A stretch of DNA of 64,000 nt from Oceanispirochaeta sp. (GCA_963666275.2 CAXXOA010000002.1:2144001-2208000), one strand, 5' to 3'; positions 1 through 64,000 are shown, numbered from the stretch's first letter. Program-made: numbers and translations. Notes: generated by a model not told the origin, from the letters alone.

Positions 1-275
1 ACCCTGCCGGCTCCGGAGAGGACTTCCTCCAGGGCAGATCCGCCTGAAAGTTCTCCCGTATCCTGGGAGAAATAGCCGATGACAACGCCCGGATCTATGG
101 TCACAGTGCCTTCATCGGGATGCTCTTCCCCTGTGATCAGTTTAAATACAGTGGATTTTCCCGCGCCGTTGGGGCCGACAAGGCCGATTCTGTCCTGAGG
201 ACGGATCAGAAATGAGGAATCTCTGAAAAGGATACGATCACCGTAGGCAACGCGGATGCCCGAAAGATTGACCAT
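1..275 (-). CDS. ABC-F family ATP-binding protein (N-terminal part; runs off the window start)
   Basis: Manual translation from ATG at 275: MVNLSGIRVAYGDRILFRDSSFLIRPQDRIGLVGPNGAGKSTVFKLITGEEHPDEGTV..IGYFSQD. Walker A and typical ABC-F N-terminus; AGGAG RBS. Not in the ORF track. Confidence 0.85.
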   Translation of the reverse strand, partial: MVNLSGIRVAYGDRILFRDSSFLIRPQDRIGLVGPNGAGKSTVFKLITGEEHPDEGTVTIDPGVVIGYFSQDTGELSGGSALEEVLSGAGR

Positions 276-406
276 GAAATACTCTCCTGATAAGCAAAAT
301 ATAGGGGGGGAAAACCCGGGGATTTTACTTTATTGTTTTTACAGTGTCAATTTACAAAAGACTCCGAGGCGTGATATTCAGGGGCTAATGGGCAAAAGAG
401 GGAGAG

Positions 407-1915
407 TTACTTATTCAATTCCCTGTCAATTTCACTGTATAGTTCGGGATAGAGTTCTTTGACGCAATCCGGACAGAGATTGTGGGAGAACTGTGCGGAG
501 CTTCTGTCGGATATATATTTTTCAACCTGTTCCCAGTACCCTTTGTCATCCCGGACCCTTTTACAGTTGGCGCAGATCGGAATAAATTCTCTCAGCTCCT
601 GAATCTCCGCCAGGGCTTTTTTCAGATCCAGAATCAAATCTTCCCGTTCCTTTTCCATTTTTTTCCGAATGCTGATATCTTCGACAAAACCAAAAAAGGA
701 GAGGCCGTCGCCATAGATATTCTCTAATTTTGAAACAGTAATATTCATCCAGAAAAAGTTACCATCTTTCCTTTTATAACGTTTTTCCAGAGAGTAGGAG
801 GGGATCTTTTCATCCTTCAGATCCTTCAGAAGTTTTCTTTCGACAGGGATGTCCTCGGGATGGGTCATCTCGTCTATAGTATGATTTAATAGTTCATCTC
901 TTCCATAGCCCAGCATGGTAAGGAGAGACTGATTGGCATCAATAATTTCTCCTTCACTGTTTATCACAACAAAACCCAGAGGAGCCAGGTTGATAAGGGC
1001 TCTGTATTTCTTTTCACTTTTCTGCACAAGGATTTCGGACATTTTCTTTTCTGTTATATCCTGAAAGGATCCCTGAATACTTGAAAATTCCCCGTTTTTC
1101 ATAAGAGGGGGATCGCAGATAGTTCTGATCCATTTATGAGAGCCTTCGGCATCGGTCATCTCCATTTCTATATCGTAGTTTGTTCCCTCTTTCACTGCCT
1201 CATAGAATGCGGATTCAAGAATTTTTCGATTTTTATCATCAAAAAACTGAAGGGCCTGTTCCGGATTGGCTTCTCCGCCGGGTTCCAGACCGAATATGCG
1301 ATAGACTTCATCTGTCCATTGGGACACCCCTTTTTCAATCCCGTATTTCCATGCGCCGATTTTTACAAGGCGCTCCATGTCTCTGAGGAGTCTGTCTTTA
1401 TCCTTCAGCTGTTCCTCATTTTCTAGGCGCTGGGTTATGTCTCTTGTAAAAGCCACCGAAAAGGATTTCCCCCTGTATTCCAGCAGATTGCTGTAAATTT
1501 CAACAGGAATCAGAGAGCCGTCCTTTCTCCTGTGCCATCTCATGGCGAAATCCTGGATATTCTCCTTCTCCAGATTTTTCCAGAAGGTGATTCCCTCTTC
1601 GGGAGTGGAGACTCTGTCAATATCCCCTAAGCTCATATTCTCCAGCTCTTCTTTTGTATATCCCAGCATCTCGGCAGCTTTCCTGTTCACTTCCTGGATG
1701 GAGCCGTCAGGTCTGATCAGAAAAATCCCTATATTGGCACTGTCAATAATGGTCCGGGATAGATACAGGGATTCTGCAATCTCCTTCCGTTCCGGATTTG
1801 TTCCTGAGTATTCTTTGCGGCCATGGGAATTATTCTGCTCCCCAGCGGCCAGACGGGCACGGAGGAGCTGGAGCTCCTCTATCAGCTGTGATCGGTTTTT
1901 CTCTTCATCTTTCAA
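407..1915 (-). CDS. Multi-PAS domain sensory protein with C-terminal Cys/His-rich domain
   Basis: About three PAS/PAC repeats (RRKDGSLIPVEI, GSHKWIR, KRKDGNFFWM); C-terminal IPICANCK..HNLCPDC; no kinase or GGDEF domain; TTG start. Confidence 0.85.
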   Translation of the reverse strand: MKDEEKNRSQLIEELQLLRARLAAGEQNNSHGRKEYSGTNPERKEIAESLYLSRTIIDSANIGIFLIRPDGSIQEVNRKAAEMLGYTKEELENMSLGDIDRVSTPEEGITFWKNLEKENIQDFAMRWHRRKDGSLIPVEIYSNLLEYRGKSFSVAFTRDITQRLENEEQLKDKDRLLRDMERLVKIGAWKYGIEKGVSQWTDEVYRIFGLEPGGEANPEQALQFFDDKNRKILESAFYEAVKEGTNYDIEMEMTDAEGSHKWIRTICDPPLMKNGEFSSIQGSFQDITEKKMSEILVQKSEKKYRALINLAPLGFVVINSEGEIIDANQSLLTMLGYGRDELLNHTIDEMTHPEDIPVERKLLKDLKDEKIPSYSLEKRYKRKDGNFFWMNITVSKLENIYGDGLSFFGFVEDISIRKKMEKEREDLILDLKKALAEIQELREFIPICANCKRVRDDKGYWEQVEKYISDRSSAQFSHNLCPDCVKELYPELYSEIDRELNK

Positions 1916-2135
1916 AATATCTCTCCCGGAAAGATGTTTCTATTTTTAAATCTGTCTAATTCAAAGTATAGGAACCCGCAGATGAAGTTAAAAATAGTTT
2001 TTGTGAAGTTTTTCTGCAGATCATCAGGAATCCTGATATCTCTCAGCCTAATGGTTCCGGGAACCTCCCCGGTGGCATTTTTCTTCCTCCGGTAGAGATG
2101 TTTCTCCTCTCCCCGGAATCTCTGCCAGGTATCTG

Positions 2136-2350
2136 TGTATAGATGCACACTACGGATTTGTAGGAAAACCCTGTTTAATCCTCACTGAATTCAGGGAACC
2201 CGGTAGGATTTCTCAGAAGGGAAGAAATATCGGGGTTTGGTCATACAGAAATGTCATATCTACTGAAATGTAAAAAATGAAAGGAACCGGCCTCTTTCTC
2301 CGTATGTGTAAATGCATATTGCTGGAGAGCGGGAAGATACCTAAAGTTAG
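2136..2350 (+). promoter_or_regulatory. Multi-box promoter/operator region, putative PucR-family activator sites
   Basis: Boxes TGTATAGATGCACACTAC-N6-GTAGGAAAAC (2136-2169), CATACAGAAATGTCATATCTAC (2242-2263) and ATGTGTAAATGCATATTGCTG (2304-2324), plus -10-like TAAAGT (2342-2347). All recur with the same spacing upstream of the peptide SBP gene. Confidence 0.7.
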
Positions 2351-2378
2351 GGCAGAACTTGAAAGGGGATAGCTGGTT

Positions 2379-3041
2379 ATGAAGAGTCCGCGTATTGGAA
2401 TTTTACGGGTTTTAACAACGGAAGATCAGGCTGTGATGATGGCCCATCAGAATAAGCTGCAGGATCTGTTTCCCCACTGGACTTTTACAACCAGATGCAT
2501 CCCCGATCAGTACGAGGGCATACATGACGATGAAACCCATGAAGCCGCCCTGCCCAAGATTCGGCAGATGGCCTGTGAATGGGAAGGGGACCTGGATGGT
2601 CTCATTATCAGCTGCGCCGGCGATCCCGGTGTGACAGAACTCAGAGAGGTCCTCTCCATTCCCGTCATCGGCGGGGGGATCGCAGCCTCCTCTCTCAGCC
2701 TGACCATGGGAAAAAAAGTCGGTGTCATCGGGATCGAAAAAACTGTTCCCCCCAACTATCCCCGGATCCTGGGGGAACATTTCGGTGGTTATATCCTCCC
2801 TGCGGGAATCGTCAATACCAACGATCTCGGGACCGGGGCGGGAAAAGCCGCCGTGGTACAGGCTGCAGAGGATTTGAAGGACAGAGGCTGTGATGTCATC
2901 GCCTTTGCCTGTACGGGGCTGACAACGGCAAAGGCCGCGTCTCTTCTCTATCCGGTCGGTCTTCCTGTGGTGGATGCTGTGATAGCCGAGGGGATAGCCA
3001 TGGATGTAATGCTGAAATCTTCAGGATGGTTTGAGGTTTAA
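2379..3041 (+). CDS. Asp/Glu/hydantoin racemase family protein
   Basis: Two catalytic Cys motifs SCAGDPG and FACTGL; LREVLSIPVIG and LPVVDAV motifs. Confidence 0.85.
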   Translation: MKSPRIGILRVLTTEDQAVMMAHQNKLQDLFPHWTFTTRCIPDQYEGIHDDETHEAALPKIRQMACEWEGDLDGLIISCAGDPGVTELREVLSIPVIGGGIAASSLSLTMGKKVGVIGIEKTVPPNYPRILGEHFGGYILPAGIVNTNDLGTGAGKAAVVQAAEDLKDRGCDVIAFACTGLTTAKAASLLYPVGLPVVDAVIAEGIAMDVMLKSSGWFEV

Positions 3042-3042
3042 A

Positions 3043-4125
3043 ATGATGGAACTGACAAAAGAACTGGCAACGGCAGCCCTTTACGGAGGTCTCTTCCTCG
3101 GAGGCGGCGGCGGAGGTCATCTCAAGGGGGGGCTGGAAACTCTGGAAGCGGCTCTCTCTCTGGGAACAATCCATATGCTGGATCTCGATGAATTTGATTC
3201 AGACGGTCTGGTTATTACCGCTTCTGCAGTGGGATCCCCTGCTTCAAAAGAGGGCTATCTTTCCACCGATCAGGTCCTGGCGGCCTTTGAACTGATTCAG
3301 AGCCGGCTGGATGCTCCCGTTAAGGGGATTATAACCAATGAGAACGGGGGGCACTCCACTTCAAACGGCTGGATCCTTTCCGCCTCAACAGGCCTGCCCT
3401 TTATCGATGCGCCCTGCAACGGAAGAGCCCATCCGACAGGAGTCATGGGCAGCATGGGGATGGATCTTCTCCCCGACTACAGATCCCTGCAGGCTGCTGC
3501 GGGCGGAAGGGGAAGGAAAGCCCTGGAGGTCACTGCTTCAGGTGATATGAACAGCTGTGCGGGGATCATCCGCCAGGCCGCGGTCAGTGCGGGTGGGCTT
3601 GTGAGTGTTTACAGGAATCCTGTCAAAGCCTCGTACCTGTCGGACCATGCCGCTCCCGGAGGGATAGCTCAGGCTGTCCGGGTGGGAGAGCTCTTTATGA
3701 AGTCCCGGGACAAAGAGGAACTGTACAGATCCCTCACAGAGCTTCTGGATATGGAAGTACTTGTCTCCGGCAAGGTCAGTGAGTTCTCTCTTACCATTGA
3801 AGGGGGATTTGACCACGGCTATCTCTGCATCTCAGATGGGAAGGATACCTGGAAAACAACCTTCTGGAACGAGTTCATGTCTGTAGATGTCAACGGAAAA
3901 CGGATCTCAACCTTCCCCGATCTGATTGCCTGTCTGGACAGTGGGAGCGGCCGGGTCGTTACAAGTGCGGAAATGAGCCGGGACAGAAATATTGATGTTG
4001 TCCGTGTTCCCATGGAGAAACTGATCCTTGGTGCGGGAATGCGCAACCGGGGGCAGTTCGAGCTGGTTGAAACGGTACTGGGAATCTCCATGATTCCCTA
4101 TCTGGATAAAGGATTTTTACAATGA
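3043..4125 (+). CDS. DUF917 family protein
   Basis: GGLFLGGGGGG, ENGGHSTSNG, DAPCNGRAHP, NEF and TFPDLI motifs; ATG just after the upstream stop. Confidence 0.85.
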   Translation: MMELTKELATAALYGGLFLGGGGGGHLKGGLETLEAALSLGTIHMLDLDEFDSDGLVITASAVGSPASKEGYLSTDQVLAAFELIQSRLDAPVKGIITNENGGHSTSNGWILSASTGLPFIDAPCNGRAHPTGVMGSMGMDLLPDYRSLQAAAGGRGRKALEVTASGDMNSCAGIIRQAAVSAGGLVSVYRNPVKASYLSDHAAPGGIAQAVRVGELFMKSRDKEELYRSLTELLDMEVLVSGKVSEFSLTIEGGFDHGYLCISDGKDTWKTTFWNEFMSVDVNGKRISTFPDLIACLDSGSGRVVTSAEMSRDRNIDVVRVPMEKLILGAGMRNRGQFELVETVLGISMIPYLDKGFLQ

Positions 4126-4796
4126 AATTAGGTGTAATAACAGTAGGACAGTCCCCCAGAACGGACTTTACAGATGATGTGGCCGAGGCTTTCTCTCCTG
4201 ATGTGGAACTTCTGCAGAGAGGCGCTCTGGATTCTTTCACAAGGGACACTCTCCCTTCTATCGCCCCCGAGGAGGGGGATGCGGTTCTGGTTTCCAGAAT
4301 GCGGGACGGATCTCAGGCCACATTTGCCGAGAAGCATGTCCTGCCGCTGCTGCAGGAGGCTATTGATGATCTGGAAGAGAAAGGCTGCCAGGTTATCCTG
4401 CTCCTTTGCACCGGTAAATTTCCTCCTTTCAGGCATGATTCCATCCTTATAAAGCCCCAGGAGATCCTTCCCGGAGTGGTCGAGAAAATAGCCGCAGGAA
4501 AGAGACTGGGGATACTCATTCCCGAAAAAGAACAGATTCCCCAGATGCGCCAGTGGTGGAGCATCGAAGACGAACGGCTCTGCACGGCAAGCGGTTCTCC
4601 CTACGGGGAACTGAAGCATGTGGAGGCAGCCGCAGAGGAGCTGCGCCGCCAGGGGGCGGATCTGATCTATCTGGACTGCATGGGATATTCAAGGCATATG
4701 AAAGAAAGGGTTTCCGCCATTGCGGGAGTTCCCGTCATCCTGCCCAGAATGCTGATCGTCCGTATTATCAATGAGCTGCTGGAAGGGCAGGGCTGA
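4122..4796 (+). CDS. aroM: AroM family protein
   Basis: ITVGQSPRTD, LVSRMRDG, LLCTGKFP and LDCMGY motifs; ATGA overlap with the DUF917 gene. Confidence 0.85.
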   Translation: MKLGVITVGQSPRTDFTDDVAEAFSPDVELLQRGALDSFTRDTLPSIAPEEGDAVLVSRMRDGSQATFAEKHVLPLLQEAIDDLEEKGCQVILLLCTGKFPPFRHDSILIKPQEILPGVVEKIAAGKRLGILIPEKEQIPQMRQWWSIEDERLCTASGSPYGELKHVEAAAEELRRQGADLIYLDCMGYSRHMKERVSAIAGVPVILPRMLIVRIINELLEGQG

Positions 4797-4869
4797 TTCT
4801 GATTTTTTCACATAGACCTGTTGAGAGACCCTGTTGCGGCGGGGAAGTGGGAAGGAAGGAAATGAGATT

Positions 4870-5970
4870 ATGAAAGATATACTGAGCCGTTTTATGGAAT
4901 ATGTGCAGATTGACAGTGAATCGGGCAATGAAAAAGCCATGATGGAGGTTCTCAAAGAGGAACTGACCGCCCTGGGCGCTGAGATCTATCTGGATGATGC
5001 GGGCGCAAAAGTCGGATCCAATGGGGCGAATCTCTATGCTTTTTTCAGGGGGGATCCCTCCCGGGAGCCGCTCCTTTTTTCCTGCCATATGGACACGGTC
5101 GCCCCGGGAGTGGGCATCAGGCCTGTTGTGATAGACGGTATCATCCAAAGCGAAGGGGATACCATTCTGGGAGGAGACGACAAGTCGGGAATCAGCGCTC
5201 TTATGGACGCCCTGACAAGAGTCCGGGCCCGGGAGGAAGGGCATGCCCCCGTTGAGATCATTTTCACCATCTGCGAAGAGGGAGGGCTGAAAGGTTCGGC
5301 CAATCTGGATTACTCCCGCCTTTCTGCAAAGGAAGGGTATGTCCTGGACAGCAGCGGCCCTGTGGGGAAGATCATAGTCCAGGCCCCCACCCAGTTCAAA
5401 ATTACCGCTGACATCAGGGGCAAAGCCGCGCATGCGGGGCTGTCCCCCGAAAAAGGCGTCAGTGCCATCCAGGTCGGCGCTGCTGCTCTGGCAGGGATAA
5501 ATCTTCTCAGGATCGACGAGGAGACCACAGCGAATATCGGGACTTTCCAGTCTGCCGGGCCGACCAATATCGTCAGGGATTCTGCTCAGGTGATTGCTGA
5601 GGTGCGGAGTCTCTCCATAGAAAAAGCCGAAGCCCAGATTGCCCATATGAAGGACTGTTTCACAGAAGAAGCCGAAAAGGCCGGGGCGGAAGTCAGTATT
5701 GAAGTGTCCTGCCTGTATGAGTCCTACAATTTCTCTTCTCGGGACCAGGTGGTCGCCTTTGCGCAGGAGTGTTTTGAGGCGGCGGGAATAGAGTCTTTCA
5801 CCGCTTCCACAGGCGGGGGAAGCGATGCCAACAACTACAATGCCAGGGGCATTCATGTCCTGAATCTGGGATGCGGGGTTACAGGCCCTCATTCCTTTGA
5901 GGAGAGTCTTCCCGCTGAAGAACTGGAACGGCTCTCCCGGCTGGTCTACACCATGATTGTATCAAGATAG
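4870..5970 (+). CDS. M20 family metallopeptidase (peptidase T-like)
   Basis: HMDTV, GGDDKSG, CEEGG, GGGSDAN and C-terminal His metal-ligand motifs; start set at ATG 4870 (MKDILSRF). Confidence 0.9.
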   Translation: MKDILSRFMEYVQIDSESGNEKAMMEVLKEELTALGAEIYLDDAGAKVGSNGANLYAFFRGDPSREPLLFSCHMDTVAPGVGIRPVVIDGIIQSEGDTILGGDDKSGISALMDALTRVRAREEGHAPVEIIFTICEEGGLKGSANLDYSRLSAKEGYVLDSSGPVGKIIVQAPTQFKITADIRGKAAHAGLSPEKGVSAIQVGAAALAGINLLRIDEETTANIGTFQSAGPTNIVRDSAQVIAEVRSLSIEKAEAQIAHMKDCFTEEAEKAGAEVSIEVSCLYESYNFSSRDQVVAFAQECFEAAGIESFTASTGGGSDANNYNARGIHVLNLGCGVTGPHSFEESLPAEELERLSRLVYTMIVSR

Positions 5971-6037
5971 CGATGGAAAACCCTGTACCTGCGTACAGAT
6001 GAAAATATTAGATTTTAATGATAGTAAGGATAAAAAT

Positions 6038-6985
6038 ATGCTTATCAGACAAGTAATGGAACTTTTCGATCTTTTAGACAAACCCTCTGCCAATGGTCTT
6101 GAAGTGGCCCGGATGTTTCAGGCCAGGGGAATTCAGGATGTGGTTGTGACCACTCTGGAGGGAGACAAGGGATCCACCGACTGTATCCGGGTGGTGATTC
6201 CCGGGAAAAACGGCAAATCTGCGGGAGGCTCTGTTCCCACTCTGGGAATCATCGGCCGCCTGGGAGGTCTGGGTGCCAGACCGGAAATGACTGGATTCGT
6301 CTCAGACGGGGACGGAGCCCTGGCGGCCCTTGCGGCGGCACTCAAACTGGGTGAAATGCATGTAAACGGAGACGTCCTGGAAGGGGACGTGATCATCACG
6401 ACTCATATCTGCCCCGATGCTCCTACCAGAGAGCACTACCCCGTGCCTTTCATGGACTCTCCCATCAGTATGGAACAGATGAACACCACAGAAATTGTCC
6501 CGGAAATGGACTGCATTGTATCGATTGATACAACCAAGGGAAATGAAGTGATCAATGTCAACGGAATCGCTATTTCTCCCACTGTGAAAGAGGGGTATAT
6601 CCTTCCTGTCAGTTACGACATGCTTCAGATTATGAAAAGGGTTACAGGAACAAAACCGGCTGTATTTGCCCTGTCCACCCAGGACATTACACCCTATGAG
6701 AATAATCTGTCCCATATCAACAGCATTCTCCAGCCGGCCATAGCCACGGATGCTCCGGTCGTGGGAGTTGCCGTTACCACCGAGGCTCCCGTTGCGGGCT
6801 GTGCCACTGGAGCTTCCAGCTTTATCAGTATCGAACAGGCCTCCCGTTTTGCTGTGGAGGTTGCCAAAGACCTCAGCAAGGATATCTGTTCTTTCTATGA
6901 CAAGGAGAACTTTAAAAAACTCTCGGCCCTCTACGGCCATATGACTCACCTTCAGACCCCCGGAAAGGATCTGGCAGGGGTATAA
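6038..6985 (+). CDS. DUF1177 family protein
   Basis: GIIGRLGGLGARP, VSDGDGA, THICPDAPT..H.PVPFM, SIDTTKGN and HINSILQP motifs; start at MLIRQV after AAGGA RBS. Confidence 0.85.
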   Translation: MLIRQVMELFDLLDKPSANGLEVARMFQARGIQDVVVTTLEGDKGSTDCIRVVIPGKNGKSAGGSVPTLGIIGRLGGLGARPEMTGFVSDGDGALAALAAALKLGEMHVNGDVLEGDVIITTHICPDAPTREHYPVPFMDSPISMEQMNTTEIVPEMDCIVSIDTTKGNEVINVNGIAISPTVKEGYILPVSYDMLQIMKRVTGTKPAVFALSTQDITPYENNLSHINSILQPAIATDAPVVGVAVTTEAPVAGCATGASSFISIEQASRFAVEVAKDLSKDICSFYDKENFKKLSALYGHMTHLQTPGKDLAGV

Positions 6986-6992
6986 TCAAAGG

Positions 6993-7021
6993 GGCTACCG
7001 GAACAATCCGGGAGCCTTTTT
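6993..7021. terminator. Intrinsic terminator between convergent genes
   Basis: GGCTACCGGA-ACAA-TCCGGGAGCC hairpin followed by TTTTT. Confidence 0.7.
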
Positions 7022-8526
7022 CAGTTCCGGTTCACCGACATGATCTGATCCAGTTTCAGAGCCATCAGCATCAGCAGGCGCCCCTCCTGGGACTTCACGT
7101 CGATTCCCGTAATGTTTTTGATCTTTTCAAGGCGCTGGTACATTGTATTTCTGTGGAGTCCCAGAGACTTTGAGGCTTCGGAGATATGAAAATCCCCCTG
7201 GGAGAGAATTCTGAGGGTTTCCAGAAGATTCTCCCTATAGGTTTCATCATTTTTCCGGAGCGTCTCAATGGAGTTCTTGTAGAGCCTTTTGAGTATGGGA
7301 TTCTCCCTCTGGCTCGACAGGAAGTGGTAGAGCAGCAGATCGTTGTATGTGAGGAACTTTTTCAGATGAGGCGAGAGGGACTGCCCCATTCTGAGGGTGA
7401 ACATGGCATCCTGATAGGCCTGCCTCATATCGAAGAGATCCTGATAGGCCCTGCTGTTGCCGACCTGACAGCGCAGATCGGGGTAGAGGTTCTCTATGCG
7501 CTTCATAAGCTGATTGACCCTCCCCGCGGCGGATTCATCACTCTCTTCATCTTTTTCGTGGATCGAAATGATCTGATCCTGATCGCTTAAGAATATATTT
7601 TTGGGAAAGTCGGTTTCGCACATCCTCACAATCCGATCCATGTTGTGTTTTTTCTGATCAAAATTGTACAAATGCATAATCCAGATATACCGGAGCCCCA
7701 CAAAATTGAGATTGTAGAGCTGGCTTTCCTTTATGACAGCTTCCTTGCTTGTATTGAGCCCGAAGATAAGGCTGAAAAGGAACTCGTTTTTTCTTTTTTT
7801 ATACTGGGCCGGAAAGTTCATCTCTCCCACACGGGCCATGAGAATGTAGGGACGGAGCAGTTTTCTCTGGATCTGATCGGGAGCCATGATGGAGGATCGT
7901 CCCTGGAGAAAGAAGAAGGCCGAAATGCTCCCGTAGGCCATCAGAGTATTGCCGTGCCACTTCTCATTTTCATGGGTAAAAAGGACTTCCTCCTGGCCGA
8001 TGGAGGAGTAGGATCGCTCATTTTCCAGGTGGTTGGCCCAGTCCTGAAAAGGGATCGACGCCGGGTTCTCTGTCCGGTTGTCCAGAACCAGTCTTTTATC
8101 AGGCCCCAGAATAACAATGGGGGCTCCTGTCACATAGCTGATAAGGCTGCACATATTGGTGAGCGAAAAGTGCAGACTCCCCGCCAGGCTGTTGAGGGTT
8201 TCCTTCAGCTCCTCAAAGAGAGAGTAGGGATCGTACTGATCGATCAGCTTATCCAGTGAGTCCACGGCTCCTGAGGGAAAAGCGGCCTTCTGCAGAGACT
8301 CCTGCCAGGGAAGGGGCACCGGGCCGGTGGGATTTATGATAAACAGACCCTGAACGTTTTTCACTTCCGCCAGTTCAATGAGGGAGCCGATCTCTTCTTC
8401 CTTCAGGAAATTGGTAAAAATACAGAGAACCTTGGACGATTCGATTCTGTATGTGTCAGCTACTGTGAAGACCAGGAGCATATCTTTTTTGGATACTGTG
8501 GGCAAGTTTTCTGATAACCAGGGCAT
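7021..8526 (-). CDS. PucR/CdaR family transcriptional regulator
   Basis: C-terminal HTH (ISEASKSLGLHRNTMYQRLEKIKNITG) preceded by a GGDEF-like central domain; 501 aa. Confidence 0.88.
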   Translation of the reverse strand: MPWLSENLPTVSKKDMLLVFTVADTYRIESSKVLCIFTNFLKEEEIGSLIELAEVKNVQGLFIINPTGPVPLPWQESLQKAAFPSGAVDSLDKLIDQYDPYSLFEELKETLNSLAGSLHFSLTNMCSLISYVTGAPIVILGPDKRLVLDNRTENPASIPFQDWANHLENERSYSSIGQEEVLFTHENEKWHGNTLMAYGSISAFFFLQGRSSIMAPDQIQRKLLRPYILMARVGEMNFPAQYKKRKNEFLFSLIFGLNTSKEAVIKESQLYNLNFVGLRYIWIMHLYNFDQKKHNMDRIVRMCETDFPKNIFLSDQDQIISIHEKDEESDESAAGRVNQLMKRIENLYPDLRCQVGNSRAYQDLFDMRQAYQDAMFTLRMGQSLSPHLKKFLTYNDLLLYHFLSSQRENPILKRLYKNSIETLRKNDETYRENLLETLRILSQGDFHISEASKSLGLHRNTMYQRLEKIKNITGIDVKSQEGRLLMLMALKLDQIMSVNRN

Positions 8527-8610
8527 GAGCCATTATAGCATGAAAGAAAAACATCATAGAAGTCCGGAGGCTTTCGCCAGACCGGGAGGAGAAGAGATCA
8601 CTTTGAAGGG

Positions 8611-8664
8611 AAAAGAACAGCCTCTCTGATGCCGTCGGGGGCCCGCGGTATTCAGAGAGGCTGT
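8611..8664 (-). terminator. Intrinsic terminator after the peptide ABC operon
   Basis: 13-bp perfect stem ACAGCCTCTCTGA/TCAGAGAGGCTGT followed on the minus strand by TCTTTT. Confidence 0.7.
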
Positions 8665-8674
8665 AATAAAAACC

Positions 8675-9514
8675 TTATTCCTTATCCAACTGGATTCGGT
8701 CCAGAAAAGCCTGTTCTTCCGGGTTAACAACCGCGATGGCTTTTAATAGGCGTTTTGTATACTCCTTCCGGGGAGAATCAAAGATTTTATCCACTGTTCC
8801 CTGTTCCACAAGGTTACCCTGCTGAAGAATAATCACATCGTCCGCAAAGTTTTTCACCAGGGCCAGGTCATGGGTTATGAAAAAGTAGGTTATCTGATAC
8901 TGATCCTTGATAGACTGGAGCAGGTCGATAACTTTACTCTGTACAGACACATCCAGGGCTGATGTGGGTTCATCCAGAACAATAACAGGAGATTTCAGAG
9001 CGATGGCCCTGGCAATCCCTATCCTCTGCTTCTGTCCGCCGCTGAGCATATGGGGATAGCGCTCAAGGAAGGACTGGGGAAGATGAACTACATCCATCAG
9101 TTCCCTGACCTGTTTCAGACGGGCCGCTTTATCTCCTGTCTGGTGGACGATCATGGGTTCCTCTATAATCTCTTTGAGAGTTTTCCGTGGATTCAGAGAG
9201 GAAGTGGGGTCCTGATGGACTATCTGAACTTTCTGCCGGAACTTTTTCAGATCCTGTTTGCTCTGAATCGCGGAAATGTCCATGCCGTCCAACGTTATCA
9301 CACCCTTTGTGGGGACTTCAAATTTCATCAGCATTTTGGCCATGGTTGTTTTTCCGGAACCTGATTCGCCGATGACCGCAAAGGTTTTGCCTCTCTCAAT
9401 TTTGAAAGACACATCATCTACGGCTTTGACAAGATTTTTCCCCTGACCCAGAAGGGACTTCTCTCCTCCGAAATATTTACAGACATTTTTAAATTCAACT
9501 ATTGTATCGGACAT
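8675..9514 (-). CDS. Peptide ABC transporter ATP-binding protein (OppF/DppF-like)
   Basis: GESGSGKTT, LSGGQKQR and LDEPTSALDVSVQ motifs. Confidence 0.92.
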   Translation of the reverse strand: MSDTIVEFKNVCKYFGGEKSLLGQGKNLVKAVDDVSFKIERGKTFAVIGESGSGKTTMAKMLMKFEVPTKGVITLDGMDISAIQSKQDLKKFRQKVQIVHQDPTSSLNPRKTLKEIIEEPMIVHQTGDKAARLKQVRELMDVVHLPQSFLERYPHMLSGGQKQRIGIARAIALKSPVIVLDEPTSALDVSVQSKVIDLLQSIKDQYQITYFFITHDLALVKNFADDVIILQQGNLVEQGTVDKIFDSPRKEYTKRLLKAIAVVNPEEQAFLDRIQLDKE

Positions 9515-9529
9515 TCGGTAACTCCTGGA

Positions 9530-10366
9530 CTATATGATCTTGGGCAGCACATCAAGCAGGTGCCTGGTGTAGTCGGTCTGCGGGTTGAGGAATACATCCT
9601 GACTGAGGCCTTCTTCCACAACTTCTCCCAGTTTCATAACGTAGGTCCGTGTTCCCAGCTGCTTGGCAACGCCCAGGTTATGGGTTATGAAAAACATGGC
9701 GATGTTCTCTTCTTCCACAAGGCGTTTCAGTTCCATATTGATACTGGCCTGTACTGTGACATCCAGAGAGGTTCCCGGTTCGTCCGCCAGCAGCAGCCTG
9801 GGAGTTTTGATCAGAGCCATGGCAATGATCACCCTCTGTTTCATACCGCCGGAAAGTTCAAAAGGATACATTTTGAGTATGTTTTCGGGATGGGGAAGAC
9901 TCATTTTTTCAAGGAGATGGATCGACCGGTCCCTGGCCTCTTTCTTCAGGATTTTCGCTGATCTTCTGTAGCCTCGGAAGGTGGAATTTTTCCCCTGATA
10001 CAGATAGATGTTCTCCATCTGTTTTCCGATGGTGAAAACAGGATTGAGGGCAATCATGGGATCCTGGAATACCATGGAAATTTCACTTCCCCTGATACGC
10101 TGGATCTCATTCTCATTCATGGCGAGGATATTCTCCCCTCTGAACAGAATCTCTCCCTCCGTATAGACAGCGGGAGGTGTGGGGATCAGCCGGAGGATCG
10201 ACCGGATTGAAACGGACTTTCCGCTGCCTGATTCTCCCACTATGGTGACAATTTCACCTTCATTGATATGAATGTTCACATCCTTGATGGTGGGAGTTAT
10301 CTTCTTCTCGTCATTCAGGAATCCGATACTCATATGATTTATTTCAAGTAAATGTTTTTTTTCCAT
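9530..10366 (-). CDS. Peptide ABC transporter ATP-binding protein (OppD/DppD-like)
   Basis: GESGSGKS, FQDP, YPFELSGGMKQR and ADEP motifs. Confidence 0.92.
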   Translation of the reverse strand: MEKKHLLEINHMSIGFLNDEKKITPTIKDVNIHINEGEIVTIVGESGSGKSVSIRSILRLIPTPPAVYTEGEILFRGENILAMNENEIQRIRGSEISMVFQDPMIALNPVFTIGKQMENIYLYQGKNSTFRGYRRSAKILKKEARDRSIHLLEKMSLPHPENILKMYPFELSGGMKQRVIIAMALIKTPRLLLADEPGTSLDVTVQASINMELKRLVEEENIAMFFITHNLGVAKQLGTRTYVMKLGEVVEEGLSQDVFLNPQTDYTRHLLDVLPKII

Positions 10367-10378
10367 ACTGATCTCCTG

Positions 10379-11266
10379 TTAAACCTGTACATCCAGAGCA
10401 TCGCGGAGACCGTCACCGAGGAAACTGAATCCCAGAACTGTAATCATAATGGCCAGACCGGGAAATACCGAAGACCACCATACCGTGGGCATGAAGGTTC
10501 TGCCCGATGCGATCATGGTTCCCCATTCGGGGGTGGGGGGAAGAGCTCCCAGTCCCAGGAATCCCAGACTGGCCCCGGTCAGGATGACAAATCCCACGTC
10601 TGTTGAAATCTTCACTATAATGGTGGGAAGACAGTTGGGAAGGATTTCATGAAACATGATTCTCCACTGGCTGGCACCGATTCCTTCTGAGGAGATAATG
10701 AACTGTTCGTTCTTGATTTTCAGAGTTTCCGCCTGTACCAGACGGGTAAACCAGGGCCACCATCCAAAGGATATGGCAATCATGGAGTTCATCAGATTCG
10801 GTTCCAGTATGGCCGCCACAGCCATGGCCAGTATGATCGAGGGAACCGCCAGAAAAATATCGGTGATTCTCATAATGATTTTGTTGGTCCATCCGCCCCG
10901 GTAGCCCGCAAACAGTCCCAGGGGAACACCGATCAAAACGGCAATAGTCAGTACAACCACGCCCATCATGAGGGAATACCGGGACCCGTATATGACGCGG
11001 CTGAGAATATCTCTTCCGATTTCATCCGTGCCGAACAGAAACTCCCTGCTGGGGGGCTCATTGACCCGGCTGAAATGGATATCTCCTTTGGAATCATCAG
11101 GATAGGGTGCCAGGAGCGGGGCGAAAACCGCGGAAAACAGGATGGCAATGACTATGACAAAGCCGACAATGGTCAGCTTATTATGGAAAAGTCTTTTGAA
11201 CATCTTCCTGCGGCTGGAATATTTTTCTTCATGTTGTGCGTTCATGGTCTTTTCCTTATTTTCCAA
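10379..11266 (-). CDS. Peptide ABC transporter permease (OppC/DppC-like)
   Basis: FGTDEIGRDILSR, GASQWRIMFHEILPN and LGFLGLG..PPTPEWG motifs. Confidence 0.92.
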   Translation of the reverse strand: MENKEKTMNAQHEEKYSSRRKMFKRLFHNKLTIVGFVIVIAILFSAVFAPLLAPYPDDSKGDIHFSRVNEPPSREFLFGTDEIGRDILSRVIYGSRYSLMMGVVVLTIAVLIGVPLGLFAGYRGGWTNKIIMRITDIFLAVPSIILAMAVAAILEPNLMNSMIAISFGWWPWFTRLVQAETLKIKNEQFIISSEGIGASQWRIMFHEILPNCLPTIIVKISTDVGFVILTGASLGFLGLGALPPTPEWGTMIASGRTFMPTVWWSSVFPGLAIMITVLGFSFLGDGLRDALDVQV

Positions 11267-12257
11267 GCCGGATACGGGGATCCAGGATGCTGTAGATCAG
11301 ATCCACCACCAGATTGATAATGGCAAATATAATACCGATTACCAGAGTCACTCCGATAATGGCGTTGTAGTCTTTATACATCAGACCGGCAATGCTGTAG
11401 GAAGCCATGCCGGGCCATCCGAAAACGGTTTCTACAAGGAAGGCGTTCCCGATGAGAGAGCCGAACTGCATGCCTATGATGGAGAGAATGGTTATGAAAG
11501 CATTTTTAAGCATGTACTGATTGATGATCAGGTTCTTCGGAAGGCCGTAGGACCTGGCGGCCACAATATACTCTTTATTGAGCTGTTCCATCATATTGGT
11601 TCTTGTAAGCCTCATGATCTGAGCCGCTGAAGCGATGGCCAGAGAGACTGCCGGAATGATGATATGTTTAAGGCTGTCAAAAAAAGCGGGAAAATTCAGA
11701 GTCAGAAGACTGTCCAGCAGCCAGAGACCCGTGATATGGGAAGGAACAATATTCCCGCGGCCTATAACAGGCATAACGCCCAGAATGTAGCTGAAAACAA
11801 ACTGGAGCAGGATCGCCAGCCAGAAACGGGGGATGGCAATCCCTGAGAGTGAGACTATTCGAATCAAATGGTCTGCAAATTTGTTGTTCTTCACTGCGGC
11901 AAGAACACCCAGGGGAACACCCAGCAGGATGGCAATCACCATTCCAACCAGACAGAGCTCAAAGGTTGCGGCAAAACTTTCTCGGATATCCTGGTAGACA
12001 TTATGCTGCGTCCGCAGTGAGTATCCCCAGTCTCCTTTGAAAATACCGCCTATATACCTCAGGTACTGCATGTATACTGGCTGGTCCAATCCCATCTTTT
12101 CCGTCAATTGAGCAATCTGCTCGGGTGTGGCATCCATTCCGGCTGCCAGCTTGACCGAATCTCCCGGGATAATGCGTGTTAGTGCAAAGATAAGCAAAGA
12201 CAACCCGATCAAAGTGGGTATCATTTCCAAAATCCTGTGTAATAACTCTTTCCTCAT
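11256..12257 (-). CDS. Peptide ABC transporter permease (OppB/DppB-like)
   Basis: PGD, GLDQP..QY, EYIVAARSYGL and VETVFGWPG motifs. Confidence 0.92.
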   Translation of the reverse strand: MRKELLHRILEMIPTLIGLSLLIFALTRIIPGDSVKLAAGMDATPEQIAQLTEKMGLDQPVYMQYLRYIGGIFKGDWGYSLRTQHNVYQDIRESFAATFELCLVGMVIAILLGVPLGVLAAVKNNKFADHLIRIVSLSGIAIPRFWLAILLQFVFSYILGVMPVIGRGNIVPSHITGLWLLDSLLTLNFPAFFDSLKHIIIPAVSLAIASAAQIMRLTRTNMMEQLNKEYIVAARSYGLPKNLIINQYMLKNAFITILSIIGMQFGSLIGNAFLVETVFGWPGMASYSIAGLMYKDYNAIIGVTLVIGIIFAIINLVVDLIYSILDPRIRLGK

Positions 12258-12273
12258 CGATCATCCTTCTGTT

Positions 12274-12319
12274 AAAAAAACAGGACTGCCGCTGAACCGT
12301 TTCCGGAGGGCGGCAGTCC
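12274..12319 (-). terminator. Stem-loop between SBP and permease genes (attenuator or mRNA stabiliser)
   Basis: GGACTGCCGC/GCGGCAGTCC stem followed by a T-run on the minus strand. Confidence 0.6.
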
Positions 12320-12329
12320 GTAAAAACCA

Positions 12330-13955
12330 TTATTTAACTGTTAAACTGTAAAAATTGATATCATATCCCATGAGGCCTACGTAGGTGTAACCCTCAACAT
12401 TCTTTCTCATGGCCACCCTGTGAGTGGGGTTGGCTACAAAAACGGCAGGAACCAGTTCGGCTGCCATAACCTGAGACTCTTCGTAAAGAGCTTTCTGCTC
12501 GGCCGGATCAGTGGCTTTTCTCGCTTCTACAAGAACCTCGTCTATGGCGGAGTTGGCTGCCCAGTGCATGGACCGGTAGCTTCCGGCAGTCGATGAGTGG
12601 AGGATACCATAGGTATGGCTGTCCACATGGGGGTACTTGAGGGAGTCGGAAATAACGGTCAGGTTGGCAGTTGTCTCGATTGAAGAGGCGGACTGGGTTA
12701 CCTGAGCCCATGTGACAGGCTTGGGAACAACTTTGATTCCGATAGCCTGCAGGTTGGCGGCGATGAGCTGGCTGAACTGACGCTGCTCAACAGTGTCGGC
12801 CAGGTACATAAAGGTTACTGAGATATCCTGACCGGCATACTTTGACTGGGCCAGATACTCTTTTGCCTTTGCCACGTCCTGAGTGACAGGGGTCACCGCT
12901 GAAGCGTGTCCGGGAACAACAGTGGGAACAAAACCGGCGGCAGGATTGGCGTGTCCCAGGATATCATTCAGGGCGGAAGAGTAATCGAAAGCAGACGCAA
13001 TGGCCCGTCTTACATTGATATCATCAGTAGGTGCCAGTTTGGTGTTCATGGGAAAGTACTGAAGCTTGGCGCTGGGAGCAGCTGCCACTTTGATGTTTTC
13101 ATTCTTCGCCATATCGGTAAAGGCGGAAACCGCCAGCCACTGATGGACCATATCGGCCTGACCGGAAACAAGCAGTGTTTTGACTGTTGCTTCTTCCAGG
13201 ATGGTCTGCATTCTTGCTTTTCTGATCTGACCTTCAGACCATCCTTTCCAGTAGCCTTCGTAGGCTGTGAAATCCAGATAGGACTGTCTGTTCCAGTCTG
13301 CCAGAACATAGGGACCGGAACCGGCGCTGTTTTCAGCAATATAGGCCTGTCCGTAATCGCCTTCTTCGCCGAACTCTCCCTCCTCTTTATTCTCTCTCAG
13401 AAGTTTGCTGTCCACAATGTAGAGCTGGGTCAGAGAGGAGATGAAAGGGGCATAGGGGGATTCCAGAGTGAAAACGACTGTATTGGCATCGGGTGTGCTT
13501 ACATCACTGAGAATACTGCTCCAGAGCCAGGCGTTTCCCTGGTTGATGGCGATCATTCTTTCCATAGAGTAGACAACATCAGCAGCGCTGAGGGCATTTC
13601 CGCTCTGGAAAAGCACATCGTCGCGGATGGTCATTGTGTATTCTGTTCCCGCATCATTGACGGTATATCCCGTGGCGATATGGGGAGCAGGATCCATGGA
13701 ATTGTTGGCTACATCCGGATAGAAAAGGGGATCATAAAGATTCACAGCTGTGATAATCTCTGTTTCATCCTTAACTTTGGCCGGATCAATTGTGTTCACA
13801 AGCTGCTGTGAAATATAAAGGAAAGTGTCATCAGAACCCTGAGCTCCCGAAGAAGCTGCTGCCTGATTTTCTGTCTGCCCGGCGGCAAACATGGGGAATG
13901 CAATCATGGAAATCAGAAAAGACGCCATGATAGTTCTTTTAATTATGTGTTTCAT
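12330..13955 (-). CDS. Peptide ABC transporter substrate-binding protein (family 5)
   Basis: Signal peptide; IDPA, NLYDPL, AGSGPY and DDINVRRAI motifs; GGAGG RBS. Confidence 0.92.
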   Translation of the reverse strand: MKHIIKRTIMASFLISMIAFPMFAAGQTENQAAASSGAQGSDDTFLYISQQLVNTIDPAKVKDETEIITAVNLYDPLFYPDVANNSMDPAPHIATGYTVNDAGTEYTMTIRDDVLFQSGNALSAADVVYSMERMIAINQGNAWLWSSILSDVSTPDANTVVFTLESPYAPFISSLTQLYIVDSKLLRENKEEGEFGEEGDYGQAYIAENSAGSGPYVLADWNRQSYLDFTAYEGYWKGWSEGQIRKARMQTILEEATVKTLLVSGQADMVHQWLAVSAFTDMAKNENIKVAAAPSAKLQYFPMNTKLAPTDDINVRRAIASAFDYSSALNDILGHANPAAGFVPTVVPGHASAVTPVTQDVAKAKEYLAQSKYAGQDISVTFMYLADTVEQRQFSQLIAANLQAIGIKVVPKPVTWAQVTQSASSIETTANLTVISDSLKYPHVDSHTYGILHSSTAGSYRSMHWAANSAIDEVLVEARKATDPAEQKALYEESQVMAAELVPAVFVANPTHRVAMRKNVEGYTYVGLMGYDINFYSLTVK

Positions 13956-13987
13956 CCAAGTACCTCCAATACTGTACGGGGTTTGTG

Positions 13988-14203
13988 CTAACTTTATGTA
14001 TGATCAGAGAAATCAGCAATGTGCATATATACATCCCCATAGATGAATGAGACTCTGCTCTATTTATACCTTTATGTAGATACCACATTTTTGTATGTCC
14101 CTTTTATGAGATTCCTCCTGTTTTCGATATTTTTCCCGGTTCGTGAGAATTAAAGAAGGGCTCGGGGATGTTTTCCTACCTGAATGTAGTGTGCATCTAT
14201 ACA
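13988..14203 (-). promoter_or_regulatory. Multi-box promoter/operator region homologous to 2136-2350
   Basis: Read on the minus strand: TGTATAGATGCACACTAC-N6-GTAGGAAAAC (14203-14170), CATACAAAAATGTGGTATCTAC (from 14097), ATGTATATATGCACATTGCTG (from 14034), TAAAGT (13996-13991). Confidence 0.7.
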
Positions 14204-14441
14204 TATTTTAAAAATCCATACCTCTGTTTTTTATTTTATAGTTTAGTAGAATAGGAATCAGAAAGAAAATAAATCGCCCGAACAGTTGAAAACAGCATTG
14301 GGAAAAAAGAATAAATCATTGGATTATAGAGTATTAGTTCCTGTAAGTTTACAAAACAGTATCCCTTTCCTCCGTCTGATCTTAAGAGGGGAACAGGAAT
14401 GGAACCGACAATAATCTTTTGAAGATTTGAAAGGAATCGAT

Positions 14442-14972
14442 ATGGAATTTTCAGACGTTATCAGTAAAAGGCACAGTATAAGGAGTTTCAAAGAGACCCC
14501 GGTTTCCCGGGAAATTTTAAACTCTCTCCTGGAAGCCGGAATTCAGGCCCCTACAGCCAGTAACCTGCAGGCCTGGCGTTTTGTGGTGGTCCATGATCCC
14601 GGAGTGGTCCGGAAAATCAATATGTTCAGTCCCGGAATGAGCGGCGGTCCCGCGGCGGTGATAGCCATCTGTTCTGACTACGGATATGCCGAGGCAAAAA
14701 AATCGGGTAAACACTACAAAGATTACGGCTGTATCATGGATGCTTCCATGGCTGCCCAGAATATAATGCTCGCGGCGGTTGATGCAGGCCTGGGAACCTG
14801 CGCCATAAAATCCTATACCGAATCGGCAGTGCGGAAAATCCTCAAGCTCCCCGAAGAGATCCATCTTGAAATTCTCATAGCTGTGGGATATCCCGCCGGA
14901 GAAGGGCGGAATGTGCCCCGGAAAGGTTTGAACGAAATTGTCAGCTACAACAGCTGGGGGAGTGAAGAATGA
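14442..14972 (+). CDS. Nitroreductase family protein
   Basis: KRHSIRSF, QAPTASNLQAWRFVVV, AAQNIMLAA..GLGTC and AVGYP motifs. Confidence 0.9.
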   Translation: MEFSDVISKRHSIRSFKETPVSREILNSLLEAGIQAPTASNLQAWRFVVVHDPGVVRKINMFSPGMSGGPAAVIAICSDYGYAEAKKSGKHYKDYGCIMDASMAAQNIMLAAVDAGLGTCAIKSYTESAVRKILKLPEEIHLEILIAVGYPAGEGRNVPRKGLNEIVSYNSWGSEE

Positions 14973-15247
14973 AAAATATCAATGAAGAACTTTATGCCCT
15001 GCTGGCCTACCTTGTCAGCAGCGCCGCCAGGCTGGGGGAGGAACCGGCATCCTACGGTCCCATACGGCTCATTGAAGGAGCGAAAAGACTCTCTGCCGTA
15101 CTGGCCCTGACGGATGAAGAAAAATCTTCTGAGCTTAAGGAGCTGGCGCATCTTATAGAAGAGGGCAGACAGAAGAGCATGAGCGACGAAGCCGCTTTTC
15201 AGGATATGCTGGATCAGACTGTGGAGAGATTGGTGGATATTGTCTGA
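14969..15247 (+). CDS. DUF6092-like small helical protein
   Basis: LLAYLVSSAARL.EEP.SYGP.RL motif; ATGA coupling to the nitroreductase gene. Confidence 0.7.
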   Translation: MKNINEELYALLAYLVSSAARLGEEPASYGPIRLIEGAKRLSAVLALTDEEKSSELKELAHLIEEGRQKSMSDEAAFQDMLDQTVERLVDIV

Positions 15248-15617
15248 GAGTGGGGTTGCGGGATCATCTCTCATCGGTCCTGCAATGCTGAAAATATGGT
15301 CATCTGCTGCCGGATGAGATTCCAATATATCATCTGATCATTCCCGCACGCTTTGGCTTTTCAGATATATTTTCCGTAAGTCCGCTACTTTCAGGAGGGG
15401 AAATCCTACCGTTCATCCGGCTATTTGGCTCTTTAATGGGAAAAGACGCAGTCAGGCCTCTTTTCATTCTGCTGAATATGCTTCCATGGTATCATTATTA
15501 GATTTTCAGAGGGTTTTCTGATGCATAGACATCATACCGACCCGGTTAAGATATCCTGCCGGGACTGTTTCGGGTCTGTCTACAGTATCGCATCCCATTT
15601 CACAGAAAGGAAAAGGA

Positions 15618-16703
15618 GTGTCAATTTTGAAACTGAATCGAAACAATTACAAATATTCTCTCTTGTCTCCCACCAGTATGGGAGTCCGGCTGACACCGGC
15701 TGACAGGCAGCCTGTTCATGCTTCTTCTCAGTTTTCACTGCAGGTGACCAGTGCGGAAACCAATGTGCTCAGTGTGGCAGCCTCTCTGGGGGAACCCGTG
15801 AAGGTTCTGACCGCATTTGTAAAGGACAGCCCCATCGCCCGTTTGATAAAGGACAATCTGGCCGGACGGCACATGGATTACGAGGGACCCGAACGGGATC
15901 AGGGAGGGCCCTGGGGATACAGGCATCAGTTCAATATCGCCGATTCGGGTTTTGGAAACCGGGGCCCCCGGGTGCATAATGACAGGGCCGGAGAAGTGGG
16001 GCGGACTCTGAAGACTTCAGATTTTGATCTTGACCGCCTCTTCGGTGAAGAAGGTGTGGGGATTGTCCATCTTTCGGGGCTGATCGCAGCTCTGTCTCCC
16101 GAAACCGGATCGTTCTGTCTTGAAATGGCACGGGCCGCTAAAAAGCACAATACAAAGATCTCTTTCGATCTGAACTACAGGGAGAGTTTCTGGGTTGACC
16201 GGAAGGAGGAACTGGGAGGAATTTTCCGGGAAATCGCAGACCTTTCTGACATTCTGATAGGCAATGAAGAGGACTTTCAGCTCTGCCTGGGGATCCCGGG
16301 GCCTGAAGCCGGGGGACACAGGATAGAAGAGAAGATAGAAGGGTTCAAAGAGATGATCCTCCGGCTGCGCAAAGAGTTTCCCCGGGCGGAAGTTTTTGCC
16401 ACCACTCTCCGGGAGGTGGTCAGTGCCAACTCTCATCTCTGGGGGGCCATCCTTTCTGCTGGAGATGAAATCTATGTGGAATCACCCAGAGAAATTGCCG
16501 TCTTTGACAGGATCGGCGGGGGCGACGGATTTGTCGGGGGAATACTCTACGGCATTGTCAAAGCCTGGGAACCGGTAAAATGGCTCCGTTTCGGCTGGGC
16601 AACCGGTGCTCTGGCGGCATCTATGGCCACCGATTACGGGCAGCCTGTCGATGAAGATCAGGTCTGGAGCCTCTGGGAGGGAAATGCCCGGGTCAAACGG
16701 TAA
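15618..16703 (+). CDS. PfkB family sugar kinase (KdgK-like)
   Basis: SAETNV, HLSG, SFDLNYR, GNEEDFQ and DRIGGGDGF motifs; the true start may be TTG at 15627. Confidence 0.85.
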   Translation: MSILKLNRNNYKYSLLSPTSMGVRLTPADRQPVHASSQFSLQVTSAETNVLSVAASLGEPVKVLTAFVKDSPIARLIKDNLAGRHMDYEGPERDQGGPWGYRHQFNIADSGFGNRGPRVHNDRAGEVGRTLKTSDFDLDRLFGEEGVGIVHLSGLIAALSPETGSFCLEMARAAKKHNTKISFDLNYRESFWVDRKEELGGIFREIADLSDILIGNEEDFQLCLGIPGPEAGGHRIEEKIEGFKEMILRLRKEFPRAEVFATTLREVVSANSHLWGAILSAGDEIYVESPREIAVFDRIGGGDGFVGGILYGIVKAWEPVKWLRFGWATGALAASMATDYGQPVDEDQVWSLWEGNARVKR

Positions 16704-16891
16704 TGGCAGCAGGGATGTCATAATCCCTGTAAATTTGTCCGGTTAAAAATTTTTTCATTCCAAAGAAATTGTATTTGACTGTTTATTACTCCTTAAGTAG
16801 TGATATACTTTCAAAGCCGGGAGAGAAGTTCCTTTTTTGCCGGAATTCACTCTAAAACAGGGAAACTTTGAAAGGGAGTAATCGTAAGAGT

Positions 16892-18109
16892 ATGTTTGAA
16901 CGGAGCATTGTATCAAAAGGCCATCTGATCGACTCGGGGACCATGTCTAAAATCCTCACCCTTATTATTGACGAAAATGCGGATTATAAAATTGTCAGCT
17001 TTCAGATAGGAAAAAAGCAGGATGAGATCTCTCATCTGGAACTGCGTCTGATCTGTGATTCAGAGGAACAGCTGAATGATGTCACAGAAAAGCTTGTCAT
17101 TCTGGGAGCCTGGGAGAAAGGCGCTACCGAACCGGTTCTGAAGGCCAGTGAAAAGGACGGTTCGGTTCCGGAAGATTTCTACTCCACCTCGAATCACAGG
17201 ACCGAAGTCTTTTATGACGGGGCCTGGCGGAAAGTGGATAAACAGAGAATGGACGCCATGATCCGGAAGACACCCGAAGGCTTTGAATGTATCAAGCTCC
17301 GGGATGTGAAAAAAGGGGATTTGATCCTCTGCGGCAGCGAATCGGTCAGGCTGTTTCCCCCTGATGTGGAAAAACCTTCAGAGGGTTTTGGCTTTATGAC
17401 AAACGAAGTTTCCTCCGAAAGGAGCGACAGCATTGCGGTTGCCAAAGTGGCACAGACATTGCAGGATATGAAGGAACAGGGAAAAAAAGCCGTCGTTGTG
17501 GCAGGGCCTGTGGTTGTTCATACAGGCGGCGCCGGGGCTCTGGCGGCCCTCTTCCGGGAAGGCTATTTTCAGGGGCTCCTGGGGGGAAATGCCATCGCCG
17601 TACACGATCTGGAATCCTGCTTTTACGGGACGTCCCTGGGAGTGGATATGACCACGGGAAAACCCACTCACGGCGGCCATTACCACCATATGAAAGCTAT
17701 TAATAAAATCAAAACCTACGGTTCCATCAAAGGGGCCATTGAGGCGGGGGAACTGACCGGGGGACTGATGTACGAACTGGAAACCGCGGGGATTCCCTAC
17801 TGTCTGGCCGGGTCCATCCGGGACGACGGCCCTCTGCCTGAAACCGAGATGGATATGATCCGGGCCCAGGGACAGTATACGGAAATAATCAAAGGGACCG
17901 ATCTGCTTCTGATGCTTTCCACTATGCTCCACTCCATCGGAGCGGGCAATATGACGCCCTCCTGGGTTAAAACCATCTGCGTGGATATCAATCCTGCTGT
18001 GGTCACCAAACTTTCCGACAGGGGAACAGGACAGGCTGTGGGAATTGTCAGCGATGTGGGTCTGTTTCTGCGGGCTCTGGCAACAGAACTGGGGCTGATA
18101 TTCCAGTAA
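16892..18109 (+). CDS. TIGR00300 / LOR-SDH family protein (AgrE/ArgZ C-terminal-type ornithine cyclodeaminase)
   Basis: GHLIDSG, PEDFYSTSNH.T, QRMD, FGFM.NEVSSER, GNAIAVHD, LAGSIRDDGPLP, MLHSI and KLSDRG motifs. Confidence 0.88.
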   Translation: MFERSIVSKGHLIDSGTMSKILTLIIDENADYKIVSFQIGKKQDEISHLELRLICDSEEQLNDVTEKLVILGAWEKGATEPVLKASEKDGSVPEDFYSTSNHRTEVFYDGAWRKVDKQRMDAMIRKTPEGFECIKLRDVKKGDLILCGSESVRLFPPDVEKPSEGFGFMTNEVSSERSDSIAVAKVAQTLQDMKEQGKKAVVVAGPVVVHTGGAGALAALFREGYFQGLLGGNAIAVHDLESCFYGTSLGVDMTTGKPTHGGHYHHMKAINKIKTYGSIKGAIEAGELTGGLMYELETAGIPYCLAGSIRDDGPLPETEMDMIRAQGQYTEIIKGTDLLLMLSTMLHSIGAGNMTPSWVKTICVDINPAVVTKLSDRGTGQAVGIVSDVGLFLRALATELGLIFQ

Positions 18110-18152
18110 ATGTATCCCGCTGACAGGGAATGTCTCTTAAAAGTTGTTCCGC

Positions 18153-18180
18153 AACAGGAAGGATTGTCTTTCCTGTTATA
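18153..18180 (+). terminator. Probable terminator
   Basis: AACAGGAAGGA-TTG-TCTTTCCTGTT hairpin downstream of the TIGR00300 gene. Confidence 0.5.
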
Positions 18181-18552
18181 TAGTTCTATCTATTCCGGGC
18201 CGGGAGCGGCCTTTCCATATGGATGAGCATATATGAATACTGACAGCATAAAATCCTCTCTGTCAGGAAATACTCCCGCCGGAGAGTCCTGTATCCGGAG
18301 AACCTGATGTGTCCCTGCGAACACTGGAAAAGGGTTCGGAACTCAGGTCTGCATCGGAAGGATATCCAGTATGAAAATATCCTCTCAGCCATAATCATGA
18401 GAGACTTTTCATAAACCATGTAAAAAAACTCTTTTCCTGATTTTTTTTCCCCTCCATGGTAATAATGACCTCTTTGCCCTATAATTCTGAGTAAATTAGT
18501 CTAGATTGAAAAAGACTTTGGGTGAAACGGCAGTTTTCTAGGAGAAATACCA

Positions 18553-18990
18553 ATGCAGATATATCTTACGGCGCTAATGCCTGTGCTTCTCATCCTGTTT
18601 GTTCTGCTGAGCAGAATTCTTATTTCCTATCGCACGGCCGGCAAAGGCTGGCAGACCCTGGCAGGGGAGTATGCTTCTCCTGATATCCCTGAAGAGGGTA
18701 CAGATCTCCGCTTCGCTTCCATGAAGGTGGGGAAGGGCTATTACAAAAACTGCGTCCACATCCGTTACAATGAAAAGGGTATGCATCTGCGTCTGTTGTC
18801 TATATACAGAATGTTCCATACCCCCCTGTTCATCCCATGGAAGGCTGTGGGTTACGATAGGCAGACCAACCCGATCAGCTTTAACAGGCATATCCTGGAG
18901 ATCCGGGCCATCCGGAACATCCCTGTTACCCTGAACGATAATGTTTTTTCTTCGCTCCGACCTTATATTTTGAAGGATACCTCTGTATGA
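18553..18990 (+). CDS. Hypothetical membrane-anchored protein
   Basis: AGGAG RBS; N-terminal TM helix; GW..LA..Y and PLFIPW motifs. Confidence 0.7.
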   Translation: MQIYLTALMPVLLILFVLLSRILISYRTAGKGWQTLAGEYASPDIPEEGTDLRFASMKVGKGYYKNCVHIRYNEKGMHLRLLSIYRMFHTPLFIPWKAVGYDRQTNPISFNRHILEIRAIRNIPVTLNDNVFSSLRPYILKDTSV

Positions 18991-19472
18991 CAGGGGGTCT
19001 CACAATGATCAATCTGATTCCTCTTTTCATTATTCTGCTGCTGGCGGTTCCCCTCTATTTCCTCTTCCGGAGATTTCTGGAAAAGCATAATATCCTTTCC
19101 GGCAGAAAACGCACCTATCTGCTGCTCCTTTCGGTGTTGCTGACGGCTGTTGTGATCTATACCGTTTTTGTCTTCGGGGCCCTTCAGCTGGCCTTTTACT
19201 ATCCCAGAGGAGATTTCACTGTCCGGGAGTGGAAGGAAGACCCCGGAAACAGGTATACCCTGGTGGACAGTCTACTGAAGGATCACAGCCTGATCGGTAT
19301 GACCAGGGAGGACGTGATTGAACTGCTGGGCAGTGATTTCGGTGAATCCGGCTCCTCCCTGTTTTATGATATCGGCTATCCTCCCTCCATAGTGTCTCTG
19401 GAGCCGGACCGGTTCTATGTGAATTTTGACAGGGGAAAGGTTATCAGCGCGGGAGACAGACCGTTAGAATAA
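18987..19472 (+). CDS. Hypothetical membrane protein
   Basis: Two TM helices, then F...W...RY.LVD and LIGMTREDVIELLG (SmpA/BLIP-like segment); alternative start at 19005. Confidence 0.7.
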   Translation: MTGGLTMINLIPLFIILLLAVPLYFLFRRFLEKHNILSGRKRTYLLLLSVLLTAVVIYTVFVFGALQLAFYYPRGDFTVREWKEDPGNRYTLVDSLLKDHSLIGMTREDVIELLGSDFGESGSSLFYDIGYPPSIVSLEPDRFYVNFDRGKVISAGDRPLE

Positions 19473-19560
19473 AAAACTCATAACAAAACAGTTTGTCCCT
19501 TGTCGTCAAGACCCAGGAATTTCCCCGTGCCGGTGATGTCAAATCTTCTTCTCCGGGAGA

Positions 19561-20361
19561 TTACTCTTTAGCCATATACCTGTTCTTGAAAGTCATCGGG
19601 GTCACTCCCATCTTTTTCTTGAACAGGATTCCGAAATATTTGGGATCTTTATACCCGACCTGTTCGGATACTTCATAGATTTTGATATGATGGTCCTTCA
19701 GAAGCTGAACCGCCATTTTGATCCGGTAGTCGGTGAGGTATTCCACAAAGGTATAGCCCATATAGTTTTTGAAGAGCCGGCTCAGATAGCTTTCGCTGAT
19801 CTCCAGAGAGGAGGCCGCATCGCTTATACCTATGTTCCGGCTGTAATGGTCCTCGATCCACTTGACCGCACTCATTACATACTTCTGCCTGCTGTCGTGT
19901 CCGGATTCGAAGCCGTCTACTCTGGCCAGGCTCACTTTGCCTTCCAGAAGCAGCCTGTTCTGTTCATGCTCTCTCAGGAGAGTCCGCTTTTCTTCTATCT
20001 GTCTGATAACCTTTCCGATGGTGCTGTGGAAGTCATCATCATCCAGGGGTTTGAGAAGATAGTCCCGGACTCCCAGTTTGATAGCCTGCCGGGCATAGTC
20101 GAAGTCGTTATAGCCCGAAATAATGATGTATTCCGTATCGATCTCACCGTCCAGTTTCCGGAGCATCTCAATCCCGTCGAGCACAGGCATATCCACATCG
20201 GTAATGACAATATCCGGTTTCAGGCGCCTGATAAGATCGTAGCCCTCCCTGCCGTCACCGGCTTCGCCAACCACGCGGCATCCCAGGGACTCCCAGGGAG
20301 TTGTGACAACCATACCTCTGCGGATATAGGTTTCGTCTTCTACAATAACCACGTCTATCAT
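19561..20361 (-). CDS. Two-component response regulator, YesN type (REC + AraC HTH)
   Basis: IVEDE, ITDVDMP and YLLKP receiver motifs; C-terminal AraC HTH (SESYLSRLFK, VGYKDPKYF). Confidence 0.93.
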   Translation of the reverse strand: MIDVVIVEDETYIRRGMVVTTPWESLGCRVVGEAGDGREGYDLIRRLKPDIVITDVDMPVLDGIEMLRKLDGEIDTEYIIISGYNDFDYARQAIKLGVRDYLLKPLDDDDFHSTIGKVIRQIEEKRTLLREHEQNRLLLEGKVSLARVDGFESGHDSRQKYVMSAVKWIEDHYSRNIGISDAASSLEISESYLSRLFKNYMGYTFVEYLTDYRIKMAVQLLKDHHIKIYEVSEQVGYKDPKYFGILFKKKMGVTPMTFKNRYMAKE

Positions 20362-22109
20362 AGGGGCGCCCCGTCTCTGGAACTGGGCATGGTGATCACA
20401 ACTTCAGTGCCCGGGCTCCTGCTGCTGATCCTCACGCCGTAATCCTCCCCGAAATACATTTTGATGCGCTTGTCCACATTGTAGATCCCGAGATGGTTTT
20501 CAGGGCGCTCCTTTGTGAGCTCCAGAATCTCCTGTTCGGTCATACCAATGCCGTTATCAGAGATTCTGAACTCAATGATCCTGCTATCATTCAGATCTCC
20601 TTCCGGACAGTCCCGGCAGAATCTACCGGAGATTCTGATGATCCCGTCGGTTCTGTTTGTTTTCCCGAAACCGTGGATAATCGAGTTCTCAATGAAAGGC
20701 TGCAGGATGAGCCGGGGAATTCTATAATCCATCAGGGAGTCCTCGATGTGGGTAATGACTTCGAAACTGTTGTTGTATTTGATCCTCTGTATGGCCAGAT
20801 AGCTGTTGATGAAGTCAATGTTATTCCGGATCGTCAGAAACTCCTCAACACTGTCTATGGAGAACCGGAGCAGCCTTGCCAGATTGGTGACAACGCTTAT
20901 AGTCTCTTCATGATGCCCCAGTTTGACGCTCCATTTGATCACATCCAGGGTATTGTAAATAAAATGGGGCTTCATCTGGGCCTGAAGCATTTTGATCTCT
21001 GTTGTCCGGAGCTGCTTCTGTTTTTCAATCACCTTTTCCATATATTTATTCAGCCGGTTCAGCATCTGGTTGAAATACTTCCCCAGATCGCCGATCTCAT
21101 CGCGGCTGCCCAGATCGGCTCTGATATCCAGTGCCCCCTTTTCCACGTCTCCCATTATTTTTATAAGTTCCCGGATGGGCCGTGAGATCGCTCCGGCCTG
21201 AACCACTGCAAGGGCTATGGATAAAACCAGACTGACAAGGCTTCCTATAATCATGATAAGGGTCAGAATACGGTTGAACTCCCTGAAAACACCGGAAGAA
21301 ACGCTCACCCTGGTGATGGTATTCAGCTTTTCGTCCGAATAATCGAGAAAAAGAAATGTATCATTGCCGATGAGACTGGCTATGGGCTTGTGTTTTTCAA
21401 TCTTTTCCCTGTCCATATAGGAAGCCTGCTGGAACTTCCCCTCCATATAGCTGTTTATGGAGTCGAAGAGGGTATAGCCCTGATCGTCAGTAATGATCAT
21501 ATGGCTGGACAGCCCCCAGTTGAACACTCTGGCTTCTTCGGCAACCACAAGCCGGGGCATCTCTACAAGGACATAGCCCTCATGCCGGCCCTCCCTGTCA
21601 TAGAGTTTACTTCCCACTGTAAAAAGGGTTTTTCCCTCGGGTAGGTAATCCATCTGCTGGGCATAGGTCACGACCCTGCCGGGAGAATTGTCCAGTTTCC
21701 GGAATATACCCCAGCTGTTGTTCAGCCCCGCCCGGTAATCTTCGGGGAACCGGGACGTTGAATAGACGATGCTCCCATCCAGGCCGATCAGATGAACTAC
21801 CGGTTTCACAGATTCGCCGATCAGGGCCTCATACATGATTTCGTAGATCTCATTGCTTTCTCCCGGGGTGTCTTTCAGATTCAGCCCGTTCTGAATTTCA
21901 CTGATTATATTTTCATAGGTGGAAACCTTGTTATGAAGCCCCCCCTGAAAGGTCTTTATACTGTTCAGGGTCTGTTCCTTGAGGGTTTTATTCAGAAAAT
22001 TCAGGGAAAAACCGTAAATCAGCCCGCCAATGATAAAGAGGGGCAGTATACTGCAGAGAATATAGGTCAGAAAAAGCCGCTGGAAAATGGGGATCCGGAT
22101 CTGTTTCAT
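20358..22109 (-). CDS. Sensor histidine kinase, YesM type
   Basis: Two TM helices, HAMP (DEIGDL), LQAQMKPHFIYNTL, LQPFIENSIIHG and DNGIG motifs; start set at MKQIR (22109). Confidence 0.92.
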   Translation of the reverse strand: MKQIRIPIFQRLFLTYILCSILPLFIIGGLIYGFSLNFLNKTLKEQTLNSIKTFQGGLHNKVSTYENIISEIQNGLNLKDTPGESNEIYEIMYEALIGESVKPVVHLIGLDGSIVYSTSRFPEDYRAGLNNSWGIFRKLDNSPGRVVTYAQQMDYLPEGKTLFTVGSKLYDREGRHEGYVLVEMPRLVVAEEARVFNWGLSSHMIITDDQGYTLFDSINSYMEGKFQQASYMDREKIEKHKPIASLIGNDTFLFLDYSDEKLNTITRVSVSSGVFREFNRILTLIMIIGSLVSLVLSIALAVVQAGAISRPIRELIKIMGDVEKGALDIRADLGSRDEIGDLGKYFNQMLNRLNKYMEKVIEKQKQLRTTEIKMLQAQMKPHFIYNTLDVIKWSVKLGHHEETISVVTNLARLLRFSIDSVEEFLTIRNNIDFINSYLAIQRIKYNNSFEVITHIEDSLMDYRIPRLILQPFIENSIIHGFGKTNRTDGIIRISGRFCRDCPEGDLNDSRIIEFRISDNGIGMTEQEILELTKERPENHLGIYNVDKRIKMYFGEDYGVRISSRSPGTEVVITMPSSRDGAPL

Positions 22110-22113
22110 AGTT

Positions 22114-23139
22114 CTATTCGCTTCCCTGTCTTTCCAGAGGGAGCTGGCGCCACTTCTCCAGAATCCTGTCTTTATTCTGATAGGTGGAGAGCCTGCCCGC
22201 ATCGTAGCTGTTCAGCTCGTTCATGGGAGAGAGGCCTTCGGGGACTCTCACATCATTTCTGACGGATCTGAGATAGAATCGGTCCACCATAAAGGTTTGA
22301 ACCTTTCTGCTCAGAACAAAATCAATGAAGGCCCTGGCTTCCTCTTTATGAACAGCATCTTTCATCAGGGCGATAGAATCATTGATCACAGGAGTTCCCT
22401 CCTCCAGATAGACGATTCCGATGTCCTCCCCCAGGTGTATCAGGTTCACTGCCGCCTCTTCCATGGTGATGCCGATGGCAAAGTCGCCCGCTGCAACGCC
22501 TTCGTACACCTCGGAAGATTTGGCAAGCATCTTGCCTTCCACATTCCGGTAGAGTTTTCCGGCGTTTTCCCAGTTGTAGTCTGCGTCCGCATCCAGTTCC
22601 AGAAGAAAGGAGAGGGCTATATAGGCGGAACCGGAACCCTCGGGATCGGCCAGGGCCAGCCGACCCTTCCATCTGGGGTCGAGCACCTCTTTCCAGCTGC
22701 GGCTGACCTCCTCCCGGGAGACAAGCTTTTTGTTGTAGATCAGAACAATGGGAAGCTGATTGAATCCGAGGATGTACTCCTCGTCCCTGCCGGGATGGAT
22801 AGGGTCAAAGAGATCTTTGTAGATGTTCAGATACTCCTTGCTCCCGCCCCACATAAGATCCATAAGATAGCGGTCATCCTTGTTTTCCAGAGAATTCAGA
22901 AGATCCAGGGTCCCTGCGGAGGTGTACTCCACAGGAATTCCCGTGGTCTCCTGGAATTCCTTGACAATGGGAATGATAATCCTCTCGTTCAGGGGACTGT
23001 ATATTTTCAGGGCGCTCTGTTCCGACTCCTTCGGATTCAGAAATCCCCATCGGGGGATATTCAGGAGCAGGGCGGCCGCCGCTGCCAGCAGAAGCAGTAT
23101 CAGAACCGCAGGCAGCCCTTTTAGTATCATTCCTTTCAT
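22114..23139 (-). CDS. Extracellular solute-binding protein (AfuA/PgtC/HptA-like)
   Basis: LKIYSP, DLMWGG, LADPEGSGSAY, EGTPV..D.IAL and ARAFIDFVLS motifs; N-terminal anchor; no cognate ABC permease nearby. Confidence 0.82.
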   Translation of the reverse strand: MKGMILKGLPAVLILLLLAAAAALLLNIPRWGFLNPKESEQSALKIYSPLNERIIIPIVKEFQETTGIPVEYTSAGTLDLLNSLENKDDRYLMDLMWGGSKEYLNIYKDLFDPIHPGRDEEYILGFNQLPIVLIYNKKLVSREEVSRSWKEVLDPRWKGRLALADPEGSGSAYIALSFLLELDADADYNWENAGKLYRNVEGKMLAKSSEVYEGVAAGDFAIGITMEEAAVNLIHLGEDIGIVYLEEGTPVINDSIALMKDAVHKEEARAFIDFVLSRKVQTFMVDRFYLRSVRNDVRVPEGLSPMNELNSYDAGRLSTYQNKDRILEKWRQLPLERQGSE

Positions 23140-23202
23140 GGACAGGGGATTCTCCTCTTTTCAATGGACACATCAGTGCAATGGATCATATTACAGGATA
23201 AA

Positions 23203-24495
23203 TCAGCCCCCGAACAACCTTAATGTGAACAGAGCTACTGTTTCGGAATAGGTGACAAGAAGCAGCACCAGGAGAAGGGCAACTATGAATGGCCAGACTT
23301 CCCTGACGAACTTCTCCAGCTTTATGTCCACTATGGAGCAGACAGTGAACATCATCGAACCGAAAGGAGGAGTCAGACCGCCGATCATGATATTGACAAT
23401 AAAGATGATTCCGAAATGCAGCGGATCAATTCCGAACATTTTAACAGCGGGAACCAGCAGCGGGGCCAGGATCACAAGGGCCGCTCCGCCTTCAATAAAC
23501 ATACCGATGAAAAGCAGCATAATATTGATCACGATCAGCAGTATGAAGGGGCTTCCTGTCATGTTGACCAGGAACTCGGTAATCATCTGGGGGATCCGTT
23601 CCAGAGTCAGGTAGTACCCGAATACTTTCGCGCTGGCAATAATTGCCATAACCGCTCCTGTCCCTTTGACTGTGTCCATAAGAATCAGGGGTATATGGGA
23701 GGGTTTCAGTTCCTTGTAGACAAAAAAACCGACGATCGTGGCAAAGGCAACGGCAATACCTCCCGCTTCGGTGGGTGTGAAAATCCCGAAACGCATTCCC
23801 ATGATGATGGCAAAGGGAATGAACAGAGCCCAGATGGATTTTCCCAGCTGTTTCATTATAACTCCGGGAGAAGCCATTCCTTTTCTGCTGGGCTGGTATT
23901 TTCTTTTCAGAGAGATGATATGAACCGTAATCATCAGGGCTACTGCCATCAGTATACCGGGCATGTAGGCCGCAAGAAACATGCTTCCCACAGACACATT
24001 GGCTATGAGAGCGTACAGGATCAGATTGGTTCCGGGAGGTATTACCGGGCTTATGGCCGATGAGGCTGCTGTAATGGCGCCGGAAAACTCTTTTGAAAAT
24101 CCCTTTCTCTGCATTTCGGGGACGAGTATTTTCGACTGCATGGCCGCATCTGCGTTGGCCGAGCCTGAAATTCCCCCCATAAGGGCGCTGAGAAGTACGT
24201 TGACCTGTGCCAGACCGCCTCTGGTATGGCCCACCAGGACATCGGAAAAGTCCATGAGGGCTTTGCTTATGCCCGAATGATTCATGACCGAACCGACCAT
24301 GATAAAGAAGGGAACAGCCAGGTAGGGGAAGGATTCCACTGCCGTAACAAACTGCTGGATGATCATCTCCATGGGCATGGTCGTATTGATAAAGATAAAA
24401 TAGGTGAGCGAGGCTCCCATCAGTGAGAAAGCGATGGGGATATTCAGAAAAAACAGTATAAAAAGAACAACAATGGGAAATAGTACTTCCATCAC
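23203..24495 (-). CDS. dctM: TRAP transporter large permease
   Basis: LAVPFFI, GGISGSANADAA, IPPGT, FTPTEAG and LTPPFG motifs. Confidence 0.93.
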   Translation of the reverse strand: MMEVLFPIVVLFILFFLNIPIAFSLMGASLTYFIFINTTMPMEMIIQQFVTAVESFPYLAVPFFIMVGSVMNHSGISKALMDFSDVLVGHTRGGLAQVNVLLSALMGGISGSANADAAMQSKILVPEMQRKGFSKEFSGAITAASSAISPVIPPGTNLILYALIANVSVGSMFLAAYMPGILMAVALMITVHIISLKRKYQPSRKGMASPGVIMKQLGKSIWALFIPFAIIMGMRFGIFTPTEAGGIAVAFATIVGFFVYKELKPSHIPLILMDTVKGTGAVMAIIASAKVFGYYLTLERIPQMITEFLVNMTGSPFILLIVINIMLLFIGMFIEGGAALVILAPLLVPAVKMFGIDPLHFGIIFIVNIMIGGLTPPFGSMMFTVCSIVDIKLEKFVREVWPFIVALLLVLLLVTYSETVALFTLRLFGG

Positions 24496-25055
24496 TCAGT
24501 CTCCTTCTGGAGTTTCATATTTTTCATCTCTGTTTCGAGTAGTTCTTCCTCCAGATCGTCTTTCACTTCCAGGGACACATCTCCTCCCGTTACCATTTTT
24601 CTGAAGCTCTGTTCCAGAAAATAGAGGGAGTACAGAGTCATAAGGGCAAAAGAAAATACGATAGAGCTGTAAATGTACTTGTAGGATACTTCCAGGGCCG
24701 CTGTTATTTTTGTGGAATTCATAACGTATTTGAAACTGAAAACAAACATGGTACCAGCCAGGACAGAGACGACGGCGGAGGTGATAAAAACAATCACAGG
24801 CCGGCCCTTCTCCGGGACCAGGTTGGTCAGAAGTTCCACTCCGATCAGGCCCCTTGTTTTATACGCATTGGCCAGACCCAGAAAAATGGTCCAGACGAAG
24901 CAGCCGACAGCAATTTCTTCGGCCCAGGTAAAGGTAAAGTTCAGAAAATACCTTGTGATGACATTCATGATGACTATGACAGTCGTGACGGAAAGAAATA
25001 CGGCGCCTATGTACAGTTCAAAATGAACGCCTAAATTTCTGATTTTTTTTTTCAT
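24492..25055 (-). CDS. dctQ: TRAP transporter small permease
   Basis: NVITRY..WAEE motif; four TM helices. Confidence 0.9.
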   Translation of the reverse strand: MKKKIRNLGVHFELYIGAVFLSVTTVIVIMNVITRYFLNFTFTWAEEIAVGCFVWTIFLGLANAYKTRGLIGVELLTNLVPEKGRPVIVFITSAVVSVLAGTMFVFSFKYVMNSTKITAALEVSYKYIYSSIVFSFALMTLYSLYFLEQSFRKMVTGGDVSLEVKDDLEEELLETEMKNMKLQKETE

Positions 25056-25137
25056 AATTTCCTTTTACCGATCTACCGGGACAGCGCCTCCCCCTTTTTT
25101 GATACGAAGACGCTGTCCGGAAGCTATTTGTCTTGAA

Positions 25138-26163
25138 TTAAAGAGCCGACTTAATGGTATTCAGCTCAGCCAGAATCCTGTCGTAAATACCGGGTGTCCA
25201 CTGGGGAAACCTGGTATAGACGGGAGCGGCTGCTTTGAGGAAAGCATCACTGTCTACAGTATTGAAGTTCACTCCTTCAGCTTTCAGGAGATCAACGAAC
25301 TCTTCTTCCGCCTCGAGGGTGGCGCTCAGATTGTCTTCCCGGCCCATGTCAAAGGCTTCTGCCAGGATCGTTCTTTCTTCTTCTGTCAGCTTATCCCACA
25401 GTTTTGTGGAGAGTGTTACCGCAGAAACACCGAGCAGATGGTTTGTCAGAGAGTACTCTTTCACATTTTCATACTGCTGTGTACCGTAATAGGTCATGAT
25501 AGAGCCTTCCACTCCGTCGATAACACCCTGCTGAAGTGCCGCATAGGTATCGGGGTAGGGCATGGCAACGGGATTGCCGCCCATGGCTTCGATGGTGTAG
25601 GTATACAGCTGGCTGGTGGGAACCCGGATGTTCAGGCCTTCCATATCGGCGGGAGCCAGAATCGGTTTGTTTGTCATCATGCTCCGGAATCCGAAAACCC
25701 AGTCCAGAGACAGAACTTTGATTCCATACTCATCTTCCACTTTCTGATTCAGTTCCTTGACAAGATCCGTTTTGGTCATGGCAAAGTATTCATCAAATGA
25801 ACTGTACAGGAAAGGTCCTGTAATGGCATTGTAATCGGGAACATAGTCTCCCAGGAAGTTGACACCGTCTACGAGAATCCAGTCTGAACCGGCGACAACC
25901 TGTTCCATTCCGTCTTTCCCGATGGGGAGGACACCGCTGGAGAAAAGCTGAAGCTCCAGAGATCCCCCGCTTCGCTCATTCACCTGTTCCACAACCTTTT
26001 TCAGTGAAATTGCCGTCTGTTCATCATCAACGAACTTTGTACTGATCTTGATGACTTTCGGTTCAACCTCAGCCTTTCCGGAGGCTTTTGATTCCTCTTT
26101 TGCACATGACGCCAGAGTGATCACCATAGCGGCAGCCAGCAAGGGCAATAAAAATTTTCTCAT
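25138..26163 (-). CDS. dctP: TRAP transporter substrate-binding lipoprotein
   Basis: Lipobox LASC; GFRSM, GLNIRVP (conserved Arg) and YAALQQGVIDG motifs; start set at MRKFL (26163). Confidence 0.92.
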   Translation of the reverse strand: MRKFLLPLLAAAMVITLASCAKEESKASGKAEVEPKVIKISTKFVDDEQTAISLKKVVEQVNERSGGSLELQLFSSGVLPIGKDGMEQVVAGSDWILVDGVNFLGDYVPDYNAITGPFLYSSFDEYFAMTKTDLVKELNQKVEDEYGIKVLSLDWVFGFRSMMTNKPILAPADMEGLNIRVPTSQLYTYTIEAMGGNPVAMPYPDTYAALQQGVIDGVEGSIMTYYGTQQYENVKEYSLTNHLLGVSAVTLSTKLWDKLTEEERTILAEAFDMGREDNLSATLEAEEEFVDLLKAEGVNFNTVDSDAFLKAAAPVYTRFPQWTPGIYDRILAELNTIKSAL

Positions 26164-26450
26164 CCTTTTTTTCTCCTGGAAAATGATTTCAGTCTTTTTC
26201 ATCTGCTGAAAGTACATTGAAAAAGATCTTGAAAAACTATAAACCCCGCTGAATGAGAAGCAAACTGAATATACTGTTATTTAGTTTAAAATAATGAACT
26301 CCCGGTGAATCTAAAACAGTATTCTGCTATGATTCTCCCGTTTTCCGGTTCAGAATATTGGATCGTCCGGTACGGATTATGAGGGAAAAGAATATAGAAT
26401 CGAGATTATATTGAATGAGCCGCTTATTCGATTGCGACTCCGGTTCTGCT

Positions 26451-27380
26451 TTAATCGTCTTCATTCCATAAATACAGATCATTTTGGATCTGAGCTCCGT
26501 GCCATTTGGATGGAGATACTCCTGTTTTCTTTTTGAAGAGTCTGGAAAAATAATAGGGGTTGTCAAAGGCCAGTTTGAAGGAAATCTCTTTGACAGACTG
26601 CTCTCCTGATATTAGTAATTCCTTTGCTTTATTTATCTTCATATGCAGGAAGTACTGGTAGGGAGACAGACCGGTGTGTTCATTGAAATATTCCCTCAGG
26701 GTGTGATAGTTGACTCTCAACGCAGATGTGATGGCTTCCACGTCAAACTTGACAAAAAGGTTTTCCTCCATAAGTTCACGGGTCTGCTCAAGCAGACTTG
26801 TTCTATCACTTTTCAGAGCAAAGTTCTTACGACTGACCTGCAGATGGGCAAATATCTGGGGAATGAGAGAAGAAATCAACTGCTGCATGCAGGGAGGCTC
26901 CTCCCTGGCATACTCAATCGCTTTTTCAAAAAGAGACTTCATCGTACTGTTAACCCCGGGATGATAAATAGGTTCATTTCTCTCAATATAGTTGCGGTTA
27001 AGCCAGTTCTGGGCACACTCTCCATTAAATCCGAACCAGTACTCGGTCCATCCTGTATCGGGGTCAGGACTGTAAAAATGGCGCTCCCCCGGTATTAATA
27101 AGATAACACTTCCAGGCAGCAGGGAGTATTCGCCCTGATAGGAACGGAATCTGCCTGATCCTTCAGTTATATAGACGAGCTGAAATTCATTGAGAACACG
27201 GCCTCTGAACCAGTCGGCTATGTACTGATTGGGATGCTCATCCTTTTTGTAGGGATAATCATCTCCCGGATGAATTTCCACTCTCCCGACAGTTGTTGTA
27301 TAGAGCTGCCAGAAAATATCCTCCTCACTGTAGGTAAGATATCTGAAGATATTGAAATTGGGATCTGAAGTGTAATTCAT
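26451..27380 (-). CDS. AraC family transcriptional regulator
   Basis: Cupin N-domain (GRVLNEFQLVYITEGSG) and C-terminal HTH (FDNPYYFSRLFKKKTG). Confidence 0.92.
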   Translation of the reverse strand: MNYTSDPNFNIFRYLTYSEEDIFWQLYTTTVGRVEIHPGDDYPYKKDEHPNQYIADWFRGRVLNEFQLVYITEGSGRFRSYQGEYSLLPGSVILLIPGERHFYSPDPDTGWTEYWFGFNGECAQNWLNRNYIERNEPIYHPGVNSTMKSLFEKAIEYAREEPPCMQQLISSLIPQIFAHLQVSRKNFALKSDRTSLLEQTRELMEENLFVKFDVEAITSALRVNYHTLREYFNEHTGLSPYQYFLHMKINKAKELLISGEQSVKEISFKLAFDNPYYFSRLFKKKTGVSPSKWHGAQIQNDLYLWNEDD

Positions 27381-27632
27381 TGTTTTCAGTTCTCTATCTT
27401 ATCCAGGTCCTTCACTCCATCCCCGGACATGTTCTTCACCTGATATTGCAAAAATCAAAGGTTTACGCTTCCGGGGGGATGATACTTCTCGGGACTTTAA
27501 TCCTAACATGACCTGGAAAGATCGGTTAAGCTTTTTTATATATTATCGAGTCGTTATAAATAATGGCTTTTCTGAGACAGTCATACAGAGCCGAAAAACA
27601 TATATTCCGTCTCTGTATGCTGAATTTATGCT

Positions 27633-28634
27633 TTAGAAACTATAGGAAGCGTGATTTTCTTTAGTAAAGTCAGCTGGCGGACCCATTATGACAGTTCTTC
27701 CGTCTTCCCATACAGTAATTTTTCCTACATTGGCAATTTCCTGTCCATCAACCGGTTTTTCACCGTTCAGAAAGTTGTAGGCAAGAACCACTGTCAAATA
27801 TCCGAGTTTTGAGGGATCCCAGAGTGTTCCGACACGTAGGGAACCATCATCAAGATAGGGGCCGGAATCTGTAGGGAGCGATGTGCCCACTACGGCGATG
27901 CTATCTTTCAGACCTTTCTCCTGAACTGCCTGAGCAGCACCGAGAGGAGCAGGAGTACTGACTCCGATCACACCTTTCAGATTGGGGTAGGCTTTTATAA
28001 GGTCCAGAGTTTTCTGATAGGCCATCTGCTGTTTTTCGTCAGAAGGGACTTTATCAGTTACAAGGTTCATATCGGGATATGTTTTCTCAGCATAGGAAAG
28101 ACCCGCATCAATCCATGTGTTCAGATTCGCTGCAGAGAGTCCTCCAGTTATGATGGCATAATCTCCTGAGTCGCCCATCTCCTGAGCCAGAAGGTCCCAG
28201 ATATGCTGACCATATTCTTTATCGTCAATCTGATGAACTGATAAATCTACAACCGATGCATCTGCCGGTGTATCCCAGTCAAGTACTGCTATTCCCGCCC
28301 TTTTTGCTTTCATAAGAACAGGAGTCAATGCTGCGGCATCATTAGGGGCTACACAGATAGCATCTACACCTTTGCTTATCAGATCTTCAAGCATACGTAC
28401 CTGTTCAGCGGCATCGGGAGTTGTAGGTCCTGTATAAATCACATTGATGCCCAGGTCTTTACCTGCCTGGATGGCCCCTGTTTCCGAGGCATTGAAATAG
28501 GGGATTCCAACCAGCTTGGGCATAACAACAATGGTTACTTCATCACTGCCTTTGGCATCCTTGGATCCGTTTGCCCAGACTCCAGTCAGGCAAAACACTG
28601 TAAGAATCAGTACCGCAAGAACTCTTTTTTTCAT
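27633..28634 (-). CDS. Sugar ABC transporter substrate-binding protein (LsrB/RhaS-like)
   Basis: MPKLVGIPYFN, APND, LDWD and LWDP motifs; signal peptide. Confidence 0.88.
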   Translation of the reverse strand: MKKRVLAVLILTVFCLTGVWANGSKDAKGSDEVTIVVMPKLVGIPYFNASETGAIQAGKDLGINVIYTGPTTPDAAEQVRMLEDLISKGVDAICVAPNDAAALTPVLMKAKRAGIAVLDWDTPADASVVDLSVHQIDDKEYGQHIWDLLAQEMGDSGDYAIITGGLSAANLNTWIDAGLSYAEKTYPDMNLVTDKVPSDEKQQMAYQKTLDLIKAYPNLKGVIGVSTPAPLGAAQAVQEKGLKDSIAVVGTSLPTDSGPYLDDGSLRVGTLWDPSKLGYLTVVLAYNFLNGEKPVDGQEIANVGKITVWEDGRTVIMGPPADFTKENHASYSF

Positions 28635-28687
28635 AAGGTTCTCCTCCTTTTGATATTTAATCCGGATTAATCCGGATATTCCCGGTT

Positions 28688-29668
28688 TTACGCAGTCTGT
28701 TTCCGACGGTCCGTCAGAAAGTTTATCGTCAGAACAATAATCAGAATGGCACCCATCACCACATTTGTGAGGTACCTGTTGAATCCGAAAATATTCAGAC
28801 CGCTTGAGATCACCTGAAGTATCATCACTGCAATGACTGTTCCTATGACCTTGCCTTCTCCGCCGTTAATACTGGTTCCTCCCAGAACAGAGGCCGCAAC
28901 AGCTTGAAGAAGATAGGATGATCCATAGGATTCTTTGGCTGAATTGTATCTGGATGCCATTAGAATCCCCGCGACAGCCGCCAGGAGGCTCGCAATCAGA
29001 TAGGTCTGAAACAGGATTCTGCGTACTTTTATTCCCGAATATCTGGCGACTTTGGGATTACAGCCTATCATGTAGATTGTTAAGCCCATCCGGCTCCTTT
29101 CAAGAAGCAGCCAGGTTCCGGCGATAACCAGAATGAATATGATCATAGGGATAGGAATGCCCAGGACAGATGAATTCCCTATGATAAGGAATTCAAATGG
29201 AAAGCCTGAAATGGCTCCGCCTTTTGTGATATTAAGGCTGAGTCCTTCAAAAAGCGTCATTGCACCCAGAGTGGCAAGCATCGGGGTAACTCCAATGTAG
29301 GAGACGACAAACCCGTTGAATATGCCGCAAAGCGCCGCAACTCCCAACATCACAAGGATCCCGGAGATGACTGCCAGTGTTCCGTTTACCCCTGACGCAT
29401 ACTGATTGGCCATGACGAGGCCTCCGACAATCATGGAAAGAGTTGCCGTATAAGTCAATGAAAGATTAATTCCTCCGGTAACAACCACAAGCATCATGGA
29501 TAAAGCCAGAATACCGAATTCCGGTAGCTGATAGGCCATGGACTGCAGATTGTACAATCTCAGGAACTGACCTGGAGACAGAAGACTCATCAGGATAAAT
29601 ATGATGAGGAAAATGCCAAAAAGTATCCCTTCTTTACTTGCTGCTGCTGACTTGATTTTTGATTTCAT
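28688..29668 (-). CDS. Sugar ABC transporter permease (RbsC-like)
   Basis: TGGINLS, MLATLG, IGCNP..ARYSGI and VLGGTSINGG motifs. Confidence 0.92.
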   Translation of the reverse strand: MKSKIKSAAASKEGILFGIFLIIFILMSLLSPGQFLRLYNLQSMAYQLPEFGILALSMMLVVVTGGINLSLTYTATLSMIVGGLVMANQYASGVNGTLAVISGILVMLGVAALCGIFNGFVVSYIGVTPMLATLGAMTLFEGLSLNITKGGAISGFPFEFLIIGNSSVLGIPIPMIIFILVIAGTWLLLERSRMGLTIYMIGCNPKVARYSGIKVRRILFQTYLIASLLAAVAGILMASRYNSAKESYGSSYLLQAVAASVLGGTSINGGEGKVIGTVIAVMILQVISSGLNIFGFNRYLTNVVMGAILIIVLTINFLTDRRKQTA

Positions 29669-29674
29669 CGGTCT

Positions 29675-30673
29675 TTACTCCACATCCACTCTTATGGTGT
29701 TCTTTTCCGCTCTCTGTTTCTGAATCATATCAATACTGATGGAGCTGATAATGATCAGACCTACGACGATTTTCTGCCAGAAAGTGGGGATATGCATGAG
29801 AATCAGGCCGTTATTGATAACGCAGAACAGGGAGACGCCTATTATGGTTCCCAGAACAGAACCATAACCGCCAAGGATACTGGCTCCGCCCAGAACAACT
29901 GCCGCAATCACCTGCATTTCAAATCCGAGAAAGGCATTCGGGTCTACCTGCCTCATAATCGATGTATGCACAACCGCGGCAAGTCCTATGAGAAAGCCTT
30001 CGAAACTGTAGACGAATATGAGAATCTTTTCCGGTTTGAAACCCATTCTTTCAGCAGATTCCAGGTTTCCTCCAATGGCATAGATTCCCCGCCCTATAAC
30101 TGTCCTTTTGAGAATAAACCATGTTGCAATGATGGTGGGTATCAGAAACAGAACCTGAATGGGAAGACCTATGGTTCTTCCGTCTGCCAGCTGCAGGGGA
30201 AAAAGGATTCTCCGTCCGAAATTGATAAAACTTACGGGAATACCTGTAATCCAGGTCCCGTTTGTGAGGTAGAGAACCAGCCCCAGTATAACGCTCATTG
30301 TTCCCAGAGTCGCAACTATGGGAGGTATTTTCAGTTTTGCTATAAGTATACCGTTTGCAAGACCCATCAGGGTGCCGCTGAGACAGGCAACAAAGATTGT
30401 TATGAAAACATTGGAACTGATGTGAATCAGGGACTGGCCGGTAATAACAGTCACCGCTGATATGATGGAGGCAACAGAAACGTCGATTCCTCCTGTTAAA
30501 AGTACCAGAAGCATTCCTAATGCCATCATGGCAAGAACCAGATTGCTTTTCAGTATATCCAGAAAATTCTCGGTTGAGAAAAAAGTCGGATTGGCAATTC
30601 CTATGACAAGGGAGATTGCTATAAGGACCAGTATTATGGGTAGTTCTTTTATTTTCATTGATCGTCTATTCAT
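29675..30673 (-). CDS. Sugar ABC transporter permease (RbsC-like)
   Basis: TGGIDVSV, IPPIVATLG, GRGIYAIGGN and IAAVVLGG motifs. Confidence 0.92.
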   Translation of the reverse strand: MNRRSMKIKELPIILVLIAISLVIGIANPTFFSTENFLDILKSNLVLAMMALGMLLVLLTGGIDVSVASIISAVTVITGQSLIHISSNVFITIFVACLSGTLMGLANGILIAKLKIPPIVATLGTMSVILGLVLYLTNGTWITGIPVSFINFGRRILFPLQLADGRTIGLPIQVLFLIPTIIATWFILKRTVIGRGIYAIGGNLESAERMGFKPEKILIFVYSFEGFLIGLAAVVHTSIMRQVDPNAFLGFEMQVIAAVVLGGASILGGYGSVLGTIIGVSLFCVINNGLILMHIPTFWQKIVVGLIIISSISIDMIQKQRAEKNTIRVDVE

Positions 30674-30682
30674 ATTGTCCCT

Positions 30683-32167
30683 CTATAAAGCCTTGCTCAT
30701 AATATCTTCCTGATTAAGATCCTCGCAGAACATCTGAGCGGTTATTCGTCCATGCCGCATAACTGCAACTCTGTCGGCAATTGCAAGAATTTCAGGGAGT
30801 TCCGAAGATATGACTATGATTCCCAGCCCGGATTCCGCCAATTCTCTCAGTAACTGGTGAATTTCTGCCTTCGCACCGATATCAATACCATTGGTTGGTT
30901 CGTCAACGATCAGAACACGGGGTTCAGTGGCAAGCCACTTTGATACCACTACTCGCTGCTGATTGCCCCCTGAGAGTTTGGAGGCCAGCATCTGCGGTAT
31001 TTTAGGACGGATGCCTAGCTGATCCATCCATTTTTCAGTCAGTATCTCTTTCTTTTGAAAATCGATGAGTCCGTTCCTGCCGCTCAGAGAGTCAAGAACA
31101 GTCAGAGATATGTTGTCTTCAATAGATTTTCTGAGAACCAGTCCCTCCTGAAGCCGGTTTTCGGGGACGTAGGAAATTCCCGCTTTTACAGCGTCGCTGG
31201 GATTACTGACTATAAGTTCTTTTCCATCCAGATATATTTTTCCTTCATCAACAGGATTCAAGCCGAATATGGCCTGCGCTACTTCTGTTCTGCCTGCGCC
31301 AACAAGCCCTGTCAGTCCCAGGATTTCCCCTTTATGAAGAGTAAAATTAATATCGATGAAATTGCCTTTCTTTGAAAAATTCTCCACCTGGAGCAGAGGT
31401 TCCTCTTTTCTCTTTTTAGGATAAATCCTGTACTCAATTTTTCTTCCAACCATTAATGATATGAGTTGATCATCATCGAGCTCGTCTTCGCTGTAGGTTC
31501 CTATATACTGTCCATCTCTCAAAACTGTGAAACGATCAGAAATAGCAAAAAGCTCATCCAGTTTATGACTTATGAAGAGCAGAGCTATGCCCTTTTTTTT
31601 CAGGGAAATCATAATATCGAAAAGTTTTTTTACTTCTCCCTTGGACAGGGATGATGTCGGTTCATCAAGAATCAGCAATTTGGCATTATTCGCCAGAGCT
31701 CTTGCGATAGCCACAAGCTGCTGGCGGGCTACTGACAGTTCTCCCAGTGGTGTTTGAAGATCCATGGAGACTCCCAGCTGCTCAATAGCATTTTTGGCTA
31801 TTTTTTCCATGGATTTCCAGCTGATAAGCTTCTCATTCTTCTCTACACTGTTACCAAGAGCGATATTTTCCATAACAGAAAGATTGGGAAATAATGAAAA
31901 ATCCTGATAAATCACAACAATACCGCTTCTCAGTGATTCCAGAGGTGTGAGGTTTTCCAGTTCCGAACCGTTAATTTTTATAGAACCGCCGGACTCAGGT
32001 TGGTATACGCCGGAGAGAATCTTTATCAGTGTGGATTTTCCTGCACCGTTTTCTCCGATGAGAGCGTGGATTTCACCTGTATTTATAGAGAAACCAACAT
32101 TCTGGAGAGCTTTAACACCCGGGAAAAACTTGGATATATTTTTGATTTCGATCAATGTCTGACCCAT
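30683..32167 (-). CDS. Sugar ABC transporter ATP-binding protein (RbsA-like, tandem)
   Basis: GENGAGKST, LDEPTSSL, LSGGNQQRV and DEPTNGID motifs. Confidence 0.94.
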   Translation of the reverse strand: MGQTLIEIKNISKFFPGVKALQNVGFSINTGEIHALIGENGAGKSTLIKILSGVYQPESGGSIKINGSELENLTPLESLRSGIVVIYQDFSLFPNLSVMENIALGNSVEKNEKLISWKSMEKIAKNAIEQLGVSMDLQTPLGELSVARQQLVAIARALANNAKLLILDEPTSSLSKGEVKKLFDIMISLKKKGIALLFISHKLDELFAISDRFTVLRDGQYIGTYSEDELDDDQLISLMVGRKIEYRIYPKKRKEEPLLQVENFSKKGNFIDINFTLHKGEILGLTGLVGAGRTEVAQAIFGLNPVDEGKIYLDGKELIVSNPSDAVKAGISYVPENRLQEGLVLRKSIEDNISLTVLDSLSGRNGLIDFQKKEILTEKWMDQLGIRPKIPQMLASKLSGGNQQRVVVSKWLATEPRVLIVDEPTNGIDIGAKAEIHQLLRELAESGLGIIVISSELPEILAIADRVAVMRHGRITAQMFCEDLNQEDIMSKAL

Positions 32168-32711
32168 GAATTCCTCCTGAATACTGGTTCATTATCAGGG
32201 GAGAATTTGATAACCGCCATCCACTAATTGATGCGAATAGTTGTATTTTTTTTAAAATGATGCACTTTATTTTATATTTGATGCATAAAATGTGTATTGT
32301 TAAGGACAGTAGTATGGGATTCATACTGAATAAAAGCGAACTTCGGTTACACGGAATACTAAAAGCAAATCAGACAGATATTAATGTATTCACTAAAATT
32401 ACTATCGCTGATAAATCTGTATTCCCTGCCTGTATTCTTATCCTTGTTTTATACAGGATCGGTGTTGCTGTTTTCGGGTTTCAATCTAAAGGGATTTATT
32501 GTCCGGTTCTCATAAATAAACTTCAGGGAAATCCTTAATAAAATTCAAGAAAATCATTGATTAGGAGGTTTTTCCATATAAGACTGTTAGTATGGACGAA
32601 AGATCACGGTTGCAGGATAGTGTTTCAGCCTGATCTTTATGATCCGAAAAATCCGGTATCAGGAACACCTGTTTTCAAAAACAGAGATATCGAATTTCCT
32701 GGTAAAAATGA

Positions 32712-33926
32712 ATGGAGAAATTAAAAGGTTGCAATATGGGTGAAGGAATCGGGACTAATAAACTAAAAGAGGATGAGCTGCGGAAGATCGTAAAAGGTCT
32801 CAATGAAGGATCTGATATTAAAAAGGTAAAGAAAGAGTTTGATAAGCTGATCCGGGATATCAGTCCTGAAGAGATTGCCAATGTGGAACAGGCTCTGATC
32901 GATGAAGGGGTTCCTGTGGAACATGTTCAGAAACTTTGCGATATTCATGTGCAGGTTTTTGATGATGCTCTGAAAAAACAGGGGAAGACAAAGGTTCTGC
33001 CCGGTCATCCCATTCATACCTACCGACTGGAAAACAGAGAGCTCAGGAGAAAACTGCGAAGTCTCAAACCCGGAAAATCCGATTTCATCTCATATCTGAA
33101 AGATGTGAAACTGATAGAGCTTCACTATATCAGGAAAGAAAATCAGCTTTTTCCCTATCTGGAATCTGTAGGGTTTACAGGCCCGTCCAAGGTCATGTGG
33201 GGAAAGCATGATGAAATCCGAACCCTTTTTCGGGAGATAGAGGAGGATTACAATAAGGGAAATCTGTCCGAAATTAAGAAAAAGACCCGAGCTTTGATAA
33301 AAGCCCTGAAGAATATGATCTTTATGGAAGAGAAAATTCTGTTTCCCACTTCCCTGCGTAAGCTGCCGTCTCAGGCATGGTCCGCTATAAGGAAAGGGGA
33401 AAATGCTATTGGTTACAGCTGGATTGAACCGGGGAACCTATGGGATGCCAATATTGTGAGTGCCCGGAATACGGATGCAGAATCAATCGCTCCTGATTCG
33501 GATACCCGGGGTACCGGCAATGAAAAGATTCCTCTGGATACGGGTTCTCTGACGGCATTTCAGATTAATCTTTTACTCAAAAATCTACCCTTTGACATGA
33601 CCTTTGTGGATGAAAATGACAAGGTTGCCTATTATTCAGAAGGAAAAGAGAGAATTTTTCCCAGGAGTCCCGGGATCATCGGTCGGGATGTTGCTAACTG
33701 TCATCCTCCTAAAAGCGTCCATGTGGTGGAGAAAATAGTGGAAGCTCTGAAAAAAGGGGAGAAGGATCAGGCCGAGTTCTGGATTCAGATGAATGGAAAG
33801 TTTATCCACATCCGCTATTTTCCCCTCTTTGACATGCTGGGAAAATACAGGGGAATCATAGAAGTCAGTCAGGAAATTTCCGGAATCCGTGCCCTTGAAG
33901 GGGAACGGCGCTTGTTGGACTGGTAA
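32712..33926 (+). CDS. DUF438 domain protein (DUF438 + hemerythrin-like + PAS)
   Basis: EQAL, LCDIH, GHPIHTY..EN, HYIRKENQLFP, VMWGKHDEIR, MIFMEE.ILFP and NCHPPKS motifs; alternative start at 32736. Confidence 0.88.
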   Translation: MEKLKGCNMGEGIGTNKLKEDELRKIVKGLNEGSDIKKVKKEFDKLIRDISPEEIANVEQALIDEGVPVEHVQKLCDIHVQVFDDALKKQGKTKVLPGHPIHTYRLENRELRRKLRSLKPGKSDFISYLKDVKLIELHYIRKENQLFPYLESVGFTGPSKVMWGKHDEIRTLFREIEEDYNKGNLSEIKKKTRALIKALKNMIFMEEKILFPTSLRKLPSQAWSAIRKGENAIGYSWIEPGNLWDANIVSARNTDAESIAPDSDTRGTGNEKIPLDTGSLTAFQINLLLKNLPFDMTFVDENDKVAYYSEGKERIFPRSPGIIGRDVANCHPPKSVHVVEKIVEALKKGEKDQAEFWIQMNGKFIHIRYFPLFDMLGKYRGIIEVSQEISGIRALEGERRLLDW

Positions 33927-34652
33927 ATGGACTCATACAGAATCTTATCTCTGGTCGATTATATTCAGCTTATTCAGAAAGGGCAGCTGGATAAAACTCT
34001 TTACTCCTATTTTGAACCGGCACTGAAAGAGTGCACACCCTTCGAGGTAAATATTGCTATTGAGAATTTGCTGATTCGATACAAGCATGTGGAGGCGCTT
34101 GAAAAACCGATTGCCCGTTTTATACGCGCTGCTTCTTTAGGACTGGATCAGTATCCTGCTCCAAAGTACGGACAGGATGGTTTATTCCCAATACTCATTC
34201 AAGAGAATCGAGTAGTTCAATCACTGTTAAATGGTTTGAAGAAATCGTTTATGCAGATACTGCCGGAGTTAAAAGAAAATCGAATTTCTGAAAAAGCCCG
34301 GATCAGAAGTGAAATTGATAATCTCGCATCTGTAAAATCCCATTATCTGAAGCTGCAGTACGGATTGTTCTCCGCTCTGGAGTCGGTTGATGCTCCCACT
34401 CAATGTATTAAACTGATTTGGCATTTACAGGATTCTGTCTGGATATACCATAAGGATTGTCTTGAACTGCTATCTGGAAAAGAATGGGATTTTAACAGGT
34501 TCAACAGAGTTTACGGGCAGATGTATTTTCTCCTGGGAACACTTTTATACCGTGAAGAGAAGATCCTTTATCCCGTAGCGGCAGAAGTCCTTTCAGGCTC
34601 AATCCAGACTTCTCTTGTGGAAGAAACCGAGTCCTATGGGATTCTGAGTTGA
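33927..34652 (+). CDS. Hypothetical protein, divergent DUF438/hemerythrin-like
   Basis: HYLKLQYGLF, IWHLQD and YREEKILYP echo the hemerythrin-like motifs of the upstream gene; starts right after its stop. Confidence 0.65.
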   Translation: MDSYRILSLVDYIQLIQKGQLDKTLYSYFEPALKECTPFEVNIAIENLLIRYKHVEALEKPIARFIRAASLGLDQYPAPKYGQDGLFPILIQENRVVQSLLNGLKKSFMQILPELKENRISEKARIRSEIDNLASVKSHYLKLQYGLFSALESVDAPTQCIKLIWHLQDSVWIYHKDCLELLSGKEWDFNRFNRVYGQMYFLLGTLLYREEKILYPVAAEVLSGSIQTSLVEETESYGILS

Positions 34653-34764
34653 CCGGGTACCAGGCATAAGTTTCAAGTTACAAAACCAGTGACCTGGAAA
34701 ATTCCTATCGGGGAAATGGAAACAATAAAGTTTACAAATATTGTAATATTAAAGAGCTTTATTA

Positions 34765-34817
34765 TTGACTATCATATAAGTAGGAAATATAATGTTTATA
34801 TAGGGTAGGGGGGTATA
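34765..34817 (+). promoter_or_regulatory. Sigma70 promoter with CsoR/RcnR-like G-tract operator
   Basis: TTGACT (34765)-17 bp-TATAAT (34788), immediately followed by TATA-GGGTAGGGGGG-TATA (34799-34817). Confidence 0.72.
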
Positions 34818-34866
34818 GTATCCCAGCCTGCGTAGAAATTCTATGAGAGGTCCCGGAGGATCAGTT

Positions 34867-35004
34867 ATGAAAAGAATTAAAATAAATTTAAAGAAAAAAT
34901 GGATGAACTATCTTAATAAGCTGGCAAAAGTTAACAGTGATCTCTACGGCTCTGAAAAACTGGATTGCTGCGGTCTCGATAAAAGAGTGAAAAAATCGAA
35001 ATAA
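34867..35004 (+). CDS. Small LDCC-motif putative metal-binding protein (45 aa)
   Basis: Manual translation MKRIKINLKKKWMNYLNKLAKVNSDLYGSEKLDCCGLDKRVKKSK; GGAGGA RBS; own promoter; below the ORF-track cutoff. Confidence 0.8.
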   Translation: MKRIKINLKKKWMNYLNKLAKVNSDLYGSEKLDCCGLDKRVKKSK

Positions 35005-35635
35005 TGTATTTTTTATTTATATTTAAATCCTATTTAAATGGTAGTGTAAAAGTAGGGTTAAATTAGATACTGCCGCAATGGCTGTTTCAAAAGTCTAAAA
35101 ATAAACTTGCAGAACCCGCGGCATTACAATAAATTAGTCAAAAAGGAGCTTTCTTCCAGAAACATTCCCTTTCGTAGAGACTCCCGTAGACATTGATGCC
35201 CGGGGGAATCTGGTTTTCCTTACAGACAGACTTTCCGTTCCAGAGGACGGCGTGGAAATCATTGTGGTTCAGAAGGATCTTTCCTATCAGAAATTTTCCA
35301 TTTGTAATCTGGTCCTAAATGGGAATCTTCATCCGGGAGTATCGTAACTTACTGAATATAACTCAACAGGCACACAATGAGAACAATATCCCCTGCCTGT
35401 CGGTCCGGAGAAATAGATACAATCAGTTGAAAATCCTCTGTTCAGGATTTTCTTTCGAATTTCAATCTTCTTCATCATATTCCTCCCGACCAGATTTCCT
35501 ATATTATTCATGAGAAATGGGCCGTTCTTTTTGATGAAGAAGGGCAATCTGCTGTTATTCATGATCCAAACAATTCCCCATTCTCTGACATATCCCATCA
35601 GACAGTTTGCTCAGTATATTTTATCCATCCGGATA

Positions 35636-36325
35636 TTAATTTTCGCCAATAAGATCTCCAGGACAGTTGGAAAATACACCATCCACACCCCAGGTAGTGA
35701 GACGAGCCAGATCATCCCGGCGGTCCACTGTGTATATAAAAACCTTGTAACCTCTTTGATGAGCATCACTAATCATTTTTTCATTGATGAATTCAATATT
35801 ATAATGAAGGGACCATGGTTCCAGAGCTGTGGCAAAACCTCCCAGATCCAGGGGGATTCCCCCATTGAGTGCGCCTCTTCTGAATTGGGGTTTCAGCTCT
35901 TTGAATACCATCAGTTCGGGCAGATCAAAAGACGATATAAGAGTATTTTCAGCCAGCCAGGGAAAGTCCTGAAGACTATCATCAATAAATCGGCTCAAGG
36001 CATGGGCGGTTCCCCGGCCTTTCAGTTCAATATTAATCGGTATTCCGTTCTGAATAAGAGTCAGTACCTCCGAAAGGGTCGGTATCTGCTCTCCTTCTCC
36101 CGCATCCAGTTGCTTCAATTCCTCCAGGGTCATTTCCTCCACCAGTCCATCCCCGTTGGTTGTCCGGTTGACTCTGTCGTCATGGATGACTACCAGTTCA
36201 CCGGAACAGCATCGGTATATATCCAGCTCCAGCATATCGGCATTCTGTTCAATGGCCAGTTTAAATGAGCTCAGGGTGTTTTCCGGTTTATAGTCCGGAG
36301 CGCCCCGATGTCCTGCAATAATCAT
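35636..36325 (-). CDS. Glycerophosphodiester phosphodiesterase
   Basis: GHRGA..PENTL, ELD, HD..VNRTT, NIELK and ISSF motifs. Confidence 0.92.
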   Translation of the reverse strand: MIIAGHRGAPDYKPENTLSSFKLAIEQNADMLELDIYRCCSGELVVIHDDRVNRTTNGDGLVEEMTLEELKQLDAGEGEQIPTLSEVLTLIQNGIPINIELKGRGTAHALSRFIDDSLQDFPWLAENTLISSFDLPELMVFKELKPQFRRGALNGGIPLDLGGFATALEPWSLHYNIEFINEKMISDAHQRGYKVFIYTVDRRDDLARLTTWGVDGVFSNCPGDLIGEN

Positions 36326-36339
36326 ATTTTCCTCGAATT

Positions 36340-37344
36340 CTATTTTGTGGATTTGCGTTCAATTATAACTGTCGGAACCCTTATCGTTACTGGATGGCTT
36401 TCCGGTTCCTCCATCAGTTGAATCAGGCGCGCGGCGGCGAGCCGTCCCATCTCTTTTATATGGACCTGGGCTGTCGTCAGAGGCGGGTAGTTATGTTCTG
36501 CCCAGGGTATATCATCAAATCCTGTTATTCCTACCTCCTCGGGAATGGAAAGGCCCTCATTTCTGACAGCTTTGCAGAACCCGATGGCCATGGCATCGTT
36601 TACAGCTGCAACTCCCATAGGATCTTTGTATTTTCCTTTTATCTGACTGAAAGCCTCTTCTCCTGTTTCCACAGTGGTTTCGGTCAGAGTCACCACCTCC
36701 GGAGTCATTCCCGCTTCCTGTATGGCCATTTTATACCCGGCCAGTCTTTCCTTATTGTTGTACCAGTCCTCCGGTCCTGTTATATGGATAATGTGAGGAT
36801 ACCCTTTCTTAATAAGGAGATTTGTAAGGTTGTAGGATGATTCTCTATCCTCACAGACAACACTGTCCAGTACAGTTTCCTGCAGTTTATTTTCAAGCAG
36901 AACTATCGGGATCCCGGCTTTCCGGAAAGAAAGAATTGTTTTGGCGGGGATACTCTGGCCGCGTATGATCAGCCCGGCAAAATCATTCTCTCCCAGGGGG
37001 CTTCCTTTGATTATTTCGCTCAGTGATATGGTTTCATCTTCAAACAGCCCCAGATTTATGCACTGGTAGCCATGCTTCTGAAAGTACTCCTCAAATCTGT
37101 CTATGGAGTGGTGAAAATAGATCTGATCCTGTTGTCCGCCTCTCCTTCGACCCAGAATGCCAATGAATCGGGCTCGGGGATTTGCCAGGTTGCTGGCATT
37201 ATAGTTCTGCTGAAAATCCGTATCTTTAACTGCATCCAGAACCATTTGTCTGGTTTTTTCACTGATTCCCGGTTTGTCGTTCAAAACCCGTGACACGGTA
37301 GAAGGGGATATCTGGAGTTTTTCAGCCAGCTCTTTTAAATTCAT
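36340..37344 (-). CDS. LacI family transcriptional regulator
   Basis: N-terminal HTH (LKELAEKLQISPSTVSRVLN); NDAMA, GFDD and PPLTT motifs. Confidence 0.93.
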   Translation of the reverse strand: MNLKELAEKLQISPSTVSRVLNDKPGISEKTRQMVLDAVKDTDFQQNYNASNLANPRARFIGILGRRRGGQQDQIYFHHSIDRFEEYFQKHGYQCINLGLFEDETISLSEIIKGSPLGENDFAGLIIRGQSIPAKTILSFRKAGIPIVLLENKLQETVLDSVVCEDRESSYNLTNLLIKKGYPHIIHITGPEDWYNNKERLAGYKMAIQEAGMTPEVVTLTETTVETGEEAFSQIKGKYKDPMGVAAVNDAMAIGFCKAVRNEGLSIPEEVGITGFDDIPWAEHNYPPLTTAQVHIKEMGRLAAARLIQLMEEPESHPVTIRVPTVIIERKSTK

Positions 37345-37391
37345 CGAATCCTCTCTCGTTTAAAGGTTTATTTCATTATATCAGAAAATCC

Positions 37392-37437
37392 TTGACAGTA
37401 GTTTAACTCCGGTGCAATACTTATGCAAGCGATTTCG
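37392..37437 (+). promoter_or_regulatory. Promoter with LacI-type operator
   Basis: TTGACA at 37392; TG-c-AATACT at 37413-37421; TGCAAGCGATTTCG (37424-37437) resembles the LacI consensus TGNAANCGNTTNCA. Confidence 0.55.
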
Positions 37438-37464
37438 AAAAAATTGCACTAAAAGGAGGACTTT

Positions 37465-38853
37465 ATGAAAAAAGGGATTTTATTCTTTTCTCTCATGCTT
37501 TGCATTTCTGCGGCCTTATCTGCCGGAGGAGCTCAGGAAGCAGAAACAGGTCCACGGACTGTTACCATAGATGTATGGACCAGGGAGGGTGGGGTGAACC
37601 ACTGGAGAGCTGATCTTGCACTGGAAGCAGCGGAAGAACTGAATGCCCAGCTGAAGAGCGAAGGGTCTCAGATTACTGTGGAAGTGAACCCTGTCCATGA
37701 TGAAGGGGACTGGGGCGGATTCAAAAAGAAATATTCACTGGCCGCCGATGCCGGAGAGGCTCCTCTAATTGTCATATCCGGCCATGAGGATATTGCCACA
37801 TGGGGACAGGCAGGATACATCGTTCCCCTGGCCGATACTGTGGCGGAAATCCAGGGAAAAGCTCCCCAGTTTGCCGACATATTTGATTCTCTGTGGAATT
37901 GCTCTTCCTGGAGAGGGCAGGTATGGGGTGTTCCTCAGGATACGGAAGCAAGACCCATGTACTTCAATAAGACAATCCTGGCGCAGATGGGCTGGTCTGA
38001 TAAGGACATTGCAGATCTGCCGGGAAAGATCGCATCAGGGGCTTTCACACTGGATAACATGCTGGATGTGGCTGCGGAAGCTCAGGATAAAGGCCTTGTC
38101 AAGCCCGGTTACGGCTATTGGCATCGTCCCCGGAAGGGTGGTGATTTCGTCCAGTTCTACAGAGCCTACGGCGGTGAAATCTACGATGCCGGTCAGGACA
38201 AACTGATGATTACACGGGATGCCCTTGTGAAGTTCTATGATTTCCAGAGAAGAACTGTCACAACAGGAGTGACTCCGGATAAGTACATCGGAACGGAATG
38301 GAAAATCTGGCATGACGTTGTTTCCAACGGTAAAGCTCTGTTTTTTAACGGTGGAACATGGATGTGGGCCGACTGGGCTAAAAACTATGCTGTGGGCGGG
38401 GAAGACGCTCTTTTTGAAAACATAAGCTATGCCTATGAACCCTCAGGGATAGCAGGACAGAAAGGAACTACCCTTTCCCATCCACTTGTCTACCTTGTGT
38501 CCAGCGAAGATGCTTCGAACTCATCTGATCAGGACCTGGCTCTCAGGCTGATTGCTCTAATGTCAACTACCGAAAGGAATACAAGACATGCTGTTGAAAG
38601 CGGTCATCTGGGGATCCTGAAGTCCCAGACGGATTTTGACGCCTATAAATCCAGTCAGTTCCTGGCAGATGTAACTTATCTGCTGGATAACAACTTCTAT
38701 CAGCCCAATCACGTTCTCTATGGAACCTGGTTTGATATCTTCTGGGATGGAATGGTGTCTGCTGAACAGGGAGAACTCTCTCCTGAAGAGGCAGCGGACG
38801 AAGCCATTACCCTTATGAAACTCGAAATTGAAGATCAGCTGATTGTAAAATAA
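37465..38853 (+). CDS. Carbohydrate ABC transporter substrate-binding protein (family 1)
   Basis: Signal peptide; WGVPQDTEARPMYFNK motif; AGGAGG RBS; first gene of a CUT1 operon. Confidence 0.88.
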   Translation: MKKGILFFSLMLCISAALSAGGAQEAETGPRTVTIDVWTREGGVNHWRADLALEAAEELNAQLKSEGSQITVEVNPVHDEGDWGGFKKKYSLAADAGEAPLIVISGHEDIATWGQAGYIVPLADTVAEIQGKAPQFADIFDSLWNCSSWRGQVWGVPQDTEARPMYFNKTILAQMGWSDKDIADLPGKIASGAFTLDNMLDVAAEAQDKGLVKPGYGYWHRPRKGGDFVQFYRAYGGEIYDAGQDKLMITRDALVKFYDFQRRTVTTGVTPDKYIGTEWKIWHDVVSNGKALFFNGGTWMWADWAKNYAVGGEDALFENISYAYEPSGIAGQKGTTLSHPLVYLVSSEDASNSSDQDLALRLIALMSTTERNTRHAVESGHLGILKSQTDFDAYKSSQFLADVTYLLDNNFYQPNHVLYGTWFDIFWDGMVSAEQGELSPEEAADEAITLMKLEIEDQLIVK

Positions 38854-38907
38854 ATCTTTTGGCAGAGGGCCCCCGGTCGGGGGCTCCCTTGAATAATAGG
38901 AGATTCA

Positions 38908-39822
38908 ATGAATATCAAAAAGCGGTACCTTACCGGCTACTGGTTTATGCTGCCTGCTGCTCTTTTGGTCATACTCTACTTCTTTATCCCCGTGGTTATG
39001 ACCCTGGGAATCTCTCTGACCGATATGAGTTCCGTTACGGGTTTCAAGCACTGGTCCTGGGTGGGCCTGAAAAATTACGTTAAAATAATGGTGCATCCTG
39101 AAACACCGAATAATTTTCTGGTGACTGTAAAATATGTTGCCTTTACCCTTGTTTTCTTTAATGTGGGACTGGGGCTTCTTGTTGCCATTCTTACACATCA
39201 TCTGCCCAAATGGCTGGGAGGATTCTTCCGGTCTCTGTGGCTTCTTCCGCGAATTACGCCCCCTGTTGTCTATGTTCTTATGTGGTCCATGATGGCGGCA
39301 GATGCTCCCTATGGAGTTATTAATCAGCTGTTCCGGATTCCCTTCGGACTTCCAACAGCAAACTGGGTGCCTGAATATGCCACCCTTTTCATTGTCCTCG
39401 TAAATGGATATATAGGAGCTTCATTCGGTATGATCCTGTTTTCATCGGCCATAGAAGCTCTTCCCAAAGATATAATGGTATCATCTCTTGTGGACGGGGC
39501 ATCCCGTTTTCAGAGGGTCAGGTATATCATACTGCCCCAGCTCAAGTGGCCACTCCTTTTTGTAACCACATACCAGACCCTGTCCCTTCTCACCTCTTTC
39601 GAAAGTATAATGATTCTTACGGATGGAAATTTTAATACAGAAGTCTGGTCTCTCTGGTCCTACCATAAAGCATTGAATAATTATTATGGCAATTTCCAAT
39701 ATGGTTTCGGTGCAGCATTATCTGCTGTTCTTGTTCTGGTCGGCGTTGTTCTGGCCGCAGTCTATCTTAAATACTTCAAGTTCGCTGAGCTGGTGAAAGA
39801 GCCGCTCATCGAGGAACTTTAG
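38908..39822 (+). CDS. Carbohydrate ABC transporter permease
   Basis: WVGLKNY motif; EAA-like loop SSLVDGASRFQ.VRYIILPQL. Confidence 0.9.
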   Translation: MNIKKRYLTGYWFMLPAALLVILYFFIPVVMTLGISLTDMSSVTGFKHWSWVGLKNYVKIMVHPETPNNFLVTVKYVAFTLVFFNVGLGLLVAILTHHLPKWLGGFFRSLWLLPRITPPVVYVLMWSMMAADAPYGVINQLFRIPFGLPTANWVPEYATLFIVLVNGYIGASFGMILFSSAIEALPKDIMVSSLVDGASRFQRVRYIILPQLKWPLLFVTTYQTLSLLTSFESIMILTDGNFNTEVWSLWSYHKALNNYYGNFQYGFGAALSAVLVLVGVVLAAVYLKYFKFAELVKEPLIEEL

Positions 39823-39830
39823 GAGGTCCC

Positions 39831-40700
39831 ATGAAAGAAAAAAGAGACCTTTTCACCCCTCTGGCATTTCTCACAATGCTTATTCTGTCATTGCCTATCA
39901 TCCTGGGCTATCTATGGCTGTTCATATCCACTTTTTCCGAAAGGACATTCGGTTTGAAACCGGTGGATATTAATGGGAATCTGGGCGGTTTTACTCTGAA
40001 AAACTGGTCATTCCTGAAAGAACCGGATATATGGCTAGTGACTTTAAACACATTCCTGCTTTCTGTTTTCATGACTTTAGGGGTTCTTATTGTATCCTCA
40101 ATGGCGGGGTATGCCCTGTCCCGGATCAAATTCAAAGGACGGAAACTGTTCCTTTCCCTGACTTTGATCCTGCATGCCTTTCCCAGTATTACCCTTCTGA
40201 TCGCGATCTATTTTGTATTGAGATTCTTTACAGGGATCCCCCTTCTTAAATCTGTGATGGGATACAATACTCTGGGCGGGGTCGTTCTTGTGAGCCTCTC
40301 TCTTCAGCTGCCCCTGGGGGTCTGGCTGATGAAAGGATTCTTTGACAATGTCTCCTGGGATCTGGAAAGGGCAGCCCTGATTGACGGGTGTTCCCGATGG
40401 CGGACTTTCTGGAACATCATGGTTCCCCAGATAAAGCCGGGATTGGCAGCTCTGTCGATTTTTTCCTTTATGACAGGATGGAGTTCATTCCTCATCCCCT
40501 ATACATTTTTAACCTCATGGAACCGTGCCGTTATTTCCACGTACCTGAATTCGATGATGAACAGTGACTCCCTGTCTATTCAATATGGCGTTCTGGCTGC
40601 TGTGGGGCTGTTTCAGCTTATTCCCATACTCTTTTTCTACAGTTTTACGCAAAAATACCTGATGAAGATTTTCTCCGGCGGATCTCACGGCGGAGTATAG
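39831..40700 (+). CDS. Carbohydrate ABC transporter permease
   Basis: AGYALSR and LERAALIDGCS motifs. Confidence 0.9.
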   Translation: MKEKRDLFTPLAFLTMLILSLPIILGYLWLFISTFSERTFGLKPVDINGNLGGFTLKNWSFLKEPDIWLVTLNTFLLSVFMTLGVLIVSSMAGYALSRIKFKGRKLFLSLTLILHAFPSITLLIAIYFVLRFFTGIPLLKSVMGYNTLGGVVLVSLSLQLPLGVWLMKGFFDNVSWDLERAALIDGCSRWRTFWNIMVPQIKPGLAALSIFSFMTGWSSFLIPYTFLTSWNRAVISTYLNSMMNSDSLSIQYGVLAAVGLFQLIPILFFYSFTQKYLMKIFSGGSHGGV

Positions 40701-40710
40701 GAAGGATAAT

Positions 40711-41793
40711 ATGCACATTAAACTTGATAAATTAACAAAGAAATTCGGAAACAACACAGTCGTAGATGAAATATCCCTGGATATTGAAAGTGGTGAGTTC
40801 GTTGCTTTTCTCGGTCCTTCCGGATGTGGAAAAACCACAACACTCCTTATGACCGCAGGGATATATAAACCGGACAGTGGATCCATCCTTTTCGGAGACA
40901 GGGATGTAACAAGGATGCAGCCCAAGGACAGAAACATAGGGATGGTATTCCAGAGTTATGCTCTCTATCCACATATGACAGTATTTGAAAATATTTCCTT
41001 TTCCATGAAATTGAAAAAAGCTTCCATGGCTGAAATGGAAAAGGAAACTGGACGGGTAGCCGAGCTTCTCGGGATTGGGCATCTACTGAAACGTTGCCCA
41101 TCTGAACTCTCAGGCGGGCAGCAGCAGAGGGTCGCCCTGGGGAGGGCTCTCATCAAAAAACCTCAGCTCCTTCTTTTTGATGAACCCCTGTCCAATCTGG
41201 ATGCCCGGCTCAGAATTACCATGCGGAGTGAGATTAAAAGGCTGCAGAAGGAATTGGGCATAACCTGTATCTACGTTACCCACGATCAGATAGAAGCCAT
41301 GACCATGGCGGATAGGGTGGCAGTTATCAAAGACGGTAAGCTTCAGGCATTCAGACCTCCATTGGATCTTCATGACCGCCCGGAAACCCTGTTCATCGGT
41401 CAGTTTGTAGGTAATCCTCCCATGAACCTATGGGAAAGTCAGCTCATTCTGGAAGGAGGGGGAAAAGTTCTGCTCCCCGATGGAAGCTATGCCACTCTGG
41501 GGGCAAACAGATTAACAGCAACTGATCTGTCAAATAAAACAAAAACAATGCTGGGTATACGTCCGGAAGACATTATTCTTGATGCCCAGGGGCCGGGGAA
41601 AGCCGAAGTCATTATGGTGGAACCCCTGGGAAGGGATGATCTGCTCCAGTGCCGGTGGGGTACGCAGGATCTTGTTCTTCTGGCAGATCCCAGAGAAAAA
41701 ATCCGTCCGGGAGAGGAAGTCAGGTTTAAATTCACTCCCGATGCCTGGCAGCTTTTCGATCCGCAGACCGAAAAATCCCTGATCTGGAGTTAA
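40711..41793 (+). CDS. Carbohydrate ABC transporter ATP-binding protein (MalK/UgpC-like)
   Basis: GPSGCGKTT, VFQSYALYPHMTV, LSGGQQQRVA and DEPLSNLDA motifs. Confidence 0.94.
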   Translation: MHIKLDKLTKKFGNNTVVDEISLDIESGEFVAFLGPSGCGKTTTLLMTAGIYKPDSGSILFGDRDVTRMQPKDRNIGMVFQSYALYPHMTVFENISFSMKLKKASMAEMEKETGRVAELLGIGHLLKRCPSELSGGQQQRVALGRALIKKPQLLLFDEPLSNLDARLRITMRSEIKRLQKELGITCIYVTHDQIEAMTMADRVAVIKDGKLQAFRPPLDLHDRPETLFIGQFVGNPPMNLWESQLILEGGGKVLLPDGSYATLGANRLTATDLSNKTKTMLGIRPEDIILDAQGPGKAEVIMVEPLGRDDLLQCRWGTQDLVLLADPREKIRPGEEVRFKFTPDAWQLFDPQTEKSLIWS

Positions 41794-41798
41794 AATCG

Positions 41799-41825
41799 GC
41801 CCCCTGCATGAATCAGGGGGCTTTT
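41799..41825. terminator. Bidirectional intrinsic terminator
   Basis: GCCCCCTG-N7-CAGGGGGC-TTTT between convergent genes. Confidence 0.7.
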
Positions 41826-42774
41826 ATTTCACATTTTTCGGATTCCCCGCCGCCCAGCTGAGGATATTATCCACCACAATATCGGCTCTTCTCAGAAAAG
41901 CTTCCTTTGTGGCAAAGGCTATATGGGGAGTCACCACTACATTTTCCAGCTTCAGCACCTGCTCGATCTCTTTGTCCAGAGGAGGTTCTGTGGCAAACAC
42001 ATCCAGACCGGCTCCGGCGATCCGACCGGTTTTAAGAGCATTCTCCAGAGCAATCGCATTGACTACAGGGCCCCGGGCGCAGTTGATCAGAATAGCAGAG
42101 CTCTTCATCAGGGCCAGTTCTTCCGGTCCGATCAGGTCTTTTGTGCTCTCATTCAGGGGGCAGTGGAGGGTCACTATATCACTGCTTTCCAGAAGTGTTT
42201 TCATGTCGGTCAGTTCAATCTTCAGATCCCCGGGCATGGCCTTTCCCCGGTCCAGGCCGAGAATCCGGCAGTTGAAAGCGCTCAGCAGCCGGGCCACATA
42301 CTGCCCGATTGCCCCCAGTCCAATGATCCCTACAGTTTTTCCGCAAAGATCAAAGCCCACCAGGCCGTCTCTGGTGCCGCCCTTACGGGTGAGGGGATCC
42401 AGACGGGTCATGTTGCGCAGTACATCGATGATCAGCCCGATTGTCAGTTCCGCAACGCTTATGGTGGAATATCCCGAGGCATTGCAGACTGTTATATCTT
42501 TTTCACGGCAGGCCTCCATGGCAACATGGTCCAGCCCGGTGAAGGCGACTGCCAGGAGTTTCAGGTCAGGAAGAGACTGAACAACCTCAGCGGGAAAAGG
42601 GAGGTTTCCTATGACAACCACTTCGGCTCCCGTGCCTCTTCTGATAATTTCCTGAACGTCCTGATTCCTGTCACTAATGAAGACAAGCTCATGTCCTTCC
42701 GCACTCAGTTCTCTTTTCATGGACTCCTGTTTTGCCTGATCGATTCCCAGGGGCTCTATGATATGGATTTTCAT
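41824..42774 (-). CDS. D-isomer-specific 2-hydroxyacid dehydrogenase
   Basis: GIIGLGAIG, LHCPL, INCARG, LDVF..EP and TPHIA motifs. Confidence 0.92.
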   Translation of the reverse strand: MKIHIIEPLGIDQAKQESMKRELSAEGHELVFISDRNQDVQEIIRRGTGAEVVVIGNLPFPAEVVQSLPDLKLLAVAFTGLDHVAMEACREKDITVCNASGYSTISVAELTIGLIIDVLRNMTRLDPLTRKGGTRDGLVGFDLCGKTVGIIGLGAIGQYVARLLSAFNCRILGLDRGKAMPGDLKIELTDMKTLLESSDIVTLHCPLNESTKDLIGPEELALMKSSAILINCARGPVVNAIALENALKTGRIAGAGLDVFATEPPLDKEIEQVLKLENVVVTPHIAFATKEAFLRRADIVVDNILSWAAGNPKNVK

Positions 42775-42996
42775 TTGGTAAAACTCCGTTTGATTTTTTA
42801 ATAGTAAATTAGGGGTATGATAAAGCTGTGTGCCTTGTCAGGTCAAGGTGAAGAAGAAACGGGTTTAACAGGAGAAGCAAACAGAGAGGAGGACCTGATA
42901 AATAATTGATTTCAACAGGTCTTTATCAGGGGATATACAACTTCTATAATATTTATCAATCTAATACAATTTTTTATATGAAAGAAGGAGGATTGA

Positions 42997-43896
42997 ATGA
43001 TTATCCTGGATAGGATCCCCATATTCATAGCTGTAGCAGAAGAATTGAGTTTTTCCCGGGCGGCGGAAAGGTTGGGAAGAACTCAATCAGCTGTCAGCCA
43101 GTCTATAGCTCTGTTGGAAGAAGAGCTGGAAACAAAGCTTTTCATTCGGGAAAGCAAACAGATAAGGTTAACTGAGCCAGGTGAAATCCTTTTTAAAGAA
43201 AGTTGTGCTTCCCTGGGGCATATGGAATCTGCTTTGTTGCAGATTTCCGACTGGAGAGGATTGAAACGGGGGACTCTCAGGATCGGTATCAGTCCCACTG
43301 TGGGGAGCTCTCTGCTGCCACCTGTGATTGAAATTTTTTGCAGAAAGTACCAGGGAATTGATCTTCAGGTAATGGAAATCCTCTCTGATAATGCACCTGA
43401 TGCTCTTCATTCCGGGATCATTGATATAGCTTTTGGAATTCTACCGGATAATGCTTCTCATCTGAAACAGATCCTTTTAATGAAAAGACAGAGTGTTCTG
43501 GTTTCCAGGGATAAAATAATTCCTGTAGAAGGGGATACTTATTTTGAAAAAACACTGGGGGATTACCCCTTTATTATTTCAGGGACGGGGATGTTAAGCC
43601 GTAAAACAGCTGATAATCTTTTCTCGCACTGGATAAAAAGACCACGAATATTAATGACCTGCTCCAATCTGGGTATTATCAGAAAAATGATTCTGAAAGG
43701 CCTGGGAGTTGGAATTCTGCCGGAACCTTTCATTGCAGAGGATCTTGCCTGTAAAGATCTTTATGCCATCCCCTTTCAGCAGGAGGGAAAAATTGAGCAT
43801 GCAGGTGTGATCTATTCTCCGGAAAATGAAAAAATTCCAGCAGTGCGAGAATTACTTCAATCTGTGAGGGAGTATTATCAGATAAGCAAAGAGTAA
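42997..43896 (+). CDS. LysR family transcriptional regulator
   Basis: SFSRAAERLGRTQSAVSQSI..LEEEL..KLFIR HTH motif. Confidence 0.92.
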   Translation: MIILDRIPIFIAVAEELSFSRAAERLGRTQSAVSQSIALLEEELETKLFIRESKQIRLTEPGEILFKESCASLGHMESALLQISDWRGLKRGTLRIGISPTVGSSLLPPVIEIFCRKYQGIDLQVMEILSDNAPDALHSGIIDIAFGILPDNASHLKQILLMKRQSVLVSRDKIIPVEGDTYFEKTLGDYPFIISGTGMLSRKTADNLFSHWIKRPRILMTCSNLGIIRKMILKGLGVGILPEPFIAEDLACKDLYAIPFQQEGKIEHAGVIYSPENEKIPAVRELLQSVREYYQISKE

Positions 43897-44600
43897 AGCA
43901 TTTTAAGCACAAGCCCAGTAATCATAATTCTGATGATGAGATAAAACTTCTTTTCAGAAAGTCTTTGAAGCAGCCTCTGACCAATCCAGTTCCCGATGAT
44001 CACAAAGGGGATAAATATAAGAGCTGTTTTGAAAATATCAGAATTCAGTCTGCCCAGCGAGAGAAATACCCCTAATTTACAGGCATGAGTAAACATCTGG
44101 GAAGCTGATTTTGTTGCAACCAGTCCTTCTTTAGAAAAATAGTCCCTTAGGTAAAATGGCGCTATAATGGGTCCTGATACTCCCAGAAAAAGGGAAATAT
44201 ACCCGGCCATGGAACCGGCAATAGCATAATTTCCTTTCCTGAAAATGGTAATCTGATCATGTCCGATTGGGGGAAGCCACGTGAAAAGAAGAATTCCAAA
44301 AGAAAGAATTATCTGTCCGGATTTAATGGGAACAGCCGGAAGGAAAAATCGTCCTGCAAGGGCTCCGATAAAAGTCCCCGCTGCAAATGTCAGTACCGGA
44401 TAAAAACGTATATGCTTCCAGGCAAAGATGGATCTGCTTGTATTGCTTGTTAGCTGAATAATCCCATGCACAGGCAGAAGGGATGATGGGTCCAGAACAG
44501 ATCCAAGAGTTGCCAGGGCAAGAACACCGCCGCCCATACTGAATGCCCCTGAAAGAATAGCACTGAAAAAAATGAGCGGGATCAGTATTGTCATTTCCAT
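43878..44600 (-). CDS. Sulfite exporter TauE/SafE family protein
   Basis: SG.FSMGGG and GVSGP motifs; about eight TM helices; start set at MEMTIL (44600) after GGAG. Confidence 0.82.
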   Translation of the reverse strand: MEMTILIPLIFFSAILSGAFSMGGGVLALATLGSVLDPSSLLPVHGIIQLTSNTSRSIFAWKHIRFYPVLTFAAGTFIGALAGRFFLPAVPIKSGQIILSFGILLFTWLPPIGHDQITIFRKGNYAIAGSMAGYISLFLGVSGPIIAPFYLRDYFSKEGLVATKSASQMFTHACKLGVFLSLGRLNSDIFKTALIFIPFVIIGNWIGQRLLQRLSEKKFYLIIRIMITGLVLKMLYSLLI

Positions 44601-44837
44601 GATGATTTCTCCATGACTCATTCTGTATGAATTCCAATTGTTAGTAAAATTAATAATTATAATAAAATACATTAGCAGAACTGATTTATAGATATAAAAA
44701 ATCCAAAATCCCTTTTCCTGAATGTCTGAACCACACCGACTTTACCGGAGGCATGTTTTTGTGAAAGTCATGTGTTCCGGGTGAACGCCTCCCATCCATA
44801 AAAAATTCTTCCTCTACAACAGCTTCAAAAAAACACT

Positions 44838-44868
44838 TTGACCTTCCTACCGTGGGAAGCTTTAAACT
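44838..44868 (+). promoter_or_regulatory. MerR-family (CueR-like) promoter with 19-bp spacer
   Basis: TTGACC-19 bp-TAAACT with dyad ACCTTCC-N7-GGAAGCT between the hexamers. Confidence 0.75.
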
Positions 44869-44918
44869 GGAATTCAATCTTTATTTTTGAAAGTTTATGA
44901 CCGGAAAAGGAGGGAGGA

Positions 44919-45947
44919 ATGTCAGCGCTGACACCCAGGGAAAACTATATTAAGGCATTGAACCATCAGGTTCCCGACTGGATTCCCAATGCACGACTGG
45001 ATGAGGTTAACTATATTCCCATCGAAATTGCCGAAAGAGCCCCCGGCGACGGGACTCCCTCTCAGGCTCTGGGGGGAACCGGATTTGACTGGTTCGGAGT
45101 TCACTGGGTATTTCAGCCCCATGTGAGGGCAGCCACGGTAAGCCATGAATATCCGCCTCTTCTATCCGATATAACACAGTGGAAAGAGGTTGTTCAGTTC
45201 CCCGATATTGAAGCTATCGACTGGGCGGCTGCGGCAACAAGGGATCAGAATGTATTTGTACCGGAGAAGCTTGCCAATATCACCCTCCTGAACGGTCCCT
45301 TTGAGCGGCTTCATTCTCTTATGGGTATGGCGGAAGCCTGTATGGCACTGGTTCTGGAACCGGAAGCGACGTATGATTTTTTCGGGGCTGTGGTTGACCA
45401 TAAACTGCGGATTATGGAAAAGATTGTCGAGTATTATCCGGTTGATCAGATAGAGCTTCATGACGACTGGGGGCATCAGGAGAATCAGTTTTTTTCAACC
45501 GAGATCTGGGATAGCCTGCTTTCTCCCCATATAAAAAGGATCACTGAGTTCGGAAAAGAAAAGGGGATATTTATCAGGATTCACAGCTGCGGGAAAATTG
45601 AGAATCTCATCCCCTCCATGGTCGAGGCGGGAATAGAGCACTGGACTTCAGCCCAGACAATCAATGATCTTGAGAGTATTATCAGGGAGTACGGTGACAG
45701 GCTCGTATTAACCGGAGGAATGGATATGGCCTCTCTTAAACTGGGACAAATCCCGAGAGAAGAGATGAAGGCACTTGTGAATCAGCAGATTGACAGGTTA
45801 TGTCCCGGCGGAGCTCTTCTGCCCTTTGGAGCGTCTTCTGTTGAGGGACTGAAAGAAGTTGTTAATGAGGTCCTTGCGGAGAAGAAGGACTTTTTTAAGA
45901 AACCGGAAAACAGACGCCTTCCGAAAGCCGTTTTACAGAAGGTCTGA
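44919..45947 (+). CDS. Uroporphyrinogen decarboxylase / MtaA-CmuA methyltransferase family protein
   Basis: DWFGVHW, GPFERL..LMG, HDDWG, HSCGK (Zn ligands) and GGMD motifs. Confidence 0.85.
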   Translation: MSALTPRENYIKALNHQVPDWIPNARLDEVNYIPIEIAERAPGDGTPSQALGGTGFDWFGVHWVFQPHVRAATVSHEYPPLLSDITQWKEVVQFPDIEAIDWAAAATRDQNVFVPEKLANITLLNGPFERLHSLMGMAEACMALVLEPEATYDFFGAVVDHKLRIMEKIVEYYPVDQIELHDDWGHQENQFFSTEIWDSLLSPHIKRITEFGKEKGIFIRIHSCGKIENLIPSMVEAGIEHWTSAQTINDLESIIREYGDRLVLTGGMDMASLKLGQIPREEMKALVNQQIDRLCPGGALLPFGASSVEGLKEVVNEVLAEKKDFFKKPENRRLPKAVLQKV

Positions 45948-46187
45948 GAGTTCTACTATTAAATCCATGAGTTTCGGGGGAGTTTATGGCTTCCCCTGAC
46001 ACTTGGCTGTTGAATTATCTGAGCGGTATATTCTCTGTAACAACGACGCCGAATATTGGTGCAAGTCTCCAGTTGTATAATTTCCATGTCCTCTGTCTTT
46101 GGTCAGGTGGCAGATCATCTGATTCCTCCCCATTTCAGAATCATCAAATAACATTTATTCCCCTGCATGTCTACCGGAAGAATAATC

Positions 46188-46239
46188 TTGACAGAGGCCA
46201 TTTATGCTTTTATTATGATGATAGATAATCGATAATCGA
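46188..46239 (+). promoter_or_regulatory. Sigma70 promoter + putative GntR operator (copy 1)
   Basis: TTGACA-17 bp-TATTAT, then TAGATAATCGATAATCGA. Confidence 0.72.
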
Positions 46240-46256
46240 AAAAAAATTGAGAGTAG

Positions 46257-47309
46257 ATGATTATGAAAGCAGTTGTTTTATTAGAGCCGAGTCGAATGGA
46301 ATTACAGGAGATCCCAGAGCCTGTCCTGGGATCTGCAGATATAATATGCCGTGTGAAATCCGTTTCAATCTGTGGTACTGATCCTCATATCATCCAGGGG
46401 GAGTTTCCGGGCTTATGGCCTCAATCGTTTCCTTTTGTTCCAGGTCATGAATGGGCAGGAGAAGTGGTTCAAACCGGGCCTTTAGCCGCGTTAAGCGGCT
46501 GGAAGGACGGGGACAGGGTTTGCGGTATAAGTCATGTAGGCTGTGGACTCTGTGATATGTGCCTGGAAGGGCGCTTCAATCTTTGTCTGAATTACGGAAA
46601 GGAAAAAATGGGGCACAGGCAGTACGGACATTACAGCACTGGAGCCTATTCTGAATATATCATGGCCAGCATGAAATCGGTGGCAGCAATTCCTGACGAT
46701 CTGGATTTTGATGTCGCAGCTTGTCTTGACCCGCTCAGTATCTCACTTCATGTTGTCATGAGGTCGGGAATAAAACCCGGGGATAATGTTCTGATAACAG
46801 GCAGCGGGGCACAGGGGCTCATGAGCATCATTTGTGCCCGGGAACTGGGCGCCGGGCGAATTGTTGTTTCCGGCAGCGGATATCGACTGAAGTTTGCTGA
46901 AAAAATAGGCGCCCTGACACTGAATTACAAAGATAAAAATGTATTGAAAGATGCTTTGGATATGACAGAAGGGCGGGGCTTTCAGCGGGTCATCGAGTGT
47001 TCGGGAAGCACCTCGGGTTTTACCATGGCTGTTGATGCTGTGGCAAAAGGGGGAGTTGTTTCCGTCGTCAGTCTGCCGGATGAACCGGTAGAAATCTCTC
47101 TGAGACGCATTGTCCTGGATGAAATAGATATTAGGGGAAACAGGGCAAACCCGAATACGCTCAAGAAGGCCATCTCCATCGCAGTCAGAAACCGTGAGCT
47201 GCTAAGGAGCATGATTACCCATACCTTTCCTCTTTCTGAGTTTGATACCGCTTTTGAGATATTTACAGGCAGAAAGGATAATTCCGTCAAGGTTATATTA
47301 AAACCGTGA
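46257..47309 (+). CDS. Zinc-dependent (MDR) alcohol/polyol dehydrogenase
   Basis: ICGTD, GHEWAG, CGLCDMC..GRFNLC and GSGAQG motifs. Confidence 0.92.
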   Translation: MIMKAVVLLEPSRMELQEIPEPVLGSADIICRVKSVSICGTDPHIIQGEFPGLWPQSFPFVPGHEWAGEVVQTGPLAALSGWKDGDRVCGISHVGCGLCDMCLEGRFNLCLNYGKEKMGHRQYGHYSTGAYSEYIMASMKSVAAIPDDLDFDVAACLDPLSISLHVVMRSGIKPGDNVLITGSGAQGLMSIICARELGAGRIVVSGSGYRLKFAEKIGALTLNYKDKNVLKDALDMTEGRGFQRVIECSGSTSGFTMAVDAVAKGGVVSVVSLPDEPVEISLRRIVLDEIDIRGNRANPNTLKKAISIAVRNRELLRSMITHTFPLSEFDTAFEIFTGRKDNSVKVILKP

Positions 47310-47347
47310 GGTTAATAAAAATAGAACTGTAACTAAGGAGATTGTTG

Positions 47348-48247
47348 ATGAAAGTTTTTACAGAAGAGCTTCGGTGTGCTGATGCCGCAATAAGAATTGA
47401 TGTTTATGGAGGGCCAGACAGACAGAAAGTGGCCGAAGATTCCACCTTTCTGAATTACAGACTGGCAGCTGTTACAGCTCATTCTGATACAACTAAAGGG
47501 AAACCGGATATTATCTGGAATTATGAACGGCCCAAAAAAGATATTTCCTTTATTGGAGAGCAGCTTATACTCGATGGTTTCTGGGAAGACGGGGAAATTA
47601 ATAAGGTTCTGGTCTCCATGCTGGCAATGGAGCTGAATAAGGTTGAACTTTATCCGATGCATTCTTCAGCTGTGGTTTACCGGGATAAAGGGATCCTCCT
47701 GCTGGGGGGAGAAAATAATCATGGAAAAAGCATGAGCCAGCTTGAGGGTTGTCGAAGAGGGGCTCTGATGTTTTCTACCGAAACTACTGTTATTAATGAG
47801 GATTGCAAAGCAGTTCTGGGATCTAAGAACATCTATGTCAAGAAACGGGCAAAAGGAACAGAACGGTCGGATCTTCCCGATCAGGATGAAGGTGTTGCTA
47901 AATTTTTCAACAAGGAACCGGAATATAAAACTATAGACGGTCCAATATCCATTGACCTTGTAATTATGCCCAGTATTGACGGACACTTTGATACCAAAGT
48001 TCTGCCTATGAATCAGTTTGAGAGTTCCTATCAGAGTTATCACTCACTTATGAACTTCATGGGAATGAATCAGCTCCTTTCCGGTGATGACGGTCTCTCC
48101 ATGCCTATTATCGATACAGATGCAAGGCGAAAAATTAGAGGCAAAATCTGTGCAAAGTTTGCTTCCGGGCGTCCCTATTATCTTATGAGAGCAAAAACTC
48201 CCCAGATTATATTCGATGAAATCGACAAGATCATTGACGGTATGTAG
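47348..48247 (+). CDS. Hypothetical protein with HPr-kinase-like P-loop region
   Basis: MHSSAV....GILLLGGENNHGKS resembles the HPrK/PEPCK-type H-x-x-x-V...G...GKS signature; AAGGAG RBS. Confidence 0.6.
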   Translation: MKVFTEELRCADAAIRIDVYGGPDRQKVAEDSTFLNYRLAAVTAHSDTTKGKPDIIWNYERPKKDISFIGEQLILDGFWEDGEINKVLVSMLAMELNKVELYPMHSSAVVYRDKGILLLGGENNHGKSMSQLEGCRRGALMFSTETTVINEDCKAVLGSKNIYVKKRAKGTERSDLPDQDEGVAKFFNKEPEYKTIDGPISIDLVIMPSIDGHFDTKVLPMNQFESSYQSYHSLMNFMGMNQLLSGDDGLSMPIIDTDARRKIRGKICAKFASGRPYYLMRAKTPQIIFDEIDKIIDGM

Positions 48248-48253
48248 GGCTCT

Positions 48254-48820
48254 ATGAAAATAGCTGTAATATCCGATATACATGAAAACTACCATAACCT
48301 TCTGTTATTCCTTGATAGGATAAAAGGGGAGGGAATAGGACATATCCTGTTTCTGGGCGATTTCATCAATGCGGGAATTGCACGAGTACTGGCCAGGTCC
48401 GGCTACCCTGTCTTCGCCGTTTGGGGTAATAATGACGGAGACAGGACAGCTATTCTGACAGAATGTCTGCATAAAGAGAGCGGGATGAAAATTTCCAAAG
48501 AGTGCTATGGGGATATTACCATTGAGAACAGAAGAATCTTTCTGTCCCATTATCCTGATCTGGTTCAGATAGCCTCGTCATCCGGTTTGTTTGATGCTGT
48601 TTTTTTCGGGCACTCCCATCAGGAATTCCTGGATTCATCCGAAACCTGCGTGGTCATGAATCCAGGAGAAATATCAGCACACAAGTTCGGAAATGCCAGC
48701 TTTGGTATCTATGATACTGCCAGTAACAGTGCGGTTCTGTATCAGCTGGATAACTCAATGACAGTGAAAAATGAAAGGGTTGAAAAAGAGTATTTCCGGC
48801 TGGGATTTAATCAGGAATAA
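48254..48820 (+). CDS. Metallophosphoesterase (YfcE/MJ0936 family)
   Basis: SDIH, LGD, GNND, SH, GHSH and NPG motifs. Confidence 0.9.
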   Translation: MKIAVISDIHENYHNLLLFLDRIKGEGIGHILFLGDFINAGIARVLARSGYPVFAVWGNNDGDRTAILTECLHKESGMKISKECYGDITIENRRIFLSHYPDLVQIASSSGLFDAVFFGHSHQEFLDSSETCVVMNPGEISAHKFGNASFGIYDTASNSAVLYQLDNSMTVKNERVEKEYFRLGFNQE

Positions 48821-48985
48821 GTTGCGTAAATACCTTTGCTGACAGTACGGTCACTGGTTTGATGTTCTGAAAAATTTTATGTCCTCTGTTTTCCTTTCCC
48901 TCCGGTAGAGAAAGGTCAGAACTGTTCCGGGTTTCATTTTACTGTCTGAATAGCATTCATTTGATTGGGTTCAGGAGGCTTTAAT

Positions 48986-49957
48986 GTGAGGTATATAAAG
49001 TGGATCAGAGATCTGGGTAGAGATGAAACTTTCATAACAGGGGACAAAGCAGCCAGCCTGGGAGTGCTTATTCAGAATGGTTTTAATGTTCCCGGAGGGT
49101 TCTGTATAACCGGTCCGGCATTTGAATATCTGATGAATGAACAGGAACTTATGCCTGAGATTTGCCGCATTATGAAAACGATAGATTTCAAGTGCTATGA
49201 TGATATTGAGGAGAAATCATCAGCCATAAGAAATCTGATCAATTCTGCGGAAATCCCTGAAGATTTGATGGATGAGATCCTAGAGTCTCTCAGGGAGCTA
49301 TCAGATGCGGCAGACTCTGCCTCCTATCTTGCCGTTCGATCTTCAGTCTTTTTTGAAGGCTGCAGCAGGGCGGGTTTTCCCGGAATGATGGATACCTATC
49401 ATTATATCCGAGGACAGGAAAAGATCTTACCGTGCATCAGGCATTGCTGGGCATCTGTTTATACGGCCCGGTCCCTCTTATGGCGGCATCAGCAGGGAAT
49501 TCTGAATAACCATTTTGTAATAGCACCGCTTGTTCAGAATATGATTCACTCTGAAGTATCTGGAATACTTTTAACAGTGAATGCAGTGACCAGCAATAAA
49601 AACGAGATAATAGTTGAAGCCAACTGGGGCCTTGGGGACTCACTTGTTTCGGGGGCGGCAATTGTAGACAATTACATTCTTGGCAGAGATCCACTTGATA
49701 TTAAACAGAAAACGATCATGAAAAAAAATATATATATCACTTTTGACAGAGAGGAGAAACAGGGAAAAAAACAGTACCAGGTTCCATCAGAAATATCGAC
49801 TGTCTGTACTTTGACAGATGAACAGCTTCTTGAGCTGGCTGATGCGGGGATCAGAATAGAGAAGGTCTTTCAGTCCCCACAGAATATTGAATGGGCCTAT
49901 GTGAAGGGAGAACTCTTTCTGCTTCAGGCAGGTAAGATCAAAGCATTGATCTTTTGA
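48986..49957 (+). CDS. PEP-synthase N-terminal ATP-grasp (PPDK_N) subunit, phenylphosphate synthase beta-like
   Basis: GDKAASLG, VPGGFCIT, AVRSS, CWASVYT.R, EANWGLG and IEWA motifs; GTG start after AGGAGG. Confidence 0.85.
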   Translation: MRYIKWIRDLGRDETFITGDKAASLGVLIQNGFNVPGGFCITGPAFEYLMNEQELMPEICRIMKTIDFKCYDDIEEKSSAIRNLINSAEIPEDLMDEILESLRELSDAADSASYLAVRSSVFFEGCSRAGFPGMMDTYHYIRGQEKILPCIRHCWASVYTARSLLWRHQQGILNNHFVIAPLVQNMIHSEVSGILLTVNAVTSNKNEIIVEANWGLGDSLVSGAAIVDNYILGRDPLDIKQKTIMKKNIYITFDREEKQGKKQYQVPSEISTVCTLTDEQLLELADAGIRIEKVFQSPQNIEWAYVKGELFLLQAGKIKALIF

Positions 49958-50105
49958 GGCATGCTCTTTTCCATAGGGATCTTTCTGGGCACTCATGTCA
50001 GAAAATAGTACTTAACAGTTATGCGGAATTGCAGATGATAACTGAAAAGGGGCCTTCGCGCCATCAGGATTGTATGCGGTTTTATTAAGGCAGGGGAGTT
50101 TTTCC

Positions 50106-50155
50106 TTGACATAATAGAAAAGCAATATAACAATAATAGAAAATCGATAATCGAT
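50106..50155 (+). promoter_or_regulatory. Promoter + putative GntR operator (copy 2)
   Basis: TTGACA at 50106; TAGAAAATCGATAATCGAT at 50137-50155. Confidence 0.68.
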
Positions 50156-50171
50156 ACTAAAGGGGGGTTTA

Positions 50172-51866
50172 ATGGATACTTCTAAAGTATTAGCTCAGTA
50201 TCTGGGGGATTCAGCGTTTCCTGTTGAATGGAAGAGTGAAGAAGAGAAGAAGTTATTCTGGTTCTTTGACGATAACCATGTTCCTTTTCCTGTTTCTCCT
50301 ATGTTTTTCAGCCTTGACGGGTGGTGGGGGCCAACTTGTGAATATCTTTTCAAAAGATTTGATGTAGGCTCTGGTGTTAAATGGCACGGGAAAAAAATTA
50401 ACGGTTACGTTTATACAGCCATTGAACCCCGGGCAACGTCTCAGGATGCAGACGAGACTCAGAAATACAACAATATGGTTATGCCTGCCTATGCAACCAA
50501 TTTTCTTGACTGGTGGGATAAAAGGTATCTTCCGGAAGTTCTTAAAAACTTTGAATACATAGATAACTTCGATCATGAAAATGCGACGATTCCCGAACTG
50601 ATGATCTATCTGGAAGAGATGGTAGATATTCAGGAGAGGAACTTCAGACTTCACTGGATTCTGAACTGGGCTCAGTTTCAGGCCTCCATGGGATTCGTCG
50701 GTGCTGTGGGTCAGTATATTGGAGAAGTGGATCAGGACTTTCTGGGCCAGGTTAATGTTTCCAGAGCTGACAAAAACTGGGAAAGCCTCAAAGCTCTGTG
50801 GACACTGAAAGAAGAAATCAAAGCCAGTGCGGAATTGAAATCAATCTTTACCGCACAGACTGATCCTGAAGGTATTGAAAAGGCACTTAATGGCAGTCCT
50901 TCCGGCAAAGCCTTCATGGGCAAGGTCCGGAATTATGCCAGTGAGTTCGGCTATAAGGCTGTGTATACTCATGAATATATCTATCCGCTGTATATAGAAG
51001 ATCAGAAACCTATACTTGATCAGTTAAAAAGTTATCTTGAATCTGATTTTGATTATAACAGCGTCTATGACAAATGCATCAAAGATCAGGATGAAGCGAT
51101 TGCTTATCTGAGAGATAAAATCAAAGACAAAGATCCTGAAACAAAGAAGAAATTTGAAGAGGCTCTGGATCTTAATCTGAAAATGCTTCCTCTGACTCCG
51201 GATCACCATTTCTATTTTGACCAGGGTACTTATGCCAGAATGAGAATGGTCCTTATCAGAGTAGCCAGTAGACTGGTTAAAGAGGGACTGCTGGATGATC
51301 AGGAAGATATCATGCTTCTGGAATATGAACAGCTGAGGCGCTATGTGGCCGATCCCGAAAACTACAATGGACGTCAATTGATTGAGGCTGCCAGGGCTGA
51401 AATGGAAAAGGCTAAAAAAATAACACCCCGTGACTGGGTGGGAACAGCGACGCAATGGAATATGTATGAAGAGCCTTACCATACACTGTGGGGATATCCT
51501 GAAAAATTTGAAAGAGAATCCAGTGAAAAGTGTGAGGGAACTATTCAGGGGCTTCCTGCCAGCCCGGGTGTTGTTGAAGGAACGGCTAAGGTTGTTAAAA
51601 GCCCGGCAGAATTCGAACAGGTCAAGCAGGGGGATATTATTGTCTGTATCATGACAAACCCCGCCTGGGTAGTTGTATTCAGTAAAATTGCCGGTATTGT
51701 CACAGATTCCGGCGGTGTCCTTTCTCATTCGGCGGTCGTTGCCAGAGAATTCGGGATTCCCGCTGTAGTAGGAACCAGTTCGGCAACCAAAGAGATTCAT
51801 ACAGGAGATAAAATCAGGGTCGATGGAAAAACCGGGACTGTTACAATCCTGGAATGCACTGACTGA
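50172..51866 (+). CDS. PEP-utilising enzyme: substrate-binding domain + swivelling phospho-His domain (phenylphosphate synthase alpha / rifampin phosphotransferase-like)
   Basis: C-terminal GLPASPG, TNPAW and GGVLSHSAVVAREFGIPAVVG; long helical N-terminal domain; no ATP-grasp domain and no pyruvate-binding barrel. Confidence 0.88.
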   Translation: MDTSKVLAQYLGDSAFPVEWKSEEEKKLFWFFDDNHVPFPVSPMFFSLDGWWGPTCEYLFKRFDVGSGVKWHGKKINGYVYTAIEPRATSQDADETQKYNNMVMPAYATNFLDWWDKRYLPEVLKNFEYIDNFDHENATIPELMIYLEEMVDIQERNFRLHWILNWAQFQASMGFVGAVGQYIGEVDQDFLGQVNVSRADKNWESLKALWTLKEEIKASAELKSIFTAQTDPEGIEKALNGSPSGKAFMGKVRNYASEFGYKAVYTHEYIYPLYIEDQKPILDQLKSYLESDFDYNSVYDKCIKDQDEAIAYLRDKIKDKDPETKKKFEEALDLNLKMLPLTPDHHFYFDQGTYARMRMVLIRVASRLVKEGLLDDQEDIMLLEYEQLRRYVADPENYNGRQLIEAARAEMEKAKKITPRDWVGTATQWNMYEEPYHTLWGYPEKFERESSEKCEGTIQGLPASPGVVEGTAKVVKSPAEFEQVKQGDIIVCIMTNPAWVVVFSKIAGIVTDSGGVLSHSAVVAREFGIPAVVGTSSATKEIHTGDKIRVDGKTGTVTILECTD

Positions 51867-51975
51867 TATTGAAAATCTGCCTGATATGGCGGTGTCTGTA
51901 AGGGCACTGCCTTTTTGCAGCATAAAATTCATAGAATCATAAAATAATTGACTTTAACAGTGAGGATATAAAGCA

Positions 51976-53007
51976 ATGAATGAGTATCTGAAATGGATGG
52001 CTGGTAAAACCACATCTGCCTGGTGGCATGATTCGGCAGATTTGAATGAAGTTGAAAAAGCAATGGAATCCGGTGCTGTGGGAGTTACTACGAATCCAGT
52101 TCTTGTAAAACAAGCTTTATTCTCAAGCCCTGAATTCTGGAATTCCTATTTAACCGATTTCCCTGAAAATCTGAAAGCTGATGCCAAAGCAGAAGAAATA
52201 ATCAGAAGGATCACAGTGGAAGTGGCGGCAAAACTGTTACCTATCTATGAAAAAACAGGGGGAGAACAGGGCTACGTCTGTGCTCAGGTCAATCCCGGAA
52301 AAACAACAGATAGAGAGGGCATGATGGAAATGGCGGAAAGACTTCATGCCTGGGCCCCCAATATTGCAGTGAAAATCCCCGGCACAGCTGTAGGGCTGGA
52401 TGTTCTGGAGGATTGTGCAGCCCGGGGGATGACGATGGTTTCGACAGTCAGCTTCACTCTGCCTCAGGTACTTGCGGCGGCTGAAAGGTATGAAAAGGGC
52501 CGTGCAAGATGCATCGCTGCAGGAAAGAAGCCAGCGAAATGTTTTGCCGTGGTCATGGTAGGCCGCATCGATGATTTCATCAGGGATGTGGTTCGGGACA
52601 ATCAGTATGAAGATATAAAAGAGGAAGATATTCTGATGTGCGGAACCGGGATTATGAAGAGGGCTTTGGAAATCTTTGAACAGAAAGGTTACAACGCCAT
52701 TCTTATGCCTGCAGGTATGAGAGGTGCCTATCATGCCCAGGACCTGGCCGGCGCCTCTTTGACAATGTCAATTCATCCGAAAATACAGGCTTTACTTGAA
52801 AAAAGTTCTTCCCCCTTCAAAGAGAGGCATGCTGAAAAGCTTGAGAAAGAGACTATAAAAAGGCTCTCCCGGGTGGAAGCTTTCAGAAAAGCCTATGAGC
52901 CGGATGTTATGCCTCCTTCAGAATTTATTACCTACGGGGTTGTGCAGAAAACCCTGGCGCAATTCTCAGAAAGCTGGAGTCAATTGGAAGGGTATACGCT
53001 TCCTTAG
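51976..53007 (+). CDS. Transaldolase/FSA family class I aldolase (atypical)
   Basis: WHDSA, GVTTNP, Schiff-base Lys in NIAVKIP, and VGRIDD motifs. Confidence 0.85.
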   Translation: MNEYLKWMAGKTTSAWWHDSADLNEVEKAMESGAVGVTTNPVLVKQALFSSPEFWNSYLTDFPENLKADAKAEEIIRRITVEVAAKLLPIYEKTGGEQGYVCAQVNPGKTTDREGMMEMAERLHAWAPNIAVKIPGTAVGLDVLEDCAARGMTMVSTVSFTLPQVLAAAERYEKGRARCIAAGKKPAKCFAVVMVGRIDDFIRDVVRDNQYEDIKEEDILMCGTGIMKRALEIFEQKGYNAILMPAGMRGAYHAQDLAGASLTMSIHPKIQALLEKSSSPFKERHAEKLEKETIKRLSRVEAFRKAYEPDVMPPSEFITYGVVQKTLAQFSESWSQLEGYTLP

Positions 53008-53027
53008 GGTTGTGCAGGAGGAATGTC

Positions 53028-53867
53028 ATGGAACAGAGGTTTGAGAATCAGGGAAAGAAAATTCTGTCAGTGGAAAATTTTCAGAAAGATCCTTCGTCCA
53101 CGGATTTTTTTTCCATTGAAGGTCTCTGGAACAAAAAGAATGATATGAAACTCAGTTACCATGATTTTCATCAGATTATATTTGTGGAAAAAGGTGTCTT
53201 TATTCTGTATGACGGAAAGTATCAGCAGCCCTTATATAAAGGAGCTGCTGCCTTTATTCCTGTAGGATATCCCCACAGGATCTACAATCTTCAGAATAGT
53301 ATCTCTGCAAAAACAAGTTCGGTCTATTTTAATTCATCCTTCATGGAAGGAATGGATGATGGCATTCTTATTTTTACAGTTTCCGAGCTAATCGAATCTC
53401 TTATTAAAGAGATTACCGGGCTGGAAGCAAATGAAGCAGATGATATTAATATGAAATGTGTTGCTCTTCTTGTGGAACTTATTAAAAGAGAAACAGAGCA
53501 GCCCAGGCAGAGGATTAAACTGCCTGTTTCCAATGATGAGAGAATACAGAAATCTGTAGATTTCATGCAGCTCAACTTCAGCAGAAAAATAACTCTTACG
53601 GATATTGCCGGAACAGTCTGTCTTTCGACACGTCAGTTTTCCAGGCTTTTTACTGACAAGATGGGAGTCACTCCCTTCGAGTATCTCAGGATGTACCGCA
53701 TTATTTCAGTTCTTCCCACTCTTTCTATGACAAAAGAGAATATCCTGGACAGCATCTATCAGAGCGGATATGAAACTGTGTCATCCTTTTATAAAGATTT
53801 TACCCAGTTTATTGGAATGCCCCCGGGAGCATTCAGAAAAAATCATAACCTGTATAAATCAGCCTAG
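53028..53867 (+). CDS. AraC family transcriptional regulator
   Basis: Cupin HDFHQ..H; HTH LSTRQFSRLF and GYETVSSFYKDF; AGGAGG RBS before ATG 53028. Confidence 0.9.
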   Translation: MEQRFENQGKKILSVENFQKDPSSTDFFSIEGLWNKKNDMKLSYHDFHQIIFVEKGVFILYDGKYQQPLYKGAAAFIPVGYPHRIYNLQNSISAKTSSVYFNSSFMEGMDDGILIFTVSELIESLIKEITGLEANEADDINMKCVALLVELIKRETEQPRQRIKLPVSNDERIQKSVDFMQLNFSRKITLTDIAGTVCLSTRQFSRLFTDKMGVTPFEYLRMYRIISVLPTLSMTKENILDSIYQSGYETVSSFYKDFTQFIGMPPGAFRKNHNLYKSA

Positions 53868-53881
53868 TAAAGAATAGGATG

Positions 53882-54553
53882 TCACTCCAGACTGTCGATC
53901 ATACTTTCTGCGGTGTGTTTGATATGCTTCTCCATAAGAGATGCAGCCTGAGTAGAATCCCCGTTCCTCAGGGCTTCAATGATTGGTTTGTGTCTTTCGG
54001 CGATCTCAAGGGAATCTGATGCTATGTGTGTACCCGTGGCATAGGACAGACTGGCAAATAGCATGTTCCGGGAAATCCTCTGAATCAGTTTATGTCCTGA
54101 AATGCGGATAATCGTTTCGTGGAACAGAATATTGTAGGTTGTCCGTTTGTAGGCATCTCCTTTTTTCGCTGCCTTTATCATTTTATCAAGGATATCTTCC
54201 AGTTCCCTGATTTCCTGTTTTGTTATTTTTGATGCCGCAATGCCTGCTGTCACGGATTCCAGGGTGGCCCTCACGGTAAAAACCTCCCAGAGGTCTTCTT
54301 TGCTCAGAGTTTTTACGGTGATGCCCTTGTAGGGAACAGATTCAAGAAGTCCCATCTCGACAAGTCCCTTGATGGCTTCTCTCACAGGAGCCTGACTGAC
54401 ATTGAATTCTTTAGCTATAGAGCTTTCTATTAGCCTATCACCGGCCTTATATTTCTTTGATAGAAGATCCTGTAATATCTGATCTTTAATTTTTTCACTG
54501 AGAACCTTTTTCTCAAAACCGTCTCTTACACCATTATTGTTGGCCAATGACAT
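53882..54553 (-). CDS. GntR family transcriptional regulator (FCD domain)
   Basis: wHTH (LIESSIAKEFNVSQAPVREA); FCD NILFH..H..H. Confidence 0.93.
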   Translation of the reverse strand: MSLANNNGVRDGFEKKVLSEKIKDQILQDLLSKKYKAGDRLIESSIAKEFNVSQAPVREAIKGLVEMGLLESVPYKGITVKTLSKEDLWEVFTVRATLESVTAGIAASKITKQEIRELEDILDKMIKAAKKGDAYKRTTYNILFHETIIRISGHKLIQRISRNMLFASLSYATGTHIASDSLEIAERHKPIIEALRNGDSTQAASLMEKHIKHTAESMIDSLE

Positions 54554-54669
54554 TCTCCATAATCAAAATATAAAAACCACAGAGCTTACAAGAAGTTGAA
54601 CAGTAAAAAGTTGTACCTGATTTTTGTCTTTTATATACCAGTTATATAATAAAATCAATCAGTTTTCAA

Positions 54670-54687
54670 TTGATTATCGATAATAAA
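54670..54687. promoter_or_regulatory. Putative GntR operator (copy 3), between gntR and the divergent operon
   Basis: TTGATTATCGATAATAAA, containing the palindrome ATTATCGATAAT. Confidence 0.65.
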
Positions 54688-54797
54688 TTATATCCCTATG
54701 TCTTTATTTAGGAATAAATTGACTGTTATTCGGAAGAAGTCAGGAGCAAGGAAATTTAAAATATTTACAGTATTAACAGATTGAGGAGATATATCAT

Positions 54798-55688
54798 ATG
54801 GATCAAATTACCAAGAATGTTTTTGCAGAAACGGATGTACGGGGATGTAATCCTGGTTTTGTTATTACATCCGAGGGGGTTGTAGTTATAGATACACCTC
54901 AGCTTCCGACATATGCCGTTCGGATGTATGAGCAGGCAAAATCATATGGACCCATTCGCTATTTAATTAACACAGAACACCATGTAGATCATATATTTGG
55001 AAATTACTACTTCAAAGATGTTGAACATGTCCTTTCCCATCAGGCAACCCTGGATAATTTTATGACGGTTTATCCACAGATCAATCCTTACGAATACGCA
55101 AAAGAGGCCGTCCCGATGGATGATCCTGAAGGTATGGCAATCTTTCCTGATACAGATACCTATTTTGCGGCTATGAATAAACCCGACATTATCATAAATG
55201 GTGATATGATTCTGAAAGTCGGGGGCCATACATTTAACATTCTCTGTACACCGGGGCATACACCGGGGCAGCTCGCTGTTGTTGTTCCGGAAGAACGGCT
55301 TATGTTTGTGGGAGATACGGTTTTTAACGGCTGCCAGACCTGGCTTTATACATCCGATATCATTGCATGGCTTCAGTCAATCGAAAAACTTCTGGAAGTT
55401 GATGTGGATATCATAGTTCCCGGTCACGGACCTGTCTGCACAAAACAGGAACTCTATGTCCAGAGAGCTTTCATTCTGGAATGGGTAACCTCTATCTCCG
55501 TCGCTATTGGAAAGGGATGGTCAAAGGAAGAGTGCCTGAAAAAACTTGGTTTCTCCGAGAGATTCCCTGTGGATATTGGCCAGGAATATATGCTTGATGA
55601 TGTTACAATCAATAACATAGGGGCACTTTACGATCAGCTGACTTCTAAGATGCCTGTTCTGGGAACAGCCGACATCCTGACTAAATAA
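54798..55688 (+). CDS. MBL-fold metallo-hydrolase (cyclase-like)
   Basis: TEHHVDH, GHTPG, GDT and PGHG metal motifs. Confidence 0.9.
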   Translation: MDQITKNVFAETDVRGCNPGFVITSEGVVVIDTPQLPTYAVRMYEQAKSYGPIRYLINTEHHVDHIFGNYYFKDVEHVLSHQATLDNFMTVYPQINPYEYAKEAVPMDDPEGMAIFPDTDTYFAAMNKPDIIINGDMILKVGGHTFNILCTPGHTPGQLAVVVPEERLMFVGDTVFNGCQTWLYTSDIIAWLQSIEKLLEVDVDIIVPGHGPVCTKQELYVQRAFILEWVTSISVAIGKGWSKEECLKKLGFSERFPVDIGQEYMLDDVTINNIGALYDQLTSKMPVLGTADILTK

Positions 55689-55707
55689 CAAGACCCTGGA
55701 TAAACAT

Positions 55708-56655
55708 ATGAAGTTAGATAATATTAAGCATATTGCCATTATCGGTAAAGGTATGATCGGGGCCAGTCTGGCTGTCCTTTTTACAGGGAATGGCTATAAA
55801 ACCACCATATATGCCCGAAAGGATCCTGAAAAGGGGTTGGACAGCTTTGATACCTACTATAAGGATCTGATTGAAAAGGGGCTGGTTACCCCCTCTCAGG
55901 CTGCAGCCTGCAGGGACCTTTTTTCCGTGACCGGGAGTTATGAAGATCTGGCCGATGCAGACTGCATTTTTGAATGCGTTGTGGAAAACCTGGATGTTAA
56001 GTATGAAGTGTTTGCTGAAATAGAAAAACACTGTACCCATTTTAAAGCCATTGCTTCAACAACTTCAGCCATAGCGGTGAATGATCTGGCAAAAGGGATA
56101 AAACAGAAAGATAAACTAATGGTAGCTCATCCCTGGAATCCTCCCCATCTTGTACCCTGTATAGAAGTTGTAAAGGGGGAACATACTAGCGAAGAATCCA
56201 TCGAATATTTATCCGGACTTCTGGAATCAGCGGGACGGGAAGTTGCTCTGATGAAAAAAGACGCACCGGGATTCATCGGGAACAGGCTGCAGCATGCTTT
56301 ATACCGGGAAGCCGTCAATATGGTGGAACAGGGAATTGCTTCTCCGGAAGATATAGACAAGACACTGAAGTACAGTTTTATTCCCAGGTACACATCTATC
56401 GGTCTTTTTGAGCATTTTGATTATGCCGGACTTGATATGGTACTGAGTATTGAAGATTATCTGTTTCCCACTCTTTGCAATGCGGACAGAACTCAGCCTA
56501 TGATCCGGGAGCTTCATGATTCGGGCAATCTCGGGTTTAAAACCGGAAAAGGGGTTTATGACTGGAGTCAGAAAGACCTGGCCGAGTTTCGCAAAAAGGC
56601 GGGAAAGCCGTATCTGGATTTTTTTAACTGGAGCCTTCCGGATAAAAATAATTAA
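55708..56655 (+). CDS. 3-hydroxyacyl-CoA dehydrogenase family NAD-dependent oxidoreductase
   Basis: GKGMIG, ECVVENL..K, HPWNPP...IEVV, PGFIGNRLQ and GFKTGKG motifs. Confidence 0.9.
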   Translation: MKLDNIKHIAIIGKGMIGASLAVLFTGNGYKTTIYARKDPEKGLDSFDTYYKDLIEKGLVTPSQAAACRDLFSVTGSYEDLADADCIFECVVENLDVKYEVFAEIEKHCTHFKAIASTTSAIAVNDLAKGIKQKDKLMVAHPWNPPHLVPCIEVVKGEHTSEESIEYLSGLLESAGREVALMKKDAPGFIGNRLQHALYREAVNMVEQGIASPEDIDKTLKYSFIPRYTSIGLFEHFDYAGLDMVLSIEDYLFPTLCNADRTQPMIRELHDSGNLGFKTGKGVYDWSQKDLAEFRKKAGKPYLDFFNWSLPDKNN

Positions 56656-56846
56656 TTGACGGACAGGAATATATTCATTTTTATCAGAAGTCTCAAGAAA
56701 TCCCGATCAGAAGTAATTTTATCAGAATACAAGTAAATATAAAAATCTTCTATTTGATTTATCAAATGCGGGGAAGATTATTCCCTCAAAGAGGGAGACT
56801 CCATGGGGTATGCATCTTTGGGAATCCTGAAATAAGTGAGGACAGT

Positions 56847-57719
56847 ATGAGCTCTTTTTCCTACCACAGTCCAGGATCTATAATTGAGGCTGTGGAGCTG
56901 CTAAATCAATACAAGGGTTCTGCCCGACCGTTTCTGGGCGGTACGGATCTCCTTGTAAGGGTTACCAAAGGACATGTGTTTCCACAAGCCCTGGTGGATC
57001 TCAAAAAAGTTTCTGATATAAGCAAAACAATAACTCTGGGCTCCGGTTTTCTTATCATAGGAGCCCGGATCAGGATTGCTGATTTTCTCGAAGATCAAAC
57101 TGCTGCCGCATTATTTCCTGCACTTGCGAAAGCCGCATCAAAGGTCGGGTCGGTACAGATCCGCAACCGAGCGACTCTCACAGGGAATATCTGCAATGCT
57201 TCGCCTGCGGCTGATATGGTTCCGCCCCTGGCGCTGTACAAAGCTTCTGTGGATATTGCCGGATCTGAAGGATCAAGGAGAGTCGCTGTTCAGGACTTTA
57301 TTCAGGCGCCGGGAAAAACCGGATGCCGGACGGGAGAAATCGTGACAGCAATCCGGATACCTGTTCCGGTCCTCCCATACGGTGCTGCTTTTGAAAGGAT
57401 AACACGAAGAAGAGGAGTGGATCTGGCAACTGTTAATCTGGCATGCGGGATTGACTGCCACCGGAAGGTGACTTTTGTATTCGGCGCTGCCGGTCCTGTC
57501 ACTGTTTCTGTTTCTGATGATTCCGGTATTCTGCTGCGCTCGGATATACACAAGGATGCAAGGGACAGAAAAATTGACGAAATGGTTGATTCTGCCGCTC
57601 CCATCAGTGATGTGCGGGCCGGAGCAGATTACAGGAAGGGGATGCTCTCAACCCTGGGAAAGCGGGCATTGAGCAGGGCTCTGAATTCCTATCTGGCGGG
57701 AGGTCCCGAAGATGGCTGA
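56847..57719 (+). CDS. Xanthine dehydrogenase family FAD-binding subunit (enzyme 1)
   Basis: GGTDL, GSVQIRNRATLTGNICNASPAAD and PISDVR..ADYR motifs; start set at MSSFSY (56847). Confidence 0.92.
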   Translation: MSSFSYHSPGSIIEAVELLNQYKGSARPFLGGTDLLVRVTKGHVFPQALVDLKKVSDISKTITLGSGFLIIGARIRIADFLEDQTAAALFPALAKAASKVGSVQIRNRATLTGNICNASPAADMVPPLALYKASVDIAGSEGSRRVAVQDFIQAPGKTGCRTGEIVTAIRIPVPVLPYGAAFERITRRRGVDLATVNLACGIDCHRKVTFVFGAAGPVTVSVSDDSGILLRSDIHKDARDRKIDEMVDSAAPISDVRAGADYRKGMLSTLGKRALSRALNSYLAGGPEDG

Positions 57720-58197
57720 CAATATTACACTGACAATTCATATAACAGTTAACGGGCAGAGCCGGACGCTTGAGGTTGATCCATCGGAAACCCTCCTTTC
57801 AGTTCTGCGGGACAGGCTGAATCTGACGGGGACAAAAAAATGCTGCGGTGTAGGGGAGTGCGGTGCCTGTACGGTTGTAATGAACGGCCTGTCTGTTAAT
57901 TCCTGTATCATCCTGGCTGCAGAGGCCGACGGAGCTGATGTGGTAACAATCGAAGGACTTTCGGAGAGCGGGTCTCCGGGAAGGATTCAGCAGGCTTTTC
58001 TGGACGAGGGCGCTGTACAGTGCGGTTTCTGCACCCCTGGAATGGTTATGTCTGCCCATGCTCTATTGATGAAAAATCCATCTCCCACTGTTTTTGAGAT
58101 AAAAGAAGGGCTTTCCGGTAATCTCTGCCGCTGTACCGGATATGCAAGGATCATCAGAGCCGTGCAGACGGCGGCGGGAAAAGGCGGCGGAGAATGA
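57712..58197 (+). CDS. Xanthine dehydrogenase family 2x[2Fe-2S] subunit (enzyme 1)
   Basis: CGVGECGAC..SC, QCGFC and NLCRCTGY motifs. Confidence 0.95.
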   Translation: MADNITLTIHITVNGQSRTLEVDPSETLLSVLRDRLNLTGTKKCCGVGECGACTVVMNGLSVNSCIILAAEADGADVVTIEGLSESGSPGRIQQAFLDEGAVQCGFCTPGMVMSAHALLMKNPSPTVFEIKEGLSGNLCRCTGYARIIRAVQTAAGKGGGE

Positions 58198-60419
58198 AAA
58201 TTGTTGGTAAACCCGTGAACCGGGTGGGAGGAAAAGAGAGGGTTCTGGGTACACAGGAGTATGTGGGGGATATCAAGCTTCCGGGGATGCTTCATGGAAA
58301 ACTGGTTACCCTGGACTGCGCCCGGGCCCGGATTGACCGCATCCATTTGAAACGGGCCCTTATGATACGGGGGGTCAGAAAAATTTTCACCGCTGCGGAC
58401 TTTCCCGAAGATCCCCGGTTTGGACCCCAGTACAGGGATCGACCGGTGCTTGCAGGAAAAGAGACAAAATTTCATGGAGAGCCGGTGGCCTTTGTTGTGG
58501 CAGAGTCTATTGAAGCTGCCAATCGGGCTGCTGCATTGATTACAGTCGATTATGAAATCCTTTCCGCTGTTCTCTCACCTGCTGCGGCACTGGATCCTGA
58601 TGCTCCCCTTGTTCAGGATCCGTCTTTAAGGAAGGAGATGGAGTGGAAAAATTCCAATATTTTGAATCAGTGGGTCTATGGCTGGGGGAATATTGAAGTC
58701 TGCCGGGCTGACCGGATTATTGAAAATACCTACAAGTTCCCTATGGTTACCCATTTTGCCATTGAATCATTCTGCTATCTGGCGGATCCTTCATCAGAAG
58801 GTATCACTTTATACAGTGCCATTCAGAATCCCTTTCAGCTCCAGAAAATCATAGCTGATGTGACAGGTTTTCCTCTGTCCAGGGTGAGAATTATAGCTCC
58901 TGATCCCGGAGGGGCCTTTGGCGGGAAACAGCATCCCAAGCATGAACCTCTGCTTGTTTTGGCCAGTCTGATGCTCGGTGAGCCTATCAGGCTGGAACTG
59001 AGCCTGGAGGAATCCTTTCAGGCTGTCCGCAGGGCCGCCTCGGAAATCAGAATAAAAACAGGATTCATGGAAGACGGAACCCTTGTCTTTCATGATATTC
59101 AGTCGGATTTTCTTGCAGGTGCCTATGGTGACATTGCCGGCAGGGTTGTGAGTAAAGCAAACTTTGTGGCGGCGGGGCTTTACAGAACTCCTCATGTCAG
59201 GATTACTGCGAATGCTCTTCTATCCCATACTGTTCCTTCCACAGCTTTCAGAGGGTTCGGGATTCCCCAGGTCAACTGGGCTCTTGAATCCCAGATGGAC
59301 GAGATAGCGGTTAATCTCGGAATGGACAGAGTCGCCATCAGGATGAAAAATCTTCCCGAAAAAGGAGAGGTCTTTATTCCGGGAAATACACCGGCTGACG
59401 GCTGTTGGAAAGAAGTTCTCCAAAAGGCAGCGGATGCCATAGGCTGGAATAGCCCCTTAAAGCCCAACCGGGGAAGGGGGCTGACCATGGGGTTGAAAAT
59501 GGGGGCCACGACTGCCGCGTCCTATGCCATCGTCAGGCTTCATATGGACGGCAGTGCTACAGTCTTCGCCGGAACATCCGATATGGGCCAGGGGGCCAGA
59601 ACCATATTTTCGCAGATTGTGTCGGAAATGCTGGGTATCGATATGGCCAAAATAACCATGGTGATGGGAGATACCGGAGCTGTCCCTTTCGATCTTCAGA
59701 CATCAGCCAGCAGGTCCACCGTTTTTATGGGAAAAGCCATTCAGAAAGCCTGTGACGAGGTGATCGGTAAAGTCCAGATCCTTGCCTCAGAGGTGATGGG
59801 TATCGAACCTGTCCAGCTGGCATTTGAACCGGGGTTCATAAGACATGAAAAAGAAACAGTTCCCATTGATACCATTCTTAAAAAGCGGTTCACACCGGTG
59901 AAGGGAGAAGTCATAGGTGTTGGCGAGGCCAGGAGTGAATACCTGCCGGATCATCCCATGGGCGGCCTGGCGGCTTTTTATGAAATCGTGGCTCTGGGCA
60001 CCGAGGTAGAGGTGGATCGAGAAACAGGGTTTACCCGTATAAAAAAAATGATCATCACAGGTGATGTGGGAAAAGCCGTTAATCTTCAGCACGTTGAAAT
60101 GCAGGATGAGGGTGCGGCTGTAATGGGTATCGGACATTCGATAATGGAGCAGATGATTCTGGATGACAACGGAAAGATCCTTAACCTGGGGGCTCTGGAC
60201 TACAGGATTCCCACTATTATGGATATTCCTGATGAAATGCGTTCCATTGTGATCGAAAACGGCGACGGGCCAGGCCCTTACGGAGCCAAGGGATGTTCTG
60301 AAAGTGGTATCCTCACGGTGGCTCCTTCTATTGCCGCGGCTGTTTATGAAGCTGTAGGCGTGAGGATCCGGGATCTGCCTCTCTCTCCCGAAAAGATCTG
60401 GAAATCATTGAACCCCTGA
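58194..60419 (+). CDS. Xanthine dehydrogenase family molybdopterin-binding subunit (enzyme 1)
   Basis: GGAFGGK, AFRGFG, DMGQG, SASRST and GPYGAKGCSE (catalytic Glu) motifs. Confidence 0.93.
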   Translation: MKIVGKPVNRVGGKERVLGTQEYVGDIKLPGMLHGKLVTLDCARARIDRIHLKRALMIRGVRKIFTAADFPEDPRFGPQYRDRPVLAGKETKFHGEPVAFVVAESIEAANRAAALITVDYEILSAVLSPAAALDPDAPLVQDPSLRKEMEWKNSNILNQWVYGWGNIEVCRADRIIENTYKFPMVTHFAIESFCYLADPSSEGITLYSAIQNPFQLQKIIADVTGFPLSRVRIIAPDPGGAFGGKQHPKHEPLLVLASLMLGEPIRLELSLEESFQAVRRAASEIRIKTGFMEDGTLVFHDIQSDFLAGAYGDIAGRVVSKANFVAAGLYRTPHVRITANALLSHTVPSTAFRGFGIPQVNWALESQMDEIAVNLGMDRVAIRMKNLPEKGEVFIPGNTPADGCWKEVLQKAADAIGWNSPLKPNRGRGLTMGLKMGATTAASYAIVRLHMDGSATVFAGTSDMGQGARTIFSQIVSEMLGIDMAKITMVMGDTGAVPFDLQTSASRSTVFMGKAIQKACDEVIGKVQILASEVMGIEPVQLAFEPGFIRHEKETVPIDTILKKRFTPVKGEVIGVGEARSEYLPDHPMGGLAAFYEIVALGTEVEVDRETGFTRIKKMIITGDVGKAVNLQHVEMQDEGAAVMGIGHSIMEQMILDDNGKILNLGALDYRIPTIMDIPDEMRSIVIENGDGPGPYGAKGCSESGILTVAPSIAAAVYEAVGVRIRDLPLSPEKIWKSLNP

Positions 60420-60557
60420 GATTGTGCCGGGAGGGGCAGTCAGTGCCGGACGTACCCGATATGATCTTAAAATTTTAATGACAGAGGATAAACTCTAATC
60501 TTTAATATACAAATAATATTATATAAGGATTGGATTATGAATTGAGAATAATAATTC

Positions 60558-60610
60558 TTTACGGAGAAGGCTTCTTATTGTAAAATTGTTCTAGATTATC
60601 GAAAATCGAT
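60558..60610 (+). promoter_or_regulatory. Promoter + putative GntR operator (copy 4)
   Basis: TTTACG-17 bp-TAAAAT (60581), then TAGATTATCGAAAATCGAT (60592-60610). Confidence 0.68.
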
Positions 60611-60624
60611 AGAGGGGTTTCCAG

Positions 60625-62958
60625 ATGGGAAATTTGAAAGTAGTAGGCAAATCAGTCACCAGAAAAGATGTGATTGATAAAGTTACCGGGATAACCAAAT
60701 ATACCGGTGATATTAACATGACCAGTCAACTTTACGGTGCATTCTACCGCAGTCCCGTACCTCATGGAAAAATTGTGAATATAGATGTCACCAAAGCAAA
60801 AGAATATCCCGGAGTCCGGGTTGTGATAACCGGGGAAGATGTTCCCTATCTCATTGGCCAGACCATTGTAGACCAGCCAGTCCTTGCTGTCGGCAAGGTC
60901 AGGATGGAAGGTGAGCCTATTGTCGGGATTGCGGCAGATACCATAGAAGCGGCCTACCGGGCCGCTGCTCTTGTGAAAGTGGAAATAGAACCTCTTCCCG
61001 TTATTGATGACGTAATGGAAGCGATGAAACCCGATTCACCCCTTGTTCATGAGAAGCTGGAAGACTATGTCAATCTGACCAAATCCCGCTGTAAAAACGG
61101 TACGAATATTTATGATCACTTCACACTCAGAAAAGGGGATGTGGAGAAGGGTTTTGAAGAAGCCGATGTTATCATTGAAAAGGAATACGACTGCGCCATG
61201 CTCAGTCATGCAACAATAGAGACCCATGCTTCGATTGCCCAGTATGAAAGAAGTGGAAAACTGACAGTCATTAGCGCCGCTCAGTCTCCCTTCAGGATCC
61301 GTGCTGAAATGGCCAGAGCCTTCGGTATGGATGAAAGTAAAATCAGGGTGATATCTCCTCCCATCGGAGGAGGATTCGGCAGTAAAGTGGAAATGCGGTC
61401 CGAACAGCTGGCCATCGCTCTGGCCATGCATTCCAACGGTAAACCCGTAAAGGTTGTTTTTTCCAGAAAAGAGGATCTTCTCGCGGGGGTGGTCAGGGCC
61501 GGTGTAAAATTCAGAATCAAAACAGGTGCAAAAAAAGACGGTACCATCGTAGCAGTCCAGTCTGATAATTACTGGGATACCGGTGCCTATGCAACTTTAG
61601 GTCCGGTTATCTCCCTGAAAGCGAATATTGCCCTGACAGGGCCCTATAGTGTTGATAATATCAAGATGGACGGATACTGTGTGGCAACCAACAAACAGCT
61701 GGGAACAGCCTACCGGGGGTTCGGGGCGGCCGAAGCCGCGTATGTCCATGAGCAGCAGATGGACGCTGTAGCAAAGGCTCTTGGTATGGATCCTCTGGAA
61801 TTGCGGCTTAAAAATGTCATGGTCGACGGCAGCAGGGGACATACAGGTGAAACCATGTTTACTGTGGCCATCAAAGAGTGTCTGGAAGCTTCTGCCGAAA
61901 GTCTGGGATGGAATTCAATGCCTTTGAGCTGGATTACTCCGGAAGGGAAAATCCGGGGAAAAGGGCTGGGGGCTTTTTTGAAATTCACAGGAACTCCCTC
62001 TTTTTCCGGTGCTACCGTGAAATTTTCCCATGACGGCTCTGTCACACTCTCCTATGGAACTACTGCCATGGGCCAGGGGGTTGGAACGATCCTCTCCCAG
62101 ATGGTTGCTGAAGAGCTTGGGATAGACATTAACAAGGTTGAAACAGTTCTGGCTGATACGGATCATGTTCCTCTGGATAAAACCACAACCTCCAGCCGTT
62201 CCACCCATCATATGGGAAATGCCGTAATCAAGGCGTGCGATGATGCGAAAAAGAAGTTGAAGCATCTTGTTTCTCTGGCCTGGAAAGTTCCAGAAGATTA
62301 CATAGAAATTGAAGATGGTGTTATCAGAGAGTCAAATGGGGGACCAGATGCCAGGCAGGTAGCCATTAATGATATAAAATCTACCGGACTTCTTAAAACT
62401 TCTGATCCCATTATCGGAAACGGCAGTTATGAAACTTCAGATCTCTGGGATAAACCGGACCCTGAAACCTATCAGACCAGCCGTTTGACTGCCATGTGGT
62501 TTTTCGGAGCCAATGCGGCAGAAGTTGAAATTGATCCTGATACGGGGAAAATTGAGGTTATTCAGGTTGCTGCCGGTCATGACGTAGGAAAGGCTATTAA
62601 TCCTCTGAACTGCATTCAGCAGATAGAAGGAGGAGTAATGATGGGACTGGGAAATGCCATACTGGAAGAGTATATCCATCGCGATGGAAAGCTAATGAAT
62701 GGAAATATGGTAGACTTTAAAGTTCCCACGACTATGGATATGGTCAAAACTGTCAAATCCATTCTCATAGAAAAAGCCCATCCCGAAGGTCCTTACGGCG
62801 CTAAGGGAATTGGGGAACCCTCCATGTGCGGCGCACCGGCCGCTATCGCTTCCGCCGTAGGAAATGCTCTGGGAATAACAGTACATACGATTCCCATAAA
62901 ACCGGAAACGATTATTGGGGCTGCCAGAAAAATTATGGAGGAAAACGATGCTTCCTGA
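60625..62958 (+). CDS. Xanthine dehydrogenase family molybdopterin-binding subunit (enzyme 2)
   Basis: IGGGFGSK, AYRGFG, MGQG, SSRST, QIEGG and GPYGAKGIGE motifs. Confidence 0.94.
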   Translation: MGNLKVVGKSVTRKDVIDKVTGITKYTGDINMTSQLYGAFYRSPVPHGKIVNIDVTKAKEYPGVRVVITGEDVPYLIGQTIVDQPVLAVGKVRMEGEPIVGIAADTIEAAYRAAALVKVEIEPLPVIDDVMEAMKPDSPLVHEKLEDYVNLTKSRCKNGTNIYDHFTLRKGDVEKGFEEADVIIEKEYDCAMLSHATIETHASIAQYERSGKLTVISAAQSPFRIRAEMARAFGMDESKIRVISPPIGGGFGSKVEMRSEQLAIALAMHSNGKPVKVVFSRKEDLLAGVVRAGVKFRIKTGAKKDGTIVAVQSDNYWDTGAYATLGPVISLKANIALTGPYSVDNIKMDGYCVATNKQLGTAYRGFGAAEAAYVHEQQMDAVAKALGMDPLELRLKNVMVDGSRGHTGETMFTVAIKECLEASAESLGWNSMPLSWITPEGKIRGKGLGAFLKFTGTPSFSGATVKFSHDGSVTLSYGTTAMGQGVGTILSQMVAEELGIDINKVETVLADTDHVPLDKTTTSSRSTHHMGNAVIKACDDAKKKLKHLVSLAWKVPEDYIEIEDGVIRESNGGPDARQVAINDIKSTGLLKTSDPIIGNGSYETSDLWDKPDPETYQTSRLTAMWFFGANAAEVEIDPDTGKIEVIQVAAGHDVGKAINPLNCIQQIEGGVMMGLGNAILEEYIHRDGKLMNGNMVDFKVPTTMDMVKTVKSILIEKAHPEGPYGAKGIGEPSMCGAPAAIASAVGNALGITVHTIPIKPETIIGAARKIMEENDAS

Positions 62959-63835
62959 ATTTGAGTTCTACCTTCCGGAAACACTGGATGAAGCTTTTAA
63001 TGTTAAAAGACAATACGGACAGGACGCCGAATATGTAGCCGGAGGCACGGATGTATATGCCAAGATGCACACAGAAGGCCATTCCTATCCTCATATTATT
63101 GATTTAAAGAAAATCCCCGAACTGCAGGGAATTGTGGAAATGGAAAACAGGGAAATATCTATGGGATCCATGGTGACACATCATGAGATCTGGGCTTCTC
63201 CTGTTATGAAGAAGAACTACTTCATATTGACCGAAGGGGTTTTTACCATTGGTTCTCACCAGGTGAGAAACCGGGGAACCATTGGTGGAAACATCTGTAC
63301 AGCAGCTCCTTCTGCGGATGGAATAGGTCCTTTGCTGGTATTGAATGCCAGGGCTGTTGTTAAGGGCAGTTCCGGGGAGAGAGTGATTCCTCTGGAGAAA
63401 TTCTTTACAGGGCCTAAAAAAACCGTTCTTGAGGGAGATGAAGTCCTGGCCAGGATCATGATTCCTCCTGTTTCCGAAAGGAGTGGGGGGGCCTACTTCA
63501 AGTATGGAAGACGAAATGCCATGGAAATTGCTCTTCAGGCTATATCTGTGTTTCTGCAGGTGGAAGAGGACGGTAAAACCTGTTCTGATGTCAGAATCGC
63601 CCTGGGAACTTCTGCTCCCACGCCCATCAGGGCCTATGGTACAGAAGAGTATCTGAAAGGAAAGGACCTGACCAATGATACGCTTATTGCCGAAACAGGC
63701 AGAGTTATCCTGAATGAAGCCAGGCCCAGGAGTTCCTGGAGGTCTTCCGCTGAGTTCAGGAAAGATCTACTTGTGAAACTGGTTCCCAGAACCATACGCA
63801 AAGCTTATTCCCGGATAGATCAAGGAGAGGTGTGA
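62948..63835 (+). CDS. Xanthine dehydrogenase family FAD-binding subunit (enzyme 2)
   Basis: [27 protein letters not shown] and [12 protein letters not shown] motifs; start set at MLPEF (62948). Confidence 0.92.
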
Positions 63836-64000
63836 TGAATCGAAAGAAGATAGAAATAACAGTCAACGGACAAAAATACATAAAAGAGGTTTCTGTATCC
63901 CGGACATTACTCGAGTTTATTCGGGAGGATCTGGGACTAACTGGGGCAAAAGAGGGTTGCAACGAGGGGGAATGCGGAGCCTGTACTGTTATTATGAACA
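63835..64000 (+). CDS. Xanthine dehydrogenase family [2Fe-2S] subunit (enzyme 2; truncated by the window end)
   Basis: Manual translation [60 protein letters not shown] overlap. Confidence 0.92.

Follow-up and report, generated by a model that had tools for sequence, protein, structure and literature searches.

The two-component dikinases HpeHI, CreHI and PpsAB phosphorylate phenolic hydroxyls, and the motif T/SxxGGxxxH characterizes such small-molecule dikinases (PMC12167813). In the 3hpd cluster of Ensifer adhaerens HP1, the Mo enzyme HpdA depends on a PEP-utiliser and a dikinase (Orf9/Orf10) for its conversion of 3-hydroxypyridine (bioRxiv 2020.01.08.898148). VadK (Rv1127c) is a truncated PPDK that autophosphorylates on a histidine; for its operon partner, Rv1126c, the accessible portion of the report gives no function beyond aiding solubility (PMC13400623).

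The locus described here lies in a 64,000-nucleotide stretch of Oceanispirochaeta sp. DNA (the window; coordinates above 64000 continue its numbering along contig G000:C2). Like HpeHI, CreHI, PpsAB and the single-chain RPH, it would serve a catabolic route begun by a kinase. As in the three two-component systems, the ATP-grasp subunit is separate from the acceptor subunit, which consists of an RPH-like substrate domain and a C-terminal swivel domain whose T/SxxGGxxxH motif (TDSGGVLSH519) lacks the regulatory Thr. Unlike in those systems, the acceptor forms its own clade (SH-aLRT 100 in a quick tree) with only about 25-35% identity to HpeH-type proteins, and a phenolic substrate is therefore not inherited by homology. 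It falls outside the PRK08296/HpeH group, whose members share about 45% identity (best NCBIfam score 189.7; cut-off 578). Two further differences are the three apparently interchangeable donors, one without any ATP-binding domain, and the partners, which are a Mo enzyme, a lactam-type hydrolase and an aldolase instead of a carboxylase, a P450 or a CoA ligase. Compared by description, the 3hpd cluster likewise unites a PEP-utiliser, a dikinase, an XDH-family Mo enzyme and a GntR protein, while its maleamate route with a dioxygenase and its SRPBCC subunit were not found here.

Table 1. Features of the kinase locus (window numbering; loci are those syntenic with the acceptor kinase gene)
Feature	Position	Strand	Remarks
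sigma70-type promoter	46188..46237	+	TTGACA-17-TATTAT; operator directly downstream (46217-46237)
Zn-dependent (MDR) alcohol/polyol dehydrogenase	46257..47309	+	Pfam Zn-ADH; orthologue in 24/68 loci
PEPCK/HPrK-fold P-loop protein	47342..48247	+	most tightly linked partner, 47/68 loci
YfcE-type metallophosphoesterase	48254..48820	+	accessory, 3/68 loci
ATP-grasp (PPDK_N) kinase subunit	48965..49957	+	probably degenerate; GGK to GDK, QDIEW to QNIEW, LQxR to LQAG
Promoter-like site	50106..50152	+	operator at 50139
Acceptor kinase subunit	50172..51866	+	RPH/HpeH-type substrate domain and swivel domain, His519 (TDSGGVLSH); Pfam PEP-utilisers
Transaldolase-family class I aldolase	51976..53007	+	TAL_FSA; Lys133, unusual Gln104/Met194 pair; 23/68 loci
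AraC-family regulator	53010..53867	+	accessory, 4/68 loci
GntR/FCD regulator	53882..54553	-	44/68 loci
Operator between divergent gntR and MBL genes	54672..54685	.	
Metallo-beta-lactamase-fold (MBL) hydrolase	54798..55688	+	Lactamase_B; E60-H-H-x-D-H motif; 28/68 loci
3HCDH-fold NAD dehydrogenase	55708..56655	+	HPWNPP motif; accessory, 3/68 loci
XDH-family Mo enzyme X1	56754..60419	+	FAD, 2Fe-2S and Mo subunits; Glu703; 27/68 loci, 34/50 genomes
Operator ahead of X2	60594..60607	.	
XDH-family Mo enzyme X2	60625..64320	+	Mo, FAD and 2Fe-2S subunits; Glu731; 3/68 loci
Truncated PPDK (outside window)	64699-67068 = G000:C2:2208699-2211068 (L001:2699-5068)	-	
Perfect palindromic operator just upstream of truncated PPDK (outside window)	G000:C2:2211124-2211137		

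An earlier note on this DNA had proposed a co-located block of catabolic genes, and the genes it named are all intact ORFs at their places, with the Pfam families given. The cluster does run past the window end, as was expected, but only with the second 2Fe-2S subunit, the last X2 gene extending 320 nt beyond it, and with the truncated PPDK; an unrelated inositol-type region follows. The proposed synteny test on the acceptor gene (50172-51866) came out in favour of the note: the gene has 68 syntenic loci, distributed over Spirochaetota, Chloroflexota, further bacteria and archaea, and the gene set is co-conserved. Literature searches found no described pathway matching the whole of this oxygenase-free set, in agreement with the statement that no recognised pathway fits; the novelty is narrower in one respect, as the coupling of a dikinase pair to a Mo-hydroxylase has a precedent in the 3hpd cluster. 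A related module in Thermomicrobium roseum, an aerobe, adjoins an antibiotic-biosynthesis-monooxygenase gene, and for this reason "O2-independent" is a safer term than the "anaerobic" used before.

The four promoters said to have one operator in common do carry it: GATTATCGATAATC-like palindromic sites are found at 46224, 50139, 54672 and 60594, and a perfect fifth copy at 67124. With at most one mismatch, the 5.27-Mb genome contains the site only at 46224, 54672, 60594 and 67124, against an expectation of ~1.06 genome-wide and of 0.004 in 22 kb, and in a genome-wide profile scan the five cluster operators are the top five. The genome does encode UbiD proteins, with three matches, but each of these lies either over 1 Mb from the cluster or on a different contig, and none is among the top sites of that scan. 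Across the 68 loci, 40 hold 119 operator sites (3-5 expected), 33 of which lie upstream of the acceptor kinase gene, and an operator precedes the truncated PPDK in all nine spirochaete orthologues examined. The GntR/FCD regulator is the likely binder of the operator.

Our preferred reading, given a probability of about 0.45, is a GntR-repressed regulon by which a small hydroxylated heterocycle would be degraded without O2, its O-phosphorylation by a PEP-fed, HpeHI/CreHI-like kinase being the first step. More tentatively, the substrate would be of the 3-hydroxypyridine type. PEP would phosphorylate His129 of the truncated PPDK, the His-rich C-terminal domain of which would pass the phosphoryl group to His519 of the acceptor subunit or dock the donor there, and the acceptor with phospho-His519 would phosphorylate the ring hydroxyl. 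As in PTS Enzyme I/HPr, a PEP-binding barrel and a swivel His would thus start a His-to-His relay ending on a small molecule; unlike in the PTS, the barrel is PPDK-derived, the cluster has no HPr/EII, and the end point would be a soluble RPH-type kinase. In other genomes, the acceptor would be loaded from ATP by a PEP-synthase-type ATP-grasp subunit or by a PPDK N-half with the His-rich domain. Masking of the hydroxyl would let the Mo-hydroxylase oxidise the carbon beside the ring nitrogen, as in the 3hpd system, and the resulting lactam would be opened by the MBL hydrolase or, elsewhere, by a cyclase. Removal of the phosphoryl group would fall to the PEPCK-fold protein, which may transfer it to ADP from the enol phosphate that has formed. 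Hydration and dehydrogenation would precede the aldolase cut into malonate semialdehyde, converted to acetyl-CoA by MMSDH or by a CoA-acylating dehydrogenase plus a decarboxylase, and a small hydroxy-carbonyl, which would enter a transketolase reaction. The skeleton that agrees best with this cut is that of 3-hydroxypyridine, which is also found in breakdown products of vitamin B6.

X1, X2 and a tungsten-type AOR, with one overlap among 27, 3 and 17 loci, are alternatives filling one slot; the second Mo enzyme is accessory, and the "two Mo-hydroxylases" of the earlier note are therefore not a pathway feature. The assignments 4-hydroxybenzoyl-CoA reductase and purine XDH were rejected, five subunits (all but the X2 FeS subunit) scoring below the NCBIfam equivalog cut-offs. 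The phosphoesterase and 3HCDH-like genes, too, have to be struck from the list of pathway parts, being accessory; the former alternates with an HD phosphohydrolase (16/68 loci) and the latter with a gluconate-5-dehydrogenase-like SDR (22 loci). Likewise, the MBL hydrolase and an isatin-hydrolase-like cyclase (28 and 19 loci) never share one of the 68 loci. These mutually exclusive pairs divide by lineage (Anaerolineae versus spirochaetes), and the loci may therefore pool two different substrates. The SDR, lactonase, cupin, DUF1097 and MMSDH of many other loci have no clear orthologue in this genome, and its pathway may therefore be incomplete.

In the aldolase, K133, D19 and N40 are invariant in 23 rows, and the Schiff-base Lys and the TTNP/Asp motifs are present. 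The Gln104/Met194 pair (23/23 rows) corresponds neither to the acid-base pair of transaldolase (Glu/Phe) nor to that of FSA (Gln/Tyr), and the enzyme was rightly called atypical. A semialdehyde dehydrogenase occurs in 17 loci, 16 of which have the aldolase as well. The protein formerly described as HPrK-like, with invariant G84-E85, H107, K129 and E147, has no Pfam or NCBIfam match; the best PDB match of its profile is ATP-PEPCK (E 9e-4), at a length of 301 aa versus about 540. The PEPCK/HPrK-like fold is retained, but HPr kinase/phosphorylase is rejected, as the Pfam HPr kinase domain is absent and Glu-Thr replaces the Asp-Asp pair of the HPrK/PEPCK reference motif.

Counting against a heterocycle, similarity to enzymes of sugar-acid metabolism is seen in the SDR, the lactonase, the aldolase and the transketolase alike. 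In a sugar-acid or cyclitol pathway, the kinase would act on a deoxy-sugar, a reductone or a pyrone, either at a secondary alcohol or at an enol, and the Mo/W enzyme would oxidise an aldehyde. Lactonase, SDR and aldolase would lead via a 2-deoxy-keto acid to malonate semialdehyde, in the manner of the lower part of inositol catabolism. The AOR, which is interchangeable with XDH, is better suited to oxidising aldehydes than to hydroxylating a ring, the SDR is closest to gluconate 5-dehydrogenases, SMP-30 lactonase and transketolase are each found in 18 loci, and some loci have ABC transporters of the sugar type at their flanks. Among solved structures, the acceptor is closest to RPH, whose target hydroxyl is non-aromatic. 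However, the cheaper route would be an ordinary sugar kinase, an amide-hydrolase-like cyclase is encoded in 19 loci, and those catabolic two-component dikinases that have been characterised use aromatic hydroxyls (PMC12167813); on balance, a sugar-acid substrate is rather unlikely.

As to the kinase, the earlier assignment of a split enzyme of the phenylphosphate-synthase/RPH type stands, except that its ATP-grasp half is probably degenerate in this genome, judging from the loss of three motifs that 33/33 homologues keep; subunits with intact nucleotide-binding motifs were found in orthologous loci but not in this genome. With a putative PEP-type phosphoryl donor encoded beyond the window, where the earlier note could not see it, the most likely mode of action of the kinase is a different one. 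The truncated PPDK retains swivel His129 and an intact PEP-binding barrel without an ATP-grasp domain: its alignment with the full-length 888-aa PPDK encoded elsewhere in the genome is confined to residues 368-887 of the latter (45% identity; 28% to the next-best paralogue), Pfam finds no PPDK_N in it, and its motifs CRTEHM, RLLD, MIETP, GTNDL and GVCGEH are presumably those for PEP binding. Its C-terminus is a 200-aa His-rich domain, which we take to be homologous to Rv1126c; unlike VadK, the protein keeps the opposite half of PPDK, fused to this domain. The domain has the invariant His700, His765 and His772, and its model (pLDDT 94.9) combines a MarR-like winged helix in the N-terminal half with a four-helix bundle bearing invariant His; the bundle matches the CheA phosphotransfer domain (P1) with Z 9.6 (rmsd 3.0, 101 residues), a nonspecific match, since unrelated bundles score higher (Z 12.7).

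The His-rich domain occurs in 10/13 genomes without an ATP-grasp match versus 6/37 with one (Fisher p 1.4e-4, which overstates the significance, as related genomes do not count as independent). G041, one of the ten, seems to consist of one record of chromosome length, and the three genomes in which these searches found neither donor are incomplete MAGs. Two of 150 relatives have the domain, both among the three with the acceptor. Barrel-less PPDKs adjoin the domain in Mycobacterium, Rhodococcus and Diaphorobacter plasmids; ten plasmid loci with the domain that were examined hold a barrel-less PPDK in nine cases and a second swivel protein in eight, so that its company on plasmids is truncated PPDKs of the ATP type and acceptor kinases of other kinds. 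Fusions to a PPDK N-half, a PPDK C-half, a PEP-utilising enzyme and an AMP-binding protein are also found. The truncated PPDK is rather likely to be a PEP-dependent donor for the acceptor subunit. Alternatively, it would be a PEP/pyruvate-sensing histidine kinase whose winged helix binds DNA or proteins, the acceptor using ATP via the ATP-grasp subunit. In favour of this are the winged helix of the domain's N-terminal half, the 6/37 genomes that keep both components, and the regulatory role that has been proposed for the histidine kinase VadK (PMC13400623). Such a regulator would, however, duplicate a dedicated GntR protein, and it leaves unexplained the truncated PPDK in place of the ATP-grasp subunit in 10/13 genomes, the apparent decay of that subunit here, and the occurrence of the domain fused to enzymes and beside donor and acceptor on plasmids; a regulatory role is unlikely.

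O2-independent degradation of vitamin B6 (pyridoxine/4-pyridoxate), its side chains oxidised by the ADH, a lactonase and the 3HCDH-like enzyme, would be a special case of the preferred heterocycle reading. Vitamin B6 has a 3-hydroxypyridine ring, and the set includes enzymes for alcohols, aldehydes and lactones. FHMPC 5-dehydrogenase of B6 degradation is the best PDB and NCBIfam match of 55708-56655, but at 178.9 against a cut-off of 500, in a tie with 3-hydroxybutyryl-CoA dehydrogenase (144.9 vs 144.4 bits) and for a gene of only 3/68 loci. The MBL hydrolase scores 27.7 against 325 for 4-pyridoxolactonase, and pyridoxal 4-dehydrogenase is not among the 60 listed PDB matches of the SDR, which makes B6 an improbable substrate; with neither FHMPC dehydrogenase nor 4-pyridoxolactonase orthologues at these scores, membership in vitamin B6 degradation pathway I was rejected. 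A phenylphosphate route, in which phenol-type activation would be followed by carboxylation through the PEPCK-fold protein (47342-48247), on the strength of its PEPCK resemblance, or by reductive dehydroxylation through the Mo enzyme as a 4-hydroxybenzoyl-CoA-reductase analogue (the alpha subunit is the best PDB match of X1L and the best NCBIfam match of X2L), is highly improbable in view of scores of 378 and 523 against 994.55, FAD subunits with no more than piecemeal matches to the reductase beta model, the absence of CoA ligase and UbiD among the recurrent neighbours of the loci, and the short PEPCK-fold protein.

Summarizing, the gene set is co-regulated and conserved across several bacterial and archaeal phyla, and an uncharacterised catabolic regulon is very probably real. 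Its kinase seems to be fuelled not from ATP but from PEP, by a relay that would run via a previously unrecognised histidine-rich adaptor.

The gene set around the split dikinase very probably (at about 0.9) represents a real, uncharacterised regulon. A search with the acceptor kinase subunit retrieves 68 loci in 64 genomes of Spirochaetota, Chloroflexota, Bacteroidota, Acidobacteriota, Planctomycetota, Myxococcota, and archaea, and homologues of its neighbours are co-conserved across these phyla, which answers the synteny question of the earlier note in the affirmative. In ortholog counts from tblastn, which are lower bounds because each locus was truncated at 10 kb or where its contig stopped, the PEPCK-fold protein occurs in at least 47 of the 68 loci, a GntR/FCD gene in at least 44, the ATP-grasp subunit in at least 31, the MBL hydrolase in at least 28, the XDH-family enzyme X1 in at least 27, ADH in at least 24, and the aldolase in at least 23; X2, the 3HCDH-like dehydrogenase, and the phosphoesterase are each found in at least three. 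The closest named homologues of the acceptor (70-76% identity) belong mostly to Spirochaetota, which makes a free-living spirochaete the probable host. Since the acceptor is present in none of 37 genomes of the same family and in 3 of 150 relatives, the cluster is patchy and was probably acquired. In the interval separating the truncated PPDK from the operon after it (L001:5690-5760, L001 being the stretch that spans the window end), a tRNA-like remnant and degraded mobile-element-like sequence, judged by eye, form a possible integration scar.

The shared operator described previously is borne out. The five sites of the 14-bp palindrome GATTATCGATAATC are the five best of a profile scan of the whole genome (5.27 Mb, three contigs), and those at 46224, 50139, and 60594 are located directly downstream of sigma70-like hexamer pairs, as would be expected for a repressor. 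The related loci contain 119 sites, whereas Markov controls would give 3-5. The sites are distributed over 40 of the 68 loci, and 33 of them precede the acceptor gene; the motif is also found in T. roseum. The GntR/FCD protein is the likely operator binder. Among the sequencing runs that a search listed as holders, none is of RNA.

Coordinates of the cluster genes and operator sites; positions beyond 64000 continue the window numbering
Feature	Position	Strand	Remark
PEPCK-fold protein	47342-48247		
ATP-grasp subunit	48965-49957		
Acceptor (kinase subunit)	50172-51866		
Aldolase	51976-53007		
MBL-fold hydrolase	54798-55688		
3HCDH-like dehydrogenase	55708-56655		
X1 (XDH family)	56754-60419		
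X2 (XDH family)	60625-64320		
Truncated PPDK	64699-67068	minus	next gene after the cluster's last 2Fe-2S subunit
Operator sites	46224, 50139, 54672, 60594, 67124		

All genes named in the earlier note are intact ORFs with the domains ascribed to them (ORF check, Pfam/NCBIfam scans), and none of the scanned kinase, aldolase, MBL hydrolase, dehydrogenase, and Mo-enzyme subunits reaches an NCBIfam equivalog cut-off. The proposed continuation past the window comprises a second 2Fe-2S subunit and the truncated PPDK; apart from the latter, the cluster ends at 64320. The upstream genes at 41824-45947 (2-hydroxyacid dehydrogenase, LysR, TauE, URO-D-like) are rejected as members, as the operator is absent and TauE and the URO-D-like gene occur in 0 and 1 of the 68 loci, respectively. 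Further upstream, a DUF438/PAS-like protein with a hemerythrin-like neighbour was recognized by eye from the translation (32712-34652). Past the window end, L001:6432-18803 encodes a sugar ABC transporter, a creatininase-family hydrolase, a TIM-barrel epimerase, three Zn-dehydrogenases, and a Gfo/Idh protein; these genes are devoid of an operator site, similar ones appear again in L002, and the set resembles the Thermotoga-type inositol route.

The acceptor combines an RPH-like substrate domain with a swivel His519 within TDSGGVLSH. This sequence fits the motif T/SxxGGxxxH that HpeH, CreH, and PpsA share, like them without the regulatory Thr, as described in PMC12167813. In a quick tree with three long outgroup branches, the acceptor clade is separate (27 sequences, SH-aLRT 100); identity is 35-46% inside the clade and falls to about 30% outside. 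The system would resemble HpeHI in its mode of working but differs in sequence group and in the ATP-grasp subunit, which is not intact here. The sole precedent found for pairing such a kinase with a Mo enzyme is HpdA, for which a PEP-utiliser plus dikinase pair is needed to hydroxylate 3-hydroxypyridine (bioRxiv 10.1101/2020.01.08.898148). Among the loci inspected, a Rhizobium leguminosarum plasmid (L073:11056-20215) carries an Hpe/Acv-type set of kinase pair, biotin carboxylase, HAD hydrolase, and CoA ligase, which served as the reference for comparison. On a Bacillus thuringiensis plasmid (L072:10974-13578), a split dikinase pair immediately follows non-ribosomal peptide synthetase genes and is probably a tailoring kinase or ligase.

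The phosphoryl donor of the source genome appears to have been exchanged. Its ATP-grasp subunit reads GDK, QNIEW, and LQAG at positions where all 33 other aligned sequences have GGK, QD(I/V)EW, and LQxR, residues that bind the nucleotide in PPDK. The truncated PPDK, which lies behind the operator at 67124, aligns solely to residues 368-887 of the genome's own 888-amino acid PPDK (45% identity). It retains the swivel His129 and the PEP-binding motifs, is devoid of the ATP-grasp domain, and ends in a 200-amino acid His-rich domain with invariant His700, His765, and His772. Among 50 genomes surveyed from those of the 68 loci, a search for the ATP-grasp subunit was negative in 13, ten of which possess the His-rich domain; the domain occurs in six of the 37 genomes with the subunit. 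The PEP-type fusion is present in nine genomes, each time with an operator upstream (9/9). The simplest reading is that this protein is the working donor in the source genome, and with somewhat better than even odds it serves as PEP donor for the acceptor. In seven genomes the His-rich domain is found at 32-41% identity, and in the four aligned cases it is fused to the ATP-grasp half of a barrel-less PPDK; of the 150 relatives, two possess it, both with the acceptor and both within the 68-locus set. To our knowledge, the described kinases of phosphorylation-first catabolism consume ATP and release AMP. One fed by PEP, if confirmed, would be cheaper for fermenters and would amount to a PTS-like relay whose end point is a soluble kinase.

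Stand-alone homologues of the His-rich domain are annotated as "MarR family" in Actinomycetota. The domain is modelled as a winged helix plus four-helix bundle (pLDDT 94.9); a Foldseek search gave no match at E <= 0.001, and the bundle is similar to many others, among which the CheA phosphotransfer domain (Z 9.6) ranks below unrelated bundles (Z 12.7). The predicted bundle would be compatible with a relay role without proving it. Of 23 plasmid records with the domain, ten loci were opened; nine contain a barrel-less PPDK, and in eight there is an additional swivel-bearing protein, often surrounded by oxidoreductase and CoA-ligase genes. In R. opacus B4 the domain is joined to a PEP-utilising enzyme, and in Rhodococcus LW-XY12 its fusion partner is an AMP-binding protein. 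Such fusions, to donor and acceptor as well as to other enzymes, are suggestive of an adaptor. The domain is putatively homologous to Rv1126c. VadK, a barrel-less PPDK encoded in the same operon as Rv1126c, autophosphorylates on His422, and in the passages considered Rv1126c is used only for aiding solubility (PMC13400623). The condition profile of the truncated-PPDK gene rv1127c in a published transposon screen is near-identical to that of the PEP-utiliser gene rv2047c (PMC7058343, Table 1), which would be expected if one product loads the other and would fit the adaptor model.

Several enzymes recur at other loci and are absent from the source cluster, namely SDR and DUF1097 (at least 22 each), an isatin-hydrolase-like cyclase (19), lactonase, cupin, and transketolase (18 each), AOR (17), HD hydrolase (16), MMSDH (12), and a CoA-acylating aldehyde dehydrogenase (5), all being minimum counts. 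X1, X2, and AOR exclude each other but for one overlap, and HD hydrolase and YfcE likewise have a single overlap; MBL and cyclase, SDR and 3HCDH, and MMSDH and CoA-acylating dehydrogenase never co-occur. Such pairs may be alternative enzymes for one step; they also track lineage and may mark two substrate variants. The Anaerolineae variants L029-L031 and L046 contain a nickel-dependent malate racemase above the NCBIfam cut-off. Three of them also encode a class II aldolase, and Tm-1-like (UPF0261) genes are frequent. The cluster of T. roseum DSM 5159, TRD_RS09580-09660, comprises the acceptor (49%), ATP-grasp subunit, XDH, cyclase, GntR, an FAH protein, and a monooxygenase-family gene. T. roseum has an aerobic lifestyle, and hence the module is not confined to anaerobes; for the proposed route, "O2-independent" is the safer term than the "anaerobic" of the earlier note.

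The PEPCK-fold protein aligns best to ATP-PEPCK (E 9e-4), with Gly-Glu, His, and P-loop Lys kept and the Asp-Asp pair changed to Glu-Thr. Being the partner most tightly linked to the kinase, it probably acts on a phosphorylated intermediate; that it returns the phosphoryl group to ADP is a guess. It had no match in the T. roseum cluster or in the plasmids searched. The aldolase has Lys133 with Gln104/Met194 in all 23 aligned sequences; the acid-base pairs of transaldolase and FSA are different. Of 17 loci with a semialdehyde dehydrogenase, 16 carry the aldolase, and the MMSDH of related loci exceeds the NCBIfam cut-off, suggesting that the product is malonate or methylmalonate semialdehyde. 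The EHHxDH motif of MBL and the closeness of the cyclase to isatin hydrolase and kynurenine formamidase suggest hydrolysis of an amide or lactam. In both Mo subunits, the Glu at the catalytic position is retained. At L087:9780-13960 (G000:C2:1887780-1891960 of the source genome) and L088:7680-10680, another member of the aldolase's family precedes a CoA-acylating aldehyde dehydrogenase and a carboxyltransferase. This trio, at which no operator was found, also occurs in related clusters, the latter two genes being present twice in the source genome, and could supply the lower pathway.

On chemical grounds, the gene set would match a scheme in which a 3-hydroxypyridine ring is phosphorylated at O3 and then oxidised at C6, the lactam would be opened, and a cut between C3 and C4 would release malonate semialdehyde from C4-C6. 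A substrate of this type is tentatively proposed. Three points speak against it: the SDR and lactonase resemble sugar-acid enzymes, AOR occupies the oxidation slot in 17 loci, and several recurrent genes were missing from the source genome when it was searched. A sugar-derived compound is somewhat less likely still. Vitamin B6 itself is improbable, and neither the riboflavin-induced fin cluster (PMC13492142) nor the 2-HIBA pathway (PMC7176365), as described in the passages considered, matches as a counterpart. The binding protein of neighbouring ABC transporters weakly matches amino-acid/amide binders (E 3e-4). A separate cluster at G000:C2:1100497-1126542, another candidate heteroaromatic pathway, comprises two XDH-family enzymes and two UbiD proteins together with an ABC transporter, a UbiX-like gene, and an aldehyde dehydrogenase.

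A widespread three-part relay may exist, at odds below even, in which a half-PPDK would pass the phosphoryl group via the His-rich adaptor to an RPH-type kinase and thus drive an O2-independent hydroxypyridine pathway. On the same cautious footing, donors would be either an ATP-fed N-half or a PEP-fed C-half, the adaptor would be mis-annotated as a MarR regulator, and once the ring is open the PEPCK-fold enzyme would regain the phosphoryl group in the form of ATP. A literature search, with most subscription papers outside its reach, returned no description of the gene set, of a PEP-fed dikinase of this build, or of a relay role of the domain; that the relay is categorically new is conceivable rather than probable. 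If the relay is real, truncated PPDKs such as VadK would by analogy be given a route to a phospho-acceptor, and the adaptor model offers a testable function for a common actinobacterial "MarR" family and for barrel-less PPDKs. The regulon points to a compound that uncultured anaerobes (spirochaetes, Anaerolineae, Bathyarchaeia) break down, and ligand discovery is made direct by an operator, a repressor, and T. roseum DSM 5159, which is in culture and carries a related module.
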